Positions 1 through 44,312 of a DNA stretch of 44,312 bases are shown piece by piece. Positions within the stretch are counted from its first letter, which is position 1. Each line of letters starts with the position of its first letter. The stretch comes from a virus. Location: the IMG/VR virus record IMGVR_UViG_3300031087_000005, positions 1 to 44,312 of that record; one strand, 5' to 3'. Below the pieces are notes generated by a model. The model was not told the DNA's origin and did no database searches. It was given only the letters and a program-made list of their open reading frames with translations. Position numbers and translations under genes: made by a program.

Positions 1-127
1 TGCCGATGCGAACAAAATGCAGGTTGGCTACCGAAGCGCTTGACGATACGCAGTGCCATATCTGCACGCGAGCCGAACCTTGTGCCCGTTCATAGTGTTC
101 AAGAACAGCCGTCTGCGGCAGCGGGGA
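1..127. repeat. Terminal assembly overlap, identical to 44186..44312; marks a circular or circularly permuted genome
   Basis: Read directly: the first 127 nt (tgccgatgcgaac...cggcagcgggga) recur exactly as the last 127 nt of the window. Confidence 0.95.
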
Positions 128-601
128 ATTTGCTGCCGCGGCAGTCGTACTGTAAATGCCAGTAATAGTGATCAGGTTAAGATCACTGGCGATCGCCGGA
201 TTTATTACCGGAACGGCATTGGCGCTGTTGCTTAACGGGGCCCAGTTAGTCGCCACAGTAGGAAGCGCGGTATTAGCCGACACCAGCGACTGGTAGATTG
301 CGCCGTTGTACATAACCAGCGCCCCGGCACCGTAAGAAAACGCGCTGCCGCCGTTCTCTTCAGACGTGATAAACGGCTTCACTCCATTTTGCTGGATTTC
401 CTGAACCGCCCGCGTGATATCATAAAAGAGCTGGTTCATTTTAAGCCGCTCGATACGCTTGGCTCCGGTATCAGTTAACGGATCAAGTGAGTAGGCCAGC
501 GGATATCCCTGTACAAAAGATACTGATCCGTCGGGCTGCGAGGCTACGGGGATTGCTGCTTTATCGCCGCTGTCGGCGAAAGGTACGCGAATATAAGCCA
601 T
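1..601 (-). CDS. Tail fiber protein, N-terminal part; the gene continues across the circular junction into 44185..43461
   Basis: ATG at 601. Own translation MAYIRVPFADSGDKAAIPVASQPDGSVSFVQGYPLAYSLDP... is open to base 1. It is in frame with ORF 43461..44252 through the overlap (601+725 nt = 442 codons). Not in the ORF track because it is truncated by the window edge. Confidence 0.8.
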   Translation of the reverse strand, partial: MAYIRVPFADSGDKAAIPVASQPDGSVSFVQGYPLAYSLDPLTDTGAKRIERLKMNQLFYDITRAVQEIQQNGVKPFITSEENGGSAFSYGAGALVMYNGAIYQSLVSANTALPTVATNWAPLSNSANAVPVINPAIASDLNLITITGIYSTTAAAANSPLPQTAVLEHYERAQGSARVQIWHCVSSSASVANLHFVRIG

Positions 602-605
602 GTTT

Positions 606-1265
606 TTAACCTGCGAATTGTGAGTGGACCTGGTCGAAATTTTCGCCGTAAGGATCGAACCCGAAAGCATTGCGCGGTACGATCAGATAACGTGCCTCTA
701 CGCCCGATGGTCTGGGGAGTATATCGAACTTCTGTATAATACTCAGCATGGAATCAGGCGGATAGTCGGTGAAAATGTATGTTATCGTCATATCCAGCCC
801 GTCCAGGGCATAGGCGAAGCCTTCGCCAAATACGTCAGCCATGGCGCGGTTTATGTCAGGCATGGAACCACTGCTGGTTATCTGCCACATGCGCAGCTTT
901 AACAGCTGTCGCTTCTGCTCAGTAGTAAGCGCGGCGACGTAGTCTGTATCGGTGGCAAAATTGCCGTTATCAAAGTTTAAGCCGTAAGGCGCAAACCCAA
1001 ACGCCGGGTAGTCTTTAGGTGATGCTGTAACGGGGATATACAGCGGGAGGTTTAAAATTATCGACCAGACATTCAGGCCAAAATCATTGGCCGTATTCAG
1101 ATTGAAAACGTCACGCTCCCAGTTCTGCCAGAACGCGGTATGCTGTTTTTCATACCACATCTGATATTTTTCCAGCAGTGCGCGCAGGTTCGGCGACTGA
1201 TCAGACATCCATGGGATAACCTTCAGTACGTCCAGGGTGAAATCAAATTGCTGGATTCGCATCAC
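606..1265 (-). CDS. Baseplate/tail-fiber-proximal protein (occupies the position of P2 gpI / Mu gp48)
   Basis: 219-aa ORF between the baseplate-J-like gene and the tail fiber, with a 4-nt start/stop overlap to the upstream gene. Call rests on synteny. Confidence 0.6.
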   Translation of the reverse strand: MMRIQQFDFTLDVLKVIPWMSDQSPNLRALLEKYQMWYEKQHTAFWQNWERDVFNLNTANDFGLNVWSIILNLPLYIPVTASPKDYPAFGFAPYGLNFDNGNFATDTDYVAALTTEQKRQLLKLRMWQITSSGSMPDINRAMADVFGEGFAYALDGLDMTITYIFTDYPPDSMLSIIQKFDILPRPSGVEARYLIVPRNAFGFDPYGENFDQVHSQFAG

Positions 1266-2470
1266 GGCACCACCACAAGAATATCAGTTGCGTCGAGTAT
1301 CGGCTTCTGATTCAGGGCAATCTCTATGGTTGAGACCTGCCAGTCTGGCGATACCGTTTTTAGTGCGACTTCAACCTTCTTGATAAACATTCCAGGGGCT
1401 GCGAGGTTAGCAGCAGCCGCCAGCTCGAAGGGAGACACGTCTTCGCCCAGGGTAAACCCCTGCTCATCGCTGAGCCCGTTGACGTAATTAAGCACTGCAG
1501 CCCGGATAGTTCCCGAGGGATTAGTAACATTCCCGGTCGCACTTAACGTAAACCTTACCATTACCGGCACCGCAGTGGGGCGGTCGAATTTTACGGTAGA
1601 CCCCTGTTTACTGAAAGGATCTGTTACCGGCACCTCTACGGCGCCGTTCCAGTTAGCGCCACCAGTTTTAGCGCTGTAGAGCGCTTCCGCTACGTCTATA
1701 TTTTCACCACCGTCTACGCACGCCCATACGCTATGGGCTACAAGGGTTATCCCGTCGATCACCTTCGTTGTATTTTCGACGTTCTCGCGGAAGGACAGGG
1801 ATAATACTTCGGGCAGCGCTCGGACGTTACTGTAAACGGCTTCCGCTATACTGCGACCCTGTAGCGCCAGCGTTTCTTTACGTTCGCGCCGGGCCTGTAT
1901 GTCACTCTGCGAAGGTAATCCCTGAAGACCTGCCTGCGGGTTATTGCTGGTTTCCCAGCCGACTGCAGTATAGCCATCGACGGGAACTGTAAGACTGCCC
2001 GCAGGCGCAGGAATTGCTCCTGGTTCCAGCGCCTGAAATATAGCGGTGGCCTGGCCGTTACTTCCGATCACGGCGGTATCAATTAGCTCGAAAATATCCT
2101 TGCCGGTAGAGGTAGCTCTGCGGCTGCCCGAGGGGATAATAGCGCCGGGGCTGCCGGTCAAAACTACATTGTAAATGGTGGTGTAAGTAGCCTGTCGCCG
2201 TTTCCCGCCGGTGAAGCTCCAGATATCATCCAGAAACACACCACCTGCGATGTTAGGGTTAATCTGGTTAGCGACGGCGGCGTTATTGGCTACTACTTCA
2301 GAGCGTACCGCCACCTCCTGCCCGATCATCAGACCTTGCGGCGTTTCGTCGTTTACGTCCAGATCCTGACCGAAAAGCTCTTTCCACTCGCTCTGAGTTT
2401 CCAGTTTTATTTCAGCGGTATCCGGCACGATTACGCCCGCCGGAGACAGGTATTTATATTCTTCAGCCAT
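1262..2470 (-). CDS. Baseplate J-like protein
   Basis: 402-aa ORF. Size, position after a gp25/W-like gene and overall sequence character resemble the P2 gpJ / Mu gp47 class. Confidence 0.75.
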   Translation of the reverse strand: MAEEYKYLSPAGVIVPDTAEIKLETQSEWKELFGQDLDVNDETPQGLMIGQEVAVRSEVVANNAAVANQINPNIAGGVFLDDIWSFTGGKRRQATYTTIYNVVLTGSPGAIIPSGSRRATSTGKDIFELIDTAVIGSNGQATAIFQALEPGAIPAPAGSLTVPVDGYTAVGWETSNNPQAGLQGLPSQSDIQARRERKETLALQGRSIAEAVYSNVRALPEVLSLSFRENVENTTKVIDGITLVAHSVWACVDGGENIDVAEALYSAKTGGANWNGAVEVPVTDPFSKQGSTVKFDRPTAVPVMVRFTLSATGNVTNPSGTIRAAVLNYVNGLSDEQGFTLGEDVSPFELAAAANLAAPGMFIKKVEVALKTVSPDWQVSTIEIALNQKPILDATDILVVVP

Positions 2471-2804
2471 TGGACACTATCCCCGGACCGTAAATTGTGG
2501 ATATGTTTGCGGTGTAGTTAAGCTGTTCACCGGAAAACGAAAACTCGACGGAAACGACTTCAGTTACCCCGGGTACCGTCAGAACCATCTGACGAATGTA
2601 CATTTCGTAAAGGGAAAGATCCTTATCTTCCATTACCTTAAAGAAGGGCGCTCCTCTCGATTGCGCGTAGGGTAATTCACCGAGGTTAACCAGGCAGGCG
2701 CGACGGCATGACGTAATACACGCTTCAAGGTCCGTAGATATCGCCACGTTACCTGCACTGTCAAGAAAGATATCGTTAAGCCCGTTACTTGATAACGTTC
2801 TCAT
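2463..2804 (-). CDS. Small baseplate wedge protein (gp25/W-like position)
   Basis: 113-aa ORF overlapping both neighbours, located between the spike and baseplate-J genes. Confidence 0.55.
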   Translation of the reverse strand: MRTLSSNGLNDIFLDSAGNVAISTDLEACITSCRRACLVNLGELPYAQSRGAPFFKVMEDKDLSLYEMYIRQMVLTVPGVTEVVSVEFSFSGEQLNYTANISTIYGPGIVSNG

Positions 2805-3472
2805 GGATTTTTTGCCGCCCCTATAGTATCGCCGCTGCTGTCATCGTGGATATGACCTATCAGTTTAACGCCGTTTTCTCCGGTAAACTGAGGCGCGGTG
2901 ATAGGTTTATTGCAGGTTACCCCGTCCGGCGTAATTGTGAAAATGCACCCTTCGACATTTATCATAACATGCGCGGGCTTCAGCGCGATAGCGGTGCCGC
3001 CGTCAAGGGTCTGAAGTACCGCCGCCTCCACGTCATCAACAGCCCAGCCTTTCATTACATCCGGATAAAAAACCCCGTCCGCGAAATCGTGCATTCGCGG
3101 GATATTTCCGCGTTCCGAGGTATAAGACTGCAGGAACAGCGATATATCCCTGTCACTTGCTTTTATCCACCCCAGGTCCCCTTTTTTAAGGGGGAAGTTA
3201 AGAACCATACCGCCACCGCCGATCTGCACTACAGGGACTTGTGCGGGTGCCTGCATCTGCACATTAAGCCCGTTGGTGTAAGTCAGCTGGTAAAGTATTT
3301 CCACCTGAGCCCGGTTCTGGTCCCGGTTATAGCTGATGATCCGCGCCGGCAGTTGATTATGCATTTTTTGCAGCGCTTTTTTAATGAGAAAGCCGACCGC
3401 TCCGTCCGCGTCTTCATCTTCTCCAGGCCGGCGGCTAGGAACTGGCGGGTTTTGGTTTGGCATCTTTTTCAC
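2801..3472 (-). CDS. Central baseplate spike/hub protein (Gp138-N / gpV-like)
   Basis: 223 aa. 'LPARIISYNRDQNRAQVEILYQ...VPVVQIGGGGMVLNFPLKKGDLGWIKASDRDISLF' matches the spike N-domain pattern. GTG at 3472 (GTGA overlap) or ATG at 3463. Confidence 0.6.
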   Translation of the reverse strand: MKKMPNQNPPVPSRRPGEDEDADGAVGFLIKKALQKMHNQLPARIISYNRDQNRAQVEILYQLTYTNGLNVQMQAPAQVPVVQIGGGGMVLNFPLKKGDLGWIKASDRDISLFLQSYTSERGNIPRMHDFADGVFYPDVMKGWAVDDVEAAVLQTLDGGTAIALKPAHVMINVEGCIFTITPDGVTCNKPITAPQFTGENGVKLIGHIHDDSSGDTIGAAKNP

Positions 3473-4347
3473 CCTTTTTCCGCTTTAGGTTTGGCCTTTG
3501 CATCAGCTGCGCGTTTTTCCTGGATAGAGCGGATATTATCATTGTTACAGCTTAAGTCGAGATACCAATCCTGCGCGCGGGTAGCAAGGCTCACCCCGAT
3601 ATTATAAATGACATACTGCCCGTTAGCGGCCGGGTTTATATCAGACTCGATCTGGATAGCATCACCGACGTTAACGGTAGGGTCGAATAACATCCGTACT
3701 TTAACCCCTTTATCATCCACCAAAGGCGAACCGATCATCTGCGTTCGACTGCTTAGCACCCGGGCGCGACCTTTGTTAGCAGCACCTAAATTTTTTACTA
3801 CCAGCTGATCATTATCAATAAATGCATCCACGTCGCCGACCAGAGCCAGTTGATTTACCTGGCGCGCTGCGCTGCCGTTGTAAAGGTAGTTAGCGATCGT
3901 TTTATCAGTGGCCTCAAAGCGGAGGGGTACGCCATAATCATCTGCCACCATTTTTGCCAGTGTAGACAGGGAAATTGTCGGCGGAGACTGGCGCGCGACG
4001 AACGTGTATTTTATGTCGTCACTGGTCAGCGCCTTCAGTGTCAGGCGAATGTCCGGCAGATCGCTCGGACTGGCAGCCGCTATGCCGCCACTGAATATCC
4101 GCTCGACCCCGGTGGAAGCGCGGCCGGCTAATACCGTCAATAGCTTCTTCTGGGGATTAGGGTTCCAGGGGCTGCACTCAGTCAGCAGGTAATTGCGTAT
4201 GTCAGGACGCAAATTAGTCAGAACCGCATCGCAGGTATTTTGTTTTCCGTCGGCGCTGCGGTTTATTTTAACGGACATATCCCCGCCTTCATAAACCCGG
4301 AGCTGCCCATTAACTTCGACGCCTATCCTGAGTACCCGATCATCCAT
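3469..4347 (-). CDS. Baseplate hub-class protein (by position)
   Basis: 292-aa ORF, translationally coupled (ATGGATGA overlap), lying between the tape-measure-distal genes and the spike. Confidence 0.45.
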   Translation of the reverse strand: MDDRVLRIGVEVNGQLRVYEGGDMSVKINRSADGKQNTCDAVLTNLRPDIRNYLLTECSPWNPNPQKKLLTVLAGRASTGVERIFSGGIAAASPSDLPDIRLTLKALTSDDIKYTFVARQSPPTISLSTLAKMVADDYGVPLRFEATDKTIANYLYNGSAARQVNQLALVGDVDAFIDNDQLVVKNLGAANKGRARVLSSRTQMIGSPLVDDKGVKVRMLFDPTVNVGDAIQIESDINPAANGQYVIYNIGVSLATRAQDWYLDLSCNNDNIRSIQEKRAADAKAKPKAEKG

Positions 4348-4651
4348 TGCGCAATGTCTCCATTTCCTCGACAGTCAGATAGAAAAGCTGCTGAGTGCTG
4401 CCGAACTCGGACCAGTAAGGCATTTCGTCGTTTAACGTTGTGAAAACGAAATTGCCGGCTTCGCGCGGCCCTTCAGGGATGAGGGGAACTGAGGCGACCG
4501 CCCGCCGTCCCTCGATAACGGTAACTCCGTCTCTGACGATAGTCGCCGCCATTATTCCATTACATTCCAGTAGCGATATCTGATGCAGGATATTATCAAG
4601 CATTATAGACAGCGACTGTTTTTCAACCTTCTGGAGCGGGATCAGTATCAT
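4340..4651 (-). CDS. Hypothetical tail/baseplate assembly protein
   Basis: 103-aa ORF with ATGA overlaps at both ends, inside the tail module. Confidence 0.5.
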   Translation of the reverse strand: MILIPLQKVEKQSLSIMLDNILHQISLLECNGIMAATIVRDGVTVIEGRRAVASVPLIPEGPREAGNFVFTTLNDEMPYWSEFGSTQQLFYLTVEEMETLRNG

Positions 4652-5259
4652 AAAAATATATCCGAAAGAACGCTATTTTTCTGTTTGGCTGATGCCTCTG
4701 TTCCGCGTTTCTGTCCGGATTTAACAGTAGAGGCGTCCTGTTTAGATCCTTTGGTTCCGGCTGAAGCCTGGCCTTTCTTAGACGGCGCGACTTCGGTAGC
4801 TGGCAGGGATTGCACGTCGGCCCGGAACCACTTTACCTCACGGAAGCTCAGCGCAATAGCGATAGAATCCCCGGCCTCGGGGGTTTCTTCATGGGGCATT
4901 GATTCGATATACTGATTAGCGTAGCTGCCTGTTTTAGTCTGCACGATCAAGGGTGTAGACTTCAGGAAGGCATTACGAAGCGCCGCGTACGTCTGCCCAT
5001 ACGCTTCGTCGGTAATGATAGCCGCGAACTGAATCGCTATGGGCTTGATTATTTTCTGGTCGGCTACTTTCGTCCCGTCTTCGAGTTCATGTTCAAACAG
5101 TGTGGATTCTTCGCGCACTGTCGCCCGCATAACGCGCGCGTTCTGAAAAAGGCTGTTACCTTCAGCGTCGGTTATGCGCACCACGTCCCGAGCCAGTGAA
5201 CTGCCGATAATCGCAGAGGCAGCCTGCGCAGCCCCGATAAGCTGATTAAGAATTCCCAT
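4648..5259 (-). CDS. Hypothetical tail-tip protein downstream of the tape measure
   Basis: ORF-track ORF 4648..5304. The likely start is ATG at 5259 (MGILNQLIGAAQ...), overlapping the tape-measure TAA as TAATG. Confidence 0.5.
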   Translation of the reverse strand: MGILNQLIGAAQAASAIIGSSLARDVVRITDAEGNSLFQNARVMRATVREESTLFEHELEDGTKVADQKIIKPIAIQFAAIITDEAYGQTYAALRNAFLKSTPLIVQTKTGSYANQYIESMPHEETPEAGDSIAIALSFREVKWFRADVQSLPATEVAPSKKGQASAGTKGSKQDASTVKSGQKRGTEASAKQKNSVLSDIFL

Positions 5260-7049
5260 TAGTGGCTGATCCCGTCGTCGTGCTGGGCTACAGTGTTTTT
5301 CCACTGCTCGCCGATACCGCCGGTCACTGCCTCATTAATTGCGGCAGGATCGGAACTTTGCGTATGGATTTCCATTCTATCAATATGCACTGGAGCATGC
5401 GTTTCTACAACACGGGTTGAAACGGAACTGGAAGAGCCCGCGACCGAGTTTATAGGTGAAGCTGCAGCGGCGGCCATGACAGCTTTTGCTGCCCCCGGGG
5501 CTGAACTTGAATTAGGTAAAATGCCATCCGGCTCCTGTTTCGTAACCGGCACTGACGGAGGAACTCCGGTAGCCGCTGCCACATCCCCGGCCAGGTCGCC
5601 CGCCTGAACGCCCAGACGCCGCTCTGCACCGGTGCGCATACGTGAAATTCCCAGGGCTTTTTGCGCGGCTTCAGGTACCGAATCGACGATACTGTTAACG
5701 ATGCCGGCAAAGAGATCACGGAAGAAATCACCGATCTCAAGGCCCAGCGACCGGAACCAGTTAAACAGCCCGGTGAATGCAGTTTTGGCGTTTGCTACCA
5801 GTTTATCCAGCGCCGGGTTGAGTGAGTTAATGTAATTAACAACGTCGTCAAAGGTCTGTAACGCCTGGTCTTTAACCTCAAGGAAAGCATCGCGCATCCA
5901 GATGATCTGACCGCGAACTTCTTCCAGCACTTTTCCGAGTTCAGGGAATTTCTTAACCAGTTCCCCTGTAACGGTAGATGCCGTCGGGTCAGTGAAATAC
6001 AGGTACACGTCTTCAGCTACCAGTGCCACCGCAGCGACAGCGGCTGCCAGAGCGACCCATGGCCACGTAGCCGCCAGCGTTGCCACTGCCAGGCGCCCGG
6101 TCGCCAGAGTTGCCTGAACAATGGAAGGGATGAGCGCAGTAGCAATGACGGTCGCAGGGATAGCGAAGAATGTTGCGAAGGCGACCTTATGTTGATTCAC
6201 ATAGTCAATAATGGCATTCAAAGCTTTAAAGAATCCGGCCACATAGGGCAGCACGCCGCGAGCTATTGATTCACCGATCCCTGATAAAACGAGCGACAAT
6301 TTTTGCTGTTCGTTCTGCAGCTCCTGCGCCGCTTTCGCCTGCTCTGCCGTCATGACTCCGTTACGGCGCACCAGTTCAAGCCGTTCCTGCAACGCCTGGT
6401 TCCCTTTGGTTAACAGTGTCAGAAGTTTGGGGTCATTGATACCTAACTGACGGATCAGGAATATCGCTTTTTCTGGCGACATACCGTCTATGGCTTTACT
6501 CAGCCCCTCGAAACCTTGAGTAGCATTTATCATGTTACCGTTGGCGTCTTTGAGGCTTACCCCCAGTTCTTTGAAGGTTTTGGCGCGTTGGGATTCTGCG
6601 TCTGAGGCACCTTCGCCAATCGCCTCTGCCAGGTCAACGAACAGATCGCGGGTCTCGTCAGCCTCATAGCCTGCCGACTGCAGAACCTTAGCGTAGGCAT
6701 CGTACTCTTCGACGGGGATATTGAGCGACTGGGCGTTGTTCGCAGTGGAAACGAATCCTTGTATACGCTCCCACGCAGCGGCGACTGAACCCAGCGCCGC
6801 GACAGCTGCACCGGCAGGAAGTATAAGGCCGCGAAGGTTGTCTTCTATACCGCCCAGCGCCCGGCTGGCAACGTTACCTGCGCTCTGGGTAAGCTGCCCC
6901 ATGCGCGTTACATTGCGGCCTACAGTCTCGGTCGACTGTTTGCCTTCTTCTTTCAGGTCGTCGAAAGCCTCGCCAGCTTTATTAATTCCCTGTACTGCAT
7001 CTTTTGAATCTGCCTTCAGGACGAAGAAAAAGCTGTCGAGGATACTCAT
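5259..7049 (-). CDS. Tail tape measure protein
   Basis: 596 aa with coiled-coil N-half and a hydrophobic central block (FATFFAIPATVIATALIPSIVQATLATG...ATWPWVALAAAVAAVALVA). Directly follows the chaperone gene. Confidence 0.85.
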   Translation of the reverse strand: MSILDSFFFVLKADSKDAVQGINKAGEAFDDLKEEGKQSTETVGRNVTRMGQLTQSAGNVASRALGGIEDNLRGLILPAGAAVAALGSVAAAWERIQGFVSTANNAQSLNIPVEEYDAYAKVLQSAGYEADETRDLFVDLAEAIGEGASDAESQRAKTFKELGVSLKDANGNMINATQGFEGLSKAIDGMSPEKAIFLIRQLGINDPKLLTLLTKGNQALQERLELVRRNGVMTAEQAKAAQELQNEQQKLSLVLSGIGESIARGVLPYVAGFFKALNAIIDYVNQHKVAFATFFAIPATVIATALIPSIVQATLATGRLAVATLAATWPWVALAAAVAAVALVAEDVYLYFTDPTASTVTGELVKKFPELGKVLEEVRGQIIWMRDAFLEVKDQALQTFDDVVNYINSLNPALDKLVANAKTAFTGLFNWFRSLGLEIGDFFRDLFAGIVNSIVDSVPEAAQKALGISRMRTGAERRLGVQAGDLAGDVAAATGVPPSVPVTKQEPDGILPNSSSAPGAAKAVMAAAAASPINSVAGSSSSVSTRVVETHAPVHIDRMEIHTQSSDPAAINEAVTGGIGEQWKNTVAQHDDGISH

Positions 7050-7052
7050 ATA

Positions 7053-7618
7053 TTACCTTTTATTTTTGGTCTGCTCAGACGCCCACCATTCGTTAAACTT
7101 GGACGTAACCACGACTTCCCAGATCAGATAAGCCTCTTCAAGCGTGAGGCTACTCTTTAATTCTGTGAGGGTGGCTTTTCCGCTTGCGATAATGACCGCA
7201 ATGAATCCGTCAGCGTTGACATAATCAACCTGGTTAACATCGCTTTTAAACCGCCGGAGGAAACTGAGCGTACGAACTTTTCGAAGAAAGAGAAATTATA
7301 TTCAAGGATCGCTTTTTCGAGTTGCATCAGCGACTCTGCGTCCGGAACGTGGTTATCAATCAACGCCTGAGTAGTCAGGCGGATAGGCTCGCCGTCTTCC
7401 CTGGTAGCGGCAACAAACCCCATCGCTTTGATCATGATTTTCTCATTCTCAGCGTACTGGTTCTGTTCCCACTGTTTAGCCATCGCAGCAACGCTGGTCG
7501 GGTACTTCGCAGCAATCTCCCTGCCAGTTACGGCAGGGAATTTGCTTATCGTGTACACGCGTACGTTACCGTTCCGATCGGTGATTTCCACCTCTTGCGG
7601 TTCGATAAGTTCAGCCAT
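7053..7618 (-). CDS. Tail assembly chaperone -1 frameshift product (GT-like)
   Basis: The -1 frame is open from the slippery site to TAA at 7053-7055. It encodes ...KSDVNQVDYVNADGFIAVIIASGKATLTELKSSLTLEEAYLIWEVVVTSKFNEWWASEQTKNKR. It fills the otherwise empty 7050-7156 gap before the tape measure. Confidence 0.55.
7157..7618 (-). CDS. Tail assembly chaperone (G-like)
   Basis: 153-aa acidic ORF between the tube and tape-measure genes; carries a slippery heptamer near its 3' end. Confidence 0.7.
   Translation of the reverse strand: MAELIEPQEVEITDRNGNVRVYTISKFPAVTGREIAAKYPTSVAAMAKQWEQNQYAENEKIMIKAMGFVAATREDGEPIRLTTQALIDNHVPDAESLMQLEKAILEYNFSFFEKFVRSVSSGGLKAMLTRLIMSTLTDSLRSLSQAEKPPSQN
7244..7250 (-). 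promoter_or_regulatory. Putative -1 programmed frameshift slippery heptamer T_TTA_AAA
   Basis: Minus-strand GGT TTA AAA GCG in the chaperone frame fits X_XXY_YYZ. Confidence 0.55.
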
Positions 7619-8070
7619 TATCGGGCCTCTGTGCTTGCTTTGTTCTCAAAGCGGAAGTTATACGTCTTGCTTTTCAGGCGGCCGGAGGACCCTACTGAAC
7701 GCCCTGGCGTAGCTGAGAAGATGATCCCGGGGAACAACGTGATAGTGCTGCCATCCGGGTACATGCCAACCACGGTAATAATATCTTTAGCCGGACGTTT
7801 ACCGCGCGCGGCACGGTTAGCTTCGTAAAGCACCGCCAGATTTTTATCATCTTCGCTGTTCGGAATAACCGACATTGCGAACGGAATCGGCGCCGAAGTT
7901 GACCAGCTAATCATATCCCCGTTCAGGCCGTTAGCCGCGTCGTTGATCTGCAGTTCTGGCAGGTCGAACGGGTCGGCGTCGTCGGCGAAAGCAGTTACAG
8001 TAAAACCGGCCGGAAAAGTCTTGGACGCGATAACCCGGACGGATAGGCCGAAGCCTGCTACATCTTGCAT
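7618..8070 (-). CDS. Tail tube protein
   Basis: 150-aa ORF immediately after the sheath gene, with a TAATG overlap to the chaperone. Confidence 0.75.
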   Translation of the reverse strand: MQDVAGFGLSVRVIASKTFPAGFTVTAFADDADPFDLPELQINDAANGLNGDMISWSTSAPIPFAMSVIPNSEDDKNLAVLYEANRAARGKRPAKDIITVVGMYPDGSTITLFPGIIFSATPGRSVGSSGRLKSKTYNFRFENKASTEAR

Positions 8071-8080
8071 AATAGTCCCC

Positions 8081-9595
8081 TTAGATCAGGATATCGCGGC
8101 CAGTGATTTTATTCACGGCATCCGCTTTACTATAGAGAAGGGTGTAATCGATCTGATACTCGGTTACGCCGCTGGCCGCATTGGTCGTCTGGGTGACTAC
8201 TGCATCAATCCAGTACCCCAGATTCTGCACCTGGTGCCACGCACGCTCATCGTCGGTGATCTGCAGGATATACGCTTTCTGGTCGGACGTCAGGTCTTTA
8301 CCGACTGCGAAGGTGCCATTAAACAACGCGCGGTTGATAACGTCCTGCAGACTACCCAGAACCATTCCCCGGCCTTCATCAGTAGCAGGGATTAGCGGCA
8401 GGTTTAGCAGCAGTGCCATAAGATTTGAAGTCGCTGCTGACTTGAACCACATTTCGTTACCAAACACGCCCATCTGCGATGGAGTCGAAGGGGTGCCTGC
8501 CACTACGCCACGCTGATAGAAAGACAGATTCTGCCCTGCCGTCTGCGTCTGGCCATAGTAGTTAATGCGCAGCCCGTTCAGTTCACGGGAGATAGCGGTA
8601 TCGGTCACTTTAGGGGCTACACCGCTGAACACGTTGAACATGTAATTAGGTGCGGCATTGCGCTTTGTGTAATCCGTGGCCGCCAGGATAATCCCGGGGA
8701 TATCTTCGTCGTGGTCCGTGTTGGTGTCATTAACCAGCGTCAGACACACGCCGCCGAAGGTAGCCAGCGCTGAACTGTAGGCGGCCCGATCAGCGTACTT
8801 AACTGGCACCAGCGCAAAATATTTTACGTTTTGTGCATGTACCCATGCGCCGATCTCCGTCCACTGTTCAAGCGTCAGGGCGTCGATAAAACCTAACGAC
8901 CCGAAGTTATCGCTGAGAACGGTAGAGGCAGTAACGGCCTGAAGCGGAGACTGTGCCGCCGCGCCGCTGCCGAAGGTAGCCTGACTGGTCCAGCCTGAAG
9001 GGCTGACAATGCTCGATCCCGCCGTCGGTGCGCTGATGATTACTGCTGCAGGAACCGAAGTAGCGCCAGGGAAAGAAGCATTGAAGCGCTGTCCGACGTT
9101 ATCAAAGCTGACAGTCGCGCCGGCGAAGTTGCTGCCCGCCTCTGCACGGATCCCCGTCTGGATGATTGACGCAACGTCAGCTAGTGACGCAGCAGCAGTG
9201 AAATCCAGATCTTCAACCTGGGCAGACTGCGTGCCAACCTGCAGATTAAATGCACCGTCTACGATTGCCTGCCACGTGGCAAGAAGCGTTACCGGCGTTG
9301 CACCGCGGATAGACGGAGCTTCGTTGGATTCCGAGAAGTGCGCGAAGCTCAGTTTTTTTGGTTTGGTAACGATTTTTGATACCCAACCAAAATACTTAGT
9401 AGCCCGGCGATACTCGTCCGAGTTAGTGCCAAATAAAGTTTCAACGTCGGCGAGGGTGGTAACTTCAACCACTGAACCGGCCGGAATGGCGGGGTTAGTA
9501 GTGAAAAATCGGGTAATCAGTTCGCGCTGTGCGACTGTAGTCCCCGCCCCGACGCCGCTTGTGATATCGACGTATTCAGTGATAGAGATGCTCAT
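8081..9595 (-). CDS. Tail sheath protein
   Basis: 504-aa ORF upstream of the tube. Size and position are typical of a contractile sheath. Confidence 0.8.
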   Translation of the reverse strand: MSISITEYVDITSGVGAGTTVAQRELITRFFTTNPAIPAGSVVEVTTLADVETLFGTNSDEYRRATKYFGWVSKIVTKPKKLSFAHFSESNEAPSIRGATPVTLLATWQAIVDGAFNLQVGTQSAQVEDLDFTAAASLADVASIIQTGIRAEAGSNFAGATVSFDNVGQRFNASFPGATSVPAAVIISAPTAGSSIVSPSGWTSQATFGSGAAAQSPLQAVTASTVLSDNFGSLGFIDALTLEQWTEIGAWVHAQNVKYFALVPVKYADRAAYSSALATFGGVCLTLVNDTNTDHDEDIPGIILAATDYTKRNAAPNYMFNVFSGVAPKVTDTAISRELNGLRINYYGQTQTAGQNLSFYQRGVVAGTPSTPSQMGVFGNEMWFKSAATSNLMALLLNLPLIPATDEGRGMVLGSLQDVINRALFNGTFAVGKDLTSDQKAYILQITDDERAWHQVQNLGYWIDAVVTQTTNAASGVTEYQIDYTLLYSKADAVNKITGRDILI

Positions 9596-9614
9596 TTGTA
9601 ATCCTCTGAGGATA

Positions 9615-10148
9615 TTAAACGGGGTAGATCTTAACGCCTGTTGATGTTACCACACCGACAGAAATAATAAGTTCCTTCTTAACGACAACGATAATATCGA
9701 AACTCGGTTCAGGTTCCCAGTTATCATTTTCATCCTGAACATAATTTGACCGAATTTCCCCGATATGCTGGATTCCGATCCCGGCTTCTTTACACGCGTC
9801 AAGCATTAACCGGCTTTGCAATATCATCGCAGCAGTATCAAGCAGATCGTTAGCCGTCAGGGATTCGCTGTCTTCGAGCTCGGTTGGCACCAGTGCGTTA
9901 AACTGGAAGCTGATTGCGTGGTTCTGGACGTTCGTATCACGGGCTTCAGTTTCGGTCAGGCGGAAGTTACGCGATTGCCAGCCCACCCGAGAGGAGCCTA
10001 TGCGGTGCATAATGATAGCAGGCTGCGCTGGCGCCGCGCTCTTCGTGCTGGCGTAATTACGCTTGACCCGGACGTCATCGCGGCCAGTGGCAGCAAATCC
10101 CTGTAGCAGCACGGAGCGGATCAAGGTGAAAAGCTGAATCTCGTTCAT
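9615..10148 (-). CDS. Tail completion/neck protein (hypothetical)
   Basis: ORF-track 9615..10232. The likely start is ATG 10148 (MNEIQLFTLIRS...), overlapping the upstream stop as ATGA. Confidence 0.55.
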   Translation of the reverse strand: MNEIQLFTLIRSVLLQGFAATGRDDVRVKRNYASTKSAAPAQPAIIMHRIGSSRVGWQSRNFRLTETEARDTNVQNHAISFQFNALVPTELEDSESLTANDLLDTAAMILQSRLMLDACKEAGIGIQHIGEIRSNYVQDENDNWEPEPSFDIIVVVKKELIISVGVVTSTGVKIYPV

Positions 10149-10513
10149 TCTTTCACCGCTATCACACGCACCCAGCCATCCTGAACTATCCAGCTGGTTT
10201 CCTCCAGTACGGTGAACTCTGCCCCGTTCCATGTAACGCGGTCACCCTGTCCGCCACGGTAGGCGCCATGCATATCCGCAGTGCTTATGATTTTGATGTA
10301 GGTTTTACCGACGGTAAGCCCCATCTGCTGGATATCCCGGAACGGCACAGCCTGAATCGAGCAGTTAATTAAGGGAACAGGATCAGCGTAGACAGGGATT
10401 GTTTTACCGGACGAGTTTTCACCTTCGCCGATAAACTTTTTAACTGTGGCGCCGCGGGTAGGCTGGATAACGCGCAGAGCCTGTAACAGGAGATTGCTGC
10501 CGGGAACCTGCAT
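10145..10513 (-). CDS. Neck/tail terminator-class protein (hypothetical)
   Basis: 122-aa ORF in the head-tail joining block. Confidence 0.5.
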   Translation of the reverse strand: MQVPGSNLLLQALRVIQPTRGATVKKFIGEGENSSGKTIPVYADPVPLINCSIQAVPFRDIQQMGLTVGKTYIKIISTADMHGAYRGGQGDRVTWNGAEFTVLEETSWIVQDGWVRVIAVKE

Positions 10514-10514
10514 T

Positions 10515-10961
10515 TTATTTTTTCCCTGTCTGATGGGTAAGCGTGGTGATCATTAAAGTAGTCGCGACCAGTGGCTTCGTGCCAGAAACCCCTTCGCGTT
10601 TACGGGCTGCGATAGTCGAGTCTTTAAGCGCCGGAGAATTTACCTCAGATATTTTCTGCCGTACGCTGCCCGCCGCAGCACTTCCTATGGCGTCCAGTAC
10701 CTGAAAAGGCGTATACCGGCCATCGGCTACGGCTTTAAATCCGCTGGCAGCGGCCGCGCTCCACTCTGCCCGGCCTTCAGAAATGGCAGGTCGCATGTAA
10801 GAGCGGGGAGGTATTGATTTGCGGGATGACCCGAATTCCTGGGTCGTGGCAGCCAGTGCGACAGGCGTGCCGTCAGGGTATCTTGCAGAATCAAACCAGC
10901 CTACCCGCGTCTCGGTTTCTCCGAGTTCGGCGAGGCGTTTAGCCAGATCCTGCCAGCCCAT
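10515..10961 (-). CDS. Head-tail connector protein, HK97 gp10-like
   Basis: 148 aa. 'RVGWFDSARYPDGTPVALAATTQEFGS...IPPRSYMRPA' resembles the gp10-family pattern. Confidence 0.6.
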   Translation of the reverse strand: MGWQDLAKRLAELGETETRVGWFDSARYPDGTPVALAATTQEFGSSRKSIPPRSYMRPAISEGRAEWSAAAASGFKAVADGRYTPFQVLDAIGSAAAGSVRQKISEVNSPALKDSTIAARKREGVSGTKPLVATTLMITTLTHQTGKK

Positions 10962-11395
10962 CAGAAACCCCCGCCGACTTTACGGAATGCGCGCCTTTCA
11001 CTTGTACCGCCGATGTAGCCGAAGCTGCGGGAGAAACGCGCCAGCAGTGCGCCCAGCTGTTCCCCGTACGGGGATTTATCCAGCCAGGCGGTGAATGATC
11101 CTTTAGAGGCGGTGTTAACGGCGAACCCGACAGATATGCCGTCAATGCTGGCGCTGGTCATAACGCCTGTTGCGGTCTGACCCGGCACAAACGCTGTGCC
11201 GTTCAGGTAAAGAAGGTGTGCAGTAATCAGCATTTCCATTAAGGCAATGCAGTTTTCGCAGCGGTACCAGCGGGCAGAGAAGCTGATATAGCAGCTGGCC
11301 ATATCTGCAGCCGCGTTAATAGCGTCCGCAGGATAAAACGTTTCGTCGGTAAAGGCCGGGAAGGCTTTACGGAAGGCTGCTATATCAATTGCCAT
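10961..11395 (-). CDS. Head-tail adaptor (gp6/DUF4054-like)
   Basis: 144 aa. The N-terminus 'FRKAFPAFTDETFYPADAINAAADMA' is typical of this adaptor class. Confidence 0.55.
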   Translation of the reverse strand: MAIDIAAFRKAFPAFTDETFYPADAINAAADMASCYISFSARWYRCENCIALMEMLITAHLLYLNGTAFVPGQTATGVMTSASIDGISVGFAVNTASKGSFTAWLDKSPYGEQLGALLARFSRSFGYIGGTSERRAFRKVGGGF

Positions 11396-11397
11396 GA

Positions 11398-11781
11398 TTA
11401 CTCGCTTTTTGTTTTCTTAGGCGGTTTTTTGCCTTGTTTTTCAAAATCGCTGTCGGTCAGCTGGGCACCGCCGTCTTTTTCTGCCAGGTCAGAAGTCGCT
11501 ACGTCTTCAGCGGTTTCCTGGCTGGCTTTGCGGGCCTTCTCATCCACGGCAAAGAAACCGGCTTTAATCCCGTCCATGAACGCAGGAACGGTTTTCAGGA
11601 ACTCCAGCTCTTCAGCCGTAACGGTAGTCGCAACGCCGCGCGGAGTGATAAAGTTTTTCTCGCGCTGGATGCCGGAACCGCCTTTGATAACAACAGCTGC
11701 GTCATATTTGCCTACGCGAGGATGAGCGATCCACTGAGGATAAACCTGATCGGCGCTGGCGGTTGAGTAAACTACTGGCAT
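11398..11781 (-). CDS. Hypothetical head-associated protein with a lysine-rich C-terminal tail
   Basis: ORF-track 11398..11799 starts at TTG. ATG 11781 has GGGGAA 7 nt upstream. Ends ...KQGKKPPKKTKSE. Confidence 0.5.
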   Translation of the reverse strand: MPVVYSTASADQVYPQWIAHPRVGKYDAAVVIKGGSGIQREKNFITPRGVATTVTAEELEFLKTVPAFMDGIKAGFFAVDEKARKASQETAEDVATSDLAEKDGGAQLTDSDFEKQGKKPPKKTKSE

Positions 11782-11838
11782 AAATATTCCCCGTTTCAAT
11801 TAGGGTGAGCGGGGATTTCTCCCCGTCACGATTTTTAA

Positions 11839-12996
11839 TCAGATACCGCTTGCACGATATACCGCGTAGCCACGTTTTACAATCAGGCCCGAGGTTGCGT
11901 TACTGAAATCCTCAGTAACCACTTTACAGCTGGTATCAATGCCCAGCACGCGCAGACGTGACTGCACGACCTGCATCATGGTGCCGCCGCCGTCTGAACC
12001 GGTATCACCTACGACGTCTGCCCACATCACGAAAGCATCCTGGCCTGCGTTGACGTTGTTCAGTTCGTACATTGGTACGACGGTCGCGTTCGGATAGTTA
12101 GCTTTCAGCCAGTCGAATACAGTTTCACCGGTCATGCTGCCATTGTCCGGGCTGTTCATGAAGTCGATTTTTTCGCTGGCGACTGCGATCATGATGCGGT
12201 CGCGCTGCGGGTCGATACGCTCTTTCGAGTTGGTACGCAGGTAAGAGAAACCGATCAACAGGTCTTTGATCATTTCGTTACGCGTTTTGGTATTCCACTG
12301 CGAGCTGCCGGAAGCACCAACCGGAACCGTCACATAACCAGGCATAGCCGGATCATTCAGGAAGCCGTAGATCGGACGATCGTCGCCCATGTTATAGCCG
12401 GCGAAGGCCACCATGTTACGCGAATGATCCAGAGCTTCCTGCGCTGCGCGGCGTTTGGTATCAGCAGAATTGATACCGATGCGGCCAGAACGAGCCGCTT
12501 CCAGTTCCCCGACTTCCAGGCCTGCTTCAAAGCGTACGACGCCGCGCATAACGTGCTCAATGCCCCAGGAGGAATTAACCGGCACGTTATTATGGTCGCC
12601 GTACAGTTCAGCATGGCCCGTCAGGCGCAGGACTTCCATGATCAGCTCAGCATCTTCCCAGCTGCCGGCGGTAGTTACGCCGAAAAACTCATCGGCTTTA
12701 TTCGCGCGGGTAGCGTATTCGATCTGGCCAGGCAGCCAGGTCTGCAGGAACTGCGAAAGTGCCGGAATCGACGCTGGCAGGCCGGGGATTGCGATAGCCG
12801 CATCCTGACCGTACGCGCGCTGATAGGTTTCAATCGCGTGCTGGCTGACGTGGATACCGAGCTTGCCCAGTGCCTGCACGTTAGGCGCACTATCCAGAGC
12901 AATGGCGCCGCTCTGAATTTTTTCGCGCAACGTAGCAGACAGCTTGCGGGCTTTCTCAGCAGTAAGCGCTTTATGAATTGCGGTAAGTTGTTTCAT
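11839..12996 (-). CDS. Major capsid protein
   Basis: 385-aa ORF following the scaffold and decoration genes, with a stem-loop (11810-11825) just downstream. Confidence 0.85.
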   Translation of the reverse strand: MKQLTAIHKALTAEKARKLSATLREKIQSGAIALDSAPNVQALGKLGIHVSQHAIETYQRAYGQDAAIAIPGLPASIPALSQFLQTWLPGQIEYATRANKADEFFGVTTAGSWEDAELIMEVLRLTGHAELYGDHNNVPVNSSWGIEHVMRGVVRFEAGLEVGELEAARSGRIGINSADTKRRAAQEALDHSRNMVAFAGYNMGDDRPIYGFLNDPAMPGYVTVPVGASGSSQWNTKTRNEMIKDLLIGFSYLRTNSKERIDPQRDRIMIAVASEKIDFMNSPDNGSMTGETVFDWLKANYPNATVVPMYELNNVNAGQDAFVMWADVVGDTGSDGGGTMMQVVQSRLRVLGIDTSCKVVTEDFSNATSGLIVKRGYAVYRASGI

Positions 12997-13010
12997 CTTT
13001 TAATCAGCCC

Positions 13011-13520
13011 TTATGCTGAGGCAGCAGGAGTCGGCAGCTCTTTCAAGCTAACGACAGCTTCGCCGGTTGTTACGTTGTAGCGAACCACTTTAGCGCCTGG
13101 GATCAGCGTATGGTTAGCCGGAGCGACCTGTGCAGGAGCAGCAGCGAGCTGACCGTCTGCAGCATAGGCTACGCCGTCACCGATAGCAGCGCCGGTAGTC
13201 AGCAGCAGCAACAGGCCGGGGTGTTCAGTCACGCCAGATACAATGGTACCTGCCGGAACCGTGTCAGCAACGGTGCCGGGCAGAACAAAGCCCAGATGCT
13301 CTTTCGGATAGCAGAGGATCCCTGCAAACACACCATCACCGCCGACTTCCGCCAGGCCGTTCTCACCTTCGATATGAGTCAGCGCGCGACCGAATACGTT
13401 AGCGGTTGCAGCAGAATTGAGCTGCAGAGGTTGTGCATTTTCGCTGCCCCGAACACCGAGATAGCTTTCACCGACGATGCCCCATGGCATGGCGTCCTGT
13501 ACTGAATTTGGGAATGGCAT
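13011..13520 (-). CDS. Head decoration/cement-type protein
   Basis: 169-aa G/A-rich ORF between the scaffold and major capsid genes. Confidence 0.5.
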   Translation of the reverse strand: MPFPNSVQDAMPWGIVGESYLGVRGSENAQPLQLNSAATANVFGRALTHIEGENGLAEVGGDGVFAGILCYPKEHLGFVLPGTVADTVPAGTIVSGVTEHPGLLLLLTTGAAIGDGVAYAADGQLAAAPAQVAPANHTLIPGAKVVRYNVTTGEAVVSLKELPTPAASA

Positions 13521-13530
13521 AGTAGACCCC

Positions 13531-14703
13531 TTAAAGATCGTCGATTGCTTTCGCGTTGCTGCCTGCTGGCTGCGCCGCCTGATCCATACCGAACGCGTAA
13601 ACCGGCGCCGGCGCTTTATCCAGACCGGCTAACAGGCCGTTCAGGGTTGCGATTTCCTGACCTTTCGCGGCGGTCACGTTCAGCTTTTTAAGGCCATACG
13701 CGGCTACCTGGTCGGTCGTCATGCTGTCCATGGCAAACGCGCCAGTGTGTTTCGACACGCGCTGATACAGGTCGTTACGCATAGCGATCGCCTGCATAAC
13801 CACGCCAGAATCCATGCCCTGAGCAACCTGTTTTTCCAGCTTCGCAATGCGCGCCAGCAGCGCCGCACTGTCTTCAGCTTTAGCCGGAACGTCAGTAGTT
13901 TCGTCTTCAGCTTTAGGTGGCATCTGCGGTTCGGTAGAAGCCGGCGGGGGAGTAGTTTCATCAACAGCAGGGACTACCGGATCAGCAGGCGGGGTGGCTT
14001 GCGGGTCGGCGACGACAGGCAGAGGCGGGGTCGCCAGTGCTTCTGCCAGTTTGCTTTTATCTTCTGGCGTCAGCGCATTAATAGCTGCGATCAGTTCTTC
14101 CAGGGTCATGTTTTGAGCCTCGATAGTAGGAATTGCGCTGTCCATGACAGCCACGTCTGCGCCCGTGCGGCCTTTTTCGACCAGCGCCAGGTGATTTCCG
14201 CGCAGATTGCTCTGCACATATGAATAATTAATCCCCTGCCACTGTCCCGGGGAATACACATAATCGTACAAATAGCCGGGGGATAGCTGAACTTTACCCG
14301 TATTAAAGGCGTCAAGCAACTTTTGCGAGTAGACGCGCAGGTTAGCTTTGAGATATGGCGCCTCGTAGTAGACATTTTCCCCGGTAGTGCCGGTCAGCGG
14401 CAGGTCGCCGGCGTCGGTCCCTTCGACTCCCAGCCACTGATGCTCATCAATAAAGGGCATCAGTTTAAATGAGTCGATTGTTTCCTGACGTGCCAGCTCG
14501 CTGCCCGGACGGTAAACTTTTACAATATCGTTCGGGTCACCTGGGTAGCCGGGGATCTGCGAACCAAGATAATCGTAGACGCCCTCTTTAGAAATGGGGT
14601 TTCCCTGAATGGTCATGTAACCGTTCTGGTCAAACTGGCGCGCAGACTTATCCATTGCACGGGCGCCGTGATACTTTTTGCGGGCTTTCTTATTGGCTGG
14701 CAT
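13531..14703 (-). CDS. Scaffolding / prohead-protease-like protein
   Basis: ORF-track 13531..14724; ATG 14703 or 14655 are plausible starts. Globular N-half, then a P/A/E-rich linker and a coiled-coil C-half. Confidence 0.6.
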   Translation of the reverse strand: MPANKKARKKYHGARAMDKSARQFDQNGYMTIQGNPISKEGVYDYLGSQIPGYPGDPNDIVKVYRPGSELARQETIDSFKLMPFIDEHQWLGVEGTDAGDLPLTGTTGENVYYEAPYLKANLRVYSQKLLDAFNTGKVQLSPGYLYDYVYSPGQWQGINYSYVQSNLRGNHLALVEKGRTGADVAVMDSAIPTIEAQNMTLEELIAAINALTPEDKSKLAEALATPPLPVVADPQATPPADPVVPAVDETTPPPASTEPQMPPKAEDETTDVPAKAEDSAALLARIAKLEKQVAQGMDSGVVMQAIAMRNDLYQRVSKHTGAFAMDSMTTDQVAAYGLKKLNVTAAKGQEIATLNGLLAGLDKAPAPVYAFGMDQAAQPAGSNAKAIDDL

Positions 14704-15472
14704 CTGGGCTCGTCCCGAAGTCAAGGATCAGGCGGAACGTACAGCGACAGTTTACTTCTTCTGACGGCTGTACGTAGTTTCCGCCATTATCACCGACGGG
14801 CGCCCCTTTGCGCAAGTCAAACTCTTTCCCGTGATAATCAAGGTGGCGGCGGCGAGGCTGCTTATCCCCGCCTCCTGCGTGACTGTGGACCCATATCGCG
14901 CGCACTGGCTGCGTGCCGCTGACTCCGCCTGCCGCCGCTACCGCGCGATTTATGGCCGCGCCCTGATAAGTCTTGCGGGTCTGGTCAAGCGCAATAAGTT
15001 TAGCGCGGCGGTCCGTTATCCCGTTAACTTCCTTCAGGCGGTCGAGGATATCGTTAAAGCTACCCTGTCCGCTTATCGAATCCTCGACCGCTTTCCGTAT
15101 TTTATCAACGTGCTCAGCAGGGATACTTTTTATCAGCGCCGCGTTTTCTGTTGCTGCCTGGCGATAGAAAATCTGAACCGAGTCATCCGGCGCCCCGATA
15201 CCGAGGTTTTTAAACTTCTGGTCAGTGCCTTTCTGTACTCCGTCAAGCATTGGTCCGAACATCGCTGGCGCGGCGGCTTCGAAAAGCGCGCCGAACCGGT
15301 CTGACAGTTCGTTAAGGGTCTGCCTGATATTACTGCTGCGGCTCAGTGCCTGCGCTACCCCTTTCGTCATCCACCGGGTTAGCTTGCGCAGGCGCCGGCT
15401 GTACTCCCTTTCCAGTGATAAGGGATTCGATAGCGGCTGCGAGAGCTCGGTCTGACTCGGATTCTTCGCCAT
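14690..15472 (-). CDS. Head morphogenesis protein (Mu F / SPP1 gp7-like)
   Basis: 260 aa immediately after the portal. ATG 15472 has GAGGAAG upstream. Overlaps the portal 3' end by 143 nt. Confidence 0.7.
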   Translation of the reverse strand: MAKNPSQTELSQPLSNPLSLEREYSRRLRKLTRWMTKGVAQALSRSSNIRQTLNELSDRFGALFEAAAPAMFGPMLDGVQKGTDQKFKNLGIGAPDDSVQIFYRQAATENAALIKSIPAEHVDKIRKAVEDSISGQGSFNDILDRLKEVNGITDRRAKLIALDQTRKTYQGAAINRAVAAAGGVSGTQPVRAIWVHSHAGGGDKQPRRRHLDYHGKEFDLRKGAPVGDNGGNYVQPSEEVNCRCTFRLILDFGTSPDASQ

Positions 15473-16919
15473 TCTCTTCTGCTTCCTCTTTCATGTACTG
15501 TGACCAGCCCGCGCTTTCATCGTCAGCCAGTTTGCGTTCAATGGTTTCCTGAGATACCACGCCCAGCGTCTGCCAGATCTGAGCTTCCTGCGCTTTAACA
15601 AGGTTGGTATCTGCCTGTTCTTTTTCGCCCGGTTCGTCCAGCGGATTCCAGACGATCTCAAACTCTTCGACGTCACCGAATTCTGACTTCTGGGCCAGCA
15701 TATAATGCCGGTCAAGCAGCGGCGTCATATGGTGTTCCTGGATAGATGCCAGTGTTTCACGATAGGCAGCGTTCTCGAATTCCCCGGTAGCATTAAACCC
15801 TTTCGGACTGGTACCGATCAGCTTCGTCGCAGGGACTTCGGCGACGGCCGCGACTAACTGATACTCGGTCATGATAACCGCGTCCACGTCTCCGAGGCTA
15901 GTCTCTGACTGTTGATACTCATCATCCTTGTCGATCGGCAGCACGCCGTAGTTATCGCGACGTTCCACGAATTCGAGGATCTTTTGCGTGAATTTATCCG
16001 GGTCGGCCGCCGCCGTTTCGAGATCCGTTTTAACGACGTTCATACGCTTAGTAAGCAGCAGCTGGGGCGCTTCGTTGGCGCTGCGCTCCGCCCCGTAGAC
16101 ACGTTCCCAGATTAGCTGGGGCAACGGAAGACCGCCGAAGTTATAGGTCGGCTTCAGCGCGTCCGGCACTTCTGAGTAGCGGATGATGACCAGATGCGAT
16201 CGGTGAATTCGACGTGAACCGACCATCCAGTAAGTGGGCTCGTAGAACGTGCAGCTGGTAGGGTCGGTTACGTCCGCGCCTTCGAGCTGGGGCGAACACC
16301 ACATCGGGTCAACCTGAGAAATGCCGCGGTAGCTGCCCCGCAGCACGCCATCAATATTGAACGGCTTCTCATAATAAAGCGGGTCTGGCGAGTCAACGAC
16401 GAATAGCGCCAGGCGGGTGCCGAACACCCGGTTAAAACGGGCGTATTCTTCGACTTTCTTTTTAATCTTCCAGGCTTTATCCAGAGCCTGAAGTTTTTTA
16501 AGCCGCGACTCATCGACGTTAATTTTCCATCCGTTACGGCAGGCGTCTTCTGCAGGGATTTTGCAGGCCCGGTTAATGAGCCACTGCTGCGACATTACCG
16601 CACACATCTGGTGGCTGATGAATCCCTGCGACAGGAACCAGCCCGCAACGTTAAGAGGCATACCGCCAAAGCTGGTGAAGCGGTAAGGTGCGCTGTCTAC
16701 CATCGCGCCGCAGTCTTCGTCCATCGCTTTCCCGGTGCCCGGGTGTAATTTACTGACCGCCTGGACCGGGAAAGCAACTTTGCTCAGTGTTGACATATCG
16801 ACCGGAAAAGCGCGATGAGTTGAAAAGAACGTGCCCGAGGCTTTCTTTTTCTCAGGTGCCGGGGCTGCAACTGCTTCCGCGACTTTGCTCTTACTGAAAG
16901 GCCACCATTTAAAATTCAT
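15330..16919 (-). CDS. Portal protein
   Basis: 529-aa ORF directly downstream of TerL (ATGA overlap), with an acidic C-terminal tail. Confidence 0.85.
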   Translation of the reverse strand: MNFKWWPFSKSKVAEAVAAPAPEKKKASGTFFSTHRAFPVDMSTLSKVAFPVQAVSKLHPGTGKAMDEDCGAMVDSAPYRFTSFGGMPLNVAGWFLSQGFISHQMCAVMSQQWLINRACKIPAEDACRNGWKINVDESRLKKLQALDKAWKIKKKVEEYARFNRVFGTRLALFVVDSPDPLYYEKPFNIDGVLRGSYRGISQVDPMWCSPQLEGADVTDPTSCTFYEPTYWMVGSRRIHRSHLVIIRYSEVPDALKPTYNFGGLPLPQLIWERVYGAERSANEAPQLLLTKRMNVVKTDLETAAADPDKFTQKILEFVERRDNYGVLPIDKDDEYQQSETSLGDVDAVIMTEYQLVAAVAEVPATKLIGTSPKGFNATGEFENAAYRETLASIQEHHMTPLLDRHYMLAQKSEFGDVEEFEIVWNPLDEPGEKEQADTNLVKAQEAQIWQTLGVVSQETIERKLADDESAGWSQYMKEEAEENGEESESDRALAAAIESLITGKGVQPAPAQANPVDDERGSAGTEPQQ

Positions 16920-18433
16920 CCGAAAGTTCCCCGGCGTTTTGTGTTCAGAATGTCGTTAATGGCGTCCATCATAGGATCAATCTGGTCGTCATGGGTATTA
17001 AAATCGGCAGTTACCTCTTCACACTCCATCAGGAAATCAGAAAGCCATGGCGCCTCTTCCGGAATATTGACGTATCCTGACTCAATGTAGCCCTGAATAT
17101 CCATGAAGCGGGTATATTTATCTTTAGAGCGCTGGATCCCTTCAACAGGGATGCGTCCTTTTTTGCGGATGTGCTGTATCAACTGAGTTCCGCTGGCTTT
17201 ATCCTCGACTTTTGCTTTTATCAGTGACCCGAATTCACCGCGGTCGGCGGCTTTGTGCTTATCCCAGAAGGCAATAAACCGGCGTTCAAGTTCTGGCGCT
17301 TCCCACTTCCCGCGCACCAGATCGATTAGCCACGGCCGCCCCTCTGCGCACTCTCCCCAGCACTCAAGAACGCTATAGTCGTGGCGCTCTTCGGTCTTCT
17401 GCGCGGTATCCGCGTATATCCAGCGCTTCTTTATCGGGGGCAGCTGTTTATATCGGTTGAAGTTTTCAGTCTTTATCAGCGAGCCGCCTTTCTGGGTCGG
17501 GCGCTGCTGATACAGGGCATTCCATACCAGTGATCCGCGACGCTTAGCTGACGCCACGAAATCAGGGGGCATCCTCTCAGGGAAAAGCAGGTCGCCAGGT
17601 TTGCGTGTATGATACCGGCGGCCGCCAACCTCGTAAAATTCGTCGGCTTCTGCTTCCATCGGGAATGATACGACTTTCCATTGTTCCCCGCCTTCCTGGG
17701 CCTGCGCCAGTAACTGGCCTGCGAGGTCTTGTTTATGCCATCGGGTAAGAATAAGGATTATGCCATTAAGCCTCGGATCGACTCGGGTGTAAAACGTGGT
17801 ATCGAACCAGTCGGATACCGCTTCCTGGTAGGCTTTTGAACTGGCCGTTTGATAGTCCTTCGCAGGGTCATCAATAATCCCTATGTTCATGCCCTGGCCG
17901 GTTATGCCCCCGTTTACCCCGGCTGCACGGTAGCTGCCTCCGTGAACTTTTCCTTCGGGCGAGACGGTTTCCCATAACTCAACCGTTCGGATAGCTCCGC
18001 CAGTAACCGTACGGACGTTAGTCCCGTTCAGGTTAGTTTCCGGGAAGACGTTACGGTAAGCATGGCCGTCTATTATTCGTTGGGTGTCCCTTGACATACG
18101 GTTGGCGAGATCAGATGCGTAGCTCGCCCCTATCACGTGCCAATCAGGATGCTTCCCGAGAACGTAAGCGGGGAATCTCCGACTGGCCAGTTCCGATTTA
18201 CCTGAACGGGGAGGAGCGAATATCATGAGGCGCGGCATCTTTCCCTGTTCTACTTCCAGTAAAAATTGATCCAGTTCACGGCACAGCAATTCGTTAAACC
18301 ATCCGAACTCATAATCGGGTTTGGTAAACATCGTGAAATCTTGCAGGGTGTGCCTGGCAAGTGTTGCCATAGCCGCCCGGGCTCTCTGAAGTACTTCAGG
18401 CGTTATCGTCACTGTCATCAATAGCTTTCTCAT
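16916..18433 (-). CDS. terL: Terminase large subunit
   Basis: Walker A-like 'FAPPRSGKSE' plus a C-terminal nuclease-type region. ORF-track start 18436 is TTG; ATG is at 18433. Confidence 0.9.
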   Translation of the reverse strand: MRKLLMTVTITPEVLQRARAAMATLARHTLQDFTMFTKPDYEFGWFNELLCRELDQFLLEVEQGKMPRLMIFAPPRSGKSELASRRFPAYVLGKHPDWHVIGASYASDLANRMSRDTQRIIDGHAYRNVFPETNLNGTNVRTVTGGAIRTVELWETVSPEGKVHGGSYRAAGVNGGITGQGMNIGIIDDPAKDYQTASSKAYQEAVSDWFDTTFYTRVDPRLNGIILILTRWHKQDLAGQLLAQAQEGGEQWKVVSFPMEAEADEFYEVGGRRYHTRKPGDLLFPERMPPDFVASAKRRGSLVWNALYQQRPTQKGGSLIKTENFNRYKQLPPIKKRWIYADTAQKTEERHDYSVLECWGECAEGRPWLIDLVRGKWEAPELERRFIAFWDKHKAADRGEFGSLIKAKVEDKASGTQLIQHIRKKGRIPVEGIQRSKDKYTRFMDIQGYIESGYVNIPEEAPWLSDFLMECEEVTADFNTHDDQIDPMMDAINDILNTKRRGTFG

Positions 18434-18974
18434 CAAGCTGGCTTACCGCCCGCGTAGTAAGTCCGAGTGCCGCAAGCGCTTCGGCGGCCTGTTCAGGGGT
18501 CATGTTAACGTGTTCCATCGGTCCGCCGTCTTTACCGGTCAGTTCGATAGCGCTACGGGATTTCCACTGATCCGGCATACGGTTATACAACCAGATTTCC
18601 TGTGCTCTGACGTTGGGCTGCACGTGTTTAACCATCGGCGTTATCACCACTTCGCCGCCTGCAACGCGGATATCGTCGTCTTCGTGCTCATATCCCACGG
18701 CGGTTTTATACAGAGCATCCACGACGGCCAGGTCACGTTCAATCCGTGAAGCCTCCAGCGCGCGCCGCACGACCTGATATTTATTGCTCCATTCAGTTAA
18801 CCGTCGTGGATCAATTCCCAGGAACTCCGCGATTTGTTTATTAGACAGCCCGCACCCTGACAGCCTGGCTATAATTGCAGGATGGAGGGTAGGTGAATAA
18901 ATCTGACGGCTGTCCCGGGAAAGGGTGCGCAGGACCGACAGATCAAGAGGTGGCAGGGCTTTTTTCTTACTCAT
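18396..18974 (-). CDS. terS: Terminase small subunit
   Basis: 192 aa with HTH 'LSNKQIAEFLGIDPRRLTEWSNKY', immediately upstream of TerL. Confidence 0.7.
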   Translation of the reverse strand: MSKKKALPPLDLSVLRTLSRDSRQIYSPTLHPAIIARLSGCGLSNKQIAEFLGIDPRRLTEWSNKYQVVRRALEASRIERDLAVVDALYKTAVGYEHEDDDIRVAGGEVVITPMVKHVQPNVRAQEIWLYNRMPDQWKSRSAIELTGKDGGPMEHVNMTPEQAAEALAALGLTTRAVSQLDEKAIDDSDDNA

Positions 18975-19549
18975 ACTCCACCGAATTTTTTATAAGCCGC
19001 TGAAAGTTTGACGTCATAGGCATTTTTGGCGTACGCCGGCCCGTTATACAGCCGCGCGACAGTCGGCCAGTCCTTAGCCCGCAGCGCATTGATGATCCCC
19101 GGGTTAGCCTTCAGGAAGCGCACCAGCATATCCAGCTGTCCCGACTCGGTATACGCCGCATTAACCAGCGCCTGAACGGAGTCGTAGCCGCAGGTTTTCC
19201 AGTGATAGCCCATGATCTGACCGGCACCCCAGCTGCATGACTCCAGGGCGGACTGCCGGTCGATAGCCACCGCACGCTGTAACTTAGAGTGCTGCTCGGA
19301 ATATTTGCCGTAGCCGCCTGCTGTGCGATTGCAGATATCAGGGTCTGTTTTTGCTACGGTGTCGGCGAACGACTGACGGCGGTTCTTCACCAGCTGCTGA
19401 TAAAAAACGTGGCGCTCGAAAAGAATTTTTACCTGTCCGTCTGACAAAAAACCGTCGCCCGCTGCTTCAACTTCGACGAAGGCTTTAATGTGGGCAGCTG
19501 AAAGGCCCAGGTCACTGGCGGCTTTGCGGTAGTCATTTTCGCTGAACAT
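18971..19549 (-). CDS. Endolysin (N-acetylmuramidase-type)
   Basis: 192 aa. 'AAHIKAFVEVEAAGDGFL...ILFERHVFY...SWGAGQIMG' matches the muramidase family pattern I know. Confidence 0.75.
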   Translation of the reverse strand: MFSENDYRKAASDLGLSAAHIKAFVEVEAAGDGFLSDGQVKILFERHVFYQQLVKNRRQSFADTVAKTDPDICNRTAGGYGKYSEQHSKLQRAVAIDRQSALESCSWGAGQIMGYHWKTCGYDSVQALVNAAYTESGQLDMLVRFLKANPGIINALRAKDWPTVARLYNGPAYAKNAYDVKLSAAYKKFGGV

Positions 19550-19580
19550 GCGTTGATCCTCGTTTCAATGTATAACGGGG

Positions 19581-19609
19581 ATTATGCGGCGGCGGGATGA
19601 TAATATCAA
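19581..19609 (-). promoter_or_regulatory. Sigma70-like promoter upstream of the endolysin/terminase genes
   Basis: Minus strand TTGATA-17-CATAAT, followed by the conserved leader TGAAACGAGGA before ATG 19549. Confidence 0.4.
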
Positions 19610-19615
19610 CCGTGG

Positions 19616-19657
19616 ATAAAAAGAAGCCCGCGGCGGGGTAATCCTCGATCGCGGGCT
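19616..19657 (-). terminator. Putative terminator after the autotransporter-like gene
   Basis: 7-bp stem AGCCCGC/GCGGGCT with a long loop, followed on the minus strand by CTTCTTTTT. Confidence 0.45.
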
Positions 19658-19791
19658 CAAAAACACAGCATTCTGAATGGCGTTTGAAGTCGGGAACAGC
19701 CAGACTGACCGAAACGAGGAAACGCACGCGCCCCACTGCTCCACGACTTCCATTAAAATCTACCAGCGCCTTCGTGTCCGGTCAAGCAGGT

Positions 19792-20940
19792 TTACCAGCC
19801 GATAGAGGTACCCACGTTCCAGCCAGTTCCCTGATTTGTATCACGGGTAACTGACGCTTTGACAACTACGTTACTGGAAACGCGGGCAGATACCCCGACC
19901 GCTAACGCCTGTTGCCCTTCATATCCGCCGACTCCTGCGCCTACCGCGAACGTCTGGTACTCGGTCACCTGCGGGATAGCCGCTGAACTCAGTGCCGAAG
20001 CCGTACCGGCGTTGGCTGACTTCTTCACCTTGCCCAGTTCGCGATGCAGTGATGAGAATCCGCGCTGTGTTTCCTGTTCGAGATTACCCAGGCGTTGTTC
20101 ATGGTTGGCCAGCTGCTCGGTATGCTGCGATACGACACGATTAGTGCTGCGGATAGCATCATGGTTCGCCTGAATGTTGGCGTTAGCTGCGTCAATACGT
20201 GACTGCGCATAACCACCATTGCTGTAAAGCTGGACGATGTCGCTACTGTTCTGCGTGATTCGACCTGACAACATACGGTCGCCGTCAACGCGCTGCTGGC
20301 GATCGGAGTCCATCTGGACATGCGTATCGCGGATATCCTGTTCAGTTTTATCAGCACGCACTTCCACGCCACCGACCCGGCCATCGAGCACGCCTGCCTG
20401 CTGTTCGATACCGTCCATGCGTACCGCGCCTGCGTCGGCCTTCTCGTGTGCCTGCTGAATCCGCGTATCCTGGCCTGTATCTCGCTCTGACTGCGTGGCC
20501 AGGTTGCCACTGATCTGCGCCTGCAATGCTGCGTCACCCTTCGCCCGATCTGCATCAGCGCGGGATACTTTGGTATCAGTGTGCGCAACGCTGGTCCGGT
20601 ACGCGCTCTCTGCTGTCTTATCAGCGTAACCTTTCAGGTCAGACGTCTGTTTAGCGTCCGTGGCTGACTGCTTGGTTACGCTGTCGGCTAAGGCTTTATC
20701 CTGGCGAGCCTGATCAGCCGTGAACAGGGATTTATCCAGTTTAGTTTCCTGCAGCTTTGCGATATTGGCACGGTCTTCCAGACCCCAGGACTCTGAGTAC
20801 TTCTGCAGCGTGTTCATATGCACGTCATGCAGGCCGGCGCGCAGGTCGTCCAGCTGTTTCTGAACGGAGTTATCAGAGGTAGCAGACGCAGAGAAGCAGG
20901 CGGCGACCGATAATGACAGAACGAGTTTTTGAAGTTTCAT
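19792..20940 (-). CDS. Trimeric autotransporter adhesin-like outer-membrane protein (YadA-type anchor, coiled-coil stalk)
   Basis: Signal peptide MKLQKLVLSLSVAACFSASA. About 290 aa of Q/A/D-rich coiled coil. C-terminus 'AGTASALSSAAIPQV...FAVGAGVGGYEGQQALAVGVSARVS...VKASVTRDTNQGTGWNVGTSIGW' has the YadA-anchor pattern and a terminal aromatic residue. Confidence 0.8.
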   Translation of the reverse strand: MKLQKLVLSLSVAACFSASATSDNSVQKQLDDLRAGLHDVHMNTLQKYSESWGLEDRANIAKLQETKLDKSLFTADQARQDKALADSVTKQSATDAKQTSDLKGYADKTAESAYRTSVAHTDTKVSRADADRAKGDAALQAQISGNLATQSERDTGQDTRIQQAHEKADAGAVRMDGIEQQAGVLDGRVGGVEVRADKTEQDIRDTHVQMDSDRQQRVDGDRMLSGRITQNSSDIVQLYSNGGYAQSRIDAANANIQANHDAIRSTNRVVSQHTEQLANHEQRLGNLEQETQRGFSSLHRELGKVKKSANAGTASALSSAAIPQVTEYQTFAVGAGVGGYEGQQALAVGVSARVSSNVVVKASVTRDTNQGTGWNVGTSIGW

Positions 20941-21032
20941 TATATTTTATCCAGTGTTAGTTTTGCGTTAAGGTTTACGGCACCGGGCGCTATAAACAGA
21001 ATATCCATCGCACCTCTTAGCCGGTGAAATGG

Positions 21033-21060
21033 ATATTATCACTGATAAAATACAAAGCAA
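21033..21060 (-). promoter_or_regulatory. Promoter with TTATCAsTGATAA operator driving the autotransporter-like gene
   Basis: Minus strand TTGCTT-16-TGATAATAT; palindrome at 21036-21048. Confidence 0.6.
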
Positions 21061-21063
21061 GAA

Positions 21064-21552
21064 TTATTTTTGGCCGGTTGTCAGGGAGTCGTATTGCCTT
21101 TCGCAGAGTCGCCCGGCACCTGCTGCGTCGTCAGCGTATTTTGCCAGGACTCGGTTTCTTTCGACAGATTCCCCGAGCACGTAGGCAAGCACTCTGGCGG
21201 TATCGCCGGCTGGCGTGCTGATTCCGACAGCGCCGGAATAGTCTGCGGTGATCCGTCCGATCTGGGCGAGCTGTCTGCGCAGCCTGCCGACAGAATCAGC
21301 GGCAGCGTCAGCATCAGCGCGTGCTGCAGCCATTTCGACAGCGTGGGCCCGCTCCAGCTTTGTTTTCTCAGCTTCATTCGCTAATCTCGCATCGTTATTG
21401 GCTTTGGCCTGCGCCGACTTCTGGAAAGCAATCCCTGCGTCATAGCCTTTGTTATATTGATGAACGTACAGCCCTATCAGTAACGCCGAACCAGCCGCTA
21501 TCATAACCACGGCCAGTATCAAATTCTTGTAGGCTTTAAATATCGCGCTCAT
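21064..21552 (-). CDS. Rz: i-spanin (Rz-like)
   Basis: 162 aa with an N-terminal TM (LILAVVMIAAGSALLIGLYV), then a charged coiled coil. An o-spanin is embedded in another frame. Confidence 0.75.
   Translation of the reverse strand: MSAIFKAYKNLILAVVMIAAGSALLIGLYVHQYNKGYDAGIAFQKSAQAKANNDARLANEAEKTKLERAHAVEMAAARADADAAADSVGRLRRQLAQIGRITADYSGAVGISTPAGDTARVLAYVLGESVERNRVLAKYADDAAGAGRLCERQYDSLTTGQK
21081..21314 (-). CDS. Rz1: o-spanin lipoprotein (Rz1-like), fully embedded in the Rz gene
   Basis: Alternative frame of Rz. MLTLPLILSAGC has a lipobox, followed by a proline-rich mature region. The ORF-track ORF 21081..21377 is trimmed to the internal ATG. Confidence 0.7.
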   Translation of the reverse strand: MLTLPLILSAGCADSSPRSDGSPQTIPALSESARQPAIPPECLPTCSGNLSKETESWQNTLTTQQVPGDSAKGNTTP

Positions 21553-21895
21553 GGGCTTTCTGCTGAGATCTCAGCCTCCGAAGCTCAAAGAAATATTTAC
21601 GGCGGGAACTGTCCCAGAAGTAATGGATAGCCATCCGGCGCAATGCCAGCAGCGCGAGACACACGAAAACCGTAATAGTGGTTCGCTGCGGGTAAGTGCC
21701 TTCTGCCATATGGATCAGCCCGGCTACGCACGCGAGCGAAGTCACGCTGTAGAAGAGCCGGCCGAATAGGCCGTCATTAACCCGGTCACTGAATATCGAC
21801 CAGAGACAGAAAGCCGCGATGATAGACAGGGAAATAATTGCCGCTGTCTGGTAACCGAGCGAATAAAAAACCTGGACAGAGAAGTGAGGATTCAT
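21536..21895 (-). CDS. Holin/antiholin-like membrane protein
   Basis: 119 aa, about 3 hydrophobic segments and a basic C-terminus, between the holin and Rz. Confidence 0.55.
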   Translation of the reverse strand: MNPHFSVQVFYSLGYQTAAIISLSIIAAFCLWSIFSDRVNDGLFGRLFYSVTSLACVAGLIHMAEGTYPQRTTITVFVCLALLALRRMAIHYFWDSSRRKYFFELRRLRSQQKAHERDI

Positions 21896-22254
21896 TATGG
21901 ATTGCTCCCGCCACCGAAGCGGCCTGTTATTTTATCGAATGCCTGACTTACAGCATTCTTTAACAGGTCAACAATGTCCAGTGATTTAACGGAGCGCAAC
22001 ACCGCCTGGAAGAAAGCAAAACCGAGCAATCCGAGCAAAAAACCTATCGCCGATATGAACTTGCTTCCTTCAAGGTGGAAGTACATGGCCGCGAGATCAG
22101 ACAGGTAATATGATGATACCGTTCCAAAAACCAGCAGAGATATTTTCTGTTTAAAGGTCCGGACCTCAGTACTGAGAAGCAGGGCGCATATCGCGCCGAC
22201 AAGCCCCGCTGTGATAAGATCTACCCCGTCCAGAATTTTCTGAAAGAATGACAT
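21895..22254 (-). CDS. Holin (3-TMD class)
   Basis: 119 aa with three TM segments. First gene after terminator 22316-22342 and head of the lysis cassette. Confidence 0.6.
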   Translation of the reverse strand: MSFFQKILDGVDLITAGLVGAICALLLSTEVRTFKQKISLLVFGTVSSYYLSDLAAMYFHLEGSKFISAIGFLLGLLGFAFFQAVLRSVKSLDIVDLLKNAVSQAFDKITGRFGGGSNP

Positions 22255-22315
22255 TGTGATTGCATCCCGTCACAGTCGCTAATAAGTTAGCCCCAAGGTA
22301 CCGCAGAAAGCAGAT

Positions 22316-22342
22316 AAGAAAAAGCCCCGTCGTTCGCGGGGC
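22316..22342 (-). terminator. Rho-independent terminator ending the leftward early arm
   Basis: Minus strand GCCCCG-cgaacga-CGGGGC followed by TTTTTCTT. Confidence 0.7.
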
Positions 22343-22423
22343 TGCATAAAACATGCTAAGGGGCGCTTCATCTGTCAGGACAACACTGGGTTACTTCCTT
22401 AAGAATAATCCTAATTACATCTT

Positions 22424-22756
22424 TCAGTCAAGCAACTGATCGCGCAGTTCGCAAATCTTCCGCTGAATGCGCAAGGCCTGCTCATGCCGCCAGGCTGAAG
22501 ACTGCTCAAGCTGATTTAATTTCCCGTTACGCAACGCATCGTCGGTAGCCGGGTCAAGCGGCAGCGAAACTTTACCGACGAGAATCTCCAGAAGGTAATC
22601 AATTACCGCTTCAGTCTCGCCCTGAGCGTTGCCGATTTCTAACAGGTTCTGTTCGATGCCACTGATCGCGCACGGCTTAACGAACGCTGGAGCTCCGGCA
22701 CTGACTTTTACTTCATACTCTTCAATTAAATTTGCCATCAGGATATTCCTGTTCAA
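22424..22756 (-). CDS. Hypothetical protein
   Basis: 110-aa ORF; ATG 22738 (MANLIEEYEV) is an alternative start with AGGA upstream. Confidence 0.55.
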   Translation of the reverse strand: MNRNILMANLIEEYEVKVSAGAPAFVKPCAISGIEQNLLEIGNAQGETEAVIDYLLEILVGKVSLPLDPATDDALRNGKLNQLEQSSAWRHEQALRIQRKICELRDQLLD

Positions 22757-22808
22757 TGAATGTACGCCCAGTATCCCTGGGCGTCTGCGTTACTTCAAAT
22801 CGGATAAT

Positions 22809-23426
22809 CTATGGTGACGGTAAAGACTTTTTCTTAACGGGCGCCGCTTTCTTTTTCTTCAGCAGTATCCCCTTCGGCGCCTGGTCGCCAAACGCATCCC
22901 AGCCTTCCGCCTGCTCACGCGCAAACATTTCCAGCCGCGGCACGTCGCCCATCAGCTCCAGGATCTTTTCCCTGACGATATCCGGCTTGCGGCTGTGCTG
23001 CGCAATCGGCTCCACGATAACCTGCGAATCCAGATACTCTGGTTCCACAATCAGCTGATGCACGCCGGCACTCTGGCGCTTAGGCTTACCCTTAACGCCC
23101 ATCAGCACCAGTTCAGCGTTTGCCCGCGTCCAGTGGCCCATGCCCCAGAACGGCGTATCAGTCGCCTTTTTGTTTGCCTTGATCCAGACGAAAGCGACCG
23201 TCTTAAAGGTGAAGCCCCACTTCTTCATGAGCTCCAGACCAGCAGGCAGCTGCGGCATCGTGACCCACATGAACAGCGCCGCGTTATCAGCGACAGGGAT
23301 ATTCATATCGGCCAGCGTGGCGTTATCCGTCGTGCGGTAGTGACGCTCAGCGCCGCCGCGGTTCAGTGCTTTGTCGCCATACTGCCAGGGTGGATCAGCG
23401 TAGATAACTTCGTATTTACTACTCAC
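22809..23426 (-). CDS. MT-A70-family DNA N6-adenine methyltransferase
   Basis: 'VIYADPPWQY' catalytic DPPW motif near the N-terminus, 205 aa. C-terminal tail is KKKKAAPVKKKSLPSP. Confidence 0.85.
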   Translation of the reverse strand: MSSKYEVIYADPPWQYGDKALNRGGAERHYRTTDNATLADMNIPVADNAALFMWVTMPQLPAGLELMKKWGFTFKTVAFVWIKANKKATDTPFWGMGHWTRANAELVLMGVKGKPKRQSAGVHQLIVEPEYLDSQVIVEPIAQHSRKPDIVREKILELMGDVPRLEMFAREQAEGWDAFGDQAPKGILLKKKKAAPVKKKSLPSP

Positions 23427-23667
23427 CGTTGTCTACCTCTTCCAGTGGCTCGTTCACCGGAACAAACAGGAACAGTTCGCCGCGACTAAACGCTTCAAGA
23501 ACATCTTGCGCCCGGCGGCAGCAGATCAAATCACTGTCTTCGAGAATAAATAGCGACTCTTCTTCCATTGCCGTTTTTACGTCGGCCAGATCAATTTGCA
23601 GAACCTGCATCAGCTCGTACTGTTTTGGTACCGTCCCCTGCTTCAAGTGATGGTTAATTTTGATCAT
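23419..23667 (-). CDS. Hypothetical protein
   Basis: 82-aa ORF, first gene after promoter 23700-23728 with the conserved AACGAGGAA leader. Confidence 0.6.
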   Translation of the reverse strand: MIKINHHLKQGTVPKQYELMQVLQIDLADVKTAMEEESLFILEDSDLICCRRAQDVLEAFSRGELFLFVPVNEPLEEVDNGE

Positions 23668-23699
23668 CAGTGTTTCCTCGTTTTGTTGAAGTGTTTTCG

Positions 23700-23728
23700 A
23701 TTATATCAGTGATAAACTAAAAACGAAA
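23700..23728 (-). promoter_or_regulatory. Extended -10 promoter with operator variant
   Basis: Minus strand TTTATCACTGATATAAT (TGnTATAAT) with a weak -35 TTTCGT; palindrome 12/13 at 23703-23715. Confidence 0.5.
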
Positions 23729-23730
23729 GT

Positions 23731-23754
23731 TAAAAAGCCCCGAGGTGTCGGGGC
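23731..23754 (-). terminator. Rho-independent terminator
   Basis: Minus strand GCCCCGA-cacc-TCGGGGC followed by TTTTTA, directly after stop 23762. Confidence 0.7.
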
Positions 23755-23761
23755 GAGGGTA

Positions 23762-24025
23762 TTACGGCTGCTGCTCTTCAATAAAAGGAATAGCTTTCGT
23801 TTCCCAGCATTCGATTTCTCTTTCATGTACCGCTCGCACCTTGAGCAGCATTGATTTATCGAAGGGCTGATGCGGCATCGCCGGCCAGTAGCGGAAGAAA
23901 CCGTCGCGCAGTTTAGGATGCTGTTCGTCGGTATAGCCCAGGAAAAGAAAATCCTCTTCACCCTTCGGCAATACTGAAAAACTAAAGTACGGTTCTACCC
24001 GCTGAAGCTTATTATTTTGAGCCAT
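23762..24025 (-). CDS. Hypothetical protein
   Basis: 87-aa ORF overlapping the upstream gene by 14 nt. Confidence 0.55.
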   Translation of the reverse strand: MAQNNKLQRVEPYFSFSVLPKGEEDFLFLGYTDEQHPKLRDGFFRYWPAMPHQPFDKSMLLKVRAVHEREIECWETKAIPFIEEQQP

Positions 24026-24212
24026 CAGTTTTTACCTCATCACCAAAAACATTAGTACGGGTGCGAGAACCATCGGAGCAGACCTTATCCCCGTTAACGT
24101 CCACGCGACAGGTTACCGTTTCCCCCATCACGGCGAAAGAGTTGCCCAGCGCCAGCAGAACCAGCGCGTAAAGCATAAACAGCCGGAGTGGTACGCGTTT
24201 ATTTCTGGCCAT
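24012..24212 (-). CDS. Small secreted/membrane-anchored protein
   Basis: 66 aa with N-terminal signal-like LRLFMLYALVLLALGNSFA. Confidence 0.5.
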   Translation of the reverse strand: MARNKRVPLRLFMLYALVLLALGNSFAVMGETVTCRVDVNGDKVCSDGSRTRTNVFGDEVKTDGSK

Positions 24213-24858
24213 CGTTATTGCCCTCTTTACCCTGATCAGCGAAATACGCGTTGCGATAGTGCTGCAGGGATTTGCTCAGTTCGGCGTTTTCCTGCCAGTA
24301 TTTATCTTTCAGCTGCAGCGCGGTTTGCAGTGAACGATGGTAATCGTCGCGCTCATTCTCCAGCTGTGTACACTTAGCTTCCCAGTCCTTGATCTGGTCC
24401 TGCAGGTCTGCGGCTACTGCCTGCCAGTTCATCGTTGCCGGTTTAATTCCTGTGGCCGCGAGCGACTCATACTGTTTATCGTACGACGGGAACAGATCAG
24501 GACGGTAGCCTAACGACAGATGGGTGATACGGCAGCCAAATGACGGGTTATCCGGGCCCGAGCTGCGAAGTGACTCATACTGTTTATCGTACGACGGGAA
24601 CAGGTCTGGATTAAACGGCTTAACGTCGTTTACGCAAACGTGAGCGGTACCGGAGGGCGGGCAACCTTCGTCCCGGCAAAGCTGAGACGCTTCCCGCGCT
24701 TTGTGCAGCTCCTGCAGAAGCTCCCAGTCGGCCCAGGTCATAGCGGGTAAGTATGCCGCCTGAGTTTCAGCGCTCGGTCGGCCTTCCCAGAGACTGCGCG
24801 TCTCTAAGGTAGCTTTAGCATGTGCCAGGATCGGCAGACGCTTACGTTTATCAGTCAT
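24199..24858 (-). CDS. Hypothetical coiled-coil protein with an internal duplicated motif
   Basis: 219 aa, first gene after promoter 24901-24929. 'DLFPSYDKQYESL' occurs twice. Confidence 0.6.
   Translation of the reverse strand: MTDKRKRLPILAHAKATLETRSLWEGRPSAETQAAYLPAMTWADWELLQELHKAREASQLCRDEGCPPSGTAHVCVNDVKPFNPDLFPSYDKQYESLRSSGPDNPSFGCRITHLSLGYRPDLFPSYDKQYESLAATGIKPATMNWQAVAADLQDQIKDWEAKCTQLENERDDYHRSLQTALQLKDKYWQENAELSKSLQHYRNAYFADQGKEGNNDGQK
24464..24603. repeat. 32-bp perfect direct repeat (24464-24495 and 24572-24603), 108 nt apart and in frame
   Basis: gactcatactgtttatcgtacgacgggaacag is read twice. Confidence 0.9.
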
Positions 24859-24900
24859 CGGTTTTTCCTCGTTTCATTAAATGGGTAACTCACAATCTGG

Positions 24901-24929
24901 ATATTATCACTGATAAATTATTCTGTCAA
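24901..24929 (-). promoter_or_regulatory. Strong sigma70 promoter with TTATCAsTGATAA operator
   Basis: Minus strand TTGACA-17-TAATAT with TGn; palindrome at 24904-24916. Confidence 0.7.
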
Positions 24930-25394
24930 ATACTCCCAGCGATATCCGGCGTGGGTCTTGCGCTCACCGCGACAGCAGCGGCTGATATCCCCGGCGATGA
25001 ATCCCGCTTCGACGCAGGCTTTCAGGCCGACGAAATTTAACTCCATGCCGGTTTTAACGTGGACAGCCCGGACAGGGATTGCCCGCGGGTCTTTGCGTAC
25101 GCGCTTCTTCGCCCGGTTCTCTGGTCGCTGACGCAGTTTGCTCAGCTGCACATAGGTAGAGCGTTCAGTGCGCCCCAGTGCTTCTGCTATCTTCTCCAGT
25201 GCCACTCCGTCATACCAGAGATCAAGCACCTTTTTATTGTCGGCATCTGGCCAGCGTTTGTTATAAAAGGCCAGGCTTACCCCGAGCTTAGCGGCGTGCA
25301 TTCTTACCGTGTCAACACTGACGCACAGCTCATCGGCGATCTGGTTAACCGGCATCGTACCGGCCATGCGGGCGACCTTCTGCCATGTTTTCAT
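24918..25394 (-). CDS. Multi-HTH DNA-binding protein (candidate transcription regulator)
   Basis: 158 aa with three HTH-like segments: 'VNQIADELCVSVDTVRMHAAKLG', 'LEKIAEALGRTERSTYVQLSKL', and a NUMOD1-like C-terminus 'ISRCCRGERKTHAGYRWEY'. Confidence 0.6.
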   Translation of the reverse strand: MKTWQKVARMAGTMPVNQIADELCVSVDTVRMHAAKLGVSLAFYNKRWPDADNKKVLDLWYDGVALEKIAEALGRTERSTYVQLSKLRQRPENRAKKRVRKDPRAIPVRAVHVKTGMELNFVGLKACVEAGFIAGDISRCCRGERKTHAGYRWEYLTE

Positions 25395-25404
25395 TCGTGA
25401 GTCC

Positions 25405-25602
25405 TTATCCTCGCGGGATAGTCTGCCAGTCGTGGCCGCGCTTTATCCACAACCTGAAAAGTTTATGTGCCAGCGCGGCACGGCGTTCGGTGTCAAAGGT
25501 ACCGAGATAAAGCAGCACGCCCGCTGCCGGCGTTAACCGGGCTCTGAACCGTTTACCGTTGGCGGTCCGGTTCGACCCTCGCTGGCTCGGGCGTCTGCTC
25601 AT
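25405..25602 (-). CDS. Stand-alone AP2-like DNA-binding domain protein
   Basis: 65 aa. 'GKRFRARL...YLGTFDTERRAALAHKLF' fits the AP2 core pattern (RA...LG.F.T.E.A). Confidence 0.5.
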   Translation of the reverse strand: MSRRPSQRGSNRTANGKRFRARLTPAAGVLLYLGTFDTERRAALAHKLFRLWIKRGHDWQTIPRG

Positions 25603-26045
25603 TTCTTGCTCGCCTCCTCAATATTGCGCAGGATGGCGCGTAAAGCCAGACGCAAGCCCTGCTCAGCATCGCCGCAATCCTCCAGGCAATCAACCAGCGC
25701 GTTAACGCCAGCAGTCAAGGTTGTTTCATCCTCAACCAGTTCAGCCAGGTCAGCGGCGGGGCGGGTGAATAAAAATACTCCATCAGCTAACACACCATCC
25801 AGATAGTCTATAAATAATGAAGCCCCGCACGGTATGGAACTGTTCACAATCCCTACAGCCTTTTTGTTGCACTGTGCGTTAAGCTTCGCCTCTGCTGCTT
25901 CTGCGCGGCGTTTCCACTCATCGCGCTGAGAAGTCGTAGTAACGAGCAATTTAGCTGTTTCTACTACCTCCTGGTTGGTGTAGCCCGACGAACCGTATTT
26001 TTCGGCGTACTCAGCTATCTGCGCCGGATCTCTTAACTTTTCCAT
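25599..26045 (-). CDS. Hypothetical protein
   Basis: 148-aa ORF with an ATGA-type overlap to the next gene. Confidence 0.6.
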   Translation of the reverse strand: MEKLRDPAQIAEYAEKYGSSGYTNQEVVETAKLLVTTTSQRDEWKRRAEAAEAKLNAQCNKKAVGIVNSSIPCGASLFIDYLDGVLADGVFLFTRPAADLAELVEDETTLTAGVNALVDCLEDCGDAEQGLRLALRAILRNIEEASKK

Positions 26046-26048
26046 CGC

Positions 26049-26135
26049 TCACCCCGCAACAATAAAATAGACGGCAGCCCACGGACTGAAGCACACCGCC
26101 ACCATTCCGATCCAGATAATTCCACGAACGCTCAT
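26049..26135 (-). CDS. 28-aa hydrophobic micro-protein (below the ORF-track size cutoff)
   Basis: Own translation MSVRGIIWIGMVAVCFSPWAAVYFIVAG. GAGGAAAGGG SD, first ORF after promoter 26172-26200. Its stop is 3 nt before the next ATG. Confidence 0.4.
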   Translation of the reverse strand: MSVRGIIWIGMVAVCFSPWAAVYFIVAG

Positions 26136-26171
26136 GCCCTTTCCTCGTTTCAGTATTAGTCAACGTTTTGG

Positions 26172-26200
26172 ATGTTATCACTGATAATATCAGAAGTCAG
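26172..26200 (-). promoter_or_regulatory. Promoter with TTATCAsTGATAA operator
   Basis: Minus strand CTGACT-17-TAACAT with TGn; palindrome at 26175-26187. Confidence 0.5.
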
Positions 26201-26366
26201 CATATATTTTCGGCGGTGGCATCAGCTGCCCTTTCTTCGCCCAGTGACTGAACAGTCGGGCCGCCAGCTCCGCACGTTCCCGCGTACGATGCCCGCCCAG
26301 ATCAAATTTCTCGCGCATGAAGTACCCGCACGCGCGCCACTTACCATCAGGTGCCAGCCATGCCAT
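26190..26366 (-). CDS. Stand-alone AP2-like DNA-binding domain protein (paralogue of 25405..25602)
   Basis: ORF-track start 26384 is GTG; ATG is at 26366. 'DGKWRAC...LGGHRTRERAELAARLFSHWAKKG' aligns with the other AP2-like ORF. Confidence 0.5.
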   Translation of the reverse strand: MAWLAPDGKWRACGYFMREKFDLGGHRTRERAELAARLFSHWAKKGQLMPPPKIYADF

Positions 26367-26368
26367 GA

Positions 26369-26713
26369 TCAGCGACCCTCGCACCAGATAGCCTGCTCAC
26401 CTTCAGCAGGGATTACCAGGACGGCGTTACCGCGGCGCTCTGCTACGACCAGATAGATCCCCGTCTCGAACTCATACGCCACCGCCGCATACTCTGAGCC
26501 ATCCGGGCGCACCCCGGCAGCCGGCGAACTGTTGAGCAGCGTATATACCTCCCTGTCATTGATCGTCAGCGAGTTCTGGCCAAAGCGGAGCTGATACGCC
26601 CCGCAGTCATAACGCCAGTCATCAGACGCCCGGGCTTCGACCGCCCAGAGAGTTACCAGCGCGGCCGCTATCCATAGCAGCGCGATCAGTACAGCTTTTA
26701 AAGGGTTACTCAT
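26369..26713 (-). CDS. Exported/periplasmic hypothetical protein
   Basis: 114 aa with signal-like LKAVLIALLWIAAALVTLWAVEARA. Confidence 0.6.
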   Translation of the reverse strand: MSNPLKAVLIALLWIAAALVTLWAVEARASDDWRYDCGAYQLRFGQNSLTINDREVYTLLNSSPAAGVRPDGSEYAAVAYEFETGIYLVVAERRGNAVLVIPAEGEQAIWCEGR

Positions 26714-27099
26714 TTTCTTCTCGCTCTCAGTTTTTCGGCGGTCAGTGCGTCATCAAGACAGTAATCGCCGGTTGTCAGATAATCGTCGATGTTCAGCAGC
26801 GCGTCGGCGCGGTAGATAGCCCAGTCAGCGCCGCGTATCTCCACCTCGCGCCCGTTCTTCATGCAAAGGGCATTCAGCTTCTTGCCGGTCACGCTGACGA
26901 ACCAGGCCGGCACGGTGCCACGATAAGGAAGTACTGTGCCATCACTCAGGGTAACCGAGTCGCCAGGCTGCAGAAACTTCTCTGCGATCCCTGAGCGGCC
27001 GATGTTACCGGCCAGGCGGCCACCGCAGACGATCAGCACTTCGCATCCTTCGTCGATCGGGGTATCAGGAAGTTCAGGCTTGAAAGGTACGAAGCTCAT
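26710..27099 (-). CDS. Hypothetical protein
   Basis: ORF-track 26710..27147. ATG 27099 (MSFVPFKPEL) overlaps the upstream stop as ATGA. Confidence 0.55.
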   Translation of the reverse strand: MSFVPFKPELPDTPIDEGCEVLIVCGGRLAGNIGRSGIAEKFLQPGDSVTLSDGTVLPYRGTVPAWFVSVTGKKLNALCMKNGREVEIRGADWAIYRADALLNIDDYLTTGDYCLDDALTAEKLRARRK

Positions 27100-27395
27100 G
27101 GTTTTATCCCCTTTTTCGCCAGTGCCGTCATAGCAGATTCGATGCACTCAGACGGAATAAAATAGCTATCCCGCGCAATCAGGGCAGCAGTAATGCTCGA
27201 CAGCATCCGGGAATAGTGAGCCGACGGCTCGGGCAACTTGTCACCTTTGCTGTCCGCTGCAGCCCTGACAAAATTAATCGCGCTTTGAATATCGGTCGGG
27301 TACGTATCATTTTTCAGGAAGTAACCGGCAGGCGCCAGACGGAAAGCCTGTTTGATAAGTTCTTCAACTTCTGATGGATCAAATTCGCGGCTCAT
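27096..27395 (-). CDS. Hypothetical protein
   Basis: 99-aa ORF with ATGA overlaps at both ends. Confidence 0.6.
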   Translation of the reverse strand: MSREFDPSEVEELIKQAFRLAPAGYFLKNDTYPTDIQSAINFVRAAADSKGDKLPEPSAHYSRMLSSITAALIARDSYFIPSECIESAMTALAKKGIKP

Positions 27396-27568
27396 GATTT
27401 CATCCTCCCGATCTCGCGCCGTACTTCGATGCGCATTGCTTTCAGCGCTGCAGCTACCATCTGGCGCGGATACCCGGTCCAGGCGATGAAATGCATACTG
27501 ACGATACCCTGGCAGAGGCGGTACTCAACCATCCGGCCGTTCTGGCGATTGTACTTTTTCAGTTTCAT
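27392..27568 (-). CDS. 58-aa hypothetical protein (below the ORF-track cutoff)
   Basis: Own translation MKLKKYNRQNGRMVEYRLCQGIVSMHFIAWTGYPRQMVAAALKAMRIEVRREIGRMKS. Fills the gap between neighbours; its stop overlaps the next ATG. Confidence 0.45.
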   Translation of the reverse strand: MKLKKYNRQNGRMVEYRLCQGIVSMHFIAWTGYPRQMVAAALKAMRIEVRREIGRMKS

Positions 27569-27574
27569 CAGGGA

Positions 27575-27754
27575 TTACCTTTCACTTAACAGGCGGTATT
27601 CGCCGTCCGGGTTTTCGGTACGCAGGCGACTGTAAACGTTCTTCGCCTGCTCATGGTGCAGATGCTTAGCAAACTGCGTGGTGCCAAACGGTCCGGACCA
27701 CATGAAATGGCGCTGACCTTTAACCATCTTATAGATAACCCAGCGCCTACTCAT
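27575..27754 (-). CDS. 59-aa hypothetical protein
   Basis: Internal ATG of ORF 27575..27910 (MSRRWVIYKMVKGQRHF...), overlapping the upstream stop (ATGAGTAG). Confidence 0.45.
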   Translation of the reverse strand: MSRRWVIYKMVKGQRHFMWSGPFGTTQFAKHLHHEQAKNVYSRLRTENPDGEYRLLSER

Positions 27755-28007
27755 GTGACTCACTACGCAATACCGGATCACGACGTTTGGTCCAGTCGTA
27801 GAGCGGATTTCCATCGAAGCCTTCGCCGGATGCCACCATGCGCAGGAGCTCGCGTTCGTGGTTCTGGTACGAGCGGCCCAGGCGGCCTTCCCCAGCTGAT
27901 GCCTGCGCAAGGATAACCGCGAGCCCTTCGGCGCCGTTTACGTGCTGCTCGATAGCTGCAACAGCGCAGGCGCGGGAGCGGCGGTAGTGCATTTCAGATC
28001 TGAACAT
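27747..28007 (-). CDS. Hypothetical protein
   Basis: 86-aa ORF in the tightly packed early operon. Confidence 0.5.
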   Translation of the reverse strand: MFRSEMHYRRSRACAVAAIEQHVNGAEGLAVILAQASAGEGRLGRSYQNHERELLRMVASGEGFDGNPLYDWTKRRDPVLRSESHE

Positions 28008-28015
28008 GGCTCACC

Positions 28016-28162
28016 TCAGAGATATACTGGCCAGAAAATACGTGCCGGGTAAGCGGCAGTACGCAGCTCGCGGCTGGATTTGCACAGCCACTGGCGACCG
28101 TAGCAGCCACCGCCGTTATGCAGCAGGCGCTGCGCAGGTTTGAAGCGCTGAGTTTTCATCAT
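28016..28162 (-). CDS. 48-aa hypothetical protein
   Basis: ORF 28016..28270 trimmed to ATGATG at 28162 (GGAGA SD). The longer form would contain the promoter/operator at 28207-28234. Confidence 0.4.
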   Translation of the reverse strand: MMKTQRFKPAQRLLHNGGGCYGRQWLCKSSRELRTAAYPARIFWPVYL

Positions 28163-28206
28163 GGATTCTCCGTCAGTGCGCCGCGGGAGTGCGGCTGATG
28201 TAATGG

Positions 28207-28234
28207 AGTTTATCACTGATAAAATAATAGTCAA
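28207..28234 (-). promoter_or_regulatory. Promoter with TTATCAsTGATAA operator
   Basis: Minus strand TTGACT-16-TAAACT with TGn; palindrome at 28210-28222. Confidence 0.6.
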
Positions 28235-28267
28235 TACAGTAATAGCTGGACCTGATCGAAAAATCTT

Positions 28268-28642
28268 CAATGGGTTTTGTAAATGCGGTTTTTATCACTG
28301 ATAGAAATCTCGATTTTCATGGATTTTCAAAAAGGGCTCGGGAAACTGACCGAACACCTGAAAATCAGCAAAAATTCACAATGGCTTCAATGGGTAGCTA
28401 CAATGGGTTTTAAAAATTTATTGCAGGGATTTCAATACGTTGCGAGCGATTTTAATGGGATCAAGGGCTTTTTGACTAGTTAGACTATAAATACCCCTCT
28501 TTTTAATATCCTCATAGGATCGTTTTGCCCCTTTTCGTTTAATCTCTAAAAACCCATTAAACCCATTAAAACCCATTAATTGATATTGAAAACTAAGGAA
28601 AATTTTTTCAATGGGTTTAGCAAAGCCATTGAAAACCCATTG
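28268..28642. repeat. Iteron array / putative origin of replication
   Basis: Eleven 9-mers matching yAATGGsTT. Forward copies at 28268, 28379, 28388, 28401, 28453, 28609. Reverse copies at 28551, 28560, 28570 (tandem, 9-10 bp spacing), 28623, 28634. They flank an AT-rich stretch at about 28480-28550. Confidence 0.7.
28292..28304. promoter_or_regulatory. Additional operator-like copy (TTATCACTGATAg, 12/13) without convincing promoter hexamers
   Basis: Read directly; lies 70 bp upstream of the 28210 copy, at the edge of the iteron region. Confidence 0.4.
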
Positions 28643-28645
28643 AAA

Positions 28646-28669
28646 CGAAAAACGGCCCCGAAGGGCCGC
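28646..28669 (-). terminator. Rho-independent terminator after the primase-helicase gene
   Basis: Minus strand CGGCCC-ttcg-GGGCCG followed by TTTTTCGTTT. Confidence 0.7.
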
Positions 28670-28683
28670 ATGATAGTTTATAG

Positions 28684-31200
28684 TCAGTCGTCGAGGTCCG
28701 ACCCTCCGGGTATCGGCCACTTGTAAAGGTTGGGGTTCGTGCCTCCGTAGTCTTTGACGCTGACGCGCCCTGCGCTCACCAGGCGCTTAAGTGCGTAGCC
28801 AACCAGCTGGGACTGATGAGGCGGATAGCCGATCATCCTGGCGATCTCGCTGGCACGTTTCCATGCGTACCCTTCTTCGGCGTGCTCTGCCATAAATTCC
28901 TTCAGCAGCATATCGACCGAGTCTTCGCTGGTGAATGCCTGGTTAATATGCTGCTGACGATCACGGAGCTCGCCTTCAACGTGCCACGTTTCCCCGGCAT
29001 CGAACCATGAAGCGATCTCCAGCCAGAACTGAATCAGAAGATCGGGGTGCGGCTGGGTCAGCCTGCCGTTGTCGTAGTGCCAGCCCAGCAGTTCGTTCAT
29101 CCGGTCAATCTGCACGGTGCCGACGGTCAGCGGTGCGAAGCGCAGGTTACCTGACTGATCGACCAGCAGCGGCCGTCCGTTGTCATTGGCGGTACCGATG
29201 AAGACCGACTGACGAGGCTTGCGGGTGTTCGTCCGGGCGTAGGCGGCGCGGTAGGCATCTACCTTGCGCGAGATAAACGACTTCACCTTATCGACGTCAG
29301 ATTTATGCAGGTTTCCCATTTCAGCCCATTCGATAATATGCGAGCCGGTGGCGCGGATCAGGGAATCCTTATCCTTCAGGTCAATCTGTTCGTCATGGAA
29401 CTGTCGCGGCACCAGTCCGGCGATGCGCCCGATTGCGTTCGACTTGAACTTAGACTGACCGGCCACCAGGATCGGCACCAGCTTCGCCTCGAAATGTTCT
29501 TCCAGGCGAACAGCAGCATATGCAGACAGGAGCCACTTGCGCATGATAGCCCGGCCATAGTCCCTGTCGGTGAAGTCGAAGCAGTCGATCACGTTATCAA
29601 CACGGTGAACGCCGTCCCATTCGTGGCCATGCAGCGCCGCGGCAACGGGGTGATAGCTGCGCTCCAGCGCGACCTTAGTGATATGCCGTTCGATCGTACC
29701 GGTCGCGATGCGGTGGAACGTGCCGAAGTCCGTCAGGTCGGAAACAATAACCTCATAGTTGCTGACGATGCGGCCGTTGCTGTACCACATTTCGAGCTCG
29801 CCGGTCATCAGGTTAATGCACAGCTGGGCCTTTCGCTTATCGAGGATCCAGCGCAGGTTCTCCGAGCAGTTGAACGCGCTGACAATATCGCCCGACTTAT
29901 GATCGTATTCAGCCTGGAGCTCCGCGCCGTACGGTTCGAACTTTCCCGCGACGGCAGGCAGTTTCTTTTTAACCTCCGCCACCTGTTCACCTGCGCCCGG
30001 CAGCGGTTTCTTTTTCTTAACAGGGGTAGACGGCATATCCAGATGAATGGTTTCTTCGGCCTCGTCACCGTCATTCAGATCGTCGTCAGTCAGGGAATCA
30101 ATGAAGCTCTGGCGTTCGGCGGCGCGTTCCTTCTTCACCATATCGAAAATGGTTTTGTAGGGGTTCTGCCACTTGCCGTACTCAGCGCGAATTGAATCTT
30201 CCCACTCTGCTTCATCAATGCCGGCCTGCGTGGCCCACTCTGCGCCGTGCTGCATGGACCAGGCGACCAGCAGGTCTTCTGCCCATTGTTCGTGCTCGGT
30301 GCCAATGAAGTCGCCCAGCGCGCCGCAGATGCGACCCCAGCCGTAGGTTCCGTCAGAGCGGGCGTTGTTGTTGGCGCAGTCCGCCAGGTGATCGTTCAGG
30401 TATTCGGCAATCAGTTCTTTGTTGTCGTATGAGGCTCGGTTGAACTCCGCCATGCGTTTCGCATGGTCTTTGGTGTGGTGCCCGGTGCGCACGCTGTGAT
30501 TCATTGCCTCGGTCAGTTCAGGCAGGTCACGGACTTTTACCGCGTCGCCCTCGAAACACCAGACCGGATTATCCCCGGGCGGCAGGAACGCGAAGTGCGC
30601 CGGATCGTTCATTGACCGGTCAAAGGTAATCTGCCCGCTGTCCGGCAGGGTCCAGATATTACGCTGCAGGCCGGCGCCCAGCTCGGTCATGATCCACTGT
30701 TCGAAACGAAGGCAGGCTTCTTTGACAGGGAACAGCAGCTGGTCACAGAGCACGACTAAGCGCGCACGGCGTGACATAGGGTTATCACTGGCGGTGTAGT
30801 AATAGAAGTGGCTGATGCCTTTAAGGCGTTTGGTCAGAGCCTTCAGTGCCGAAGGAGTTGCTCCGTCGATATCGAACGGCAGCAGACGTGACGGCATTAC
30901 CGCAGGCGCGCGGCGCACAATGCCCTCGACCATATCGCCGTTTTTATCGCGGTACTCGATCGGCTTAAGCCCGGCCCATACAACGTACGGCTGATGGGTT
31001 TTTGCGATCTCCAGCGGCAGCGCGCGGTCAAGCGGCATCCGGCGCTTCTCAATAAAGGTGGCCAGTGCGGACAGGGAATCGAACGAGCGGACGTCTGCTT
31101 CGCTGTGGGTGCCCTGGGGGTAGCCCGGACCGTGAGGATCTTTCCACCAGGTAGCCCCGAACGTAACGGTTATCCTACTGGTTTTTTTCTTCTTGATCAT
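28684..31200 (-). CDS. DNA primase-polymerase / VirE(D5)-type helicase fusion
   Basis: About 838 aa. N-part has the acidic 'LPFDIDG' motif. C-part resembles VirE/D5-like NTPases (KLVPILVAGQSKFKSNAIGRIAG). ATG 31200 overlaps the XRE gene by 26 nt. Confidence 0.75.
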   Translation of the reverse strand: MIKKKKTSRITVTFGATWWKDPHGPGYPQGTHSEADVRSFDSLSALATFIEKRRMPLDRALPLEIAKTHQPYVVWAGLKPIEYRDKNGDMVEGIVRRAPAVMPSRLLPFDIDGATPSALKALTKRLKGISHFYYYTASDNPMSRRARLVVLCDQLLFPVKEACLRFEQWIMTELGAGLQRNIWTLPDSGQITFDRSMNDPAHFAFLPPGDNPVWCFEGDAVKVRDLPELTEAMNHSVRTGHHTKDHAKRMAEFNRASYDNKELIAEYLNDHLADCANNNARSDGTYGWGRICGALGDFIGTEHEQWAEDLLVAWSMQHGAEWATQAGIDEAEWEDSIRAEYGKWQNPYKTIFDMVKKERAAERQSFIDSLTDDDLNDGDEAEETIHLDMPSTPVKKKKPLPGAGEQVAEVKKKLPAVAGKFEPYGAELQAEYDHKSGDIVSAFNCSENLRWILDKRKAQLCINLMTGELEMWYSNGRIVSNYEVIVSDLTDFGTFHRIATGTIERHITKVALERSYHPVAAALHGHEWDGVHRVDNVIDCFDFTDRDYGRAIMRKWLLSAYAAVRLEEHFEAKLVPILVAGQSKFKSNAIGRIAGLVPRQFHDEQIDLKDKDSLIRATGSHIIEWAEMGNLHKSDVDKVKSFISRKVDAYRAAYARTNTRKPRQSVFIGTANDNGRPLLVDQSGNLRFAPLTVGTVQIDRMNELLGWHYDNGRLTQPHPDLLIQFWLEIASWFDAGETWHVEGELRDRQQHINQAFTSEDSVDMLLKEFMAEHAEEGYAWKRASEIARMIGYPPHQSQLVGYALKRLVSAGRVSVKDYGGTNPNLYKWPIPGGSDLDD

Positions 31201-31399
31201 CGTATTCACCAAACAGAAGCCAGAAGGGATTGCACTGAAGCGCGGTAGAGAGCTGCAGAATGTTGCGCGGGCGCTGCGTGATACCGGCCTCTATCCAGGC
31301 GATAGAGACCTGACTCAGCCCGCACGCGGTCGCCAGCTGCTGCTGAGTCAGGTTAAGCTTTTTGCGCTGCTGCCTGCAGCGCTCTGCCAGAGTAGACAT
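31175..31399 (-). CDS. XRE/Cro-type HTH transcriptional regulator
   Basis: 74 aa. 'LNLTQQQLATACGLSQVSIAWIEAG' is a classic HTH_3 pattern. First gene of the leftward arm. Confidence 0.8.
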   Translation of the reverse strand: MSTLAERCRQQRKKLNLTQQQLATACGLSQVSIAWIEAGITQRPRNILQLSTALQCNPFWLLFGEYDDQEEKNQ

Positions 31400-31430
31400 A
31401 GAATTTTTCCTCGGTTCGGTCAGACTATGG

Positions 31431-31459
31431 ATGATAAGTAATCTTATCTATTGGCGCAA
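31431..31459 (-). promoter_or_regulatory. Leftward early promoter
   Basis: Minus strand TTGCGC-17-TATCAT, overlapped by the inverted repeat at 31433-31448. Confidence 0.55.
31433..31448. promoter_or_regulatory. Operator-like inverted repeat GATAAG-taat-CTTATC
   Basis: Perfect 6+6 inverted repeat read in the divergent intergenic region. Confidence 0.55.
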
Positions 31460-31466
31460 GTCTCAC

Positions 31467-31495
31467 TTGCAATGCCATATAAGCTATCTTATATT
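31467..31495 (+). promoter_or_regulatory. Rightward early promoter
   Basis: TTGCAA-17-TATATT, overlapped by the inverted repeat at 31478-31493. Confidence 0.55.
31478..31493. promoter_or_regulatory. Operator-like inverted repeat TATAAG-ctat-CTTATA
   Basis: Perfect 6+6 inverted repeat sharing the ATAAG-N4-CTTAT core with 31433-31448. Confidence 0.55.
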
Positions 31496-31540
31496 AACTC
31501 CTGCCGCAATGGCGCGGCGATAAAATCGAGGAATTCTATA

Positions 31541-31831
31541 ATGGCTTGTAACTGTATCGATCAGGTAAAAGAAAAACTTCACGCTCATCTTATGCAGGGC
31601 GTTCCCGAAGGCAGCGAAATTGCCGGACGCTGGGACGGTACTGGCTGGGATAACGAGGTAATGAGCCTGGGCAACCCGTGCGGCATTCACGTAATGCTGA
31701 ATTATAAGCTGGCGTACCGCGCGCCAAAGAAAGATGGTAGCCTGGCTAAAAACTTCACCCGTAAAGCGGTGAAGATGAAAATGTCCTATTGCCCACTTTG
31801 CGGCGTGAAGTATGACGAGGAGCAGGAATAA
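31541..31831 (+). CDS. Hypothetical Cys-pair (zinc-binding?) protein
   Basis: ORF-track 31451..31831 starts at TTG inside the promoter. ATG 31541 has GAGGA 8 nt upstream. Has CNC...CPLC. Confidence 0.6.
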   Translation: MACNCIDQVKEKLHAHLMQGVPEGSEIAGRWDGTGWDNEVMSLGNPCGIHVMLNYKLAYRAPKKDGSLAKNFTRKAVKMKMSYCPLCGVKYDEEQE

Positions 31832-32292
31832 TGAGAATCGTCTGCGATATCGACGGCACGCTGACTGACGCCCTGCATCGCTACGCCCTGATCCCGGCGG
31901 ACGTAACCAATACCCTGCACTGGGTTGCATACAACGCAGCAGGCGTCAGGGATACCGCGCGCACGTCGGTTATTGACCTGGTGCGTGCCTGCTACGTTCA
32001 CAATGACGCAGAGATTATCCTGCTGACGTCGCGCGGTGACGCGGCGGAAGAGGGTACGCGGGCGTGGATGAAGAAGCACAAGGTGCCGTTCGACCGGCTG
32101 ATCATGCGCAACATGAACGATCACCGCCCGTCAGTTGATTATAAGCGCGAGTGGCTGCGTCACCTGATGCCCGACCTGCTGATTGATGACTGCCCGCAGG
32201 TTTGCAGAATGGCACGCGACGAGCTGGGGCTGACGACGCTCCTGATTAATTCCCTTGATCCGTTCGTTGTGAACGCAGGCGGTGCGAAATGA
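31831..32292 (+). CDS. HAD-superfamily phosphatase (nucleotidase / polynucleotide-phosphatase-like)
   Basis: N-terminal 'VCDIDGTLTD' DxDxT motif, 153 aa. Confidence 0.7.
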   Translation: MRIVCDIDGTLTDALHRYALIPADVTNTLHWVAYNAAGVRDTARTSVIDLVRACYVHNDAEIILLTSRGDAAEEGTRAWMKKHKVPFDRLIMRNMNDHRPSVDYKREWLRHLMPDLLIDDCPQVCRMARDELGLTTLLINSLDPFVVNAGGAK

Positions 32293-32459
32293 AACTAACT
32301 ATTAAAGAGCTAAATGGTTGCTATTTCGGTAACAGTTCAACTTTTGATTTGCAATCAGGCGAAGAACTGGGCGGGTACTTTATCATTGATGAGGAGGGAA
32401 ACTGGCACGATGTGGCGGACCTTATCGCTGATGGCGTAGAATTTGAGGTGCATCCATGA
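32289..32459 (+). CDS. 56-aa acidic hypothetical protein (below the ORF-track cutoff)
   Basis: Own translation MKLTIKELNGCYFGNSSTFDLQSGEELGGYFIIDEEGNWHDVADLIADGVEFEVHP. ATGA overlaps at both ends fill the gap. Confidence 0.45.
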   Translation: MKLTIKELNGCYFGNSSTFDLQSGEELGGYFIIDEEGNWHDVADLIADGVEFEVHP

Positions 32460-33802
32460 GTCCAGCCCTCTCCCTCTTTATTGAATGGTTCGAGTCAGAC
32501 GCTGCGGATATGTTCATTCTGGGCAAACCGGGCACTGGTAAGACGTACACCACGGCGACTGAGATTATCCCGTATATCCGTGAGCATTATGATATTGGCA
32601 TAAAGGCGGTGGCGTTCACGAACCAGGCGGCGCGCGTGCTGCGCGAGGCGCTGCTGAACTACGGTATCGAAAACGTTGACGTGACCACGATCCATAAGTT
32701 CGCAGGCATGGTGCCGATTGATAACCAGGAGGCGCTGAAGCATCGCGAGCTGACTATCAACGCGCAGATCGGCGAGGCTGCTGAGTGCTACCTCCTGATC
32801 GTTGATGAATTTTCGTTTGTGGATCAGGAGCTGGCGGGGAAGCTGGAGGAACTGCGCGGCGAAGGGAAGTTCATTAAATGCCTGTTCCTGGGTGATATGC
32901 AGCAGCTTAAGCCGATCAGCGGGAAGCACGGGGTCAGGCCGCGCGGGCAATATCAGATTGAACTGCATGAAATAAAGCGCAGCGATAAGCCTGATATTCA
33001 GGATGCGATTATCCGCCTGCACGACCTGATCAAAGCTGAAGCGCCTGATAGCCGGTTCACCCTGAAGCCGTCAGCGAACGTCCTGCGCGCGTCGCGCAAC
33101 GCGGTCTATCCACTGGGAGTGAACGATACGTTCCTGGCGTTCCGTAACGCAACGGTGCAGCAGATCAACGCGCTGCAGGCAGGCCGCACCTTCCCTGTTT
33201 CCGGGGATATCCTGTTCAGCCCGACGACGAAGGATCGTTATGAGGTGCTGGACACGGCGGGTGACCCGTGGGAGCCGGTGCGCACTATCCGTAAGCAGTC
33301 GAACGGCAGCTATGAGCTGAACGATAAAACCGACCGCTGGAACACCCGCGGCTATCTGGACGATGACGGTTATCCGATCTTCCGCCTGCGCAGCCTGGAG
33401 GACGAGGAAGACGAGTTCAGCGCCTTTGTGTGCTTCGGCACCGAAAGCTATCGCAGTACGCTGAAGCGCCTGAAAATGGCAGCAATGGACGCGAACCAGG
33501 AGATAATGGACGAGGCGAACTGCTCGCAGAAAGGGATTGCGTTCTGGTGCAATCAGAATCCGGGGCACCCGCTGACCGGTAAGCGTAAGCGCGCGTGGGC
33601 CAAAGCCCTGTCGTTTGAATCCACCGTGTTCAGCATGGACTTTAATTTCTGCCGTACGGTTCATGCGGCGCAGGGAAGCAGCTTTGATAATGTCTATATG
33701 GATATCGACGATATGCGCGCCGCCGGGGATTCTGATACCCGTCTGCGTCTGCAGTACGTGGGCCTGTCACGGGCACGTAATAAAATTTTTATTCTCAAAT
33801 AG
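32456..33802 (+). CDS. SF1 DNA helicase (Dda/RecD-like)
   Basis: Walker A 'GKPGTGKTY', Walker B 'LLIVDEFSF', and C-terminal 'RTVHAAQGSSFDNVYM'. Confidence 0.8.
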   Translation: MSPALSLFIEWFESDAADMFILGKPGTGKTYTTATEIIPYIREHYDIGIKAVAFTNQAARVLREALLNYGIENVDVTTIHKFAGMVPIDNQEALKHRELTINAQIGEAAECYLLIVDEFSFVDQELAGKLEELRGEGKFIKCLFLGDMQQLKPISGKHGVRPRGQYQIELHEIKRSDKPDIQDAIIRLHDLIKAEAPDSRFTLKPSANVLRASRNAVYPLGVNDTFLAFRNATVQQINALQAGRTFPVSGDILFSPTTKDRYEVLDTAGDPWEPVRTIRKQSNGSYELNDKTDRWNTRGYLDDDGYPIFRLRSLEDEEDEFSAFVCFGTESYRSTLKRLKMAAMDANQEIMDEANCSQKGIAFWCNQNPGHPLTGKRKRAWAKALSFESTVFSMDFNFCRTVHAAQGSSFDNVYMDIDDMRAAGDSDTRLRLQYVGLSRARNKIFILK

Positions 33803-33810
33803 AGGTCAGC

Positions 33811-34080
33811 ATGACAAACGAACAACGTTTTGATGAACTGGTTCGCCTGGCGAAAACTGCTGCAGAAAAAGCTATGGTTAAATTTCCTCAGCCTAATTAC
33901 GTTTTGCTTAAGGTTGCAGAAGAAGCTGGCGAAGTTGTGCAGGCTGGCGTTCATTTCGCGGAAGGCCGTGAAACATGGGAAGCGCTGGAAGCAGAAGTGA
34001 TTCAGACGCTCGCTATGCTTTATCGCCTGGTGAATGAAGGGGACCAGGTTAACGGCGTGATACCTCCCCACTTAAAATAA
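33811..34080 (+). CDS. MazG-like nucleotide pyrophosphohydrolase domain protein
   Basis: 89 aa all-helical; 'KVAEEAGEVVQA' fits the EExxE metal motif. Confidence 0.55.
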   Translation: MTNEQRFDELVRLAKTAAEKAMVKFPQPNYVLLKVAEEAGEVVQAGVHFAEGRETWEALEAEVIQTLAMLYRLVNEGDQVNGVIPPHLK

Positions 34081-34083
34081 TTG

Positions 34084-34111
34084 TTGACTTTGATTTTATC
34101 GCTGATAATAT
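34084..34111 (+). promoter_or_regulatory. Strong promoter with operator (TTATCgCTGATAA)
   Basis: TTGACT-16-TAATAT with TGn; palindrome at 34096-34108. Confidence 0.7.
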
Positions 34112-34154
34112 CCATCTCGTAGCACACAAACTTAATAAACCGAGGAAACACTGA

Positions 34155-34631
34155 ATGACTATTAAAATCGAAATCGAAGCAGCAAACGCCGAAGAACTGA
34201 AAGTTAAGCTGCTGACTATGGCCGACCTGTTCCGTATGGGCGCTAACGTTCAAGCCGGTGTTGAAGCGGCTAAAGCTGCGGGCTCCACGAAGTCTGTAAC
34301 CAAAGTCGAAGCGGCTGACCCTGAGCCGGAAGAAGTTGAAGAAAAAACCCCGGCTAAAGGTAAGAAAGCTGATAAGCCAGCTGCAGCCCCGGCCAAAGGT
34401 AAGAAACCGACGGGCCCGTCCGAAGAAACCCTTCGCGAGTACGTCGGCACCCTGGCTGCTTACCTGTTGAACGATCCGGAAGAAGCGCCGAAGCTCGATG
34501 AGCTGTTGGAAAATGGCGGGGCTGCTGACCTCGAAGCCGTAGAAGCTGACGACCTGCTGCAGTTCGCCAAAGACCTGTATGAAGTAGTGGACAGCGTCTT
34601 TGATGACGTGCCTAAAGTTCCGGCCAAATAA
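34155..34631 (+). CDS. Highly acidic hypothetical protein with a central K/A/P-rich linker
   Basis: 158 aa; own promoter, conserved leader and own terminator. The C-terminal ~70 aa carry about 19 D/E versus 5 K/R. Confidence 0.7.
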   Translation: MTIKIEIEAANAEELKVKLLTMADLFRMGANVQAGVEAAKAAGSTKSVTKVEAADPEPEEVEEKTPAKGKKADKPAAAPAKGKKPTGPSEETLREYVGTLAAYLLNDPEEAPKLDELLENGGAADLEAVEADDLLQFAKDLYEVVDSVFDDVPKVPAK

Positions 34632-34649
34632 GCCGGGCAGTAATATCAG

Positions 34650-34676
34650 AGCCCGCCGCGTGCGGGCTTTTTATTT
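34650..34676 (+). terminator. Rho-independent terminator
   Basis: AGCCCGC-cgcgt-GCGGGCT followed by TTTTATTT. Confidence 0.75.
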
Positions 34677-34685
34677 AGGTGGCGT

Positions 34686-35723
34686 ATGAATTTCTATAAC
34701 GAGTGGGACAAAGGCGCGGCTGCCTGGCTGCGGGAATTAATCAAAGCGGGGCACATCCCGCCAGGAATAGTAGATGAACGATCCATCACCGAAATTAAAA
34801 AAGAAGATCTTGCCGGGTTCACCCAGTGTCATTTCTTCTGCGGGATTGGAGGCTGGCCACTCGCACTCAGGCTCGCCGGTATCCCTGAAGAAACGCCACT
34901 GTGGACCGGAAGCCCTCCCTGCCAGCCGTTCAGCGTTGCAGGTAAACAACTCGGGCAACTTGACGAGCGACACCTCGCGCCAGCCTTTATGCGGCTCGTT
35001 GACCAGTGCCGCCCTGCAATCCTGTTTGGCGAGCAGGTTGCGGCAGCAATTGGAAAACACTGGCTCGATGATTTATTCACTGAGCTGGAAAGACAAGGCT
35101 ACGCCTGCGGGGCGGCCGTACTGCCAGCGGCAAGCGTCGGTGCCCCGCACAAACGCGATCGACTCTTCTTTGGTGCGCACAAACTGGCAAACCCCCACAG
35201 TCACATGCATTCACGAACGGTCGAAAGAAGCCACGCAGAGGCGGAAAGAATTCAGGGCATCAATAGGACGAGATTCTCTGGCTCCGGGAAACCTAGCGGA
35301 ACAGGCCAGTCTTTATCTGGCAACCTGGCCGACACCAACGACGCGGGATCACAAGGACGGGGCGGAGTGCCTGAATGTTCCTACCAACAGCCTGCTGGGG
35401 CGGGTGGTGTGGCAGGCAAACTGGCCGACGCCGTGCGCGAACAATTCGACCGGGGCGGGGCATCAGGGCCGGGACGGCGGGCACAACCTACAGACGGCGG
35501 TATCTCTGACGCAGCCAATACGCATAACGGCTTCTGGTCAGATGCTGACTGGCTCGGGTGCCGGGATGGAAAGTTCCGGCCAGTTAGACCCGGCACATTC
35601 CCGCTGGCTAATGGGATTCCCGCCAGAGTGGGACGGCTGCGCGGTTATGGCAATGCCATCGTCCCGCAAGTCGCAGCAGAATTTATCAAAGCCTTTACAG
35701 GAGCAATCAACGATGTTAACTAA
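34686..35723 (+). CDS. DNA (cytosine-5) methyltransferase (frame-0 reading; see findings for the frame anomaly)
   Basis: Motifs I FFCGIGG, IV SPPCQPFS, VI LFGEQV, VIII GAPHKRDRLFF, and X YGNAIVPQVA at the C-terminus. Confidence 0.75.
   Translation: MNFYNEWDKGAAAWLRELIKAGHIPPGIVDERSITEIKKEDLAGFTQCHFFCGIGGWPLALRLAGIPEETPLWTGSPPCQPFSVAGKQLGQLDERHLAPAFMRLVDQCRPAILFGEQVAAAIGKHWLDDLFTELERQGYACGAAVLPAASVGAPHKRDRLFFGAHKLANPHSHMHSRTVERSHAEAERIQGINRTRFSGSGKPSGTGQSLSGNLADTNDAGSQGRGGVPECSYQQPAGAGGVAGKLADAVREQFDRGGASGPGRRAQPTDGGISDAANTHNGFWSDADWLGCRDGKFRPVRPGTFPLANGIPARVGRLRGYGNAIVPQVAAEFIKAFTGAINDVN
34774..35712 (+). other. Stop-free +1 frame (313 codons) overlapping the methyltransferase gene and contiguous with the nuclease ORF
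   Basis: ORF-track ORF 34774..37107. This part encodes WQTP/WPTP/WPTP repeats and SRWLMGFPPEWD. Confidence 0.4.
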
Positions 35724-37107
35724 AAAGAAAAAAGCCGCACCAGCAGTACTGGTAAAGAAAAAAGCGCCGCCTGCTGCAGTCGCCGCGCCAGTCAAGAAAA
35801 AGAAAATAGCGCCCGCAGAGATTATCCCTGTCGTGAACGTGGCGCCAGGCCACGCGCTGCTGTCTCCGTCATACAGCAAAACCTGGCTGGCATGTGCTGC
35901 GGCACTTGCGGCAGGGCTCGATGAGCCGAACGTCAGCGGTGCGGCGGCGATAGAGGGGACGCTGTGTCATCAGGTGCTGGAGAATGTGATCAACCGGCTT
36001 ATTGATCCGCAATGCAAGCTCGACGTTAAGCTACCGGCCTGGGCGCAGATAATGAAGCCAGGTGAAGATAACCAGCGAACACCTAAGCAGATGGGGAGTG
36101 ATCGCTATCAGGGACAATCCCCCGTTGACTATATCGGCACCTGCCCGCTTCCGGATCATCCGAAGATGCAGTTCACTGCTGACCAGGCGAAACTGATCAC
36201 GCCGTTCGTTAACTACATTCGTGGCCTGATGGATGCCGGCTATACCGTGTTCCCGGAAATGCGGGTCAACCTGTCAGAAGTCCTGGGCGCTGCGAACACC
36301 TTCGGGACCGCCGACCTTATCGCATTCAAAGACGATCATCTGATTGTCGGCGATCTGAAGATGGGCCGCCATGCTGTATCACCGGGCACGCTGGACGACC
36401 TGAATACCCAGATGGGACTTTATGGAGCGGGCGTGCTGCACCGGTACCGTAAAACGAAAAACTTCCAGCAGGTGACGCTGCTGATCGCCCAGCCCCGCGC
36501 GGGTGGCCTCAAGTTCCTGGAGGATATCCCTGCTACTGCGCTGGCGGACTTTGGCAACTACGCCCGCGATCGCGCTGCTGACGCGCTGGCCTGCGTCAGC
36601 AAAGGTAAGAAGAAACTCGTCGCCGGGGATTTCAATCCGACGCCGGGCGGGTGCCAGTGGTGCCGGTTCCGCGATAAGTGCAGCGCGAAGCTGAAAGCGT
36701 CAACAGGCATTGATGAGCCGTCAGGCAATGAGATCAGCGATGAAGAGCTGTTTGCGGCTTATGAGAAGTTGCCACTGCTGGAATCGCAGATAGCTTCGAC
36801 CCGCGCTGAAGTGCTTAAGCGGCTGCTGGCAGGGCGTAAGATTGGCGGCCTTAAAGTGGTACAGGGAAAACCCGGTAACCGTAAGTGGGGAGATGAGCGC
36901 GCCGCAGAAGCCTATCTTCTGGGCAAACTGTTCGCCAAAGCCTATGAGAAAAAAGTGCTCAGCCCGACCGCCGCCGCTAAACTCCTGCCGGATGATCCCG
37001 AGCTGGAGAAGCTGATTGTGCGGCCTGAAGGTAAGCCGTCTATTGCCCAGGGCGAAGACCGCCGCGAACAGTACGGAAAAATTGAAGATAGTGATTTAGA
37101 TGATTGA
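35713..37107 (+). CDS. PD-(D/E)XK Cas4-like nuclease (DUF2800-type)
   Basis: ATG 35713 overlaps the methylase stop by 11 nt. 'GHALLSPSYSKTWLAC', 'GDLKMGRH' and C-terminal CQWCRFRDKC form a Cas4-like 4-Cys pattern. N-terminal K/A/P-rich tail. Confidence 0.8.
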   Translation: MLTKKKKAAPAVLVKKKAPPAAVAAPVKKKKIAPAEIIPVVNVAPGHALLSPSYSKTWLACAAALAAGLDEPNVSGAAAIEGTLCHQVLENVINRLIDPQCKLDVKLPAWAQIMKPGEDNQRTPKQMGSDRYQGQSPVDYIGTCPLPDHPKMQFTADQAKLITPFVNYIRGLMDAGYTVFPEMRVNLSEVLGAANTFGTADLIAFKDDHLIVGDLKMGRHAVSPGTLDDLNTQMGLYGAGVLHRYRKTKNFQQVTLLIAQPRAGGLKFLEDIPATALADFGNYARDRAADALACVSKGKKKLVAGDFNPTPGGCQWCRFRDKCSAKLKASTGIDEPSGNEISDEELFAAYEKLPLLESQIASTRAEVLKRLLAGRKIGGLKVVQGKPGNRKWGDERAAEAYLLGKLFAKAYEKKVLSPTAAAKLLPDDPELEKLIVRPEGKPSIAQGEDRREQYGKIEDSDLDD

Positions 37108-37132
37108 CAGGCGATTTTATCGCTGATAATAT
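37104..37132 (+). promoter_or_regulatory. Consensus-like promoter with operator (TTATCgCTGATAA)
   Basis: TTGACA-17-TAATAT with TGn; the -35 overlaps the nuclease stop codon; palindrome at 37117-37129. Confidence 0.75.
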
Positions 37133-37198
37133 TCGCACTAAGTCGCCGGGGACTATATCCCGGAACCATGAAACCCTAACTCCCAGAGACCTTAAATC

Positions 37199-37840
37199 AT
37201 GAAAGTAAATATTAAAAACGTCCGTGCACTCTACCCCTTCCTGTTCTCTAAAGACCAGCCGAAGAAAGCCGATCAGGATCCGAAGTATCGCGTCACTCTG
37301 ACGATGGAAGAAGACCATCCAGGCGTTGAACAGATCCGTGAAGCAGCGCTGGAAGTTCTGACCGCTAAAGTCGGCGCGGATGCCGCTGAACGCTGGATGA
37401 AGAATAACTTCGGTGTCGATAAGAAAACCGGCGTTCTTCACTGGGGCGACAAGCGCGACGAGCCGTCCGAAGACTTCGACGCTACCCGTTACTTCACCGC
37501 TAAAAGCGACAGCCAGCCGGTTATACAGACCTCACTGGGTGCGAAGCAGAAGCGAGAAGGAATGGTTCGCGATGAAGACGGCGACGATATCGAGCTTGAT
37601 CGCGATGAGCACGGCAAACAGATTTATGCTGGCTGCTTCGTCAATGCCTCTATAAATGTCGTAGCCTGGAAGAACGACAACGGTACCGGCGTCTCCACCT
37701 ACCTGCTGGGCATTAAGTTCCGTAAAGACGGTGACGAGCAGCAGCTGGGCGAAACCGTTGGCGACGACGATCTCGACGATGACGACGAAGATGTCGCACC
37801 GCCGAAGAAAGTTGCCGCACCGGCCAAAAAGAAAAAGTAA
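37199..37840 (+). CDS. ssDNA-binding-type protein (DUF2815-like)
   Basis: 213 aa. 'MKVNIKNVRALYPFLFSKDQP...KYRVTL' is the typical N-terminus. Acidic stretch DDDLDDDDED, then PPKKVAAPAKKKK. Confidence 0.7.
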   Translation: MKVNIKNVRALYPFLFSKDQPKKADQDPKYRVTLTMEEDHPGVEQIREAALEVLTAKVGADAAERWMKNNFGVDKKTGVLHWGDKRDEPSEDFDATRYFTAKSDSQPVIQTSLGAKQKREGMVRDEDGDDIELDRDEHGKQIYAGCFVNASINVVAWKNDNGTGVSTYLLGIKFRKDGDEQQLGETVGDDDLDDDDEDVAPPKKVAAPAKKKK

Positions 37841-37847
37841 GTCAACT

Positions 37848-37870
37848 GGCCGGGGGTTCCCGGCCTTTTT
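37848..37870 (+). terminator. Rho-independent terminator
   Basis: GGCCGGG-ggtt-CCCGGCC followed by TTTTT. Confidence 0.75.
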
Positions 37871-37885
37871 CATTTGGGGCTTGCT

Positions 37886-40111
37886 ATGCCAGATATCCTT
37901 TACAAAGACTATGAAACCCGGAGCCGACTCGATTTGAAACGCGTCGGCTCTTTCCGCTATGCGGAAGAATGCGAAATCATCCTGACGTGCGCCGCGCTGA
38001 ATCAGGACAAGCCGACTATCGTATCTGACCTTGAAGGCGAGCCGCGCCCAAAATGGCTGCTGGAAGCACTGGAGGAAGCAGAGCACGGCAGCGACGTGAT
38101 TATCGTTGGCTCTAACTGGCTGCACTTTGACCGCGAAGTCATGCTTCACCAGGAACGCCGTGATATCCCTGTTCGGAATGTCCGCGATCTTATGATGCTA
38201 GGTTATCGCCACGGTATGCCGGGAAGCCTTGATATGCTGTGCGAAGCGATGGGGGTACCGGAAGAACTGGCGAAATCTTCCAGTGATTACCGTTTCTCAA
38301 AACCGCTGGCGCCGAAGCGGGCAAAAGAGCTGGGAAGTGATTTCCTGCTGCCTCAGCACGATCCAGTTAAATGGGCAGAGTTCCGCGACGATTACTCCTG
38401 GCGTGACATTGCAGCGATGCAGTGGATTTACCCGCGGCTGCCGACGTGGGGAAACACCGAAATTGAAGATGTGATCCTTGAAATAGATATGCAGGGACAG
38501 CGCCACGGCCTGCTGATTGACCGGGAACTAGCGGCGGCGGCCGACCGGGCGAATAAAGAAATGGTCGCGGCTCTGAAGGCGGACGCCCTGGCCAGGTACG
38601 GCGTTAACCCGGCGTCGCCGCAGAAGTGGATGGCGCTGGTTCGTGACGCGGCACCTGGCTTCCATATCCCTAACGGCCAGAAAGGTACGGTTAAAGAGTT
38701 ACTGGACGACCCGGAGTTTCCGGCAGAGGCGGCAGAACTGCTGCGCATCTACGGCATAGCCATGGGCAAGGCGGCATCAAAATATGCTGTCATGCTGGAC
38801 GCCAGCTGTCGCGACGGGCGCGTCCGCGGAACGACGGTATACTTCGGGGCCTACAGGTCAGGGCGCGATGCAGGGCGCCTGATCCAGACCCAGAACCTCG
38901 CCTCACGCGGCATCTATGGCGGCGCAGTCCTGGAGGCTGGGGTGATAGCCCTGAAGCGCGGAACCTATAAACGTGCGTTCAATGTGCCAAAGCTGCTGGC
39001 AAGTGCCGTGCGGCCGTGCATCGTAGCGGCACCAGGTAAAAAGCTGGTCGTTGCGGACTTCAGCCAGATTGAAGCGCGGTTTGTTTCATGGCTGGCTGGC
39101 GAAGAAGTCAACCTTAAAGTTTTCAGGGATTACGACGCCTCGCCCCTTGACGAAAAAGGCGAACACACCGGCGACGATATCTACAAAATAACCGCCGCAG
39201 GGATGTTTGGCATCCCTGCCTCTGCCGTCTCGAAGCCGCAGCGCGCCGTGGGTAAAGTATCCGTGCTGGCGCTGGGCTATGCCGGCGGGGTAGGTGCGTA
39301 CGTCAGCATGTCCAAAAACTACGGGATGGATCTGGATAAGCTTGCGGATACGGTAACTCCGGAGTTGCCTGAGTGGGCGCTGGCCAAAGCTACGTCGTCA
39401 TGGGAATGGCATAAGATAATGAAAATCAGCCGTCACGGGCTGCGTAAAGAAACCTGGGTAGCTATCCAGGCTATCGTTAAAATGTGGCGTAAGGCTAACA
39501 GTAAAATCGAACAGCTCTGGCACGACTGCGAAACTGCCAGTATTAACGCCGTTCGTAACCCGGGGATGGTATTCAGCGCCGGCGCTAAAGTGCGTGCTGA
39601 CGGCGGGCAGGCGCTGCGCTTCTGGCGCACCCAGACCGCGAAAGGTAAGCCCGGCCGCTACCTCTGCATCGAACTCCCGAGCGGTCGTGTAATGAGCTAC
39701 CGTGACCCGAAACTGAAGGAAGAGATCGACGACGAAGGGAAATCAAAAGGCGTTACGCTGTATTACAAAGGCAAAGCCGGCGGTAAAGAAATTGCCATTG
39801 CCAAAGCTAAAGGCAAGCCGCTGACCGACCGCCAGAAAAAATGGATGGATGTATCCACGTTCGGCGGGAAGATCGTGGAAAACGTCACGCAGGCGGGCAG
39901 CCGTGACAGGCTGATGCATACCATGCCGCCGCTGGCCAAAGCGGGCTATTTGTTAAGCCTGAAAGTGCATGACGAAGGGGTCGCGGAAGTGCCGGACACT
40001 GATGAATATACAGTTGAAGAAATGTGCAGGATCATGGGTGAGTCAGTGGGCTGGGATCCGGGGTTACCGGTCAGCGCCGCGGGCTTCCAGACTTACTCTT
40101 ATCAGAAGTGA
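37886..40111 (+). CDS. Family A DNA polymerase with 3'-5' exonuclease domain
   Basis: Exo I 'KDYETRS'. Pol motifs A 'VADFSQIEARF', B 'RAVGKVSVLALGYAGG', C 'KVHDEG'. ORF-track start 37874 is TTG; ATG is at 37886. Confidence 0.9.
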   Translation: MPDILYKDYETRSRLDLKRVGSFRYAEECEIILTCAALNQDKPTIVSDLEGEPRPKWLLEALEEAEHGSDVIIVGSNWLHFDREVMLHQERRDIPVRNVRDLMMLGYRHGMPGSLDMLCEAMGVPEELAKSSSDYRFSKPLAPKRAKELGSDFLLPQHDPVKWAEFRDDYSWRDIAAMQWIYPRLPTWGNTEIEDVILEIDMQGQRHGLLIDRELAAAADRANKEMVAALKADALARYGVNPASPQKWMALVRDAAPGFHIPNGQKGTVKELLDDPEFPAEAAELLRIYGIAMGKAASKYAVMLDASCRDGRVRGTTVYFGAYRSGRDAGRLIQTQNLASRGIYGGAVLEAGVIALKRGTYKRAFNVPKLLASAVRPCIVAAPGKKLVVADFSQIEARFVSWLAGEEVNLKVFRDYDASPLDEKGEHTGDDIYKITAAGMFGIPASAVSKPQRAVGKVSVLALGYAGGVGAYVSMSKNYGMDLDKLADTVTPELPEWALAKATSSWEWHKIMKISRHGLRKETWVAIQAIVKMWRKANSKIEQLWHDCETASINAVRNPGMVFSAGAKVRADGGQALRFWRTQTAKGKPGRYLCIELPSGRVMSYRDPKLKEEIDDEGKSKGVTLYYKGKAGGKEIAIAKAKGKPLTDRQKKWMDVSTFGGKIVENVTQAGSRDRLMHTMPPLAKAGYLLSLKVHDEGVAEVPDTDEYTVEEMCRIMGESVGWDPGLPVSAAGFQTYSYQK

Positions 40112-40114
40112 CAT

Positions 40115-40417
40115 ATGGCCTATCAACGTGAAGTGGGGCGCGGTGGCGTCGAAGACTATTTTGTTAAAGCGGCACGCAAGGCTAAGTGCCTCGTCCGTAA
40201 ATTGCTATGGGGGTGCCGTAACGGCGCGCCTGACCGGCTCCTGATATTCCCTGACGGACGACTGTTCTTTGTTGAACTGAAGTCGCCAGGTAAAGAGGCG
40301 GAACCTCACCAGTTGCGGGAACATGCCCGGCTTATGGGGTACGGCCAGCGCGTCTATACGATCGACACGAAAGCGAAAATTAACGCCTTCTTTGAGGAAT
40401 TCACTGATGCCGGATAA
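40115..40417 (+). CDS. VRR-NUC domain nuclease
   Basis: 100 aa; 'GAPDRLLIFPDGRLFFVELKSPG...Q' has the PD-ExK core. Confidence 0.75.
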   Translation: MAYQREVGRGGVEDYFVKAARKAKCLVRKLLWGCRNGAPDRLLIFPDGRLFFVELKSPGKEAEPHQLREHARLMGYGQRVYTIDTKAKINAFFEEFTDAG

Positions 40418-41810
40418 ATGGAAGCCCAGGCCACACCAGGTGCCTATGATGCAGTTCCTGCTGAACCATCCGCGCGGCAACCTGTTCGCTGGCATGGGGG
40501 CAGGGAAGAGCTCTGCCATACTGCAGCTGATAGACTGGCTGAGAATGGCTAACAGGCTTCGCGGGCGCGCGCTTATCATAACGCCGCTGCGCGTGGCAGA
40601 AATGACCTTTCCCGAAGAAGTCGAAAAATTCAGTTTTCCTCGCGTAAAAATGTCGCTGGTACTGGGAAAACCTGCGGAGCGCCTGGCAGCGCTTTATGAC
40701 AGCAAAGCAAACACCTTTGTGGTCAACTGGGATAACCTGCAATGGCTAGAAGAGGCTCTGGGCGACAGTTTCGCCACCTTCTTCGATATGGTCGTCTGTG
40801 ATGAGTCAACAAAGCTCGCCGGGTATCGGACTCGCAATGGCAGCAAACGTGCTGCCGTACTGGCCCGCATCGCGCACAAAGTCCCTTACTGGTACAACAT
40901 GACAGGAACTCCGGGGGCAGGCGGCCTGCTGTCGCTCTGGGGCCAGCACTGGTTCATTGATGGAGGCAAGGCGCTGGGCACATCCTTCAAGTCGTATCAG
41001 AGAAGGTTTTTTCTTCAGGAATACCGGGAAGGCAATGATCGTCCGGTATGGGTTCCGAGTCGCCTGGCAGACAAGGAGATACGTGAAAGGATGGGAAAGC
41101 TATCAGTCTATATCGACCCTGCGGAATGGTTCGGTACCGATACGCCGGTTATCAATGACGTAGAAATCCGGCTGCCGGCTAAAGCCCAGAAAATTTACGA
41201 TCAGGTGGAAGCCGAACTGTTTGCCGAACTGGAGTCCGGGGATATCGAGGCGCATAACGCCGCGGGGCGTTCGAATAAGTGTCTTCAGATTGCGGGCGGC
41301 GCGTGCTACCTGACCGACGCTAACGGCGATCCTATGGATGCATGGGAGGAAATCCATACCGCGAAGCTGGACGCGTTGGAACAGATAATCGAAGAGGCCA
41401 ACGGTGAAGCGGTACTGGTCGCCTATAACTTCAAGCACGAAAAAGAACGCATCCTGAAACGTTTCAAACAGGCCCGGGAACTGGATAAACAGGCCGTCAG
41501 CGACTGGAACAAGGGAAAAGTATCCCTGATGGTTGCACATCCCGCCAGCGCGGGCCACGGGCTTAATCTGCAGGATGGCGGCCGGACGATGGTCTACTAC
41601 TCAACTGGATGGAATCTGGAGCACACGTTGCAGATCCTGGAGCGTATCGGGCCTGTCCGTCAGATGCAGGCCGGGCACCCGCGCACCGTGTTCGTTCATC
41701 GCATTATCGCCCGCGGCACGGTAGACAGCGTGGTCATGCGCCGCGCCGACGGCAAGCGCGGGGTAATGCAATCCCTGCTTGATTACTGGCGACATAAAAA
41801 AGACGCTTGA
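40407..41810 (+). CDS. SNF2-family helicase/ATPase
   Basis: ATG 40407 (MPDKWKPRPHQ). 'GMGAGKS' Walker A, 'VCDESTKL' DExx box, helicase-C 'HPASAGHGLNLQDGG'. Confidence 0.85.
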   Translation: MPDKWKPRPHQVPMMQFLLNHPRGNLFAGMGAGKSSAILQLIDWLRMANRLRGRALIITPLRVAEMTFPEEVEKFSFPRVKMSLVLGKPAERLAALYDSKANTFVVNWDNLQWLEEALGDSFATFFDMVVCDESTKLAGYRTRNGSKRAAVLARIAHKVPYWYNMTGTPGAGGLLSLWGQHWFIDGGKALGTSFKSYQRRFFLQEYREGNDRPVWVPSRLADKEIRERMGKLSVYIDPAEWFGTDTPVINDVEIRLPAKAQKIYDQVEAELFAELESGDIEAHNAAGRSNKCLQIAGGACYLTDANGDPMDAWEEIHTAKLDALEQIIEEANGEAVLVAYNFKHEKERILKRFKQARELDKQAVSDWNKGKVSLMVAHPASAGHGLNLQDGGRTMVYYSTGWNLEHTLQILERIGPVRQMQAGHPRTVFVHRIIARGTVDSVVMRRADGKRGVMQSLLDYWRHKKDA

Positions 41811-41835
41811 TTTTCGATTTTATCACTGATAATAT
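41807..41835 (+). promoter_or_regulatory. Promoter with perfect TTATCACTGATAA operator
   Basis: TTGATT-17-TAATAT with TGn; the -35 overlaps the SNF2 stop codon; palindrome at 41820-41832. Confidence 0.7.
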
Positions 41836-41846
41836 ATTTCTATCCC

Positions 41847-41870
41847 GCCCGGTTCGCCGGGCTTTTTCTT
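41847..41870 (+). terminator. Terminator-like hairpin located just downstream of the 41807 promoter
   Basis: GCCCGG-ttcg-CCGGGC followed by TTTTTCTT; begins about 5 nt after the predicted start site. Confidence 0.6.
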
Positions 41871-41881
41871 AAGGAAGTAAA

Positions 41882-42073
41882 ATGCGTGAACTGCTGGAGA
41901 ATATCGACCGCTGCCTGACTAAGACTGAAAAGCAGTTGGTAAAGCTGGAACCGCTGGTAGAAGAATTTGAGCAGGGATTACGTCAGCTTTCCGGGCCCGA
42001 GCAGTTGCAATATCGTGAACTGGCAAAGTCAATCGAAAACCGCACGGCGCATATCCGAAAACTTTTATCCTGA
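41882..42073 (+). CDS. Hypothetical coiled-coil protein
   Basis: 63-aa ORF with AAGGAAG SD. Confidence 0.55.
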   Translation: MRELLENIDRCLTKTEKQLVKLEPLVEEFEQGLRQLSGPEQLQYRELAKSIENRTAHIRKLLS

Positions 42074-42090
42074 GTTTATCTGTGATAATA
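42062..42090 (+). promoter_or_regulatory. Weaker promoter with operator variant TTATCtGTGATAA
   Basis: TTTTAT-17-TAATAT with TGn; palindrome 12/13 at 42075-42087. Confidence 0.45.
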
Positions 42091-42119
42091 TCCCGGAAAA
42101 GCTACAGGAGGATTTAAAA

Positions 42120-42380
42120 GTGATTTCAGCTAAACGCCGATGCACAAAGTGCAATACCGTTAAACCGATCGCCGAATTCGCGCCGGATCCGCGCTACACC
42201 TTTAAGCGTAAGAGCTGGTGTAACAGCTGCGTTTCTGGCTACCAGGCGGAATACGCCGCGAGTGAAGCCGGCAAAGAAAAGCGCCGTGAAGCTCAGCGTC
42301 GATATATGCAACGTCTGCGCGAAGGCGGCGAAGCCAACCTTCTTAAACGCCCGACAGTAAAGGATCAGGAAAATGAATAG
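42120..42380 (+). CDS. Zinc-ribbon protein with a basic helical tail
   Basis: ORF 41967..42380 trimmed to GTG 42120 (GGAGGA 7 nt upstream). CTKC-x24-CNSC, then a K/R-rich helix. Confidence 0.55.
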   Translation: MISAKRRCTKCNTVKPIAEFAPDPRYTFKRKSWCNSCVSGYQAEYAASEAGKEKRREAQRRYMQRLREGGEANLLKRPTVKDQENE

Positions 42381-42777
42381 TGTGACTTCTACCGAATACC
42401 GCCGGATGAGCCGGAAGGACCGTGCCGCGTTTCGCAAGTCAGGCGGCAAGATTGTCTGGCTGATGAAAGATCGTATTGGTGCAGCGCTGTCAGTTCTGGC
42501 AATCTGCGGCATCGCATGGATCGTCAGCCTGTCAGAAACGCCGGTTGACTACGAGCGTAATGCTCAGGCCCGCTGCCTGGCGGAAGGGGTGAACGGGGTG
42601 CAGGGATTACGCCCAGTCTACAGTTCTGTCGCGTCGGCAAAGGACGGCGCGCGCTACGTTGTGACGTTTGACTTCACCGCGCCGAATGGCCTGGGGAAAA
42701 GTATCCCCGGCCGTATGTACTGCGAGACTGATCTGGCCGGGGAGGCTGTTTTACTGATGAACGTAGCCCGCCGCTAA
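42373..42777 (+). CDS. Membrane-anchored hypothetical protein
   Basis: 134 aa; basic N-terminus, TM 'IGAALSVLAICGIAWIVSL', then a periplasmic-type domain. Last gene of the rightward arm. Confidence 0.55.
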   Translation: MNSVTSTEYRRMSRKDRAAFRKSGGKIVWLMKDRIGAALSVLAICGIAWIVSLSETPVDYERNAQARCLAEGVNGVQGLRPVYSSVASAKDGARYVVTFDFTAPNGLGKSIPGRMYCETDLAGEAVLLMNVARR

Positions 42778-42784
42778 GCGGGCT
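42765..42784. terminator. Hairpin at the convergent junction of the early-right and late transcription units
   Basis: AGCCCGC-cgctaa-GCGGGCT. The loop contains the overlapping stop codons (cTAA / TAG). No U-tract on either strand. Confidence 0.35.
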
Positions 42785-43451
42785 GTGCAGGCCATACAGG
42801 AGCATTAACGTCTATTTTAGCCAGTGCGACCCGGTACTGTCTCCATTTCTTAAGCAATGCCACATCTTGGGGATCCACCTCGTCGACTATCTCGGGGTCG
42901 GTGGCGTCAACCAGTAGACCGATCATTTCGCTGGCTTTAGCTACCCGAGCGTCCCGGATTGCAGCGTTGCCCTCTGCTGATACTAACGGTTCACGGTGTT
43001 CCCCTTTGATGACTTTACCATCTACCAGTTTCGCGTCAGGCCCAATGCTTTCATAACTGGATTTAGAAATCTCCGGATAGTCTTTTTCCAGCAGCGTATC
43101 AAGTTCAGCTGGAGTGAAAGCTATATAACATCCGATGATATATTTCTCCGAATCGAGTTCGACAAAGTAACGCAGCTCAAACGGCTCTTGTTGAACCGGA
43201 AGTTCAGGTTGAGGTTCAGGTTCAGGTTCAACAGGCGGAGGGGCTTCGGGCTGCTCAGGTGGTTCATATTCAGGGGCAGGGATTAACTTTCCGTCTACAT
43301 AACGTGAAGTCGGTTTAGCTTCAGCAAAAAGAGACGGACTTACTTCGGCAAATCCTTGGGCGGTTGCGTACTCCAGATCTTGTTCATTCATTGCGATGAA
43401 AGTCGCGTATATGAATTTATCATCAGTGAGCCAAAAATAATATTTTTCCAT
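42774..43451 (-). CDS. Tail fiber assembly protein/chaperone
   Basis: 225 aa directly after the tail fiber. C-terminus 'LLKKWRQYRVALAKIDVNAPVWPAQP' is the typical Tfa ending. Confidence 0.75.
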   Translation of the reverse strand: MEKYYFWLTDDKFIYATFIAMNEQDLEYATAQGFAEVSPSLFAEAKPTSRYVDGKLIPAPEYEPPEQPEAPPPVEPEPEPQPELPVQQEPFELRYFVELDSEKYIIGCYIAFTPAELDTLLEKDYPEISKSSYESIGPDAKLVDGKVIKGEHREPLVSAEGNAAIRDARVAKASEMIGLLVDATDPEIVDEVDPQDVALLKKWRQYRVALAKIDVNAPVWPAQPA

Positions 43452-43460
43452 AAAGCCGCC

Positions 43461-44312
43461 TTAATAAATAGCCAGAAGGTTGACGTTAAGTGCTTGCCCG
43501 TTGTTGAAGATGGAGCAGTTATTAGGGCCGACTCCGATTAACCAACATTGGAAGGGCCCATTAATCGCGGTGATGAATACCGCCGGAGCTGAAGGGAAGG
43601 TAGCCGGGAAATTCCACTGGGTAGTACCATTCGCCGCTAATGTAAGGTTTTGGCGGGCCCACATACCGCCGCCGGGCAGCTTAACCCAGGCACCGTTACC
43701 GTTATTCCCCGATTGAAACTGGTCCAATCTTACCGCCTGAGTCGCGGCGGTAGCGCCCCCGACGCTAAACGGAGTGAACTGGTTCCCGCCTACTGCAGCG
43801 TACGACTGCAAAACGAAATTCAGCCGGTCGTTATTAACGCCCGCTGGTCCGTTACCGCTGTTCGCCATAGCGAATGCTTGGGCCGCGTCGCCGCCTTTAA
43901 AGGCGTAACCCAGAAGAACAGAATTTAGTCGGTCGTTATTGACACCATTTGAACCGACACCGCTATTGCTCATGGCAAAAGCCTGGGCAGCGTTACCGTT
44001 TAGTGAGGCATAACCTCCGAGAACAAAGTTAAGCCTGGCGTTACTCACTGCATTATTAAGCTCGCCCGAGTTCCGGACTGCAAAATCATTCGCTACGTCA
44101 CCATTAAGCAGCGCACGCAGCGCTACGTCAGCGGTAGTCGCCAGTTGCTTCCACCCGGACCATACTACTGACCCGGCCGTTCCGGTGCCGATGCGAACAA
44201 AATGCAGGTTGGCTACCGAAGCGCTTGACGATACGCAGTGCCATATCTGCACGCGAGCCGAACCTTGTGCCCGTTCATAGTGTTCAAGAACAGCCGTCTG
44301 CGGCAGCGGGGA
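43461..44312 (-). CDS. Tail fiber protein, C-terminal part (5' end continues at 601..1 through the circular junction)
   Basis: The reading frame is open to the window end. ORF-track 43461..44252 merely starts at an internal GTG. Confidence 0.8.
   Translation of the reverse strand, partial: SPLPQTAVLEHYERAQGSARVQIWHCVSSSASVANLHFVRIGTGTAGSVVWSGWKQLATTADVALRALLNGDVANDFAVRNSGELNNAVSNARLNFVLGGYASLNGNAAQAFAMSNSGVGSNGVNNDRLNSVLLGYAFKGGDAAQAFAMANSGNGPAGVNNDRLNFVLQSYAAVGGNQFTPFSVGGATAATQAVRLDQFQSGNNGNGAWVKLPGGGMWARQNLTLAANGTTQWNFPATFPSAPAVFITAINGPFQCWLIGVGPNNCSIFNNGQALNVNLLAIY
43758..44102 (-). repeat. About 3.3 tandem 35-aa (105-nt) repeats within the tail fiber
   Basis: Units ...N[AD]RLN[FS]VL.GYA...G.AAQAFAM.NSG.G..GVNN. 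The R-L-N register recurs at aa 73, 108 and 143 of the ORF-track protein. Confidence 0.65.
44186..44312. repeat. Terminal assembly overlap, second copy of 1..127
   Basis: Exact 127-nt identity with the window start. Confidence 0.95.

Follow-up and report, generated by a model that had tools for sequence, protein, structure and literature searches.

The window, the whole stretch of DNA analyzed here (44,312 nucleotides), belongs to an uncultured Pantoea-type phage. A search of it for the palindrome TTATCAsTGATAA with at most one mismatch recovered ten sites, against 0.02 expected in shuffles. Five copies are exact (21036, 24904, 26175, 28210 and 41820) and five have one mismatch. A sequence-only reading had reported the repeat at the same ten loci. 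Its coordinates for the last copy needed correction (42076-42088, not 42075-42087), and copies 34096 and 37117, which it had called exact, match at 12 of 13 positions (TTATCGCTGATAA).

TTATC-N3-GATAA is the better-fitting description, with eight exact and two one-mismatch copies in intergenic DNA and three further one-mismatch matches in coding DNA (8907, 24085 and 32380), where about 0.8 are expected. All ten copies lie wholly within the non-coding 6.6% of the window (P ~1e-12 by chance). In a de novo palindrome search of the genome, every other word occurred in three copies or fewer, so that this is the sole over-represented palindrome. The core extends weakly to A-N2-TTATC-N3-GATAA-N2-T, 19 bp in length, and its central base is G or C independent of orientation.

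Promoters carrying the palindrome

Nine of the ten copies span -22 to -10 (centred on -16) in otherwise near-consensus sigma-70 promoters with the layout TTGACA-N7-palindrome-TAT, in which the dyad continues through TGn into an extended -10 as TGATAATAT, TGATATAAT, TGATAACAT or TGATAAACT. The register of the palindrome against the -35, TG and -10 elements is constant, and strong ribosome-binding sites (RBS) follow 22-60 nt after the predicted transcription starts. The earlier claims that the palindrome is fused to a TGn extended -10 in nine of ten cases, and that each copy is oriented with its downstream genes, hold for these nine; the copy at 28292 is the exception.

On the minus strand, P21036 (21033-21060) combines a -35 TTGCTT (21055-21060), a 16-bp spacer and a -10 TAATAT (21033-21038) with the palindrome TTATCAGTGATAA at 21036-21048. 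Its target, gene 19792-20940, has a YadA_anchor domain and a terminator hairpin at its 3' side, in agreement with the earlier view that an adhesin moron carries a palindrome promoter. P23703 (23700-23728; TTATCACTGATAT at 23703-23715, one mismatch) has a weak -35 and a perfect extended -10, TGaTATAAT (23700-23705); it lies directly downstream of a terminator (23737-23754) and serves 23419-23667 and an MT-A70 methylase unit. P24904 (24901-24929, palindrome 24904-24916), whose -35 overlaps the final codons of gene 24918-25394, drives 24199-24858. P26175 (26172-26200; -35 CTGACT, palindrome 26175-26187, -10 TAACAT) begins immediately after the AP2-like gene 26190-26384, and its unit comprises a 28-aa peptide, 25599-26045, the AP2-like gene 25405-25602 and 24918-25394. 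P28210 (28207-28234; TTGACT, 16-bp spacer, TAAACT; palindrome 28210-28222) is the first promoter past the origin region and is directed at the small-gene block from 28162 to 26190.

On the plus strand, P34096 (34084-34111; TTATCGCTGATAA at 34096-34108) has TAATAT behind TTGACT and precedes an acidic protein gene (34155-34631) followed by a terminator (34648-34670). The 16-bp spacer behind TTGACT is thus found at both 28234 and 34084. The -35 of P37117 (37104-37132; TTATCGCTGATAA at 37117-37129) overlaps the stop codon of 34774-37107, and its target is an SSB-like gene (37199-37840) ending at a terminator (37848-37865). The perfect TTGACA-17-TAATAT arrangement reported earlier for two sites was confirmed at both, namely 24929-24901 (minus strand) and 37104-37132 (plus strand). 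P41820 (41807-41835; TTGATT, 17-bp spacer, TAATAT; palindrome 41820-41832) is followed by an intrinsic terminator (41847-41862) that begins 5 nt past the predicted start. P42076 (42063-42091; TTATCTGTGATAA at 42076-42088) has, like P23703, a weak -35 (TTTTAT) and a full TGn extended -10 (TGaTAATAT), and leads into a zinc-finger protein gene (42120-42380) and 42373-42777.

The stand-alone copy CTATCAGTGATAA (28292-28304) lies inside an iteron-type replication origin, 82 bp from P28210, and has neither a -35 nor a usable -10 in either direction. It matches the 13-bp core of tetO2 at 12 of 13 positions. The copy is present in the related phage L119, and L317 has one at the corresponding place.

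At 31.4 kb, two 434-type dyads, GATAAGTAATCTTATC (31433-31448) and TATAAGCTATCTTATA (31478-31493), stand outside the palindrome set. They are 14 bp long (ATAAG-N4-CTTAT) and overlap the spacer/-10 of two divergent immediate-early promoters, beside a 74-aa 434 Cro homologue (31175-31399, minus strand; PDB 1zug, E=4e-16; Pfam HTH_3). The sequence-only reading had rightly assigned a different operator to this pair. Its statement that the palindrome marks every early/middle unit was too broad, as the two immediate-early promoters and a candidate lysis/late promoter at 19581-19609 are without it. These dyad-free promoters, at 31.4 and 19.6 kb, indicate that the polymerase has no need of the palindrome.

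Conservation in relatives and in 10.5-kb elements

Five related phages or pairs (L119/L121, L125/L142, L123, L270 and L317), whose primases are 67-91% identical, retain the dyad at each orthologous intergenic site observed, while the flanks have diverged. Conservation in related phages, proposed earlier as a check, is borne out. All of 35 sites from four related phages have TTATC at -22 to -18, which is partly ascertainment because the core itself served as the search pattern; this bias touches neither the flanking positions nor the argument from orthologous sites. Two positions that the pattern did not specify are also conserved, A(-9) in 33/35 sites and T(+9) in 34/35. At the third base of the -10, 32/35 sites mirror the left half with A (TAAnAT) instead of the consensus T. 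Information content is at background immediately beyond -10 to +10.

Centre variants are promoter-specific and conserved: GCT occurs at two replication cassettes and TGT at the zinc-finger unit. The GCT centre of P34096 is shared with L119, L125, L123 and L317, and the TGT centre of P42076 with L121, L123 and L142. Erwinia phage RF1, with the same structural module and a different early module, has zero copies. Several copies have a further conserved block beside them, the leader/RBS (T)GAAACGAGGAAA. Gene order near the copies varies among relatives, and the adhesin moron with its promoter is relocated in L125.

The palindrome is also found in 10.5-kb circular satellite- or plasmid-like elements, where one copy overlaps the primase start codon. 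These elements encode homologues of the phage primase (46-49% identical), tape measure, head-region protein and secreted peptide, gene content from which satellite status is inferred. A comparison of element and phage proteins found no DNA-binding protein in common. In the elements L127/L128, two of three copies lie in promoters immediately 5' of small RHH-like genes (Pfam RHH_5, E=6.6e-4; the L269 orthologue is a weak Arc match). L276, an unrelated viral contig, has a promoter flanked by two GTTATC-N3-GATAAC copies next to the gene of a CI-like XRE repressor, which makes dyads of the TTATC-N3-GATAA type plausible as operators of HTH dimers.

Possible readers of the palindrome

Among the proteins scanned, none resembled a long repressor of the TetR or CI type, in line with the sequence-only reading, and the same scan found no repressor, integrase or partition genes. 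The 434-Cro homologue likely reads the 31.4-kb dyads and not the palindrome. Its recognition helix co-varies with those dyads (window/L123 differ from L125/L270), and it is disfavored as palindrome binder. It and its operators have drifted in the lineage, whereas the palindrome is invariant. The 158-aa protein 24918-25394 (minus strand) has a NUMOD-like domain at its C-terminus, preceded by two weak HTH matches. Conservation in all relatives is limited to the NUMOD-like domain, and its conserved helix is a family-wide feature. The N-terminal HTHs, for which this protein had been put forward, are missing from relatives that retain the palindrome and are disfavored as its reader. For the two AP2-like candidates, the 65-aa stand-alone protein 25405-25602 (minus strand; orthologues in L125, L123 and L270) and its paralogue at 26190-26384, the likeness stands at profile level (E=6.6e-5 against PDB AP2 domains); their role as reader is weakened, since the presumed DNA-contacting strand varies across phages and the palindrome does not. 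An 86-aa zinc-ribbon protein (42120-42380, plus strand; CxxC-N22-CxxC, basic tail) is conserved in L123 and L142 and, among PHROGs, matches the N-terminus of endonuclease VII as well as Lar-like proteins. None of these phage-encoded candidates is convincing. A small phage protein made from a palindrome promoter would be our favored reader, in the order NUMOD-like, zinc-finger, AP2-like, with a conserved host protein nearly as likely.

A host factor has gained weight as candidate binder. It is possible, though less likely than not, that a conserved Pantoea/Erwinia transcription factor reads the dyad and that phage and satellite promoters have adapted to it; delayed-early units would then be gated, e.g. 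until an immediate-early product or a physiological signal lifts the block. This is the operator reading again, with another source for the protein. The dyad does not vary between phages and elements whose primases have diverged, and the elements that keep it have no DNA-binding protein in common with the phage. Proteins encoded by the phages have meanwhile drifted along with their sites: besides the Cro helices and their dyads, even the window and L119, whose primases differ only at the C-terminus, have different origin iterons. However, a regulon of about ten sites is strongly constrained in itself, so the invariance is explicable without a host protein, and placing the site of a host repressor in nine promoters would come at a cost to a phage that did not exploit it. 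By eye, the consensus sequences of Fur, DnaA, IHF, CRP, FNR, LexA and sigma-28 do not fit, and we know of no enterobacterial factor with a TTATC-N3-GATAA site. The dyad might instead serve mainly as operator of the elements' Arc/CopG-like RHH repressors, or of an undetected phage counterpart, with the satellite either silencing the phage or eavesdropping on its regulator. The RHH-like genes directly behind dyad promoters, a layout resembling P22 Pant-arc, and the gene homologues shared with the phage point that way. We consider this unlikely, as the phage has no detectable RHH gene and would still need a reader of its own to account for ten retained copies, and the satellite status is drawn from gene content.

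Other explanations dispense with an additional protein. RNA polymerase itself might read the dyad as two back-to-back extended -10 elements (TGnTAAnAT per strand), possibly with divergent sense and antisense transcription, or as a lineage-specific optimal spacer. The mirrored invariant positions are -12T, -11A, -7T and TG on both strands, the reverse hexamer is mostly TAAAAT, and extended -10 promoters function without a -35. Since +/-4, +/-5, +/-9 and the TG at +/-1,2 are key extended -10 positions on either strand, the symmetry could be partly polymerase-derived. As a full account this appears improbable. The fixed positions include +/-3, unread by polymerase, and +/-6, where a consensus T is preferred; 13/35 sites have no reverse TG, and positions +14 to +19 show no sign of a reverse -35. 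Copy 28292 is conserved with neither -10-like hexamer, and the same genome has other promoters without the dyad. About 32 bp would separate the divergent starts predicted on this reading, unlike the symmetric bidirectional promoters of Warman et al. 2021, which reportedly have overlapping -10s. That the copies are mere relics of a promoter cassette duplicated and spread by recombination, like the T4 PeSL repeats, with the left half unselected, is very hard to credit. The leader/RBS block travels with several copies and the surrounding gene order differs between relatives, as with the adhesin moron in L125, but the stretches between -35, dyad and RBS are unrelated from copy to copy within one genome, information falls to background just outside the dyad, and the dyad persists at orthologous sites while flanks diverge.

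The invariant left half, beyond known polymerase need, together with the promoterless copy 28292, favors a separate dimeric reader. To this extent the earlier proposal of a dimeric regulator stands; the binders it named remain candidates. Site statistics, promoter geometry and lineage-wide conservation are directly supported. From them we infer binding of a protein at the dyad, repression by that binding and the kind of binder. The palindrome is probably the operator of one two-fold symmetric, sequence-specific protein that represses the nine sigma-70 promoters, and its most likely role is that of a repeated promoter operator through which a single candidate repressor switches genes off jointly. 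When free, the promoters would be used by unmodified host RNA polymerase. A protein bound at the dyad would hide the TG and -10 contacts of sigma, so that occupied dyads would lower all nine early/middle units together, among them the adhesin moron and the cassettes for replication proteins; the bound protein may double as a roadblock against read-through. The two immediate-early promoters would escape, being under the 434-Cro homologue via their separate dyads, as would the candidate lysis/late promoter, where the dyad is absent. If P21036 also reads the adhesin/late region, a global shut-off must spare late genes via this candidate 19.6-kb promoter.

Comparison with known operator systems

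PLtetO-1 is a synthetic TTGACA promoter with the operator in its spacer/-10, the same placement as in the phage promoters. In tetO2, TCCC[TATC]AGT[GATA]GAGA, eight positions were randomized as most important for TetR recognition (PMC11686294). The phage core T[TATC]AsT[GATA]A has all eight specificity bases. It differs in the outer pair (T/A, C/G in tetO) and mismatches the other flanks of the 19-bp tetO, and no TetR_N protein was found among the phage proteins scanned. The tet system has tandem O1/O2 between divergent genes, whereas the phage has ten dispersed single operators, at which TetR binding is hypothetical.

The lambda/434 OR/OL operators over PR/PL are likewise dyads within sigma-70 promoters, read by small HTH dimers, and the 31.4-kb set of this phage with its 434-Cro homologue is of that type. 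The 434-type dyads measure 14 bp (5-4-5), sit together in one divergent region and change along with the Cro-like protein, whereas the 13-bp palindrome (5-3-5) is present once per promoter, spread over 21 kb and invariant. P1 C1 operators, mycobacteriophage L5 gp71 stoperators and the phiC31 conserved inverted repeats comprise about 10-30 short intergenic sites, tied to promoters or transcription direction, through which one protein controls the genome. They are alike in the dispersed short site and single-protein control, but those phages are temperate with known repressors, and here none was found among the scanned proteins. P1 and L5 sites are also asymmetric, whereas the phage palindrome is a true dyad welded to an extended -10.

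KorA of RK2/IncP binds a palindromic operator overlapping the -10 or spacer of several strong promoters, and P22 Arc at Pant is a small RHH repressor whose gene lies directly behind the promoter it represses, the placement seen in the 10.5-kb elements. Both systems, on a plasmid or in an immI region, have known proteins and sequences unlike those of the phage, and the phage proteins scanned gave no gene resembling KorA or Arc. Gp36 of mycobacteriophage D29 is a small MerR-like repressor of a lytic phage that binds GC-rich direct repeats and damps early as well as late genes that lie downstream of where it binds (PMC12266134). It offers a precedent for a small repressor in a lytic phage, with direct repeats as target in place of a promoter-embedded palindrome. 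A repeated operator embedded in promoters is a familiar type of phage control, and the lineage in which it appears here is new.

Promoter palindromes of the early arms

The palindrome TTATCAsTGATAA forms a real and strongly non-random set in the window, and it is conserved across the phage lineage. With at most one mismatch it occurs at ten sites spread across 21 kb (five exact, five with one mismatch), against 0.02 in shuffles, and all ten lie within the 6.6% of the window outside called genes. The core TTATC-N3-GATAA is exact in eight of these intergenic copies and carries one mismatch in two; three further one-mismatch core matches are all in coding DNA, at about chance level. When palindromes of any 5-N(0-6)-5 form were searched for de novo, this core came up eight times and every other palindrome three times at most. 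All ten places named in the sequence-only reading were found, with the last copy corrected to 42076-42088; the copies at 34096 and 37117, listed there as perfect, carry one mismatch (TTATCGCTGATAA). Weaker matches with up to three mismatches number 30 in the window against 6 expected. Outside the ten palindromes the half-site TGATAA occurs 50 times against 16 expected, an approximately threefold excess. As 23 of its 47 coding copies share the frame xxT-GAT-AAx, this excess is mostly codon or dipeptide bias; the surplus of weak matches likewise stems mainly from coding bias, and a stoperator-like scatter of half-operators was rejected.

The phage has a contractile tail, and its complete genome of about 44 kb, in circularly permuted form, makes up the window; there are genes for sheath, tape measure, baseplate, major head protein, portal, large terminase and endolysin. 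Late genes are read from the minus strand between 19.5 and 0.6 kb and continue across the ends of the window. The left early arm (31.4 to 19.8 kb, minus strand) and the right early arm (31.45 to 42.8 kb, plus strand) encode a 434-Cro-like protein, a VapE-type primase-helicase, a UvrD-like helicase, a DUF2800 nuclease, an SSB-like protein (Enc34_ssDNA-bd in the relatives' orthologues), PolA, VRR-NUC, an SNF2 helicase, MT-A70, holins and spanin, and a YadA-anchor adhesin. A search for a close cultured relative found none; judged by the capsid, Yersinia phage P744 and Erwinia phage RF1 come nearest (~52-54%), and the primase relatives bear Pantoea names. No prophage copy was present in 185,579 species genomes, and the subset of ORFs scanned contained no integrase, partition or CI-like gene. 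A cytosine-methylase ORF (34686-35723) overlaps out of frame, over about 950 nt, a 777-aa ORF (34774-37107) whose N-terminus is methylase/'Mte8-like' and whose C-terminus is a DUF2800 nuclease. The related contig L125 likewise has both reading frames open, and both overlapping features are annotated in Kagunavirus records.

Read toward the downstream genes, nine of the palindromes stand in the arrangement TTGACA-N7-TTATCAsTGATAA-TAT. These nine carry an extended -10 (TAnnnT with TG one base upstream) in the form TGaTAATAT, TGaTATAAT, TGaTAACAT or TGaTAAACT; it is absent at 28292, which has no -10 or -35 on either strand. The TG within TGATAA is the extended -10 TG, and the -10 consists of the palindrome's final three bases followed by TAT, CAT, ACT or AAT. 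The palindrome spans -22 to -10 in the nine promoters, centred at -16. The -35 lies 16-17 bp upstream of the -10 and matches at least four of the six bases of TTGACA at seven sites, perfectly at 24929 and 37104; it is weak at 23703 and 42076, both of which depend on the extended -10. Predicted starts fall 22-60 nt before start codons with strong Shine-Dalgarno sequences. Since intrinsic terminators bracket several units (23737-54, 22323-43, 28652-69, 34648-70, 37848-65 and 41847-62), the arms are chains of promoter-genes-terminator modules.

Three promoters are palindrome-free, namely the two divergent immediate-early promoters at 31.4 kb and a candidate lysis/late promoter, TTGATA-17-CATAAT, on the minus strand at 19581-19609 before the endolysin and late genes. 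The latter has a GC-rich spacer and only the left half-site TTATCA, right behind its -35, which places it outside the palindrome set.

Several features accompany these units. At P41820, the promoter of the 41820 palindrome, a strong terminator (41847-41862, six G-C pairs and a T run) starts 5 nt past the predicted start, so that P41820 transcripts would meet it almost immediately. A leader/ribosome-binding block, (T)GAAACGAGGAAA, precedes many early genes and the endolysin gene (23673-23683, 24864-24874, 26140-26150, 31406-31416, 34138-34148 and ~19551-19575), with 8 matches at up to one mismatch against 0.7 expected, and is also found in related phages. The YadA-anchor adhesin gene (19792-20940, within 19626-21060) is a classic moron that brings along a palindrome promoter and, at ~19626-19665, a terminator hairpin of its own; in L125 the same gene, again with a palindrome promoter, lies directly behind the origin instead. 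The 60-nt leader of the SSB-like gene (37139-37198) holds a hairpin, CCGGG-N8-CCCGG, kept in the related contigs L119, L125, L123 and L317, which could be a site for translational autoregulation.

Conservation and the operator reading

Five related phage contigs made up the comparison set. Primase identity to the window is 91% for L119/L121, 76% for L125/L142/L126, and 67% for both L123 and L270; L317 completes the set. The sequence-only reading had proposed conservation in relatives as a check, and the palindrome was indeed found in all five contigs, at each orthologous intergenic position inspected, between flanks that have diverged. These positions follow the origin, the AP2-like or 114-aa gene, the NUMOD-like gene, the spanin and SNF2, and precede the MT-A70 unit, the acidic protein gene, the SSB-like gene and the zinc-finger gene. 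The centre variants are promoter-specific and inherited, with GCT at two replication cassettes and TGT or TCT elsewhere. The origin-proximal region of some relatives has two or three copies (L270 at 3502, 3540 and 3601; L123 at 12845 and 12896). Across 35 non-redundant sites, conservation extends to bases outside the search pattern, with A(-9) at 33, T(+9) at 34, T(+1) at 34 and C(+10) at 26, and information beyond -10 to +10 is at background. Erwinia phage RF1, which has the structural module in common with the window phage and not the early module, contains no copy.

Statistics, geometry and lineage conservation together make promoter-plus-operator the best reading of the palindrome, in agreement with what had been proposed from the sequence. 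The left half, which is dispensable for polymerase, is fixed across sites. At the third base of the -10, A stands in place of the consensus T, in mirror image of the left half. Which base occupies the centre does not depend on orientation, and the promoter-less copies are conserved. These four features point to a two-fold symmetric protein and not to polymerase alone. A bidirectional promoter would also be symmetric, and a mirror TAAnAT does lie on the reverse strand (A at -9, 33 of 35) with a reverse TG at 22 of 35; no reverse -35 was found over the 35 sites. The copies do not look like duplicated cassettes of the PeSL-like kind, as their flanks are unrelated and no identity extends beyond the functional blocks.

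In promoters that are close to consensus and have 16-17-bp spacers, the dyad covers the TG and the -10, a position that argues for repression by occlusion. MerR-type activators act on 19-20-bp spacers and class I/II activators bind upstream; neither geometry is present, so an activator site is a poor fit. From the statistics, geometry and conservation we infer that a protein binds the dyad, represses these promoters and sets their timing. One repressor would then turn down nine early/middle units together. The origin copy or copies might couple repression to replication or, alternatively, give cooperative binding at P28210, the promoter of the 28210 palindrome.

Candidate readers and the 10.5-kb circular elements

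Two other protein/site pairs of this phage serve as internal controls. The 74-aa XRE protein (31175-31399) is a full-length homologue of 434 Cro, and two 14-bp dyads of 434 geometry, ATAAG-N4-CTTAT, cover the spacer and -10 of the immediate-early promoters at 31433-31448 and 31478-31493. This bears out the earlier suggestion that the divergent promoters at 31.4 kb have a different operator. L123 carries the same dyads and a similar recognition helix, and in L125 and L270 both helices and dyads differ. No cI partner is present, and the first gene divergent from the homologue varies among relatives. The other pair is at the probable replication origin, a non-coding stretch of 38% GC at 28250-28650 behind the primase gene, which contains copy 28292 and, in both orientations, seven exact and one near copy of the iteron AATGGGTTT. 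The iteron is TTACTGGGT in L119, L125 and L123, and others are found in L270 and in L127, an assembly of a 10.5-kb circular element. The primases of the window and L119 are 93-100% identical except over the last ~110 residues (60-75%), which looks like a joint swap of reader and iteron. Both pairs have drifted while TTATC-N3-GATAA stayed invariant, which argues against either protein as its reader. The Cro-like protein was rejected as its own dyads change with the helix and the palindrome does not, and the primase was rejected as the origin has its own iterons, swapping together with the primase C-terminus. An invariant palindrome could reflect either a regulon whose many sites are difficult to alter or a conserved reader supplied by the host.

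Pfam/PHROG scans of the early proteins gave no long repressor or TetR-like protein, in line with the earlier remark that no obvious long repressor gene is present. The binder list proposed from the sequence is partly tenable. The N-terminal HTHs of the 158-aa protein (24918-25394) were dropped, as the matches are weak and missing in L123, L125 and L270; the gene is kept in L317 and otherwise found only in the window and L119. AP2-like proteins are still candidates; the stand-alone ones (25405-25602 and 26190-26384) have profile-level support and occur in all four phages, and their presumed contact strand varies. The NUMOD-like C-terminal domain occurs in all relatives, where it is encoded by a gene of 61-77 aa immediately upstream of a palindrome promoter, and the zinc-ribbon protein (42120-42380) is conserved wherever the region is available. 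NUMOD-like, AP2-like and zinc-finger proteins are thus candidate phage-encoded readers, and their conservation and co-occurrence patterns favour none of them. Among bacterial sites whose consensus sequences were compared by eye, Fur, DnaA, IHF, CRP/FNR, LexA and the sigma-28 -10 do not fit. The Fur box consensus is GATAATGATAATCATTATC, or TGATAATnATTATCA in the 7-1-7 form; here the half-sites are everted (ATTATCA-s-TGATAAT), which breaks the Fur hexamer register.

The dyad also occurs in small circular elements. L127 (1-10616) and L128 (1-10549), two assemblies of which one is named Pantoea vagans, are 100% identical, permuted and overlapping at their ends, and together give a 10,494-bp circle; its relatives are L269 and the contig of P0010, and PLSDB has no entry for it. 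The elements encode an integrase-like protein and a toxin-antitoxin pair (RelB/YafQ in L127/L128). Their VapE primase is 39-49% identical to the phage's (49% for L127/L128), and a full-length tape-measure homologue is 44% identical. They also carry homologues of the phage gene 11398-11799 and of a secreted 66-aa peptide (24012-24212). On this gene content they may be satellites or plasmids of the phage lineage. L127/L128 have three dyad copies in the same promoter register, two before small RHH-like genes and one over the primase start codon. No DNA-binding protein common to elements and phage was found, and tblastn and phmmer returned no RHH gene in the phage, which together are the strongest hint for a host reader or for helper-satellite cross-talk.

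We consider it unlikely that the dyad is a regulatory signal common to a lytic Pantoea myovirus lineage and plasmid-like 10.5-kb satellites. If it were, the Arc-like RHH repressors encoded right behind dyad promoters may bind the same dyad and silence the nine helper promoters, which would amount to repressor-based immunity against the helper. The same sites run the helper's own programme, so the helper could not mutate them away. In the opposite direction, the timing of satellite genes may be set by the helper's regulator. With the same dyad on a small circular element that has taken up phage genes, cross-regulation between helper and satellite becomes directly testable.

Promoter classes and comparison with known systems

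Under the promoter-plus-operator reading, the promoters give a transcription map for an uncultured phage lineage of plant-associated Pantoea, with an immediate-early class under Cro control, an early/middle class under dyad control and a dyad-free lysis/late class, three in all. The 19-bp dyad A-N2-TTATC-N3-GATAA-N2-T is a short, exact bait for the missing regulator. As the nine promoters vary only in operator centre and -35/-10 quality, they could serve as a graded repressible set for Pantoea or Erwinia.

Wider searches turned up few parallels. A literature search for the exact 13-mer gave one unrelated plant paper, and generic motif strings led to tetO papers only. Scans of viral contigs with a 16-mer and with -35 plus dyad gave mostly chance single matches and revealed two IMG/VR relatives; a scan of a genome collection had no Pantoea match among the 120 matches listed. 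A paired-dyad scan returned 45 unrelated contigs, including the origin iterons of L311 inside a replication gene, and no unrelated Pantoea phage. Also among these 45 is L276, a low-GC viral contig on which, at 5977-6042, a TTGACA-17-TATAAT promoter lies between two GTTATCAGAGATAAC dyads and adjoins the gene of a CI-like XRE repressor, an independent operator of TTATC-N3-GATAA type forming a CI-type pair.

In its core the palindrome matches tetO, and the promoter layout resembles PLtetO-1. All eight positions of tetO2 that PMC11686294 defines as its specificity core recur in the palindrome, and TATC-N3-GATA is present at all ten sites. The palindromes differ from tetO in having T/A at +/-6 everywhere but in one half of 28292, and the 19-bp flanks are unrelated. 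As the outer bases differ and Pfam/PHROG scans of the early proteins gave no TetR_N match, this is not a tet system. With the tetO specificity core in place, the promoters may respond to TetR, which would be useful.

The palindrome would work much as the lambda and 434 operators do without being one of them; the clustered dyads of that type form a separate set at 31433-31493. Closest in kind are the dispersed repressor regulons of P1 C1, the L5 stoperators and phiC31 CIR. As in these, many intergenic copies are tied to transcription units, here also in five relatives. Unlike these, the palindrome set belongs to an apparently lytic phage and has only candidate readers. That a lytic phage can use a small repressor has a precedent in D29 Gp36 (PMC12266134).

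What the first reader, a model, noticed from the sequence alone, without database searches (positions are those of the whole stretch)
34774..35712. Methyltransferase-like sequence in two overlapping frames of the C5-methylase gene
**Frame 0 (34686..35723).** It gives Dcm-type motifs I (FFCGIGG), IV (SPPCQPFS), VI (FGEQV), VIII (GAPHKRDRLFF) and X (YGNAIVPQVA, 35649-35675). Its middle, about aa 165-290, is G/R/A/S-rich low-complexity sequence using AGA/AGG/CGA/GGA codons.

**Frame +1.** It is stop-free for 313 codons. The next-longest same-strand alternative-frame ORF in this window is 187 aa. Over exactly the low-complexity stretch of frame 0 it encodes WQTP (35185), TWPTPTTRDHKDG (35326), LLGRVVWQANWPTP (35422) and SRWLMGFPPEWD (35602-35637). 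I associate that pattern with the target-recognition region and the G-F-P motif IX of phage cytosine methylases.

**Consequence.** The canonical order I-VIII / TRD / IX / X can only be assembled with two frame changes. The first is 0 to +1 near CTC TTC TTT G GTG (35163-35175), giving RDRLFF|VRTNWQTP. The second is +1 back to 0 between 35632 and 35648.

**Possible explanations.** Two compensating indel errors, programmed recoding, or genuine dual coding (overprinting).
Basis: partly seen in the sequence, partly recalled or inferred. Interest (0 to 1): 0.8.

Follow-up and report, generated by a model that had tools for sequence, protein, structure and literature searches.

The report
Methylase gene encoding two overlapping proteins
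This phage DNA-methylase gene is read in two frames: one gives the catalytic body of the enzyme and the other, nested inside it, most likely gives a separate DNA-recognition subunit, an arrangement shown experimentally for only one bacterial enzyme (M.EcoHK31I) but found here in every phage relative examined.

Summary
Frame 0 (34686-35723) encodes a C5-cytosine methylase with motifs I, IV, VI, VIII and X and a low-complexity centre. The +1 frame is stop-free from 34774 and carries W-x-T-P units plus a motif IX-like sequence (SRWLMGFPPEWD).

It is not an assembly error: the identical protein occurs in three independent assemblies, and all 87 relatives examined keep both frames open.

Selection is partitioned:
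- Frame 0 alone is constrained over residues 1-100, motif VIII and motif X.
- The +1 frame alone is constrained in the centre.
- Both are constrained in two short stretches.

Each frame also stays stop-free where its amino acids are unconstrained. No slippery site is conserved. One relative has an endonuclease domain inserted in the +1 reading while frame 0 stays open through it. Together these favour two complete polypeptides over double frameshifting.

The closest precedent is M.EcoHK31I, whose beta chain (motif IX) lies in another frame inside the alpha gene (motifs I-VIII and X). I file this as a new member of that kind. Homology to M.EcoHK31I and the requirement for both chains are untested. 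Here the variable, presumably target-recognising, region is selected in the beta frame. The window's beta frame also runs without a stop into the downstream nuclease gene.

The parts
34686..35723 (+). Alpha gene (frame 0), 345 aa. It encodes the C5-cytosine methyltransferase large-domain chain with motifs I, IV, VI, VIII and X. A Shine-Dalgarno-like AGGTGG lies at 34677-34682, and a terminator-like hairpin of the upstream gene at 34648-34670.
   Evidence: Pfam PF00145 E 8.5e-21. phrog_363 end to end, E 1.9e-85. Profile match to M.HhaI motifs I and IV-VIII. dNN/dSN 0.1-0.2 over aa 1-100 and over motif X. Terminator-like site.
34763..34776 (+). Probable start of the beta ORF: AGGA (34763-34766), two in-frame stops TAG TAG (34768-34773), then ATG 34774. 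The ATG sits on the conserved frame-0 residues V-D-E.
   Evidence: Upstream of the first +1 ATG in 64 homologues, mean anti-SD duplex energy is -4.3 against -2.97 kcal/mol at control positions; 53% against 23% are at or below -5. The window's own value is modest (-4.3). The start site is inferred, not shown.
34774..34985 (+). Beta leader (+1 frame), about 70 codons. It is kept stop-free but shows no amino-acid-level selection. It overlaps alpha motifs I-IV.
   Evidence: dNN/dNS about 1.0. In the N-terminal region, +1 stops average 0.07 per gene against 1.78 expected; 50 of 54 genes have none.
34986..35135 (+). First dual-coded stretch. Alpha aa 101-150 carries motif VI and following (FGEQV...YACGAAVLPAAS). 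Beta reads SLTSAALQSCLASRLRQQLENTGSMIYSLSWKDKATPAGRPY.
   Evidence: Both ratios are below 1 (frame 0 0.36-0.60; +1 0.51-0.59). Diversity at the frame-0 wobble position is reduced (0.41 against 0.57).
35139..35171 (+). Alpha motif VIII, GAPHKRDRLFF. Only frame 0 is under selection here.
   Evidence: No conserved slippery site follows it.
35178..35525 (+). Centre of the gene. In frame 0 it is an unconstrained low-complexity linker that is nevertheless kept open. In +1 it is an array of W-x-T-P units (WQTP 35185, WPTP 35326, NWPTP about 35428), presumed to recognise the DNA target.
   Evidence: dNN/dNS (+1) 0.32 [0.24-0.43]; dNN/dSN (frame 0) 1.12. Frame-0 stops: 0 in 52 of 52 genes against 2.62 expected. 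WPTP in +1 corresponds to LA[D/H/Y/N]x in frame 0. AlphaFold pLDDT is about 30 for alpha aa 168-323.
35526..35645 (+). Second dual-coded stretch. Alpha reads GFWSDADWLGCRDGKFRPVRPGTFPLANGIPARVGRLR. Beta reads ...ASGQMLTGSGAGMESSGQLDPAHSRWLMGFPPEWDG, with the motif IX-like sequence at 35578-35637.
   Evidence: Frame 0 0.51 [0.35-0.71] and +1 0.57 [0.40-0.85]. Nucleotides are nearly invariant across genera. The only hhalign hit of the beta profile to the HhaI family is HhaI motif IX (E 0.14). Some lineages separate the two readings by duplication.
35643..35696 (+). Alpha motif X (GYGNAIVPQVAAEFIKAF). Only frame 0 is under selection here.
   Evidence: dNN/dSN 0.07-0.21; dNN/dNS about 1.
35713..37107 (+). 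Downstream gene (DUF2800 / PD-(D/E)XK nuclease). It is in the beta frame, and no stop separates it from beta, so the stop-free stretch 34774-37107 is 777 codons.
   Evidence: The same read-through occurs in relatives L007 and L008 and in P0241.

Best explanation
The locus holds two overlapping genes that together specify one two-chain C5-cytosine DNA methyltransferase.

- **Alpha (frame 0)** is the large catalytic domain: motifs I, IV, VI and VIII, then a disordered spacer, then a conserved C-terminal piece with motif X.
- **Beta (+1)** starts at its own ATG (34774) about 29 codons into alpha. It has a dispensable leader of about 70 residues, a conserved helix-hairpin segment, a variable array of W-x-T-P units, and a motif IX-like end (QLDPAHSRWLMGFPPEW). 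These are the parts that make up the small, DNA-recognising domain in single-chain enzymes.

The two chains are proposed to associate, as M.EcoHK31I alpha and beta do, and to methylate phage DNA against host restriction.

**Shown here:** both frames are conserved and open, selection is partitioned between them, and the motif content is as stated.

**Inferred:** separate translation from 34774, association of the two chains, beta carrying target recognition, and a protective role.
For: 1. **Both frames are open in every relative examined.** Expected +1 stops are 4.5 per gene; 0.23 are observed. The +2 frame matches expectation. Relatives include Rhodobacter, Burkholderia and cyanobacterial phages.
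2. **Selection is partitioned**, as listed under parts.
3. **Each frame stays open where its amino acids are free**. A recoded single chain would not need this.
4. **No conserved slippery site** follows motif VIII.
5. **Contig L087.** A roughly 200-codon insertion reads in +1 as an endonuclease VII/HNH domain (phrog_1035, E 6.5e-26) and matches nothing in frame 0, yet frame 0 stays open through it. In the same contig the second dual-coded stretch is duplicated, and each copy keeps only one reading.
6. **The beta reading is a very large family of its own.** It gives 2368 hits and 9844 clusters at 50% identity, and matches phrog_1008. None of the 29 longest representatives carries PF00145 in the same frame.
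7. **The first +1 ATG tends to have a Shine-Dalgarno-like sequence**.
[quoted passage not shown] Alpha has motifs I-VIII and X, beta has motif IX, association of the two chains is required for activity, and up to about 41 N-terminal beta residues can be deleted before activity is lost (PMC2836561, PMC3404938).
Against: - There is no direct evidence that beta is translated, or that it binds alpha.
- AlphaFold models of each chain alone are poor (mean pLDDT 51.6 and 45.9).
- The beta profile has no Pfam, NCBIfam or PDB sequence hit, and its match to HhaI motif IX is not significant (E 0.14).
- The window's Shine-Dalgarno-like sequence for beta is only moderate.
- The window's beta frame has no stop before the next gene, so here the product would be a 777-aa fusion unless something terminates it.
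- For M.EcoHK31I the literature places the target-recognition domain in alpha, not beta.
- The M.EcoHK31I sequence could not be obtained, so homology is unverified.
Confidence: 0.72

Rival explanations
1. Both frames are translated, but beta works independently of the methylase. It could be a DNA-binding or targeting module for nucleases, or an anti-defence protein, that merely shares DNA with the methylase gene.
For: In several lineages beta is joined in frame to nuclease or other methylase domains: an endonuclease VII/HNH insertion, and C-terminal HNH, N6_N4 methylase, Dam or DUF2800/PD-(D/E)XK. One database record names a beta homologue 'restriction enzyme'. The beta profile shows no significant similarity to any solved methylase.
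Against: Beta ends in a motif IX-like sequence, which alpha lacks, and the two sets of motifs complement each other exactly. In all 87 loci examined, chosen for their alpha-type gene, beta lies inside alpha; beta-only loci were not looked for. Most C-terminal fusions look like read-through into whatever gene lies downstream. M.EcoHK31I beta is a methylase subunit.
Confidence: 0.14
2. Programmed double ribosomal frameshifting (0 to +1 after motif VIII, then back to 0 before motif X) produces one canonical chain with motifs I-VIII, a target-recognition region, IX and X.
For: The pattern of amino-acid selection (0, then +1, then 0) matches the composite chain. The window has CTC TTC TTT G at 35163-35175.
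Against: The sequence after motif VIII is not conserved: CTG TTC TTC GGC, ACG TTC TGG TTG, CTG TGG TTC GTG and others. The +1 frame is kept open about 120 codons upstream, and frame 0 is kept open through the centre. Frame 0 is itself under selection in the stretch before motif X. The duplicated copies in L087 and L023 keep each reading separately. Two efficient shifts in one gene would be unprecedented.
Confidence: 0.05
3. The +1 reading is a non-functional relic or by-product. It would be an ancestral target-recognition region thrown out of frame, or a similarity induced by conservation of frame 0. Only frame 0 is expressed.
For: Parts of the +1 similarity are by-products of frame-0 motifs: for example ASVPRT mirrors GAPH, and the leader shows no selection. 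PGAP annotates only alpha.
Against: In the centre, selection acts on +1 and not on frame 0 (0.32 against 1.12). The +1 frame has stayed open across phages of Proteobacteria and cyanobacteria. A real endonuclease domain is inserted in frame in +1.
Confidence: 0.03
4. Two compensating indel errors in the assembly split an ordinary single-frame gene.
For: None beyond the appearance of the motifs in two frames.
Against: An identical protein occurs in three independent assemblies. The same layout is seen in 87 loci, including finished phage genomes.
Confidence: 0.01

Closest known systems
M.EcoHK31I (E. coli; YGGCCR), the naturally heterodimeric C5 methyltransferase (Lee, Kam & Shaw 1995, PMID 7870574; Fung et al. 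2006, PMID 16740121; as described in PMC2836561 and PMC3404938)
   Same: The beta chain is encoded in a different reading frame inside the alpha gene. [quoted passage not shown] Part of the beta N-terminus can be removed: in M.EcoHK31I activity is lost only from deletions of about 42 residues, and here the leader of about 70 residues shows no selection.
   Different: In M.EcoHK31I the predicted target-recognition domain is assigned to alpha. Here the variable centre is selected only in the beta frame. M.EcoHK31I belongs to a restriction-modification system, whereas this is an orphan phage gene beside replication genes. The window's beta has no stop inside alpha. Sequence homology could not be tested.
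M.AquI (alpha/beta C5 methyltransferase)
   Same: It is a C5 methylase built from two polypeptides that divide the conserved motifs (PMC3404938).
   Different: The larger M.AquI subunit has motifs I-VIII plus part of the variable region, and the smaller has the rest plus motifs IX-X. No alternative-frame nesting is described for it.
Single-chain C5 methyltransferases (M.HhaI, M.HaeIII; Pfam PF00145)
   Same: Alpha aligns with M.HhaI motifs I and IV-VIII (hhalign 97.9%). Beta's C-terminus resembles HhaI motif IX, and alpha's C-terminus resembles motif X.
   Different: Here the small-domain part is in another frame. Alpha also lacks the motif II-III segment between I and IV; a similar sequence (YNEWDKGAAAWL...) sits at its N-terminus.
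Multispecific Bacillus phage C5 methyltransferases (SPR, phi3T, rho11s), recalled from my own knowledge
   Same: They are phage enzymes with tandem, exchangeable target-recognition modules between motifs VIII and IX. Here beta proteins carry 1-8 W-x-T-P units, with 3 the commonest count.
   Different: Those modules are in frame in a single chain. No sequence similarity was tested, so this is a lead only.

Membership tests
M.EcoHK31I-type two-chain C5 methyltransferase | The alpha chain has motifs I-VIII and X but no motif IX. | tested here: met
   Motifs I and IV-VIII align to M.HhaI. GYGNAIVPQVA is read directly at the C-terminus. No motif IX-like sequence is present in frame 0.
M.EcoHK31I-type two-chain C5 methyltransferase | The beta chain is encoded in a different reading frame within the alpha gene. 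| tested here: met
   The +1 ORF starts at alpha codon 29-30. It ends inside alpha in 58 of 77 homologues. In the window it starts inside alpha but has no stop until 37107.
M.EcoHK31I-type two-chain C5 methyltransferase | The beta chain carries motif IX. | tested here: inconclusive
   The only hhalign hit of the beta profile to the HhaI family pairs GQLDPAHSRWLMGFPPEWDG with RKLHPRECARVMGYPDSYKV, which is HhaI motif IX, but E is 0.14. L, P, M, G and P are identical by eye.
M.EcoHK31I-type two-chain C5 methyltransferase | Both polypeptides are made, and both are required for methylation. | not testable with these tools
   Only indirect support is available: purifying selection on both frames and a Shine-Dalgarno-like sequence with ATG.
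M.EcoHK31I-type two-chain C5 methyltransferase | Sequence homology to M.EcoHK31I alpha and beta. | not testable with these tools
Canonical single-chain C5 methyltransferase (PF00145 / TIGR00675 dcm) | Motifs I-X lie in order in one polypeptide. | tested here: not met
   PF00145 covers only aa 66-192. The TIGR00675 score is 51.8, below its cut-off of 100.65. Motif IX is in the other frame, and the motif II-III-like segment precedes motif I.
Programmed ribosomal frameshift gene | A conserved slippery site at the junction, with the second frame needed only downstream of it. | tested here: not met
   Junction sequences vary. The +1 frame is open about 120 codons upstream, and frame 0 is open through the centre.
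Multispecific phage C5 methyltransferase | Tandem target-recognition modules, each conferring one specificity. | not tested
   Only the variable number of W-x-T-P units was counted. The attempt to cluster module types failed.

The most novel reading that the evidence does not exclude
In this very large phage and prophage family, the whole small (DNA-recognising) domain of a C5 methyltransferase has moved to an overlapping reading frame as a separate subunit. That subunit would include a shuffled array of 1-8 W-x-T-P recognition units that might confer several specificities. This would be one of the longest conserved same-strand gene overlaps in tailed phages (about 250-300 codons). It is systematically half-annotated, and the beta subunit is repeatedly joined to nucleases or other methylases.
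Probability: 0.35. Interest if true: 0.8.

Novelty: new member of a known kind. Interest (0 to 1): 0.58.

Why it matters
- **Annotation.** Pipelines keep one frame and drop the other. PGAP annotates alpha only, some phage records annotate beta only, and PHROGs holds the two readings as unrelated 'DNA methyltransferase' families. If beta is a required subunit, alpha cloned alone would appear inactive or non-specific. Predictions of phage methylation specificity from alpha would then be wrong.
- **Study of overlapping genes.** The locus is a clean natural case for how overlapping genes divide constraint. It has spacer segments kept open but otherwise free, two truly dual-coded stretches, and lineages that resolved the conflict by duplication.
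- **Reach of the M.EcoHK31I design.** An architecture known from a single enzyme would extend to thousands of phage genes.

Tried and rejected
- **AlphaFold2 of beta and of alpha.** Both used alignments of close homologues and gave low confidence (pLDDT 51.6 and 45.9). I ran no fold search, because matches to such models would be meaningless.
- **Library searches with beta.** The beta sequence and profile found nothing meaningful in PDB sequences; the only profile match was a chance hit to titin, E 0.52. Pfam and NCBIfam also gave nothing.
- **Literature on 'Mte8'.** This is the GenBank label for the nested ORF in K1 phages. It appears in one genome paper, with no explanation.
- **Literature on overlapping or embedded methylase genes in phages.** Nothing relevant was found.
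- **The original M.EcoHK31I paper** is not held.
- **Single-chain alpha-beta fusions.** P0065 and P0100 join the frames at different points and are singletons, so they are probably frameshift variants. None of 29 long beta-like representatives has PF00145.
- **Pseudomonas phage PMG1.** I first took it for a beta-only case. Its alpha reading is interrupted by a single frameshift, so it is uninformative. PACT201 is scrambled.
- **Clustering W-x-T-P units into types.** Single linkage collapsed them into one cluster.
- **P0242,** a 4633-aa repeat protein, is a spurious compositional hit.

Full report
**1. What is in the sequence**

Frame 0 (34686-35723, 345 aa) begins after a terminator-like hairpin and an AGGTGG Shine-Dalgarno-like sequence. 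It carries FFCGIGG, SPPCQPFS, FGEQV, GAPHKRDRLFF and GYGNAIVPQVA. Pfam PF00145 covers only aa 66-192 (E 8.5e-21), while PHROG 363 covers the whole protein.

The +1 frame is stop-free from ATG 34774 to 37107. The downstream DUF2800/PD-(D/E)XK gene (ATG 35713) is in the same frame with no intervening stop. The +1 translation contains WQTP, WPTPTTRDHKDG, NWPTP and SRWLMGFPPEWD. It has no Pfam hit but matches PHROG 1008 (E 2.2e-38) and PHROG 31772.

**2. Not an artefact**

The identical 345-aa protein is present in three independent assemblies. Kagunavirus K1ind3 has the same layout, and GenBank annotates both ORFs there: 'C-specific methylase' and a nested 'Mte8-like protein'. The layout is also found in phages of Rhodobacter, Burkholderia, Klebsiella and a cyanobacterium, and in an E. 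coli P2-like prophage where PGAP annotates only frame 0.

The +1 product finds the following:
- 243 phage records by tblastn;
- 2368 predicted proteins;
- 9844 clusters at 50% identity.

Gene callers often pick this frame.

**3. Both frames are maintained**

I analysed 80 viral contigs found with the frame-0 protein, plus GenBank loci. In the 77 genes long enough to test:
- The +1 frame has stops only in the first 40 or so and last 20 or so codons. The +2 frame has 10-29 stops.
- Synonymous shuffles that keep the frame-0 protein predict 4.5 internal +1 stops per gene; 0.23 are observed. The +2 frame matches expectation.

All seven loci my motif filter had missed also carry the +1 ORF.

**4. 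Which frame is under selection where**

I used an OLGenie-style pairwise analysis on 70 non-identical genes. Ratios below 1 indicate purifying selection on that frame.

| Segment of alpha | Frame 0 (dNN/dSN) | +1 (dNN/dNS) | Reading |
|---|---|---|---|
| aa 1-100 | about 0.1-0.2 | about 1.0 | frame 0 only |
| aa 101-150 | 0.36-0.60 | 0.51-0.59 | both |
| motif VIII | about 0.35 | about 1 | frame 0 only |
| centre | 1.12 | 0.32 [0.24-0.43] | +1 only |
| GFW...LRG | 0.51 [0.35-0.71] | 0.57 [0.40-0.85] | both |
| motif X to end | about 0.1 | about 1.1 | frame 0 only |

A direct illustration: conserved WPTP (TGG CCN ACN CC) reads LA(D/H/Y/N)x in frame 0. Changes that are silent in +1 therefore make radical changes in frame 0. 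These estimates use related sequences and some saturated sites. The confidence intervals are bootstraps over columns.

**5. One recoded chain or two chains**

Four results argue for two complete products.

- **Each frame stays open where it is unconstrained.** From codon 45 to motif VIII, +1 stops average 0.07 against 1.78 expected. In the centre, frame-0 stops are 0 in 52 of 52 genes against 2.62 expected. The third frame matches expectation.
- **No slippery sequence is conserved after motif VIII**.
- **Frame 0 is itself constrained before motif X**.
- **Natural experiments point the same way.** Contig L087 has a roughly 200-codon insertion that reads in +1 as an endonuclease VII/HNH domain (E 6.5e-26) and as nothing recognisable in frame 0. 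Frame 0 (591 aa) stays open through it. In the same contig the second dual-coded stretch is duplicated: one copy keeps HSRWLMGFPIDWD and the other keeps FPLGTNIPARVARLRGYGNAI. L023, L043, L059 and L070 are similarly separated.

The first +1 ATG falls on conserved frame-0 dipeptides. It is often preceded by AGGAG, formed by Arg-Ser coded as AGG AGC. The enrichment for such sequences is modest but real.

**6. What the two products are**

Alpha aligns with M.HhaI motifs I and IV-VIII (hhalign 97.9%) and ends in motif X. Those are the large-domain elements.

Beta has four parts: an unconstrained leader of about 70 residues, a conserved helix-hairpin segment, 1-8 W-x-T-P units, and GQLDPAHSRWLMGFPPEWDG. 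The only hhalign match of beta to the HhaI family is HhaI motif IX. That is the right place, but the match is not significant (E 0.14).

In solved C5 methylases the small domain is the variable region plus motif IX (PMC3404938). The content of beta therefore corresponds to the small domain. This step is inference. AlphaFold models of each chain alone were too poor to test it.

**7. Comparison with what is known**

M.EcoHK31I is described as naturally heterodimeric. [quoted passage not shown] Alpha holds motifs I-VIII, X and the predicted target-recognition domain, and beta holds motif IX. The two chains must associate for activity. Deleting 42 or more residues from the beta N-terminus abolished activity, so a shorter stretch can be lost. 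Internal Met codons can serve as starts (PMC2836561; PMC3404938).

The window gene has the same architecture. It differs in three ways:
- the variable region is selected in the beta frame;
- it is an orphan phage gene;
- beta reads through into the next gene.

I could not obtain the M.EcoHK31I sequence, so homology and the requirement for both chains remain untested. I found no paper that describes this layout for the phage family.

**8. Verdict**

Programmed recoding is unlikely.

The finding is a new member of a known but rarely recognised kind. It carries an annotation lesson: half of the system is usually missing from records. It also leaves an open question about whether beta carries target recognition.

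Noticed in passing
window 35635-37107 (+): The beta (+1) frame has no stop before the downstream DUF2800/PD-(D/E)XK nuclease gene (ATG 35713), so the stop-free stretch is 777 codons. The same read-through occurs in close relatives (L007, L008, P0241). Other lineages read into Dam, N6_N4 methylase or HNH genes. In 58 of 77 homologues beta stops inside alpha. It is unknown whether a fusion protein is made.
   Followed up: partly
window 34686-34810 (+); alpha aa 1-42: Alpha lacks the motif II-III segment between motifs I and IV; M.HhaI residues 34-69 are a gap in the hhalign alignment. Its N-terminus (FYNEWDKGAAAWLRELI...DERSITEI) resembles that segment of HhaI (SNEWDKYAQEVYEMNF...GDITQV). This suggests a permuted motif order, II-III-I-IV.
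   Followed up: partly
L087 2413-4188 (metagenomic contig, ENA ERZ28617863): An endonuclease VII/HNH-like domain of about 200 codons is inserted in the beta reading, between alpha motifs VI and VII, and alpha stays open through it. The stretch before motif X is duplicated, so the two readings no longer overlap there. P0060 and P0273 are similar.
   Followed up: partly
L090 833-1501 (Pseudomonas phage PACT201); L006 (PMG1): These look like decayed copies. In PACT201, one ORF joins frame-0-type sequence (through GAPHIRE) in frame to a W-P-S-P unit, and its N-terminus switches frames. PMG1 alpha has a single frameshift near VDERSI while beta is intact (281 aa).
   Followed up: partly
L089 1395-1811 ('Dunaliella viridis virus SI2', a tailed-phage record): This is a deletion derivative. 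Alpha is reduced to 138 aa, with its N-terminus fused to the linker and motif X and with motifs I-VIII missing. A 104-aa beta remnant is still open in +1.
   Followed up: no
window 19792-20940 (-): A 382-aa gene rich in coiled-coil-like repeats holds a nested 187-aa alternative-frame ORF (20025-20588), within a 202-codon stop-free stretch. This is the second-longest same-strand overlap in the window. I did not test it for conservation.
   Followed up: no
L093 3292-3892 (Logan SRR23272318 contig): Here the beta frame continues about 200 codons past the alpha stop, through a region where no other gene was called: a Pro/Glu/Ala-rich stretch followed by a region without compositional bias. It is either a C-terminal extension of beta or an uncalled gene in the same frame.
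   Followed up: no
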